A stretch of 16,036 bases of DNA. It comes from a virus. The notes under the pieces were generated by a model. That model did not search any database, had not been told where the DNA came from, and was given only the letters and a program-made list of their open reading frames with translations. This document shows positions 1 to 16,036 of this stretch, piece after piece. Where the stretch lies: positions 1 through 16,036 of IMG/VR virus record IMGVR_UViG_3300012347_000037. One strand, 5' to 3'. The first letter of the stretch is position 1, and each line of letters begins with the position of its first letter. A program made the translations under genes and the position numbers.

Positions 1-55
1 CGCAAACTTCTTGAATGATTGCATCGCTATAGAGGGAGCCGACACCGAGAGCTGC
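1..55. repeat. Terminal direct repeat, copy 1. It duplicates 15982..16036 exactly and marks circular closure of a 15,981-bp genome.
   Basis: Base-by-base comparison: 'cgcaaacttcttgaatgattgcatcgctatagagggagccgacaccgagagctgc' occurs at 1-55 and again at 15982-16036. A minus-strand ORF is continuous and in frame across the join. Confidence 0.9.
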
Positions 56-85
56 CTTAAGCTCTGTGACTGTACATAGACTCAT
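1..85 (-). CDS. Head-tail adaptor-like protein, 5' part of a junction-spanning gene (start codon at 85..83)
   Basis: ATG at 85..83 is preceded by AAAGGA plus 6 nt. It translates MSLCTVTELKAALGVGSLYSDAIIQEVC and runs off coordinate 1. After removing the duplicated 55 bp it continues in frame at 15981. Total length is 579 nt, 192 aa. Confidence 0.7.
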   Translation of the reverse strand, partial: MSLCTVTELKAALGVGSLYSDAIIQEVC

Positions 86-107
86 TCTCTATCCTTTCAT
101 AAGAGCT

Positions 108-132
108 GGGAGCGAGAAGGGCACTCGCCCCC
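108..132 (-). terminator. Stem-loop just downstream of the capsid gene, possibly a partial terminator or RNA-stabilising hairpin
   Basis: The minus-strand RNA reads GGGGGCGAG-UGCCCUU-CUCGCUCCC, a 9-bp stem with one G.U pair. That pair is an A.C mismatch on the plus strand, so the structure is better in the transcribed sense. The site lies 22 nt after the capsid stop. There is no clear U-tract. Confidence 0.35.
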
Positions 133-153
133 AGCCGTTCTAATGGTTCGCTA

Positions 154-1698
154 TTAAGCGAGGTTGAAGCGACGAACGCCAGCGCCACCCTTAAGAACAC
201 CGATTGCGAGGTATCCGTAAAGAGCGATTTCAAGCTCACCAGATGTGAGTACATTGAGACGGAGCTGTGTAGTTGGTGACTCCCAGACATAGACAGACTC
301 AGGAGCTACGAGGAATGCAGACTCATCTACAATTCCTGATACTGCGATGTTGTGGTCGACGATGAGGTCTGTACCGAGTACGTTACCCATTGCTGACTGT
401 GCAACTACTGCACCTGCAGCGTTGTACTGTGCGCCCTGCGCTGAGTAGAGTGGGCGACCTGTTGTATCTGCGTAGCCTGTGATAGCTGCCCATTGGTCAG
501 TCGAAGCGACGAGCTTGTTAGCGCGGTCTCCGCCTGTGTTCTTGTAAGCTGCTGCAGCTTCTACAGAGATGTATGACTGAAGACCTGCCGCTGTTGCTGC
601 TACACCTGTAGCTGCTGTACCAGAAGCTGTGAACGCTGCGATAAGAGCTGCGTCTGTTGACTTCTCGTAAGCCTTGCGGAGTTCTGTCATGAGGAGATCC
701 ATGAACGCTGGTGATGAGCGGTCAATGAGTTCCCATGAGATACGGTTGATTCCAGCAAACTTATTTACTGTGACTGTATCGTATGTAGATGTCATGCCTG
801 TCTCAGATGGTGCTGCACCCTCGTCTGTGTCTGCAACTGTTGGAGCAGTACCGAGCTTAGGAATTGTGAAAGACATTCCTGAATCTGGGAGAGCGTTACG
901 AGTTACTGCCTCGAACGCTGGGCGTCCTGTGAAAGTAGTTGTAACGAACTGGTTAAGGTGCTGAGGTAGTGTAAGACCTGTGTTAGTTGATGTTGAGTCA
1001 TCCGCTGCACGAACTGTGCGACGTGCCTCGTCATCGCCCATAGCTGCCTTGATAGATGCCTCAAGGTACTGAGCAGATGAGATTGGAGCTGTGCGCTCTT
1101 TGACGTAGTGTGATGCCGCAACTGTTGGGCGAGCCGCTTCGACTGCTGCTGCTTCAACTGCTGGAGCTTCTACCGGTGTAGTGGTTTCTTCCACGACTGG
1201 CTCGCTTTCTGGTTGGGTTGGTTCTGCAGGGATAACTTCCTCTGCAGCAATCTCTAGTACCTGTGCAGACTTGAACGCCGGCTCTGTTACGAGAGAAACT
1301 TCTTTTAACTTAGCCGCTGTTACTACGGTGTGACCGTCACGGCTTGGCTTTGATGCGATGATCTCCGCACCAACTGAGAGACCGCTAACGAGTCCCTCCT
1401 GCGCCTGAATGAGTGCATCGTTACCGCCTGTGGAGCGGGACAACTTAAAGGTTGCATAGATGCCGTCCTGTCGAACCTCTGCCGCTGTCATGCGACCGAC
1501 TGGCTTCTTCATGTCATGCTGGGAGAGGAGTTTAATCTTAGAGATGTCAGTAACGTCGATTGAACCCGCCTCGAAGACAACGCCACCGAGGTTGGTGTTA
1601 CCGATTTCGCCTGTACCCATAGGGACAATCTTGCCTGAGATTTCGCGGCGCTCTTCGCTACATTCTAGAGATGCGGCTTCGATGTATAGGGTTTCCAT
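154..1698 (-). CDS. Fused prohead (HK97-type) protease and major capsid protein
   Basis: 514 aa. The N-terminal ~150 aa carry prohead-protease-like blocks (KLLSQHDMKKPVGR, GLSVGAEI, LKEVSLVTEPAF). An acidic Pro/Glu/Ala linker follows (PAEPTQPESEPVVEETTTPVEAPAVEAAAVEAA). The C-terminal ~300 aa are HK97-fold capsid-like (FAGINRISWELIDRSSPAF...). The ATG overlaps the portal stop (TAATG). Confidence 0.88.
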   Translation of the reverse strand: METLYIEAASLECSEERREISGKIVPMGTGEIGNTNLGGVVFEAGSIDVTDISKIKLLSQHDMKKPVGRMTAAEVRQDGIYATFKLSRSTGGNDALIQAQEGLVSGLSVGAEIIASKPSRDGHTVVTAAKLKEVSLVTEPAFKSAQVLEIAAEEVIPAEPTQPESEPVVEETTTPVEAPAVEAAAVEAARPTVAASHYVKERTAPISSAQYLEASIKAAMGDDEARRTVRAADDSTSTNTGLTLPQHLNQFVTTTFTGRPAFEAVTRNALPDSGMSFTIPKLGTAPTVADTDEGAAPSETGMTSTYDTVTVNKFAGINRISWELIDRSSPAFMDLLMTELRKAYEKSTDAALIAAFTASGTAATGVAATAAGLQSYISVEAAAAYKNTGGDRANKLVASTDQWAAITGYADTTGRPLYSAQGAQYNAAGAVVAQSAMGNVLGTDLIVDHNIAVSGIVDESAFLVAPESVYVWESPTTQLRLNVLTSGELEIALYGYLAIGVLKGGAGVRRFNLA

Positions 1699-2798
1699 TA
1701 GCTCATTCCTTCGCTTCCATTAGGTGTAAGGTCTGTCATTTCCATAGCCTGTTCAACTGAGATAAGTTGAAGAGATAACATCTTCTCAATTACCTGTAGC
1801 TCTACTAGAGGATCGTTCTTGAGGAAAGTATCAAAGACTGCAAAGCGAACCTCATGTCCAGCGGTAGAGATGTCATCCATAGATAGACGGCTCTGAATCG
1901 CTTGGATGTAAGGCTCGATAGAGAGCGCGTAGAATTGCTTACGCTCATCTTGTACGTTTGCATAAGTCATCGTAGTATTCTGGTCAGCGCTTAGGTAATA
2001 CGCTGGGACGTTGCACACGCGGGCAATCTGTGTAGATAGATTCTGTACTGCCTCGTTATACATCATGTCTTTAGGAGAGAACGAGACAGGGTTATAATCG
2101 AGAGTGCTAGTTAAGTAAGCTGTAGAGTTGTTCTGGCGGGCGCGCTTCCATGCTGCGATAAGTCCCTGCACCTCGGATGCTGGAAGGTCTGCGCCGGAGT
2201 TCTTTAGGAATCCTGCGGGCTGTGGGTTCGCAGAGTTGACTGCAGCTGCACGATCTACGTCGATAGCCGCCTGAATAGTGCGACCGCCACGGTCTAATAC
2301 GCCCTCATCGAAACCTTGAATAGTTACGATATCGTTCATGTCAATAGGTGAAGCGTCGATGTAATACTGAGTTACATGGATGCCGTAGAGGTCTGTAGTA
2401 AAGGTAATGCGAGTGTTAGCAATCCACTCAAACGCGCTAGGACGTCCATCTTCTGCATAGCGCTCTGTCACTAGGAGATATGAAACGCCGTACATCATGA
2501 GCGAATCTACGATCCAAGTAATAGTAACGAAAGAAGGCTGAGACTTAGAGAGTTGGTTAATCCAACGAGGCGAGGCGATAACTTCGCCGGTGCGCTTGTT
2601 GTAATACTCTAAAGGGATAGAGGCTACAGTTCCGCAAATAAGATTGCGAGCGCGAGCTACGCTAGGTACTGTCATCGCATCATGGCGAGAAACTCGTGGA
2701 ATGATTGCGTTATAAAGAGAGGGTAAATTCTCGCCCATAACTTGTGGCGCGTACTGCGCTTCGAGGACAGTCGGCTTGTTGCGCGAGAAGATACCCAT
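1698..2798 (-). CDS. Portal protein (HK97-family-like)
   Basis: 366-aa ORF placed between the large terminase and the protease/capsid gene. Size and sequence character fit small HK97-type portals. Confidence 0.8.
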   Translation of the reverse strand: MGIFSRNKPTVLEAQYAPQVMGENLPSLYNAIIPRVSRHDAMTVPSVARARNLICGTVASIPLEYYNKRTGEVIASPRWINQLSKSQPSFVTITWIVDSLMMYGVSYLLVTERYAEDGRPSAFEWIANTRITFTTDLYGIHVTQYYIDASPIDMNDIVTIQGFDEGVLDRGGRTIQAAIDVDRAAAVNSANPQPAGFLKNSGADLPASEVQGLIAAWKRARQNNSTAYLTSTLDYNPVSFSPKDMMYNEAVQNLSTQIARVCNVPAYYLSADQNTTMTYANVQDERKQFYALSIEPYIQAIQSRLSMDDISTAGHEVRFAVFDTFLKNDPLVELQVIEKMLSLQLISVEQAMEMTDLTPNGSEGMS

Positions 2799-2814
2799 AG
2801 ATGCTAATTATACA

Positions 2815-4236
2815 CTACTCCGAGTAAATCATAGCAGATTGCTGAGGCTTGGAGAGTGTCGAGACAACCATCGCTGTGGCAATAGCGCCAGAGATATCGC
2901 CCGCACTCTTTCGCTTAATGATTCTCCAAGCGGAGTCGTTAGTCTTAGCCGCGCAGTTATTCATCTGTTGAATCCATCCCTCTTGCCCTGAGTGAACCAT
3001 TCTCTTATTGTCGAGGGCATCCTTTAGATCCGTACAGGCTTGATAGAACTGCGCTCCAGAGATGTCGGTGCATACCTGCCCCGCATTGCTGAGACGGTCG
3101 GCGATTGACTGAGTGGCGTAGCGGTCGAAGCCGATAGAACGAGGGCGGTACTGGTCTGCCCAGCCCTTAATATCTGCAGCTATCTTTAACTCGTCTACCG
3201 AGACTTGGCTCTCCCATGTTTGAGCAAGACCAATTCCAACTCGACCATCTGGGAGAATCTGCCCAATAACCAGAGACGCATTGCGACGAGATGGACTGAC
3301 ATCGAAGGCGAATACCGTATAAGCGCCGATTGCCATTTCCAGAGAAGAGTCAGAACACTCTTCGAGACTGCCATGAGTCCACGGAGAAGATAGAGAGTCA
3401 ATCCATTGACATAGGAGTTCCGTGCGGGTGTTCTCAATAGGGCTAGTTGCAACAGCTTCTTCAAGGGCTTCCTCCGTGATCGTATAGCCGAGGGCTGGGT
3501 TAGCTTGCGCCCATCCTGACCGGTCGGTTACTTTGCAATATTGTGGTGCGCTGTACTCGTAGAACCCGAAGGACTTAGGAGGGTTCTCTAGCGCTCGCTC
3601 TCGCATGCCATTAAGGACAAGAGAGAACGCATCTCCTGCGTTAGAAGTGAGTAGTGTCTGAGAGTTCGGTCTAGCTCTAGTCGTAGGGATTGCAGCTCGG
3701 TATCCCTCTTCGTTGACTTCTCGAAGTTCGTCGATGTAGAGGAAGTCTGCAGTACGTCCACGAGATCCATCTCTAGTTGCTGCAACGACATCAAGTCTTG
3801 TCCCATCAAGCATCTCAATGCTCTCAGTTCCGTTCGCGTGTCGTATCTGTTTAACGAAGCCCTTGAGGTGGTCATTACTCTCCAGTACTGAGGCTACTTG
3901 GCGAAAGGTGTCTAACGCCATGGATCTATTAGATGACATTATGAGGATGTTCTTACTGTCCCACTTTAGCAGGTGAGCGAGTATGAGCATACGGGCGAGG
4001 TGTGTCTTACCGTTCTGGCGGGCAATAAGGAGGAGGTTGGTCTTCCTTACCCAGTCACCCTTGGCATCTACCGTGAGCATATCCTTTAGGACGTGTTCCT
4101 GCCATGGGAGTAGAGGCATCTGGATAATCTCACAGAGTTGTTTCACATCTTCGAGCTTGTTCTTACCCTTGAGAGGTATCGAAGAGAGTCTAGGCTTGGT
4201 GACCCCCAAGCGCTTAGTTTTACGCGGTGCAGCCAT
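2815..4236 (-). CDS. Terminase large subunit
   Basis: Walker A-like 'ARQNGKTH', Walker B/catalytic 'ADFLYIDELREV', and a C-terminal nuclease-like half. I prefer the ATG at 4236 (MAAPRKTKRLG...), 4 nt after the HNH stop. The ORF-track start at 4323 is a TTG lying 83 nt inside the HNH gene. Confidence 0.88.
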   Translation of the reverse strand: MAAPRKTKRLGVTKPRLSSIPLKGKNKLEDVKQLCEIIQMPLLPWQEHVLKDMLTVDAKGDWVRKTNLLLIARQNGKTHLARMLILAHLLKWDSKNILIMSSNRSMALDTFRQVASVLESNDHLKGFVKQIRHANGTESIEMLDGTRLDVVAATRDGSRGRTADFLYIDELREVNEEGYRAAIPTTRARPNSQTLLTSNAGDAFSLVLNGMRERALENPPKSFGFYEYSAPQYCKVTDRSGWAQANPALGYTITEEALEEAVATSPIENTRTELLCQWIDSLSSPWTHGSLEECSDSSLEMAIGAYTVFAFDVSPSRRNASLVIGQILPDGRVGIGLAQTWESQVSVDELKIAADIKGWADQYRPRSIGFDRYATQSIADRLSNAGQVCTDISGAQFYQACTDLKDALDNKRMVHSGQEGWIQQMNNCAAKTNDSAWRIIKRKSAGDISGAIATAMVVSTLSKPQQSAMIYSE

Positions 4237-4240
4237 GGGT

Positions 4241-4594
4241 CTATCCGGTGACTGGTCGGGCTGTAAAGGGACTGTTCTGGGGTATCTCCGACCGTGTCGG
4301 GGAGGGAAAGGCAGAAAAATCAAGAGGGGTAGCCATCTGCTCTAAAAAAACACCCTGTGACTTCTTATTCTTCTTGCTATTGCATGGCTTACACGCACTT
4401 ACCATGTTGTTGATATCTATCGCTAACTCTGGTGCTTTGCTTACAGGTATCACATGATCTATGGTCATATCTTTACCCTCATAACCACAGTAGAAGCACA
4501 CCCAACCATCTATTGCTAGCTTCTTGAGTCTTATCTCCTTGTACTTACGGCTAAGGCGTGGGTCACCCTTCTTTGATGCCATGACTACTGCCAT
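4241..4594 (-). CDS. HNH endonuclease (packaging-associated type)
   Basis: Motifs CFYCG...TIDHVIPVS...NNMVSACKPCNSKK, giving an HNH core with two CxxC pairs. It lies immediately upstream of TerL, as in HK97-like cos phages. An alternative start at ATG 4582 has better SD spacing. The C-terminal ~35 aa are Pro/Ser-rich. Confidence 0.88.
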   Translation of the reverse strand: MAVVMASKKGDPRLSRKYKEIRLKKLAIDGWVCFYCGYEGKDMTIDHVIPVSKAPELAIDINNMVSACKPCNSKKNKKSQGVFLEQMATPLDFSAFPSPTRSEIPQNSPFTARPVTG

Positions 4595-5088
4595 CCTTTG
4601 GTGCGTAAGTGATTAAGAGCTGCACAATACATAGGCTCATCATACTCGGTAATACCATACCTATAGGCTACATACTGCCAGTACTTCCAGAACTGTAGCT
4701 CTACATGTGCATTACGCATAGAGGCTATCTTAAGCTGATACAGTCCATAGGCTTGCTTACTACCTCCTATGTTACCTATAGCCTTATCGTTCCATCTTGA
4801 TTCTCTATAGATGATCTCATTATGACACTTATATTCATTATCTGATAATTGCTTATTAGCTACATATTTAACTAAGTCTTTAGATGTACTGAATAGCATT
4901 CTTTGAGAAGCCTCAGTAGGTGTCCCACCTACAGACATAGCTGTGGCAATAACGATTGCGACCCCGCAAGCTAGCGCTTTAAGGCGCTTGCGGTGAGCCC
5001 CTGATGGGCTCTCGCTGGAGAGCTTTAGTGTACCAGTATGGTCAAGGACATTTGTAAAAGTGCTGGTCAGACGGCGTGGCGTTTTCAT
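4585..5088 (-). CDS. Signal-anchored lysozyme-like or lytic-transglycosylase-like protein
   Basis: 167 aa. It has a basic N-terminus followed by a hydrophobic span (LKALACGVAIVIATAMSVGG). The block 'CHNEIIYRESRWNDKAIGN...AYGLYQLK' resembles the (R)ES...N...G(L/Y)xQ(L/I) catalytic signature of SLT/Apf-type muramidases. A strong SD (AAGGAG, N5) precedes the ATG. Confidence 0.5.
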   Translation of the reverse strand: MKTPRRLTSTFTNVLDHTGTLKLSSESPSGAHRKRLKALACGVAIVIATAMSVGGTPTEASQRMLFSTSKDLVKYVANKQLSDNEYKCHNEIIYRESRWNDKAIGNIGGSKQAYGLYQLKIASMRNAHVELQFWKYWQYVAYRYGITEYDEPMYCAALNHLRTKGWQ

Positions 5089-5109
5089 GGAATCTCCTTA
5101 TTAACACCC

Positions 5110-5123
5110 TGTGGATAACTATC
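5110..5123 (-). promoter_or_regulatory. DnaA box 1: perfect TTATCCACA on the minus strand, inside a 14-bp repeat unit
   Basis: The plus strand reads TGTGGATAACTATC. Bases 5110-5118 are the reverse complement of TTATCCACA. The site is intergenic. Confidence 0.6.
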
Positions 5124-5130
5124 CATCAAA

Positions 5131-5144
5131 TGTGGATAACTATC
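5131..5144 (-). promoter_or_regulatory. DnaA box 2: perfect TTATCCACA on the minus strand, second exact copy of the 14-bp unit
   Basis: The identical 14-mer TGTGGATAACTATC lies 21 bp from copy 1, about two helical turns. Its last 5 bp overlap the stop codon of the FmdB-like gene. Confidence 0.6.
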
Positions 5145-5331
5145 TATTGTCGGTAGAGTAGAACCCTGTCCCCTTAAATACGGCTGCAGGTACAGAGCTA
5201 TAGACCTTGTGCATAGGCTCTCCGCAGAAGGGACAGTCCACATCATGAGGCTCATGGATGGCGAGCTTATGATCTAGTATCGCCGTGGACTCGCAGTCCT
5301 CATTACGGCATTGAAACTCATAGGTTGGCAT
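5140..5331 (-). CDS. FmdB-family (CxxC_CxxC_SSSS-type) zinc-ribbon protein
   Basis: 63 aa, MPTYEFQCRNEDCES...CPFCGEPMHKVYSS...FKGTGFYSTDNR. The opener, the two Cys pairs and the 'GxGFY.TD' tail are characteristic of this family. Confidence 0.8.
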   Translation of the reverse strand: MPTYEFQCRNEDCESTAILDHKLAIHEPHDVDCPFCGEPMHKVYSSVPAAVFKGTGFYSTDNR

Positions 5332-5755
5332 TATCGAGCTTCTCGCATATGTGACAAGGTGAACCCTCCATAATCGTATTACCGCAAGTGCAGTAGATAG
5401 GCTCTAAGTTTACCGTGTCTTTCTGGAAATCTGTGTAACCTGCCTTAATAAGTAATGAGACAAGGTCGCTGAACTTTAAGAAGCTTAGATACTCCGCCGC
5501 ATCCTCGCCCTGTCCATTCATACGGCACACAACCACATTAAGCTCGTGGTTCTTCTCTGTGCGCTTACGACCTTGCCTCATCCACTCCATGGGATTGAAG
5601 TCGCTTCTCGCTTTGACTTCTATATCTATCGGGATATTCACGATATCTTTCCCATTACCGCGCCCTACCGTAGCCCCAGACCAATAGCGGCTGAGATACT
5701 CGGCTACTACTCGTTCCGTCCTGAATCCACGGTGTTTGCGGTGTTGAGATGGCAT
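5318..5755 (-). CDS. PD-(D/E)xK nuclease, Holliday-junction-resolvase-like, with a C-terminal zinc ribbon
   Basis: 145 aa. 'GFRTERVVAEYL...GKDIVNIPIDIEVKAR' fits an E...D...E-x-K archaeal-Hjc-like or phage resolvase pattern. The C-terminus carries CTC-x9-CHIC. Confidence 0.5.
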   Translation of the reverse strand: MPSQHRKHRGFRTERVVAEYLSRYWSGATVGRGNGKDIVNIPIDIEVKARSDFNPMEWMRQGRKRTEKNHELNVVVCRMNGQGEDAAEYLSFLKFSDLVSLLIKAGYTDFQKDTVNLEPIYCTCGNTIMEGSPCHICEKLDNANL

Positions 5756-5763
5756 AGTCTGAT

Positions 5764-6018
5764 CTACGCCTTCCCAGTACTAGTTATAGCATGACACTTA
5801 GGACATGACCAGCTAAAGCCATGTTTATAAGTGCCGCCAGTAATCATAATCTGTTCCATCGGGAATGGCTCGTTGCATAGGTGGCAGACGGTAGTAATCT
5901 CTGGATGTACCGCAGGGACTAGAGTGCCGTCCTTAGCATCTTGGAGAATCTCAAGCTCCTCATCGCTGGGAAACTTCTCCCATTCGCCATCTTGATTCTT
6001 GAACTCTATGTGTCCCAT
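5764..6018 (-). CDS. Small zinc-ribbon protein of unknown function
   Basis: The ORF-track ORF is 5764..6072. I prefer the ATG at 6018 (MGHIEFKNQDGEWEKF...), 4 nt after the upstream stop, giving 84 aa. It contains CHLC-x23-CPKC. No function is recognisable. Confidence 0.55.
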   Translation of the reverse strand: MGHIEFKNQDGEWEKFPSDEELEILQDAKDGTLVPAVHPEITTVCHLCNEPFPMEQIMITGGTYKHGFSWSCPKCHAITSTGKA

Positions 6019-6022
6019 GTCA

Positions 6023-6706
6023 TTACCACTTATTCTCTTGTCGACCCCATGAGCCGTTTGGTTTGATTTCATACCAGATTACATCCTTACAGGCGAAGCA
6101 AGAGAAGTTACCCCATGGCTTCTTAGTCTTAGCAGATACTCCGGTCTTCCATGTCATGTCCTTACGGTCATGGCACTTAGAGCACTTAGGGATATCCCGC
6201 TCTGTCTGCCCTCCGATAATGTCCTTAACGATTGAGACTGCCTCGTCTACTGTAGCCGGTGGCTTTGTAGCTGTGAGAGTCCATGGATCTGCCTCGTTAA
6301 CTACTGGCACATAAGTTGAGCCGGTCTGACTCATCTTTGCCTTAGCCTCTTCGATAGCGTTCTGAGCTGCAGACTTAGCGGCTACCTTGCTCATCTCTTC
6401 TCGCGTAGGGCGTTTCCCTTTCGTAGCATAGCCAGCGTTAGCCAGCGCTCTACCAATACTAGACGTCTCGCAATTCTCCAGAGCGGACGTAGCATTAACG
6501 CCTCGCCCTTGGACAGTCTCCTCTGCAAGCCCAGTTGCCCAAGGTGCAGAATCATCACTCTTGCGATATACAGAACTTCCAACGATAAATCGAGAAGGCG
6601 ATGCCTCCAGTAGTTTCGTCTCAATACGCCCATCTGGGTTATCCTTCCAGAACTTAGTTAGTCGCTCTTCAACTGTCTCGTAATCATCTAGGTTAAAGTG
6701 CGCCAC
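6023..6706 (-). CDS. Putative Rad52/Sak-like single-strand annealing protein with a C-terminal zinc ribbon
   Basis: 227 aa, GTG start with AAGGAG-N9. 'TVEERLTKFW..NPDGRI' and 'SALENCETSSIGRALANAGY' resemble the Rad52/Sak blocks (..RL..FG..GW.. and ..A.KEAETDA.KRAL..FG). The C-terminus carries CSKC-x24-CFAC. The functional call is tentative. Confidence 0.45.
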   Translation of the reverse strand: MAHFNLDDYETVEERLTKFWKDNPDGRIETKLLEASPSRFIVGSSVYRKSDDSAPWATGLAEETVQGRGVNATSALENCETSSIGRALANAGYATKGKRPTREEMSKVAAKSAAQNAIEEAKAKMSQTGSTYVPVVNEADPWTLTATKPPATVDEAVSIVKDIIGGQTERDIPKCSKCHDRKDMTWKTGVSAKTKKPWGNFSCFACKDVIWYEIKPNGSWGRQENKW

Positions 6707-6848
6707 GGTCGTTTATCTCCTTTAGCTTCCAGCCAATAGACTTGAGCTCTCTGAGGATCTGTTCGTTCTGATAGACAGCAACCTCTGTGAACGCGTCACG
6801 GGCTAGTGCTGCTTCTTTTAATGCGTCTAGTTCATCCCATTTGAACAT
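6693..6848 (-). CDS. Hypothetical 51-aa protein (below the ORF-track cut-off)
   Basis: ATG at 6848 is preceded by AAAGGAA-N11. It translates MFKWDELDALKEAALARDAFTEVAVYQNEQILRELKSIGWKLKEINDRGAL, which looks helical. It overlaps both neighbours by 14-17 nt and contains the SD of the next gene. Confidence 0.4.
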   Translation of the reverse strand: MFKWDELDALKEAALARDAFTEVAVYQNEQILRELKSIGWKLKEINDRGAL

Positions 6849-6999
6849 TGTTAATCGTTTCCTTTCCCTTTTCGCAGGCTATCCAACCTGATTCATATAA
6901 AGCCCCAGCCTCTTGAGCTGTTATACACTCACATAAATATACGACGCTATTTAAAACTTTTATTGCTTCTCCACGCTTGTGACATTTACGCTTAAACAT
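6832..6999 (-). CDS. Hypothetical 55-aa Cys-rich protein (below the ORF-track cut-off)
   Basis: ATG at 6999 is preceded by GAGGAG-N10. It translates MFKRKCHKRGEAIKVLNSVVYLCECITAQEAGALYESGWIACEKGKETINNVQMG. Its 5' part lies in an AT-rich patch, so coding status is uncertain. Confidence 0.35.
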   Translation of the reverse strand: MFKRKCHKRGEAIKVLNSVVYLCECITAQEAGALYESGWIACEKGKETINNVQMG

Positions 7000-7267
7000 A
7001 TAAATCATTCTCCTCTGTGTGTAGTTGTCCCATTATTCCTGCATAGCCGCACAAGTCGATGTATGTGTCGACTTTAGAACCTTCCATTGTCCTTGCCAGC
7101 TTGACCAATAGCATGATACCTGCGACCTGATAGTCACTAACTGGCAGCTCCAGATATGCGCTGATGAGCCGTGCGGTTCTAGACATATTGTCCGTTGGGT
7201 GTCCATACTCCATTCCACGGTCCTGAATGATTGCTTTTGCTTCAATAAGGAAGTCACCGGCGTTCAT
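6992..7267 (-). CDS. Conserved small helical phage protein (DUF6378-like or MazG-like pattern), function unknown
   Basis: 91 aa. The pattern 'RGMEYGHP..N..R.A.L.SAYL....S.YQVAGIMLLVKLAR......K.DTYIDLCGYAG' recalls a family common in phage early regions. The ATG overlaps the upstream stop (ATGA). Confidence 0.55.
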   Translation of the reverse strand: MNAGDFLIEAKAIIQDRGMEYGHPTDNMSRTARLISAYLELPVSDYQVAGIMLLVKLARTMEGSKVDTYIDLCGYAGIMGQLHTEENDLYV

Positions 7268-7380
7268 CGCTTCGCCTTGAATGATTCGATGCGTCCTTCT
7301 ACCTTGCCATCTGATACGCCGATCATGTAGCCCAATAGTGTGCAGCTAATGATGACGATGGCATATGTTGCGAATGTCAT
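7264..7380 (-). CDS. Hypothetical 38-aa membrane protein (below the ORF-track cut-off)
   Basis: ATG at 7380 follows GGAAAGGGCAAAA. It translates MTFATYAIVIISCTLLGYMIGVSDGKVEGRIESFKAKR, one hydrophobic helix and a charged tail. Its stop overlaps the next ATG (ATGA). Confidence 0.45.
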   Translation of the reverse strand: MTFATYAIVIISCTLLGYMIGVSDGKVEGRIESFKAKR

Positions 7381-7454
7381 TTTTGCCCTTTCCGTAGTCC
7401 GTATTTCGTCTACGGGATGAACTTTACCTTAGGGCTGGTCGGTGCCTAGTATAT

Positions 7455-7487
7455 TTTGGTAACGGTTTGGTAACGATTTGGGAAGGG
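7455..7487. repeat. Three tandem 11-bp iteron-like repeats in the largest noncoding gap
   Basis: The plus strand reads tttggtaacgg / tttggtaacga / tttgggaaggg (10/11 and 9/11 identity to the first unit). The period is exactly 11 bp. On the minus strand a TATACT -10-like hexamer (7448-7453) follows immediately. A TCCTCG x2 tandem (7488-7499) flanks the array. Confidence 0.6.
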
Positions 7488-7508
7488 TCCTCGTCCTCGA
7501 AGTAAGGG

Positions 7509-8261
7509 TTAGCGATTGCGGGGTCTGCCATAGACCTTACCCTGTACCGTGAACGTGCCATCCTTCTCGATGTAGATGAGATCTACTTGGACGTTCTTGC
7601 CCTTTACATACATGATGGCGAACGCCTGTTGCCAGTTCATAACGCCTTTAGTGTAGCTAGCCTTAGAAGTGTCCATAAGATGACCCACCTCCACGCCATG
7701 CAGGATACGCCCTACGCGCCCTCCTGTAGCCTCTGTAAAGGACGAGCGACCTGCTCTGTGAGTGTGACCTGAGATAACGTTCTTACCGCGCCTACGCGCC
7801 CCCTCAAGGGCTGAGAGACCCCCCTGTGGCTTGATAGGGGTATGGTCTCCATGGACTGCCACCCAGTTAGGGGCTATGTTCATGTCTGACTTGTGCCACT
7901 TAATGCCTAGCTCGTCAAACTTCATGAACTTCTCGAAGCGCAACTCAGGCAAGGATAGGAAACTAGGGACTTTCTTCATGATCGTGTGATACAAGCGATC
8001 CGTATGATTAGAACGAATGCAGTCAGAAACGCCCAAATCGTAGAGAAGGTCGACGCACCTGTCTCTATCATCGGCTAGGGTCTGCTCGTAGGCTTGAGGT
8101 GTTCCCTCGCTCCACTTAGATATGGTCTGAAAGTCTATTTCGTCACCAATAGTGACTGTCTGGTCTGGCTTAAAGGTCTTTAAGAATCGAGCTATATTCT
8201 GGACTACGTGTACATCCTCATAGGGTACTTGTAAGTCTGAGATAATTACTATGCGCTTCAT
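7509..8261 (-). CDS. Calcineurin-like metallophosphoesterase
   Basis: 250 aa with ordered motifs SDLQ (motif I, Gln where His is usual), GDEID, SNHTD, HGDH and GHTHR. Confidence 0.85.
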   Translation of the reverse strand: MKRIVIISDLQVPYEDVHVVQNIARFLKTFKPDQTVTIGDEIDFQTISKWSEGTPQAYEQTLADDRDRCVDLLYDLGVSDCIRSNHTDRLYHTIMKKVPSFLSLPELRFEKFMKFDELGIKWHKSDMNIAPNWVAVHGDHTPIKPQGGLSALEGARRRGKNVISGHTHRAGRSSFTEATGGRVGRILHGVEVGHLMDTSKASYTKGVMNWQQAFAIMYVKGKNVQVDLIYIEKDGTFTVQGKVYGRPRNR

Positions 8262-8479
8262 TCATCCTCATCGTCCTCATAGGGGATATTATCTATGCGA
8301 TTAGGCAAGTTAGGAATGATCCAATCAGGAAACGAGTCACGATCGCCTAGTATCCAGAAGATATGCTTCTCCGAGAATCCGGCTTTCTTTAATGACTTGT
8401 AATACTCATTGAGCGCTATAGCGTATGCGTCTAAAGCGTTGTAAGTATCTAAATCTATTACTGGTCGCTTCCTTGCCAT
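8258..8479 (-). CDS. Hypothetical protein with an acidic C-terminal tail
   Basis: The ORF-track ORF is 8258..8524. I prefer the ATG at 8479 (MARKRPVIDLD...), 4 nt after the upstream stop, giving 73 aa. It ends in ...NIPYEDDEDE. Its stop overlaps the next ATG (ATGA). Confidence 0.55.
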   Translation of the reverse strand: MARKRPVIDLDTYNALDAYAIALNEYYKSLKKAGFSEKHIFWILGDRDSFPDWIIPNLPNRIDNIPYEDDEDE

Positions 8480-8483
8480 AGTT

Positions 8484-8669
8484 TTATTTTCCCTTAAGTA
8501 GTAACTCCAACATAGCTTCGACACGCACTAGGCGGTCATTCATTGACGAGCCGCTGTTAGGCTTGAGTTCCGCTAGGTAGTGCAATATTACGAATCTCAG
8601 GAGTGCAGCAGTTCCAGTCAGTACCGTCGCGCATATGGCTACAATCGCAGCCCAATCTTGAGGACTCAC
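8484..8669 (-). CDS. Small membrane protein, candidate holin or lysis accessory protein
   Basis: 61 aa. The GTG start overlaps the upstream stop (GTGA). It has one hydrophobic span (WAAIVAICATVLTGTAALLRFVI) and a charged helical tail. It lies two genes downstream of the endolysin candidate. Confidence 0.55.
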   Translation of the reverse strand: MSPQDWAAIVAICATVLTGTAALLRFVILHYLAELKPNSGSSMNDRLVRVEAMLELLLKGK

Positions 8670-8812
8670 TTTTTGTCGATGGCATCGACTGCCGCCTCAA
8701 TAGCGTCTACTGCTACATCGGCGATAGCCTTCTTAGCGCGGTATGACTTGATAGCTGCACGGATAGCAGGAAGAGCAATGATGCCTAGACCTGCGATGAT
8801 AGCTGCTTCCAT
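8666..8812 (-). CDS. 48-aa membrane protein, candidate holin (below the ORF-track cut-off)
   Basis: The ATG at 8812 comes directly after the endolysin TAA, with a strong SD (GGAGG-N7). It translates MEAAIIAGLGIIALPAIRAAIKSYRAKKAIADVAVDAIEAAVDAIDKK, an N-terminal TM helix plus a charged amphipathic tail. Confidence 0.55.
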   Translation of the reverse strand: MEAAIIAGLGIIALPAIRAAIKSYRAKKAIADVAVDAIEAAVDAIDKK

Positions 8813-9256
8813 TTACTTGCCTCCTAGTAGCGGGATATTAAAGAACGTAGAATCTGTGTCACCCTTTTTAGTGAAAGAAATATGGCAATGATGGTTATGA
8901 GGGTTGATTCCCTTATACTTGCGCCAGCGCCAGCCCATGCGAGACGATGCGATGCGACCGTTGAATATGACGTAGGCGATATTGCCCTTACCTGATTTGG
9001 CATAGAGTCGAATCTGATCAGCAATATCGGGCATGAGGTCGGGCTTGCCGCCCTTATGGACATCTCTATCGACATCGAGGGCGCGAACATAGGCGATCCC
9101 ATCGACTGCATTCTTCCAATCAGGATTATGGTCGCTAGGACGCGCTGAATGGCGAGTATCGCCAATCCATCCATCGGAACGGCGATCTCTATCTGGGAAC
9201 GTGTCATCAAATTGCTCCCTTAGCTGTTGTCCTGCTTTACAAAGAATTGGCTTCAT
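8813..9256 (-). CDS. Putative endolysin (zinc metallopeptidase-like, LAS/M15-type His/Asp motifs)
   Basis: 147 aa. The 'SDGWIGDTRHSARPSDHNPD', 'VRALDVD' and 'NPHNHHCHISF' blocks give H-x5-D and HxH metal-ligand-like motifs. It sits after the tail genes and before two small TM proteins. The call comes from motifs and position only. Confidence 0.5.
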   Translation of the reverse strand: MKPILCKAGQQLREQFDDTFPDRDRRSDGWIGDTRHSARPSDHNPDWKNAVDGIAYVRALDVDRDVHKGGKPDLMPDIADQIRLYAKSGKGNIAYVIFNGRIASSRMGWRWRKYKGINPHNHHCHISFTKKGDTDSTFFNIPLLGGK

Positions 9257-9545
9257 AGAGCGCCTCGCATTCTGGACATTCCCAGCGCTTTAAGTCGTTA
9301 AGAAATAATGATTCATGCCCGCAATCAAACATAGGCGCAATAAACGCATCGTCGATAGGGTCATAGGTATAACCGACACCAGCAAAGTTAAACCGAATGC
9401 GGTTGTTGTAGCTTGTCTGTAACCAAGTGCCGCCAAGGTTATTGACTAGCCACGAATAGCCCTCATCGCCTGCTGCGTCATTATTGTCTCCAACGAGTAC
9501 GCGAATTACTTTATTGTTTTCGTCAATTTCTGCCCAATGACTCAT
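9237..9545 (-). CDS. Conserved phage protein of unknown function (tail-module associated)
   Basis: 102 aa, MSHWAEIDENNKVIRVLVGD...GGTWLQTSYNN...GVGYTYDPIDDAFIAP. This resembles a widespread small phage family often found beside tail-fibre genes. The C-terminus has CGH...CPEC. The ATG overlaps the upstream stop (ATGA). Confidence 0.65.
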   Translation of the reverse strand: MSHWAEIDENNKVIRVLVGDNNDAAGDEGYSWLVNNLGGTWLQTSYNNRIRFNFAGVGYTYDPIDDAFIAPMFDCGHESLFLNDLKRWECPECEALYEANSL

Positions 9546-10405
9546 ACTGGATACCTCACAATAATAAAGCCGCCCGCGCCGTTACCGCCGCCTGATCCGC
9601 CACCGCCACCACCGCCGGAGCCTGTAGTCGCTGTTGCGTTGTTAGCGGGTGCAAAGTTGGAGAAGTTACCCGCTCCACCTAGTCCACCTAAACCTTGTGT
9701 GAATGGTGCAGTAGCATCTCTACCGCCACCGCCGCCTGCGATGTAACCTGCAACGCCTAAGCCGACAACTGTTAGCCAAGATGACCAAGTGTTTAAGCCA
9801 TCGCCGCCGTTTTGTGTTGTTCCGTTACCCGCTCCAGCTCCACCACCGCCGCCACCGCCGGGGTTAATTACATTGCTTGCAAAACCGTAACCAGTTGCCC
9901 CGCCTGTATTTCCTTGGGTAGTAGCTCCTCGGGTTCCAGCATCGGTAGAACCACCGCCTGAACCGCCTGAACCGCCGTTGACGTTTCCGCCACCTGCAGC
10001 ACCTGCACCGTATCCACCACCGTCGGATGTAATAGTGTCAAATATTGAACTTGTTCCAGCTGTACCGCTTCCAGTACTTCCAGAACGACCAGCTCCACCA
10101 CCGCCGATTGTTAGAGAATAACTTCCAACAGATACAGACCGACCAGCCTGATAGGAAACTCCACCAGCTCCGCCTCCACCTGCTCGGGTTCCAGCTGTCA
10201 TGTCAGCGCCACCACCACCGCCACCTGCAACAACTAAAACATCGCAAGAGAGAGCAGCATTACTTACTCCAAGGGTTCCGTTGCTAGTAAAGAGTCTGTA
10301 ATTGTAACCGCCCGAGGTAAACAGAGTTCCACCTGTAACGGTTGCAACTGCTGCATTAGGTGATAAAACGGAGGTAACTACGTTAAGCAATTGCGCCCAC
10401 CACAT
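9542..10405 (-). CDS. Glycine-rich minor tail or fibre-like protein
   Basis: ~287 aa from ATG 10405. It has the 'YNYRLFTSNGTLGV...CDVLVVAGGGGGG' opener, long GGxGG tracts and the 'GGFIIVRYPV' ending typical of phage glycine-rich-domain tail proteins. The ORF-track start at 10510 lies 128 nt inside the previous gene in another frame. The true start is uncertain because no strong SD is present. Confidence 0.7.
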   Translation of the reverse strand: MWWAQLLNVVTSVLSPNAAVATVTGGTLFTSGGYNYRLFTSNGTLGVSNAALSCDVLVVAGGGGGGADMTAGTRAGGGGAGGVSYQAGRSVSVGSYSLTIGGGGAGRSGSTGSGTAGTSSIFDTITSDGGGYGAGAAGGGNVNGGSGGSGGGSTDAGTRGATTQGNTGGATGYGFASNVINPGGGGGGGAGAGNGTTQNGGDGLNTWSSWLTVVGLGVAGYIAGGGGGRDATAPFTQGLGGLGGAGNFSNFAPANNATATTGSGGGGGGGSGGGNGAGGFIIVRYPV

Positions 10406-10766
10406 ACCAAGAGTTGGCAGCCACCTGAATGAAAGCTGCTGACTTGTACTGGTTAAGAACAGGGCTTGCAGATGTAGCACCTGCAGAGGCAACAGTAACG
10501 CCACCTGCACCTGAGATAGTTACCGCTCCCGCGCCCTTATTAAGCACGGTTATGACGGTGCCAACTGGGAAGGCTACGGATGCGTTGGTGGGAATTGTAA
10601 GAGTAGATGCGCCCGCGTTAGATCGTGTGATGAGAACCTGATACTGGTCGGTAAGGACAGGGGTGTAGCTTGTGCCTGTCTGGTCATTGAGGGTAAAGGC
10701 TACTAAGCCGTTAGCAGCTGAGGCGGTGAGGATGTCACCGGTTGAGAAGGGAAAGCCTGTTGCCAT
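10383..10766 (-). CDS. Minor tail protein (small, beta-rich)
   Basis: 127 aa. 'FSTGDILTASAANGL' resembles the F..G..LTA..LN opener seen in actinophage-type minor tail proteins. It lies between the Dit-like and glycine-rich genes. Confidence 0.6.
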   Translation of the reverse strand: MATGFPFSTGDILTASAANGLVAFTLNDQTGTSYTPVLTDQYQVLITRSNAGASTLTIPTNASVAFPVGTVITVLNKGAGAVTISGAGGVTVASAGATSASPVLNQYKSAAFIQVAANSWYVVGAIA

Positions 10767-10775
10767 TATTGTCTC

Positions 10776-12020
10776 CTAGTAGCCGAGCATATTAACGCCA
10801 ATTATACCGTAGGTTGAGCTTCCAATGATGAAGCCCTCCGCTATTGGTTCAAGGGTCGTTACTGTTGCGGTCATTTTGTTTGGTGTGATATCCCACGCTA
10901 TGCCTTGGCATTGGAGGGTCTTTACAATAGTCGAGCCATCAGGCTGGACATTAGTAATCTTGAGATTGTCGAAGTAGTCCAACGCAATCATCGTGTCAGT
11001 TGGCACGGAAGTATCGAGTAGATCTACAACCATTTCGTCAATGCGGATGGTTGTTTCCTTACGGGTAGCTACATATTCCTTAGCGATGTTCAGGACAATA
11101 GCGTCGGTCTCTGCGACTAGGTTGTCTTGGCTAATGCCGTGAGGGAAGTACTTGTTAACCGAGTCTGTGTCGCTGACTGTCTGAGCTGCACCGCCTACGC
11201 GGGTAAAGGTGGCTTGGTTGATAATGAGCTTGTCATCGAATGAGTACTTGAGATTCTTATAAGGGATGCCTGTGGTCTGGTTAAACTCGATGGCTGTATC
11301 ACCAAGGGATGACATCACCTGAGTGCGGCTCTTGAATACTGCCGTGCCTGAACCGTCCATATAGAAGGCGCCAGTCTCGGAGAACTCTGCGTTCTTGAGG
11401 GCTTCAAGTGATGTTCGAGCTGTGCCCGGGTCAGCGACGCAGGTGTTAAGCCCTGTCCCTACGGTTCTCATGGAGCTAGGGAAGGAGACCTGATCTAGTA
11501 TCTTGCCAATGCGTGTGCCGGTATCTTGCCCAGCTGTTGCATCTGTGATGGTCTGAATGTTAGCCATCTGGAAGAGACGGAACCCATCGGTGCAAACGAG
11601 GTCGACGTAGCCTGTCTCTTGCCCTTGAGGGTAAGTATACTTATAGTCGGTGACATATCCTGAGAATAGGAACTCCTCAGCTGTGGCAGTAGTGGCAGAA
11701 ATGCGTACCTTGCGTAGAGGGCTCAGGTAGCCGTAGTAAGGCGATGAGGTGTTCTGAGGGTTAAAGTATGAGAGAGGGTCTAGGACGCGCACAGTAGCCG
11801 TTCCTGCCTCGTATTGGTCACGCTGGATTGAGCGACCACGGCGAATAGCAATCTGGTACACATCAGGAGTTAAGTCAACAGTAGGCAGGATGACATCTGA
11901 TTCACCGAGACGCGATACTCCGATAACACCGTACTTGGCATCGCCGACCACAAAACCGGTCCCGAAGGTCGCTCCGGAGGAGAAGTCGAAGCTAACGGCT
12001 ATCTGTGCTGGTAATGCCAT
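10776..12020 (-). CDS. Distal-tail (Dit)-like minor tail protein
   Basis: 414 aa, immediately after the tape measure (TAATG overlap). 'IAIRRGRSIQRDQYEAGTATVRVLDPLSYFNPQN' matches the RGR...aGTAT..L.N...fdP pattern of siphophage distal tail proteins. Confidence 0.65.
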   Translation of the reverse strand: MALPAQIAVSFDFSSGATFGTGFVVGDAKYGVIGVSRLGESDVILPTVDLTPDVYQIAIRRGRSIQRDQYEAGTATVRVLDPLSYFNPQNTSSPYYGYLSPLRKVRISATTATAEEFLFSGYVTDYKYTYPQGQETGYVDLVCTDGFRLFQMANIQTITDATAGQDTGTRIGKILDQVSFPSSMRTVGTGLNTCVADPGTARTSLEALKNAEFSETGAFYMDGSGTAVFKSRTQVMSSLGDTAIEFNQTTGIPYKNLKYSFDDKLIINQATFTRVGGAAQTVSDTDSVNKYFPHGISQDNLVAETDAIVLNIAKEYVATRKETTIRIDEMVVDLLDTSVPTDTMIALDYFDNLKITNVQPDGSTIVKTLQCQGIAWDITPNKMTATVTTLEPIAEGFIIGSSTYGIIGVNMLGY

Positions 12021-13537
12021 TATCCGAACATTCCAGAGATGCGACCAATGTCAGACTTCTTACCTGCTAGAGAGTTGTAGTTCAGACCGTTTTGAACTGC
12101 AAGAACTAGATCCTGCTCTGATAGTACGGAACCGTTTACGGTGATGTATACATCTCCCGCTGCGTTAGAACCTGCGCTACCTCCGCCACCTGCTACAAGG
12201 CTCTGGACCGTAGGGGTAAGAGTTGCAAATGATTCACCGCGGGTGCTTGAAGTACCGGTAGCACCGAACGCGGCAGCCAATCTTGCCTTCTCAATGATCA
12301 TGTCAAGATAGCTAGACCAAGCAGCAAAGGGATTAGCGGCTGGTTTGAGACTGGCTAGTTCGTTGGCTAACTGAATGCCTAAGCCCTGAGCCAAGGCAAT
12401 CTCTTTAGTCAGGCGCTGAGCTTCTGTCACATTATCTGTCAATATCGCTAGTTGCAACAAAGCCCGCTTACGATCTTCCTCTGACAAGTCACCCTTAAGA
12501 GCAGCAATAAGGTTGGCTTGCTCAAGGTCGAAAAGGGAGCCCGCCTTCTTCAAAGCTGCTTGCTTCTTCTGTTCTGCAGTCAATGCCTTCTGAGCTTTAA
12601 GAGCTGCTGCGTTTTGCTTTTTGCGGTCTGCTTCTATTTGAGCAAGTAATTTAGAATACTTCAAATATGGGTCTTCTGGCTTTGGCTTTGTAGTAGAGCC
12701 GCCACCGGAAGGGATGCCGGTGGGGTTGAACTTACTGAGTAGACCATTCGCGCCAGTAATATCAAAAAGACCAAACAGAGTTTCTTTACCTGCAGCAATA
12801 AACTCAAGTCCTCTGCCAATTTTATCGAGAGTCCAAGCCAAAACATTTAATTTAGCTCCTTCTGAGCCGTCACCAAATGAGGCAAGAGTAAGAAGGGTGG
12901 CGCCTACGCGCTCTTGGAAATTACCCCATGCAAGAGATAAGACCCCGACCTGTCCTGAATATGTGGAAAGGTAAGCAGCTGACGATCCAGCGAACTGGTC
13001 GTTCATAATCTTTTGAATCTCGCTAAAAGATTTAGCCTGTAGAGTGGCATTAGATAGACCGAGGTAATACTTTCGAAGTCCCTTGGTGTTTCCGATGTAT
13101 GCCTGAGCAAGGTCGTTGCTGACCTGAGCAAGTGAATAGCCACTTCCGCGAGATGCCTCAATAGCGGTTGCTAGGATGGATTGAGATGCGGCTAATGATC
13201 CGGTTTGAGTTAATAGAGACTGGAAAGCAGGACGGAGCTCATCGTCTGCGACCTTAGTCATCTCCTCCATCTTGGAGATGTAGTCGGCGATGTAAGGATT
13301 AGCAAACTCCATGCCAAGGTTCTTAACTGCTAGAGATAGTTTAGTAGCAGCTGCCTCATCTGCAATAAAGGCGTTAATAGATGCTTTAGCAAATGCAGTA
13401 CCCGCCGCTGCTGTGACAGCAAAGCCCAGCCCTAAGTTCTTGACCTGCTTGTTTAACCTAGCTGCTGCTGTTTCGGCTTTCTTGAATCCTCTAGTGTCGG
13501 CTTTGGAGCCAATCAGGATTTCTTCTCTTACTGCCAT
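12020..13537 (-). CDS. Tape measure protein
   Basis: 505 aa, Ala/Leu/Lys-rich with coiled-coil stretches (AALKAQKALTAEQKKQAALKKAG). It occupies the canonical position after the chaperone genes and before the Dit-like gene. At ~0.15 nm per residue this predicts a tail of roughly 75 nm. Confidence 0.85.
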   Translation of the reverse strand: MAVREEILIGSKADTRGFKKAETAAARLNKQVKNLGLGFAVTAAAGTAFAKASINAFIADEAAATKLSLAVKNLGMEFANPYIADYISKMEEMTKVADDELRPAFQSLLTQTGSLAASQSILATAIEASRGSGYSLAQVSNDLAQAYIGNTKGLRKYYLGLSNATLQAKSFSEIQKIMNDQFAGSSAAYLSTYSGQVGVLSLAWGNFQERVGATLLTLASFGDGSEGAKLNVLAWTLDKIGRGLEFIAAGKETLFGLFDITGANGLLSKFNPTGIPSGGGSTTKPKPEDPYLKYSKLLAQIEADRKKQNAAALKAQKALTAEQKKQAALKKAGSLFDLEQANLIAALKGDLSEEDRKRALLQLAILTDNVTEAQRLTKEIALAQGLGIQLANELASLKPAANPFAAWSSYLDMIIEKARLAAAFGATGTSSTRGESFATLTPTVQSLVAGGGGSAGSNAAGDVYITVNGSVLSEQDLVLAVQNGLNYNSLAGKKSDIGRISGMFG

Positions 13538-14139
13538 TATGCTGCGCTCCTAAGTGCTGCTCTCGCGGCTTCGGCTCTAAATTGTGTTAATGCTTTATCT
13601 ATTGCTCGCATGGTTGCGCCTTCTGCCATGCCTCTGTTCTCAGCCCAAGCGCGATAGATAAGACGTCCGCGACCTTTAAGGCTTGATACCAATGGAGGAA
13701 GTTCTGAGATGAACTGCTTACCCGCTTGTGGGTTATTTGACTTGCTCACTTGGTTGCTCTTGCTTCCGGCTTTAGGACCAACCCAAGGCTGACCCTGTAA
13801 ACCGTTGCGTCCTGCGCTCTCATAGATAGCTCCCACGCGGCTACGGTTCTCAATACGAGCCATGGAGCTAAATCCGTTGGAGTTAATCTTGCTAGGTGTA
13901 GTGCTGTAAGTGATCCCAGATTTAATAGTCGAGGCATTAAATGTTGGGAACTTTCCTTCTGAAAAGGAACGACCAGCCCAGCCCCGCATCGGAGATTCCG
14001 CAGGAACAAATCCTTTAGCTTCTCTTACTACAGGGCGAAGGGCAGCCGTGATTTCCTTCTTCAAAGCCTTCTCTAAGTCAGGAGTGAAGCGACGCATTGC
14101 TTTACGAAGGTCAGCGTTTCCGCGTATTTCTATTCGCAT
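13537..14139 (-). CDS. HK97-gp10-like tail or neck protein in an atypical position
   Basis: 200 aa with SD GAAGGAG. The N-terminus 'IEIRGNADLRKAMRRFTPDLEKALKKEITAALRPVVREAKGFVP' resembles the opening of HK97 gp10-family proteins. Its stop overlaps the tape-measure ATG (TAATG). The functional call is tentative. Confidence 0.4.
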   Translation of the reverse strand: MRIEIRGNADLRKAMRRFTPDLEKALKKEITAALRPVVREAKGFVPAESPMRGWAGRSFSEGKFPTFNASTIKSGITYSTTPSKINSNGFSSMARIENRSRVGAIYESAGRNGLQGQPWVGPKAGSKSNQVSKSNNPQAGKQFISELPPLVSSLKGRGRLIYRAWAENRGMAEGATMRAIDKALTQFRAEAARAALRSAA

Positions 14140-14535
14140 TCTCTCGCTCCTTCGCTAGGTCGTTTAACACTTCTATGTGAGCCTTAAACGCCATAGGCGA
14201 TAGGTTCACTATTGACTCAAACGGAACCCCGTACTCATACGATAGACGAGCTGCCGTATAAGTAACGGAGTTCCGATCTAGCCTAAAGGGGAAGACTCTA
14301 AGACCTCGACCCCTTGCAACATCTCGACGAACTTATCCCCAAAAGGAGGAACTGTTTCTCCGCCGCGCTTCATGGCTTCCCAGCAAAGGAAAAATACATC
14401 CGATTGCTTCTGGTCTTCCATAAGGCTCTTGTGAAAGCCCTTACCAGTATGCTGCTCGAAAGCGTACTCGTGGATAGGGAGTATCTCGTACTCTCTAACC
14501 TCGCCATTAGTCTTTGTGATTTTTAGTTTTGCCAT
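14111..14535 (-). CDS. Tail assembly chaperone, -1 frameshift product (GT-like, ~141 aa)
   Basis: Hand translation shows the -1 frame is open from the slip site for 57 codons (RLDRNSVTYTAARLSYEYGVPFESIVNLSPMAFKAHIEVLNDLAKERENANRNTRKR) to the TGA at 14113..14111. This exactly fills the otherwise unexplained 138-bp gap at 14140-14277. Confidence 0.65.
14278..14535 (-). CDS. Tail assembly chaperone (G-like, zero-frame product)
   Basis: 85 aa, directly downstream of the major tail gene. It ends 6 nt after a canonical slippery heptamer. Confidence 0.7.
   Translation of the reverse strand: MAKLKITKTNGEVREYEILPIHEYAFEQHTGKGFHKSLMEDQKQSDVFFLCWEAMKRGGETVPPFGDKFVEMLQGVEVLESSPLG
14284..14290 (-). other. 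Programmed -1 ribosomal frameshift slippery heptamer C CCT TTA
   Basis: The minus strand reads ...TC C CCT TTA GGC TAG. The X XXY YYZ phasing is correct in the chaperone zero frame, two codons before its stop. Confidence 0.65.
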
Positions 14536-14558
14536 TGCCCTTGCCCTTTTCTCTTAGT

Positions 14559-14993
14559 TTAGAATGTGCCTGTTTCAGTCTTTGTTACGCCACCTGAGAC
14601 GTTAAAGGAAACGCTCTGTGTGCTTAGATCGCCAACAGCGCCGTTAATAGGGGTGATGTTATTGACCAAAACGAGACCTGTCCAGAATGGGTTAGCAGCT
14701 GAGCCAGATGCTGACTTGTCGTTAGCTACCTTGAAATATACGTTCTTCCCAAGTAGTGAGTTAAGCGTCTGGAGAACTGCGTTTGAACCGTTGTCGTTGA
14801 TAAATTCAATAGTCAATGTTGAAGTCTCAAGTCCTGCAATCTGACGTACACCTGTATCGCCCATCGCTGTAACTGGGATTTCTTCAAAGCTGCGGTTGAG
14901 CGTAAAAGATGTGCAATACGCGCTAAGGTCGATAGATGCTGGGTCAGTTTCGCCGAGCTTGACGCCGACCTTGTTGTTAATGAATTGTGCCAT
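14559..14993 (-). CDS. Major tail (tube) protein
   Basis: 144 aa, beta-rich, with SD AAGGAAG. It lies immediately upstream of the chaperone/frameshift pair. The call is mainly positional. Confidence 0.65.
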   Translation of the reverse strand: MAQFINNKVGVKLGETDPASIDLSAYCTSFTLNRSFEEIPVTAMGDTGVRQIAGLETSTLTIEFINDNGSNAVLQTLNSLLGKNVYFKVANDKSASGSAANPFWTGLVLVNNITPINGAVGDLSTQSVSFNVSGGVTKTETGTF

Positions 14994-14994
14994 G

Positions 14995-15093
14995 TTATTC
15001 TTCTTCCTTCTTTGTCGGTGTTGCTGGCTTTGTTACTTCTGGCTTGACTTGACCAATACGCTCAAGCCATTCTGCATTTGACTTATCAGTCAT
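14995..15093 (-). CDS. Hypothetical 32-aa protein (below the ORF-track cut-off)
   Basis: The ATG at 15093 lies 2 nt after the upstream stop, with GGAG 8 nt upstream. It translates MTDKSNAEWLERIGQVKPEVTKPATPTKKEEE and fills the gap before the major tail gene. It could equally be an untranslated leader. Confidence 0.3.
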   Translation of the reverse strand: MTDKSNAEWLERIGQVKPEVTKPATPTKKEEE

Positions 15094-15095
15094 AT

Positions 15096-15491
15096 CTAGC
15101 TCCATTCTGTTAAGCATTGAATTGCAATGTCGCAAGTCAATAAATCGCCTGACGGAACAGTCATAACGCTGGGAGCGCTGACTGAACCTAATTTAAAGTT
15201 AATAGATGAGGCACATAGAAGATTAAATACACGGACTACGTCAGCCTCAATGCCAGCCAAATTACCTTGGTTATCCAAGAGTGGGACTAGGATTTGAACC
15301 CGGAAGTTAGCCATTGGTGAGATGGTGTTCTGCATATTGTTGTTCGGTTCGAGGTATGGATCCGCTGGAGTGATGATGATTGAATTCGGAATCGGGCTCG
15401 CTGGTGGGAAGCTGAATACCTGATAGAGGCTGTTGTCTACCAGAGCCGTAGCGATAGTTGACCGGAGAGTAGTTATCGCAGTCATGCTCAA
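15096..15491 (-). CDS. Head-tail joining or tail-terminator-like protein (DUF3168-like pattern)
   Basis: 131 aa. 'ITTLRSTIATALVDNSLYQVFSFPPASPIPNSIIITP' resembles the opening of DUF3168/gpU-like tail completion proteins. The ATG overlaps the adaptor stop (ATGA). Confidence 0.45.
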   Translation of the reverse strand: MSMTAITTLRSTIATALVDNSLYQVFSFPPASPIPNSIIITPADPYLEPNNNMQNTISPMANFRVQILVPLLDNQGNLAGIEADVVRVFNLLCASSINFKLGSVSAPSVMTVPSGDLLTCDIAIQCLTEWS

Positions 15492-16036
15492 CCAACCATA
15501 CTGTTCGGGTCGATATACGGCGAAATAAGTCCGCGAATGCGGCTTAGAAGCTGAGAGGACATCGCATAGAATAAACCCATAGATCCATCGGGAGCCATGC
15601 CGTTGCCTGAGTTAGCTTGACGAGCTTGCCAGATAGACTCGGCAACCATAAGGGCTGCCTCCTGAATTGCTGGGACTGTAGAAGGGTCGAGATAAGTCTC
15701 TGCAGCTACTACGCCGTAAGGGTTGACAGGATGGTAAACGGTTGCGGTGTTGTTGTTACCTGAGATGGCGTAAGTGATTGAATACTCGCCTACCTCTGTG
15801 ATGGTCTTGCTGCCGTTATGTTTAGATCCCATTCCTGAGATGACCACAGTCTGGCCTACATAGAATACGTCCTTAGTAGGCTCATCAAAATAGGTAGTGC
15901 CTGTGTTGGTGGTATTGCTATGACCAACTCCGAAAGAATTGTTAGCCCATATGAAAGGGAGCAGGGCGTTATCTGCCGCGGCGCAAACTTCTTGAATGAT
16001 TGCATCGCTATAGAGGGAGCCGACACCGAGAGCTGC
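15488..16036 (-). CDS. Head-tail adaptor-like protein (gp6/gp15-type), 3' part of the junction-spanning gene
   Basis: The ORF track starts this ORF at an internal GTG (15847), but the frame stays open to the window edge (...AAADNALLPFIWANNSFGVGHSNTTNTGTTYFDEPTKDVFYVGQTVVISGMG...). The N-terminal 'TELKAALGV' opener and the C-terminal helices 'AALMVAESIWQAR...LLSRIRGLISPY' resemble phage adaptors. It sits directly downstream of the capsid gene. Confidence 0.65.
   Translation of the reverse strand, partial: AALGVGSLYSDAIIQEVCAAADNALLPFIWANNSFGVGHSNTTNTGTTYFDEPTKDVFYVGQTVVISGMGSKHNGSKTITEVGEYSITYAISGNNNTATVYHPVNPYGVVAAETYLDPSTVPAIQEAALMVAESIWQARQANSGNGMAPDGSMGLFYAMSSQLLSRIRGLISPYIDPNSMVG
15982..16036. 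repeat. Terminal direct repeat, copy 2 (identical to 1..55)
   Basis: Same 55-mer as the window start. The length fits an assembler k-mer overlap. Confidence 0.9.

Follow-up and report, generated by a model that had tools for sequence, protein, structure and literature searches.

The window examined here is the whole of IMG/VR record IMGVR_UViG_3300012347_000037 (16,036 nucleotides). Comparison across the entire window showed bases 1–55 to be identical to bases 15982–16036, and removal of this exact 55-bp end repeat leaves a circle of 15,981 bp, the size given by an earlier sequence-only reading; the join is crossed in frame by a 192-aa gene. The record is classed in IMG/VR as having direct terminal repeats, and its CheckV completeness is 100%. 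Every credible gene lies on the minus strand, to which all features below belong, and the ten longest plus-strand ORFs gave no Pfam match, in agreement with the single-strand organization proposed earlier. A single late operon of ~11.6 kb encodes a transglycosylase-like protein, an HNH endonuclease, the large terminase (TerL), portal, a protease-capsid fusion, neck proteins, tail tube, G/GT chaperones, tape measure, four tip or fibre proteins, a lysin, and holins. It is followed by a conserved 73-aa protein and then a metallophosphoesterase, and a 2.4-kb early block carries a Rad52/Sak-type annealing protein, a PD-(D/E)xK resolvase-like nuclease, a DUF6378 protein, and three further small proteins, zinc-ribbon or unknown.

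The first gene after a pair of DnaA boxes encodes a signal-anchored, lytic-transglycosylase-like protein of 167 aa (4585–5088; phrog_35836, E 7e-10), which also matched PF01464 (E 1e-3) and NF052397 (E 2e-6), both below cut-off. The 117-aa HNH endonuclease (4241–4594; PF01844, E 2e-12, with matches to many HNH PHROGs) ends 4 nt ahead of the TerL ATG at 4236. TerL (473 aa; 2815–4236) matched phrog_9 (E 3e-70) as well as PF03237, PF20441, and PF03354, and is 79 to 94% identical to its relatives. Portal (366 aa; 1698–2798) was recognized by PF04860 (E 9e-31) and phrog_12 (E 1e-40). Prohead protease, linker, and HK97-type major capsid protein form one 514-aa fusion (154–1698; phrog_2263, E 1.5e-66), with PF04586 on residues 45 to 148 and PF05065 on residues 242 to 429; among cultured phages it comes closest to actinophage cluster AN, whose “major capsid and protease fusion” proteins are 41% identical to it in the protease part. 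The 192-aa protein that wraps the junction (5′ end at 1–85, then 15981–15488) is a head-tail adaptor candidate by position, with 54 to 80% identity in relatives and no family match in Pfam or PHROGs. A 131-aa neck candidate (15096–15491; head closure or tail terminator), likewise placed by position, gave no family match and is kept in 63 related loci.

Among the tail genes, the 144-aa major tail tube protein (14559–14993) matched phrog_4574 (E 2e-23). The tail assembly chaperones G (85 aa; 14535–14278) and GT (14111–14535) are joined by a canonical −1 slippery heptamer, C_CCT_TTA, at 14290–14284, past which the −1 frame has no stop for another 59 codons, the T frame running to 14111. CCCTTTA is exact in 46 of 52 relatives, five others have an X_XXY_YYZ variant in its place, and relatives encode a homologous T-frame peptide, consistent with the G/GT pair that had been proposed from the sequence. 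Between GT and the tape measure lies a 200-aa tail-completion or neck candidate (13537–14139), assigned by position and by phrog_5 (“tail completion or Neck1”; residues 1–81, E 1e-4), which is kept in 49 loci and had no match in a profile search of PDB sequences. The 505-aa tape measure (12020–13537) is identified by its position after G/GT, without a Pfam or PHROG match; its counterparts in relatives span 512 to 544 aa, and from its length the tail is estimated at roughly 75 nm. There follow a 414-aa distal tail or tail-tip protein (10776–12020; phrog_5313, E 5e-24; 67–91% identity to relatives), a 127-aa minor tail or fibre-domain protein (10383–10766; phrog_8780, “minor tail protein,” E 7e-16; phrog_16053, “tail fiber”), a glycine-rich fibre-like protein (9542–10405; PF21722, E 1e-17; phrog_2295, E 2e-35), and a 102-aa tail-module protein with a Cys cluster (9237–9545; phrog_7759, function unknown, E 1e-22). 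The start of the glycine-rich gene is uncertain, the ATG at 10405 being likely; in relatives it is swapped for divergent Gly-rich or other fibre genes, and its product is a candidate for a variable receptor-binding protein.

The candidate endolysin (147 aa; 8813–9256) was assigned from a LAS-type zinc-peptidase motif and its position directly preceding two small membrane proteins. H36, D42, H43, H120, H123, and H125 (H36...D42; H123-x-H125) are invariant in 22 relatives, and neither a Pfam nor a PDB sequence match was obtained. The two single-pass membrane proteins (48 and 61 aa; 8484–8812) are holin candidates by position and hydrophobic segments, and other 47- to 49-aa membrane proteins occupy this slot in relatives. 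The full siphovirus-type kit with lysis cassette described previously is thus present: TerL, portal, protease-capsid, major tail protein, and fibre match families, and the tape measure, the adaptor, the 131- and 200-aa neck/tail proteins, the holins, and the lysin are assigned by position or motif. This kit is conserved across the family.

Two proteins of the early block are candidates for a role in DNA metabolism. A 227-aa protein (6023–6706) has a Rad52/Sak-type single-strand annealing fold followed by a C-terminal zinc ribbon. A 145-aa protein (5318–5755), also ending in a zinc ribbon, plausibly resembles a PD-(D/E)xK nuclease and is a candidate Holliday-junction resolvase, judging from phrog_244 (E 3e-9), invariant E14, D37, D44, E46, and K48, and a PDDEXK_15 lead in a protein atlas (score 0.88). 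Together with the calcineurin-type metallophosphoesterase (250 aa; 7509–8261; phrog_221, E 1e-57) and the HNH endonuclease, these are the candidates that the sequence-only reading had named, and each was upheld, the resolvase as plausible. The remaining small early genes encode an FmdB-type zinc-ribbon protein (63 aa; 5140–5331; TIGR02605, E 1e-8, above cut-off; PF09723), a zinc-ribbon protein of 102 aa, or 84 if the second Met is the start (5764–6072; CxxC...CxxC in translation; 34–63% identity in relatives), two accessory ORFs of 58 and 51 aa (6693–7008), and the DUF6378 protein (91 aa; 6992–7267; PF19905, E 3e-20). Of 13 relatives compared, none has a homologue of the 58-aa ORF, whose GC3 (0.31) is the lowest, and three have the 51-aa ORF, which was seen in 7 related loci overall. 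Two additions to the earlier gene list are a 38-aa membrane protein gene (7264–7380), with homologous ORFs of 47 to 62 aa in relatives, and a doubtful 45-aa ORF (7424–7561). The latter overlaps the largest gap without a firm gene (7381–7508), in which CGTTACC occurs twice, 11 bp apart. Both copies of CGTTA(T/C)C are clear in 19 of 20 relatives carrying the region (in the remaining one, the second copy alone could be confirmed), and this gap may serve as an early promoter/operator or as an origin element; a sigma-70 scan was uninformative. The conserved 73-aa protein (8258–8479), delineated in an 18-sequence alignment, has a basic N terminus and two helices, and its disordered tail terminates in IPYEDDEDE. 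Its AlphaFold model (pLDDT 73.5) places helices at residues 10 to 33 and 37 to 45, and no significant fold or sequence match was found, PDB included.

Searches with three HMM libraries (Pfam, PHROGs, and NCBIfam) detected no polymerase, helicase, primase, initiator, small terminase (TerS), integrase, or repressor in the window, and AlphaFold models built for the two ORFs under most suspicion suggested no replication, TerS, or lysogeny function either. To the extent that these libraries and the two models can recognize such functions, the genome is without them, as had been noted at the outset. Neither tRNAs nor Rfam families were detected in the window, and the only extra genes of recognized function in relatives are C5 and N6 DNA methyltransferases. 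The best overall explanation, to which we assign a probability of about 80%, is a complete family genome lacking recognizable replication genes, replicated by the host and processed as concatemers by recombination. The host replisome would perform all DNA synthesis, initiated through a host factor for which DnaA at a conserved box pair is the best candidate; the annealing protein and resolvase would then drive recombination-dependent replication and concatemer processing, and HNH and TerL may cut and package concatemers without a separate small subunit. In phage 80alpha, neither replication nor the formation of concatemers proceeds without Sak annealing proteins (PMC5499656).

Could functions be missing because of a partial or chimeric assembly, or because the contig is a satellite relying on a helper phage? 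Its 55-bp overlap may be a de Bruijn-graph k-mer overlap, which it resembles, rather than a physical terminal repeat, and misassembly was seen in some relatives. Yet three closed relatives, assembled independently from other samples (15,558, 16,168, and 16,568 bp), share the gene order and gene set of the window. Among the best 80 of 563 IMG/VR relatives, two artefacts aside, contigs do not exceed ~17.5 kb, and the longest contigs carrying a homologue of the 227-aa protein are 16 to 18 kb. Of two apparently larger relatives, one (32.3 kb) was rejected as a head-to-tail dimer with two TerL copies and the other (19.65 kb) as a contig holding an inverted tape-measure/tail-tip fragment. The window carries genes for head, neck, tail, fibre, and lysis alike and so needs no virion parts from a helper, and neither integrase nor helper-sensing genes were found in it. 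A partial, chimeric, or helper-dependent contig is therefore highly improbable, and the window is the whole ~16.0-kb genome of a virulent-type siphovirus belonging to a very large uncultured family. A less remote alternative, which we nonetheless consider unlikely, is that “lacking” means “not recognizable” and that the genome's own initiator, helicase loader, or TerS hides among small conserved proteins: the 73-aa protein, the FmdB-type and other zinc-ribbon proteins, the DUF6378 protein, or the 45-aa ORF. Several small proteins are strongly conserved family-wide with no assigned function, six to eight depending on whether the 200- and 131-aa virion candidates are counted with the 73-, 45-, 38-, 102-, and 63-aa and DUF6378 proteins. 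The predicted basic arm, helical hairpin, and acidic tail of the 73-aa protein would be compatible with a minimal DNA-binding oligomer, the family-wide CGTTA(T/C)C pair implies some sequence-specific DNA-binding protein, and the cultured small phage RRH1 is annotated with a TerS. Against this, the profile libraries gave no match to such a function, the 73-aa protein matched no PDB sequence or fold, and hhalign probabilities for it were below 1% against RRH1 TerS and cluster AN genes 1 and 2, none of which it resembles. The candidates are all too small for a helicase, primase, or polymerase domain, and the HNH-TerL interval, the usual place of TerS, holds no gene.

A feature pertinent to host-run replication is a pair of exact consensus DnaA boxes, TTATCCACA, at 5118–5110 and 5139–5131 (region 5110–5144), found by sequence scan in the 51-bp gap ahead of the late operon, at the early/late boundary. 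Each box lies inside an exact 14-bp repeat, GATAGTTATCCACA, with a spacing of 21 bp, and the two exact boxes observed compare with 0.10 expected by chance. Relatives carry 5.55 boxes per kb in the same region versus 0.14 per kb elsewhere (~39-fold), and 10 of the 13 loci compared among relatives contain boxes. Since they are absent from the other three, in which the spacer is deleted, they cannot be an indispensable origin. Their recurrence, not universal, fits use of the host initiator, and in the small-genome relatives of the only metagenome-assembled genome (MAG) carrying a family member, dnaA is flanked by clusters of TTATCCACA. The boxes could instead be a regulatory or DNA-entry device, with replication primed by transcription or recombination alone; this reading is a serious one, to which we give somewhat less than even odds. 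It could take the form of a DnaA-dependent early/late transcription block or switch, or of a genome-entry pause as proposed for the T5 injection-stop region, and the conserved DnaA boxes of T5-like phages were judged unrelated to replication (bioRxiv 10.1101/866236). The boxes sit exactly at the early/late boundary, with the ribosome-binding site of the first late gene following them directly, and three of the 13 relatives dispense with them; both observations are consistent with such a role. No clear unwinding element adjoins them: the nearest AT-rich island is ~250 bp off, inside a gene, the most AT-rich 40 bp of the genome being 4819–4858 in the transglycosylase-like gene. The island recurs in all nine relatives compared and may be compositional, and cumulative GC skew does not point to the box site. 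On the other hand, the boxes persist across lineages in two different arrangements beside a flanking gene that is only 30 to 60% identical, so DnaA binding itself seems selected, which fits an origin or a regulatory role. Four cultured small actinophages are without such boxes, which argues that these are not needed for a small-genome lifestyle generally.

The nearest cultured relatives of TerL, portal, and capsid are almost all actinophages, and a search of species-representative genomes gave a single match, on a contig of 15.9 kb binned with a freshwater MAG of 1.4 Mb labelled “uncultured actinobacterium.” From this distant homology and the one binned contig, the hosts of the family are most likely small-genome freshwater Actinobacteria. 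The sequence-only reading had ranked the genome among the smallest of long-tailed phages, at ~14 to 17 kb, which holds against the published range of 14,270 to 19,679 bp for 109 small actinophages (bioRxiv 10.1101/2022.02.05.479200). Small actinophages of the same architecture and without replication genes have been published (PMC5513430, PMC7302621, bioRxiv 10.1101/2022.02.05.479200), as have freshwater “miniphages” of ~15 kb (Kavagutti 2019, PMC6802176). Phages of 14 to 19 kb with this build and these missing functions are thus already described, and the window adds a member to their number. Known members of the class include Rhodococcus phage RRH1 (14.3 kb) and actinophage clusters AN, EE, and CW; with these and the miniphages, the present lineage shares only TerL, portal, and the protease-capsid fusion, at 22 to 41% identity, and with Kaijohn alone it also has the HNH endonuclease in common, within the same range of identity.

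Bases 1-55 of the window are identical to bases 15982-16036, leaving a 15,981-bp circle of unique sequence, and IMG/VR classes the record as one with direct terminal repeats (CheckV completeness, 100%). A 192-codon minus-strand gene crosses the circle join with its reading frame open throughout. About 29 plausible genes are encoded, every one on the minus strand; none of the ten longest ORFs of the plus strand matched Pfam, and neither tRNA genes nor Rfam matches were found in the window. Family searches of Pfam, PHROGs, and NCBIfam identified the large terminase TerL (phrog_9, E 3e-70), the portal (PF04860, E 9e-31), a prohead protease and HK97-type capsid fused in one 514-aa ORF (PF04586 plus PF05065; phrog_2263, E 1.5e-66), the major tail protein (phrog_4574, E 2e-23), a tail-tip protein (phrog_5313), a protein with a minor-tail or fiber domain (phrog_8780), a glycine-rich fiber-like protein (PF21722), a metallophosphoesterase (phrog_221, E 1e-57), a DUF6378 protein, an FmdB-type zinc ribbon (TIGR02605), an HNH endonuclease (PF01844), and a signal-anchored transglycosylase-like protein (4585-5088; phrog_35836). 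The 505-aa tape measure (equivalent to a tail length of roughly 75 nm), the adaptor, and a 131-aa protein were assigned by position and conservation only, as was a 200-aa protein that additionally displayed a weak phrog_5 match. A canonical -1 frameshift heptamer (C_CCT_TTA) is present at 14290-14284; the 85-codon G gene stops just past it, and the -1 frame remains open for 59 codons beyond. Of 52 relatives, 46 retain the exact heptamer CCCTTTA and 5 more have an X_XXY_YYZ variant (CCCTTTG, CCCAAAA), and we take the predicted G/GT chaperone pair to be real. The module for a long tail is complete, with tube, tape measure, and G/GT frameshift. A 147-aa lysin candidate (8813-9256) exhibits invariant His/Asp residues patterned as in LAS zinc peptidases, and two single-pass membrane proteins are encoded downstream of it. 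When family alignments of the 73-, 145-, 147-, 200-, and 227-aa proteins were searched as profiles against PDB sequences, no significant match was returned. The full siphovirus kit on one strand of ~16 kb, as proposed in the sequence-only reading, is borne out by the closed circle, the family matches, and the frameshift site.

The same reading had recognized no replication, small terminase (TerS), or lysogeny genes, and the three HMM libraries were likewise empty of them: no polymerase, helicase, primase, initiator, TerS, integrase, or repressor family was matched in the window. Helix-turn-helix proteins, present in cultured small actinophages, were not detected in any part of the genome. The 73-aa protein (8258-8479), for which structure prediction had been proposed, is conserved at 47-89% identity in the family, and its model shows two helices and, after them, a disordered acidic tail; no sequence or fold match was found for it, nor any relation to the TerS of phage RRH1 or to the small genes upstream of the terminase in actinophage cluster AN. 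The absence of replication, TerS, and lysogeny genes stands in the sense that none is recognizable, six to eight small conserved proteins being without assignment and two small proteins (73-aa and 227-aa) having been modeled. Neither the profile searches nor these two models revealed an initiator, primase, or TerS. Each of four consecutive early proteins (window 5140-6706) contains a CxxC...CxxC zinc ribbon. The 73-aa protein ends in IPYEDDEDE, and a doubtful 45-aa ORF (7424-7561) includes PYFEDEDP; the two may have in common a short Pro-Tyr-acidic motif for docking to one partner.

When the fused capsid gene was used as a query, 563 related IMG/VR contigs were retrieved, with 80-99% identity of the fused capsid protein in the best 80 of the 563. 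Three relatives closed independently through 119-127-bp overlaps, at 15,558, 16,168, and 16,568 bp, and agree with the window in gene order and almost entirely in gene set. The longest contigs with the 227-aa protein reach 16-18 kb at most, and a more distant relative, a 15.9-kb contig, retains the same order at about 50-65% protein identity. As the relatives are the same in size, order, and content, the small genome and the missing functions are properties of the family rather than of one assembly. The identifiable extra genes of relatives are methyltransferases, either C5 cytosine (L049:2146-3084) or Dam-type (L041:2540-3019), neither of which is encoded in the window; other differences comprise exchanged small membrane proteins, a few small unassigned ORFs, and alternative fibers. 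The methyltransferase genes of these two relatives sit between the FmdB-type and transglycosylase genes, adjoining the DnaA-box region. Two records that seemed to be larger relatives were rejected: a 32,321-base record (L022) contains two TerL copies and represents two variant genomes in tandem, and a 19,650-base record (L025/L094) terminates in an inverted 3.1-kb fragment of the tape-measure/tail-tip region. CheckV scores both misassembled records at 100%, and IMG/VR lists both as "complete." The possibility of a chimeric or incomplete contig, raised in the sequence-only reading, is countered by the shared order of the closed relatives and by the artefactual nature of the larger records; the observation of a near-minimal genome is confirmed, and its interpretation is supported. 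A 58-aa ORF (6832-7008) had no homologue among 13 relatives compared. Its GC3 (0.31) is the lowest in the genome, and the ORF was probably acquired recently.

With TerL as the query, 2,024 phage records were matched, overwhelmingly actinophages, and with the fused capsid 199 records, almost exclusively from small phages of Arthrobacter, Microbacterium, Gordonia, and Rhodococcus. The sole match among 185,579 species-representative genomes was a 15.9-kb contig in a 1.4-Mb freshwater "uncultured actinobacterium" MAG, the nearest genomes of which are 1.1-1.4 Mb with dnaA regions of about 46% GC; the phage family has a GC content of 47-49%. Neither whiB, tRNA, nor CRISPR evidence pointed to an actinobacterial host. 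The distant homologues and the one binned contig point to, without proving, a host among streamlined freshwater Actinobacteria.

Two exact TTATCCACA consensus DnaA boxes, spaced by 21 bp, were found at 5110-5144 on the minus strand, within the 51-bp gap from the FmdB-type gene to the transglycosylase gene and directly upstream of the first late gene. Each box lies within an exact 14-bp direct repeat, and 0.10 exact boxes would be expected by chance in the whole window, as compared to the 2 observed. In relatives, the density of boxes (one mismatch allowed) was 5.55 per kb in this region and 0.14 per kb elsewhere, arranged as a tandem pair or as an inverted pair plus one further box. Boxes were present in 10 of 13 relatives and missing in the remaining three (L006, L014, and L038), where the spacer is deleted; conservation of the predicted sites thus does not extend to every relative. 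No such box was found in four cultured small actinophages. The small-genome relatives of the phage-carrying MAG contain clusters of the same consensus box around dnaA; dnaA itself was not found in the MAG, which is incomplete.

The most AT-rich 40 bp of the genome (4819-4858; GC 0.20) lie about 250 bp downstream of the DnaA boxes, inside the transglycosylase gene. All 9 relatives compared likewise have their most AT-rich stretch, or one tied for it, in this gene, at shifting positions and with the protein only 30-60% identical. The island may be an unwinding or packaging element, or it may simply reflect the codon composition of the gene, whose GC3 is somewhat low (0.40). GC skew did not clearly mark an origin across these 16 kb, which are coded on one strand, and a promoter/terminator scan was uninformative, with fewer sites than in shuffled sequence. 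A further non-coding element consists of two CGTTACC copies, 11 bp apart, at 7455-7487 on the minus strand, within the gap that follows the phosphoesterase gene (7381-7508). Both copies of the CGTTA(T/C)C pair are clear in 19 of 20 relatives with the region; in the other (L010), only the second copy was confirmed. The pair is contained within the doubtful 45-aa ORF. It is speculation that this spacing, a 9-mer plus 2 bp, resembles arrays of weak DnaA sites.

A 227-aa protein (6023-6706), modeled from a 46-sequence alignment (pLDDT 82), has an alpha-beta-beta-beta-alpha core (pLDDT about 97) followed by a long helix, a disordered linker, and a C-terminal zinc ribbon. The core includes the beta-beta-beta-alpha DNA-binding fold of Rad52/Sak type, and on this model the protein is predicted to be an annealing protein, not an initiator. 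No Rad52/Sak sequence family was matched in Pfam, NCBIfam, or PDB sequences, the sole family match being to phrog_11717, of unknown function. The N-terminal domain occurs in 4,362 representative clusters at 50% identity. Many different C-terminal extensions follow this domain among its members (P0123-P0272), and 8 of 46 sampled members matched PF25690 (mycobacteriophage L5/D29 gp49). The reference for this fold is the Sak single-strand annealing protein of staphylococcal phage 80alpha (PDB 8pq8, 8qe9), a member of the Rad52 superfamily. In contrast to Sak, the present domain belongs to a separate large family (labeled PF27148 in the protein database), carries the added zinc ribbon, and is encoded with no cognate SSB gene adjoining. 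A 145-aa protein (5318-5755) matched phrog_244, labeled Holliday-junction resolvase (E 3e-9), and exhibits invariant E14, D37, D44, E46, and K48, as in PD-(D/E)xK nucleases; a protein atlas lead was likewise to PDDEXK. The Rad52/Sak-like protein and resolvase-like nuclease suggested from sequence alone therefore agree, respectively, with the fold model, albeit with no sequence-family match, and with the phrog_244 match, invariant residues, and atlas lead.

The TerS gene is normally located just upstream of TerL. In the window, the stop codon of the HNH gene (4241) is only 4 nt from the TerL start (ATG at 4236), so there is no gene at the usual TerS position between them. No TerS family was matched in any library searched; the sole "small terminase" row was that of the HNH protein to phrog_4581, an HNH-domain match. 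In HNH-assisted cos packaging of the HK97 type, the HNH protein gp74 acts with TerS and TerL. The window is similar in that its HNH endonuclease gene directly adjoins the large terminase and portal genes, but differs in having neither a TerS gene nor intergenic room for a cos site between HNH and TerL. Packaging apparently has no need of TerS.

We infer that the host replisome would carry out all DNA synthesis, that host DnaA acting at the boxes would be the leading candidate for initiation or control of initiation, and that the annealing protein and nuclease would support recombination-dependent replication and concatemer processing, a role shown for Sak in phage 80alpha (PMC5499656). These steps may be combined into a joint reading in which the phage would have no initiator of its own, two to three consensus DnaA boxes beside the most AT-rich segment would form a miniature host origin that loads the host replisome, the annealing protein and resolvase would make concatemers, and HNH and TerL would package them without TerS. 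As a whole this combination is unlikely, with a probability of roughly 0.2; if true, it would describe a tailed phage that retains nothing beyond genes for the virion, lysis, and recombination. Alternatively, the boxes may act in transcription or in DNA entry, the kind of role proposed for those of T5. Conserved DnaA boxes are found in the first-step-transfer region of T5-like phages (bioRxiv 10.1101/866236) and, as in the present family, are paired consensus or one-mismatch boxes that are non-coding and kept across the phage family. However, T5 encodes replication functions itself and has its eight boxes arranged as inverted repeats (bioRxiv 10.1101/866236), whereas in the present family no replication genes are recognizable and the boxes, two or three in number, sit where early and late genes meet.

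The phage family is very common in metagenomes (563 related contigs in IMG/VR, and protein clusters in the thousands), and the bacteria that it probably infects rank among the most abundant in fresh water. It illustrates how little a long-tailed phage needs: about 29 genes, none recognizable as serving replication, packaging recognition, or lysogeny. The DnaA boxes, annealing protein, and resolvase are testable handles on how small actinophages start and complete DNA replication, a question open in the literature, and the DnaA boxes, the universal 11-bp-spaced repeats, and apparently TerS-free packaging are the most promising leads. The overall picture of phage biology is unchanged, as the 14-19 kb architecture and, since 2019, freshwater "miniphages" were already known.

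Descriptions of 14-19 kb genomes built in this way date back to 2012; the genome of Rhodococcus phage RRH1 has 14,270 bp. The range of about 14-17 kb given in the sequence-only reading fits published small actinophages, which extend from 14,270 bp to below 19.7 kb. Cluster AN of Arthrobacter (Decurrovirus) has genomes of 15.3-15.6 kb (PMC5513430), cluster EE of Microbacterium about 17.4 kb (PMC7302621), and 109 small actinophage isolates fall below 19.7 kb (bioRxiv 10.1101/2022.02.05.479200). [quoted passage not shown] By their annotations, four cultured records (Toulouse, RRH1, Kaijohn, and McGonagall of Gordonia cluster CW) share the architecture of the window, which has both the protease-scaffold-capsid fusion and the genome size under about 20 kb of the small-phage class. 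In the cultured phages and the window alike, HNH is next to the terminase in the circular map, and often a single "terminase" is annotated. Three of the four (Toulouse, RRH1, and Kaijohn) have no polymerase, helicase, primase, or integrase; McGonagall, unlike these, is temperate, with an annotated "DNA polymerase III subunit" and a polynucleotide kinase. TerL, portal, and fused capsid are common to the window and all four phages, and HNH is shared with Kaijohn only, at 22-41% identity, so that 3-4 of about 29 genes are shared with any cultured phage compared. A megablast comparison of the complete genome with 50,697 phage records gave no nucleotide match. With shared gene content below about 35% and no nucleotide similarity to cluster members, the window falls outside the named clusters AN, EE, and CW and the RRH1 singleton. 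It differs further in GC content (about 49%, versus about 60% in Toulouse), in an HNH gene that directly abuts TerL with no small gene upstream, in DnaA boxes that the four cultured phages lack, and in an early block comprising a recombination kit (annealing protein, nuclease, and phosphoesterase), where cultured phages have helix-turn-helix regulators. In freshwater metagenomes, complete tailed-phage genomes show a pronounced peak at about 15 kb; these "miniphages" include predicted actinophages (Kavagutti et al. 2019, PMC6802176). The present family is like them in size, with one binned relative in a freshwater actinobacterial MAG. The lineage of the window is a new, probably family-level, member among the small actinophage-like siphoviruses.

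Follow-up and report, generated by a model that had tools for sequence, protein, structure and literature searches.

A cluster of DnaA-type boxes beside a candidate structured RNA in a family of ~16-kb phages without recognizable replication genes

Genome organization and location of the boxes

The window, that is, the whole stretch of 16,036 nucleotides analyzed here, derives from sequencing run ERR3489835 and assembles as a circle: the genome has 15,981 bp, and bases 1-55 are repeated at 15982-16036. All genes of this 16-kb phage are carried by the minus strand; in addition to the genes listed in Table 1, tail proteins could be assigned using PHROGs and Pfam. The boxes that are the subject of this work lie in a 51-bp gap (5089-5139) that extends from the stop codon of the gene for an FmdB-family Zn-ribbon protein to the ATG (5088) of the next gene. 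The first-pass annotation, made from the sequence alone, gave the size of the gap correctly and placed it between an FmdB-like gene and the late block; the FmdB side of this description stands, but the next gene is not the first structural gene: it encodes an SLT-like lytic transglycosylase and is followed by a gene for an HNH endonuclease. The Pfam SLT match of the transglycosylase (E=0.0012) is below the Pfam cut-off, and an alignment of the family was made.

Table 1. Genes and sequence elements of the window discussed in the text
Feature	Position	Strand	Evidence or remarks
Major capsid-protease fusion	154-1698	-	PHROGs/Pfam
Portal	1698-2798	-	PHROGs/Pfam
Large terminase (TerL)	2815-4236	-	PHROGs/Pfam
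HNH endonuclease	4241-4594	-	Final right-arm gene; ORF crosses cos; Pfam HNH E=2e-12
cos (physical genome ends)	~4315-4329	.	Right end ~4329 (...GGCTAC), left end ~4314 (CTGCC...)
SLT-like lytic transglycosylase, 167 aa	4585-5088	-	N-terminal signal-anchor; 5' end overlaps R2; phrog_35836 E=7e-10
R2, three-way junction	4958-5015	-	Outer stem GCGA/UCGC, two hairpins inside; RNAalifold
R2, TTGACC-N4-TGGTACACT	5027-5045	-	TGGTACnCT invariant in 67/67 aligned relatives
R2, Module A, AAAACGCCACGCC-GTCTGACCAGCAC	5060-5085	-	Nucleotide-conserved in most relatives (alignment)
Third box TTATTAACA, inverted, degenerate	5098-5106	+	Departs from TTATNCACA only at position 6
Proximal consensus DnaA box TTATCCACA	5110-5118	-	14-mer copy 5110-5123; also present in relatives L001, L002 and L005 and at numerous junctions of type II
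Distal consensus DnaA box TTATCCACA	5131-5139	-	14-mer copy 5131-5144 overlaps Zn-ribbon TAG stop
FmdB-family Zn-ribbon, 63 aa	5140-5331	-	Ends early block; Zn_ribbon_8 E=3.6e-7; TIGR02605 E=1e-8, above cut-off
Resolvase-like nuclease	5318-5755	-	PHROGs/Pfam
DUF6378	6992-7267	-	PHROGs/Pfam
R1, only other sizeable non-coding region	7380-7508	-	Tandem repeat, TATACT, hairpin, SD (Shine-Dalgarno)
Metallophosphoesterase	7509-8261	-	PHROGs/Pfam

The 14-mer TGTGGATAACTATC occurs in two exact copies on the plus strand, and the coding (minus) strand reads GATAGTTATCCACA twice with a 21-bp period; continued to the start codon, the coding strand is GATAGTTATCCACA-TTTGATG-GATAGTTATCCACA-GGG-TGTTAATAA-GGAGATTCC-ATG. 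Both copies hold a consensus DnaA box, exactly where the first-pass annotation had placed them, and these two boxes are the sole matches to TTATNCACA in the genome. What that annotation missed is a third, inverted and degenerate box, TTATTAACA, which stands head-to-head with the proximal box, with three nucleotides (CCC) between them, and abuts the Shine-Dalgarno sequence of the next gene. The original estimate of 0.12 expected occurrences for a given 9-mer is arithmetically right; in dinucleotide shuffles, the mean number of TTATNCACA matches is 0.41, and two or more matches anywhere in the sequence were obtained in 12 of the 200 shuffles. When up to two mismatches to the 14-mer are allowed, the window contains three matches, a number reached by none of 200 shuffles. 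A 14-mer-like site, GATAGATATCAACA, is found within the HNH gene (4408-4421), where it is probably a consequence of the encoded peptide, AIDINN. Given that the distal copy overlaps the stop codon, with GATAG corresponding to ..AGA TAG, the 14-mer pair has the appearance of a tandem duplication of 21 bp.

In IMG/VR, at least 18 independent contigs begin at one and the same base, which precedes the TerL ATG by 79 nt, and at least 12 contigs terminate 16-19 nt past the T7 run within the HNH gene. These shared starts and ends locate cos as indicated in Table 1, and therefore ~0.8 kb separates the boxes from the right end of the linear molecule. On the linear map, the order is cos, TerL, portal, capsid, tail, lysis, metallophosphoesterase, the R1 gap, early genes, Zn-ribbon, boxes, the R2 element (see below), transglycosylase, HNH and cos; the box site is the junction of the early block with the last two genes before cos and is not directly ahead of the structural genes. 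The boxes or R2 were also considered as the cos/terminase site, a possibility that was rejected given the distance to the contig ends.

The nearest cultured phages are small actinophages: TerL shows ~30% identity to its homologs in these phages, the capsid-protease fusion is 41% identical over the N-terminus to those of the 15.5-kb Arthrobacter cluster AN phages, and the metallophosphoesterase is 36-40% identical to those of myco- and Thermobifida phages. Arthrobacter phage Decurro has the same layout, the HNH gene being likewise the final gene at the right end. There was no megablast match of a cultured phage to the whole genome, and the tRNA search of the window returned none. The scan of genome contigs recovered a single relative, a 13.7-kb contig binned in a Saprospiraceae MAG; Saprospiraceae were not accepted as the host on this basis, the contig being probably mis-binned.

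Conservation of the boxes and turnover of their arrangement

The first relatives were found via the transglycosylase. In the nearest of them, as well as in some with ~50% amino-acid identity, boxes are present at the homologous junction in differing arrangements. Two pattern scans of IMG/VR, in which one box was required 35-75 nt upstream of TTGAC-N6-GGTAC, yielded at least 239 related contigs with two or three such boxes at this junction; the 240 loci fetched by pattern are biased to box carriers. Altogether, 62 distinct box-bearing junctions were delineated, with two main types: (i) in type I, a box is followed by 2-3 nt, an inverted box, ~40 nt, another box and TGCTTGACA; (ii) in type II, to which the window belongs, two boxes spaced by 11-13 or 20-21 bp from start to start are followed by 2-3 nt, an inverted degenerate box, the Shine-Dalgarno sequence and the ATG. 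Most of these junctions contain the head-to-head geometry (a box, 2-3 nt, an inverted box), and in many relatives the homolog of the distal box directly abuts the stop codon of the upstream gene.

At least 17 arrangements of one to three boxes were observed, which vary in number, spacing and orientation: direct pairs are 11-21 bp apart, head-to-head pairs are separated by 2-3 nt, isolated proximal boxes also occur, and the distance of the boxes from the anchor ranges from -12 to -105. The spacing of about two helical turns that was originally emphasized is not conserved among relatives, and the 14-mer pair is kept only in part, (A)G followed by TTATNCACA being retained and the GATA..TATC dyad and the 21-bp spacing not. 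Paired boxes differ from each other, and head-to-head partners are unequal. Given this variation of arrangements and the differences between paired boxes, a monomer-binding protein fits the data whereas a dimeric operator does not.

Variation in the sequence of the boxes is confined almost completely to position 5. The proximal site of type I, taken by position and not by motif match in 41 distinct junctions, has the profile T40 T40 A36 T37 (C21/A18/T1/G1) C36 A40 C37 A38, in which eight of the nine positions are 88-98% conserved and only position 5 is free. The published consensus of the DnaA box is TT(A/T)TNCACA, as quoted in bioRxiv 10.1101/866236. The boxes of the relatives (TTATCCACA, TTATACACA, TTATGCACA and TTATTCACA) include all four bases at position 5; TTATCAACA and TTATTAACA recur as weaker partners, TTGTCCACA is found in divergent relatives, and the upstream flank AG is conserved as well. 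In 2.85 Mb of family sequence, 550 of the 682 exact boxes are within 130 nt upstream of the anchor, and elsewhere the density is 0.047 per kb, approximately that expected by chance; in the first sample, which was not selected for boxes, the respective densities are 1.6 and 0.05 boxes per kb. None of the genes of the window is specific to box carriers.

Thus, the motif behaves as the DnaA box that it had been proposed to be: it matches over 9 bp, shows the TTATNCACA profile with a free position 5, occurs in either orientation, at variable spacing and in clusters, and recurs at the homologous junction of the contigs recovered by the scans. On this comparative evidence, the boxes are very probably DnaA-type boxes maintained by selection. 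The simplest alternative, chance or a neutral, functionless tandem duplication, is compatible with the window taken by itself, where the two 14-mers could be one 21-bp duplication including a stop codon, but is effectively refuted by the retention of the consensus across hundreds of diverged genomes despite the turnover of arrangements.

A conserved structured element downstream of the boxes

Immediately downstream of the boxes is R2, an element that heads the last two genes before cos and shows nucleotide-level conservation in every relative. Module A of R2 lies within the 5' end of the transglycosylase ORF in the window and is intergenic or inside the upstream gene in other genomes; given that the same nucleotides are found in different frames or outside an ORF across the relatives, the conservation of R2 is not protein-driven. 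The invariant TGGTACnCT has the form of an extended -10 element (TGnTAnnnT), and TTGACA is present in ~70% of the relatives. In the three-way junction, RNAalifold identified compensatory changes in 11 of the 20 pairs; 97.4% of the cells are paired, compared to 25-40% in slid controls, and the covariation score was reached by 0 of 500 shuffles. Since G:U pairs (~30) are far in excess of C:A (2) and the apical loops are often GNRA, the folded form appears to be the sense-strand RNA.

A covariance model detects exactly one R2 per genome and none in Decurro. The fold of the window's own R2 has z = -2.6, and an Rfam search of the window at E<=1 returned no family for R2. More divergent relatives retain the boxes and TTGAC-N6-GGTAC, with a differently shaped stable hairpin in place of the three-way junction. 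On these grounds, R2 is a candidate for a previously undescribed structured RNA.

A scan for sigma-70 promoters and terminators detected none at the boxes and, genome-wide, fewer sites than in shuffled sequences. Three candidates were examined by hand and rejected, namely TTGATG-N17-TGTTAA at the boxes, TTGACA as a -35 element and TGGTACnCT as an extended -10 element; none of them is consistently spaced or implies a transcription start that the outer stem of the three-way junction RNA would allow. The geometry of the CRP-type site described below is off-phase relative to these putative promoters.

Apparent absence of phage replication and regulatory genes

No initiator, helicase, primase or polymerase was identified by Pfam, PHROGs or NCBIfam searches, even at permissive thresholds, and no replication protein was found by PDB sequence search or by fold search of the largest unassigned early protein; the earlier statement that this phage has no recognizable replication genes stands. 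Neither was a helix-turn-helix regulator detected among the phage proteins with Pfam, PHROGs and NCBIfam. The largest unassigned early protein (227 aa) is recorded as PF27148 (Slr1353_N) and has thousands of relatives. Its model (pLDDT 79) contains an alpha-beta-beta-beta-alpha N-domain with weak Foldseek matches to dsRNA-binding domains (best E=0.01), and its C-terminal Zn ribbon shows weak RPB9/TFIIS-like sequence matches; for this combination of a dsRBD-like fold, weakly matched, and a Zn ribbon, no replication function was found. A relationship of this protein to the O-like initiator of Decurro was rejected, the sequences being unrelated.

The R1 region contains the tandem TCGTTACC-N3-CCGTTACC at 7476-7458 and TATACT at 7453-7448. 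The sequence GAATCGTTACC-N4-CGTTATC is kept in essentially all relatives examined, and a TAnnnT motif is located 17 nt after TCGTTA. In one relative (L010), an additional DnaA box, TGTGGATAA, abuts R1. Judging from these motifs, R1 is probably the early promoter region, with a direct-repeat site for a regulator.

Alternative occupants of the box position

The samples that were not selected for boxes give a different picture of the distribution: of 68 junctions, 55 are without a box, six have two or more, and seven carry a CRP-type palindrome. Among close TerL relatives of the window, boxes are present in 11 of 17. The box-less members of the family share the same early genes. In 593 kb, there are 11 copies of the palindrome TGTGA-N6-TCACA where 0.6 would be expected, and nine of the 11 precede the anchor by exactly 70 nt; in these, the half-sites are conserved and the spacers vary. 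These observations suggest that the slot upstream of R2 is an exchangeable host-input cassette, which can be occupied by DnaA boxes, by a CRP-type palindrome or by nothing.

Possible functions of the boxes

Several scenarios can be considered for the role of the boxes. The one that we favor, tentatively, is that they are sites for host DnaA and provide the early/late boundary with an optional regulatory input. A DnaA-sensed switch at this boundary was among the options raised at the outset, and it fits the data best, with sister lineages carrying a CRP-type palindrome at the same position. A regulatory input is preferred to a self-sufficient origin because the cluster is optional, restricted to the slot before R2 and swappable with a CRP-type site. 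Moreover, both control regions of the genome, R1 and the box/R2 region, carry motifs typical of host regulators, and a phage without a helix-turn-helix regulator would be expected to rely on regulators of its host.

Under this regulatory scenario, we infer that host DnaA would bind the boxes and affect transcription, either by hindering the passage of RNA polymerase from the early genes or by otherwise modulating the use of R2. The expression of the downstream late unit would be tied thereby to the amount or activity of free DnaA. This unit would comprise the SAR-like transglycosylase and HNH and, once the genome is circular or concatemeric, would continue over cos to the terminase and structural genes. 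The PR'-lysis-cos-terminase topology of phage lambda resembles this layout. Free DnaA would drop as phage copies, each with two or three high-affinity boxes, build up, or as the replication state of the host shifts. A copy-number timer that operates via DnaA titration may be an attractive version of this mechanism.

There are precedents for control of phages by host master regulators: Spo0A boxes are present in phi29, and DnaA stimulates lambda pR. CtrA sites are known in phages of alphaproteobacteria (PMC9437464) and, more generally, the placement of sites for global or cell-cycle regulators of the host in phage control regions couples phage development to the state of the host (PMC9437464, PMC3985674). 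In the present case, DnaA would take the part of the regulator, the site is followed by a structured RNA and not by a mapped promoter, and sister lineages have CRP-type alternatives in the same slot.

Several observations count against regulation. Neither the boxes nor R2 accommodate a convincing sigma-70 promoter, and the range of distances of the boxes from the anchor, along with their variable orientation, is unusual for classical promoter control. Furthermore, a phage that lacks replication proteins must have some host-dependent origin, and initiator sites are present nowhere else in the genome. The phage proteins are actinophage-like, and high-GC actinobacteria prefer TTGTCCACA, whereas position 3 of the boxes analyzed here is mostly A.

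The principal alternative, which we consider possible although rather unlikely, is that the boxes are part of a DnaA-assisted origin or helicase-loading site. R2 would then be the core of a host-dependent origin, and DnaA drawn to the boxes would load the host helicase; in variants of this scenario, R2 would be a ColE1-like start primed by a transcript or R-loop, or else a primosome assembly signal, with the boxes providing an optional route. With no replication genes of its own detected, the phage must recruit the host machinery, and the boxes always adjoin the unique, conserved, non-coding R2. The cultured relative Decurro, which encodes an O-like initiator, has no boxes. Few high-affinity boxes beside another cis-element are also found in ColE1/pBR322 (a DnaA box with primosome sites), P1 oriR and iteron plasmids (for a review, see PMC4980987), and the DnaA box of ColE1-type origins is dispensable, a property mirrored by the optional boxes of the phage family. 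The likeness to plasmid-type origins would extend to the requirement of the replicon for host helicase and primase, with boxes that are dispensable or redundant next to the cis-element; the phage region differs in having no iterons, Rep gene or AT-rich DUE and no fixed box orientation, a primer transcript is a conjecture, and the features of the single-copy R2 that the boxes adjoin, in particular the GNRA loops and the G:U bias, point to an element acting as RNA.

There is likewise a resemblance to the basal unwinding system (BUS) of oriC. The window contains two boxes of the same orientation that point to a GC cluster (GGG) and a short A+T-richer stretch with three NAN trios within 16 bp, an array that formally matches the BUS search rule of PMC8287927. 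This rule is weak, since a given box would have three trios by chance in ~1 of 4 cases; the pattern is not conserved, the proximal box of type I has no trios after it, and the 'unwinding' stretch of the window is the Shine-Dalgarno sequence and ATG of the next gene. The activity of the BUS depends on orientation (PMC6669920), whereas the orientation of the boxes relative to R2 is not conserved and is reversed or mixed in most junctions. The self-sufficient DnaA-dependent origin that had been put forward as one explanation is not borne out: boxes are missing in most relatives with the same early gene set (the 55 box-less junctions among the 68 unselected ones), their layout is variable, there is no AT-rich element beside them, and an origin does not readily account for CRP-type palindromes in this slot. 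A GC-skew inflection at the boxes had been suggested as a check; the extremes of cumulative skew are instead at cos and at ~9.7 kb on the linear map, although skew is weak evidence in a genome with all genes on one strand.

An improbable alternative is that the 9-mers are bound by a protein other than DnaA, which could be one of the Zn-ribbon proteins of the phage or a different host factor; their match to the DnaA consensus would then be a coincidence or mimicry. The many near-palindromic junctions resemble operators of dimeric regulators, several small Zn-ribbon proteins of the phage are encoded beside the site (Zn-ribbon genes are at 5140-5331, 5764-6072 and 6023-6706), and the conservation extends to the upstream AG. 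Against this, the two half-sites mostly differ, TTATCCACA being paired with TTATGCACA or TTATCAACA, many junctions have isolated or tandem direct boxes, the conservation profile is that of DnaA including the free position, and every candidate phage protein is encoded by box-less relatives as well. The specific version of this idea in the first-pass annotation, an operator formed by the GATA-ac-TATC dyad, is rejected given that the dyad is not conserved and that no phage gene co-varies with the boxes.

It is about equally doubtful that the boxes capture DnaA without any local target, as a sponge that reduces free DnaA and thereby stops initiation of host replication or as a tether of the entering or replicating genome end to membrane-associated DnaA. 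With two or three strong boxes in every genome copy, the sites would increase by hundreds late in infection, and the boxes are close to the right end which, by analogy with lambda, should enter the cell first. In T5-like phages, pairs of DnaA boxes are conserved in the injection-stop region, near the genome end and off the origins, and a membrane-DnaA tether has been proposed (bioRxiv 10.1101/866236). Inspection of the T5 sequence showed direct box pairs, 12 bp from start to start, with the variants TTATCAACA and TTATTAACA that are also seen here. Both regions belong to lytic tailed phages and contain consensus or near-consensus boxes (TTATCCACA, TTATGCACA, TTATCAACA and TTATTAACA) in non-coding sequence, in close pairs near a genome end, and in both the function of the boxes is a proposal, which in the case of T5 applies to the tether itself. 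The differences are considerable: T5, a 121-kb phage with replication genes of its own, carries ~8 boxes, arranged as direct pairs (spacer of 3 bp) that are embedded in large inverted repeats within a terminal repeat; the 16-kb phage has two or three boxes, often head-to-head, beside a structured RNA, with no large inverted repeats and no terminal repeat, and its host is probably from a different phylum. Furthermore, a sponge could sit anywhere, yet the boxes are restricted to one 130-nt slot beside R2, and a stop of injection after 0.8 kb would expose no promoter-bearing genes.

Implications for the phage family

The presence of DnaA boxes in phage genomes is already known, from T5 iss, P1 oriR and lambda pR; our search of the literature on DnaA boxes in actinophages and on DnaA titration by phages found nothing relevant. 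The novelty here is in the setting: the phages form a very abundant family, have genomes of ~16 kb and lack genes for replication or regulators, and in this family a cluster of boxes turns over in arrangement while the consensus is kept, is associated in a fixed manner with a structured RNA that has not been described, and is exchanged, as a cassette, with a CRP-type site. The abundance of the family in metagenomes is illustrated by one early protein that has at least 8000 database relatives. The analysis also yielded the genome termini of the family, along with the candidate structured RNA.

Extending the regulatory scenario, one may conjecture, although we regard this as unlikely in its full form, that this aquatic, actinophage-like family without transcription factor or replication genes runs its whole program via two control regions wired to the host, one of which would combine the three-way-junction RNA of R2 with exchangeable cassettes; within that program, either DnaA titration by phage copy number would be the timer of late genes, or R2 and the boxes would form a ColE1-like, RNA-primed, DnaA-assisted origin. 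No such start of replication is known in a tailed phage, should the latter be true. The boxes bear on the question of how tailed phages of the smallest size, which have neither replication nor regulatory genes, schedule their development and enlist the replisome of the host; a conserved cluster of initiator sites at one defined position is a directly testable handle on it. The exchangeable cassettes beside one RNA element suggest a modular plug-in to different host signals.

A conserved structured element downstream of the DnaA boxes

Just downstream of the DnaA boxes, the 9-mer cluster between the Zn-ribbon and transglycosylase genes, lies a conserved element (R2) that is found once per genome and in which a three-way junction comes after the sequence TGGTACnCT, which does not vary. 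Compensatory changes are seen in 11 of the 20 pairs of this structure, and the G:U bias and the GNRA loops suggest that R2 is an RNA. The element has no match in Rfam. The transglycosylase ORF begins within it, so that the two share sequence at the 5' end of the gene, in a reading frame that differs among relatives.

Coordinates of the principal features in the window
Feature	Position	Strand	Description
cos	4315-4329		Physical genome ends, from recurrent IMG/VR contig starts and ends
SLT-like transglycosylase	4585-5088	-	
R2	4946-5046	-	Conserved structured element; core three-way junction 4958-5015
227-aa early protein	6023-6706	-	PF27148 Slr1353_N
Small TM ORF	7265-7379		38 aa, no annotation; comes after R1
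R1	7380-7508	-	Second non-coding region; repeats 7476-7458, TATACT 7453-7448

In nine loci of related phages (L026, L046, L048, L052, L074, L076, L079, L081 and L083), the place of the DnaA boxes is taken by a perfect CRP/GlxR-type palindrome, TGTGA-N6-TCACA, with conserved half-sites and variable spacers. All nine have it at the same distance, 70 nt, upstream of the GGTAC anchor within the invariant sequence of R2. These palindromes at the anchor slot account for 9 of the 11 present in 593 kb (0.6 expected).

Mosaicism among the relatives

Gene-by-gene comparison yields uneven identities among the relatives, e.g., 97% for the Zn ribbon and 63% for the transglycosylase in the locus L009, which indicates strong mosaicism with breakpoints near R2. 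The 24.7-kb L032 (IMGVR_UViG_3300020042_003684) carries two oppositely oriented copies of R2, with boxes at one and none at the other, and is probably a chimeric assembly from two related phages. Among GTDB genomes, the R2 pattern has a sole match, L086 (JBBAVI010000135.1), a 13.7-kb contig that binning had placed in a MAG of the Saprospiraceae, an assignment at odds with the actinophage-like proteins of the family.

Second non-coding region

The region R1 contains a tandem direct repeat, GAATCGTTACC-N4-CGTTATC, with an 11-bp period, which is conserved across the family and resembles in its architecture the sites of OmpR/PhoB-type response regulators. R1 also has a hexamer of the -10 type, an SD sequence and a hairpin, and is the probable early promoter. 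In L001, a close relative with proteins 90-100% identical, a tRNA-Leu(UAA) gene (1544-1615 of that locus) is inserted in this region; unlike L001, the window contains no tRNA.

Lysis genes, genome ends and tail region

The SLT-like transglycosylase starts with an arginine-rich segment followed by a weakly hydrophobic, Gly/Ala/Ser-rich helix, an N-terminus akin to that of a signal-anchor-release endolysin, and its gene is located at the right end, ahead of HNH and cos, much as the lysis genes are placed in lambda. Apart from the transglycosylase, there is another lysis cassette, which encodes small TM proteins (8484-8812) and a 147-aa protein (8813-9256) that has an H..D..H motif but no family match and was taken for a peptidase-type endolysin.

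The HNH ORF (4241-4594) spans cos, so that the 3' tail given in the annotation is present only when the DNA is circular or concatemeric. Within this ORF, GATAGATATCAACA (4408-4421, minus strand) differs by two mismatches from the 14-mer repeat unit that contains the DnaA box; it encodes AIDINN, which is conserved at the protein level in relatives, and the likeness is probably coincidental. No small terminase gene is evident in the window.

An apparent 138-bp gap (14140-14277, minus strand) separates an 85-aa ORF, which comes after the major tail protein, from the downstream 200-aa and 505-aa ORFs. Rather than non-coding DNA, a -1 frameshift extension of a tail assembly chaperone would be expected here.

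A possible protein partner of R2

The 227-aa early protein is one of a very large family: it has 8000 or more close relatives, and clustering at 50% identity gives 4362 representatives. In its model, the N-terminal domain has a dsRBD-like alpha-beta3-alpha fold, the C-terminus forms a Zn ribbon, and a long helix is also present; there are weak RPB9/TFIIS-like matches. Speculatively, this protein could either bind RNA polymerase or act as the partner of the RNA formed by R2. R2 itself may represent a new RNA motif that serves, for example, in antitermination, processing or priming.
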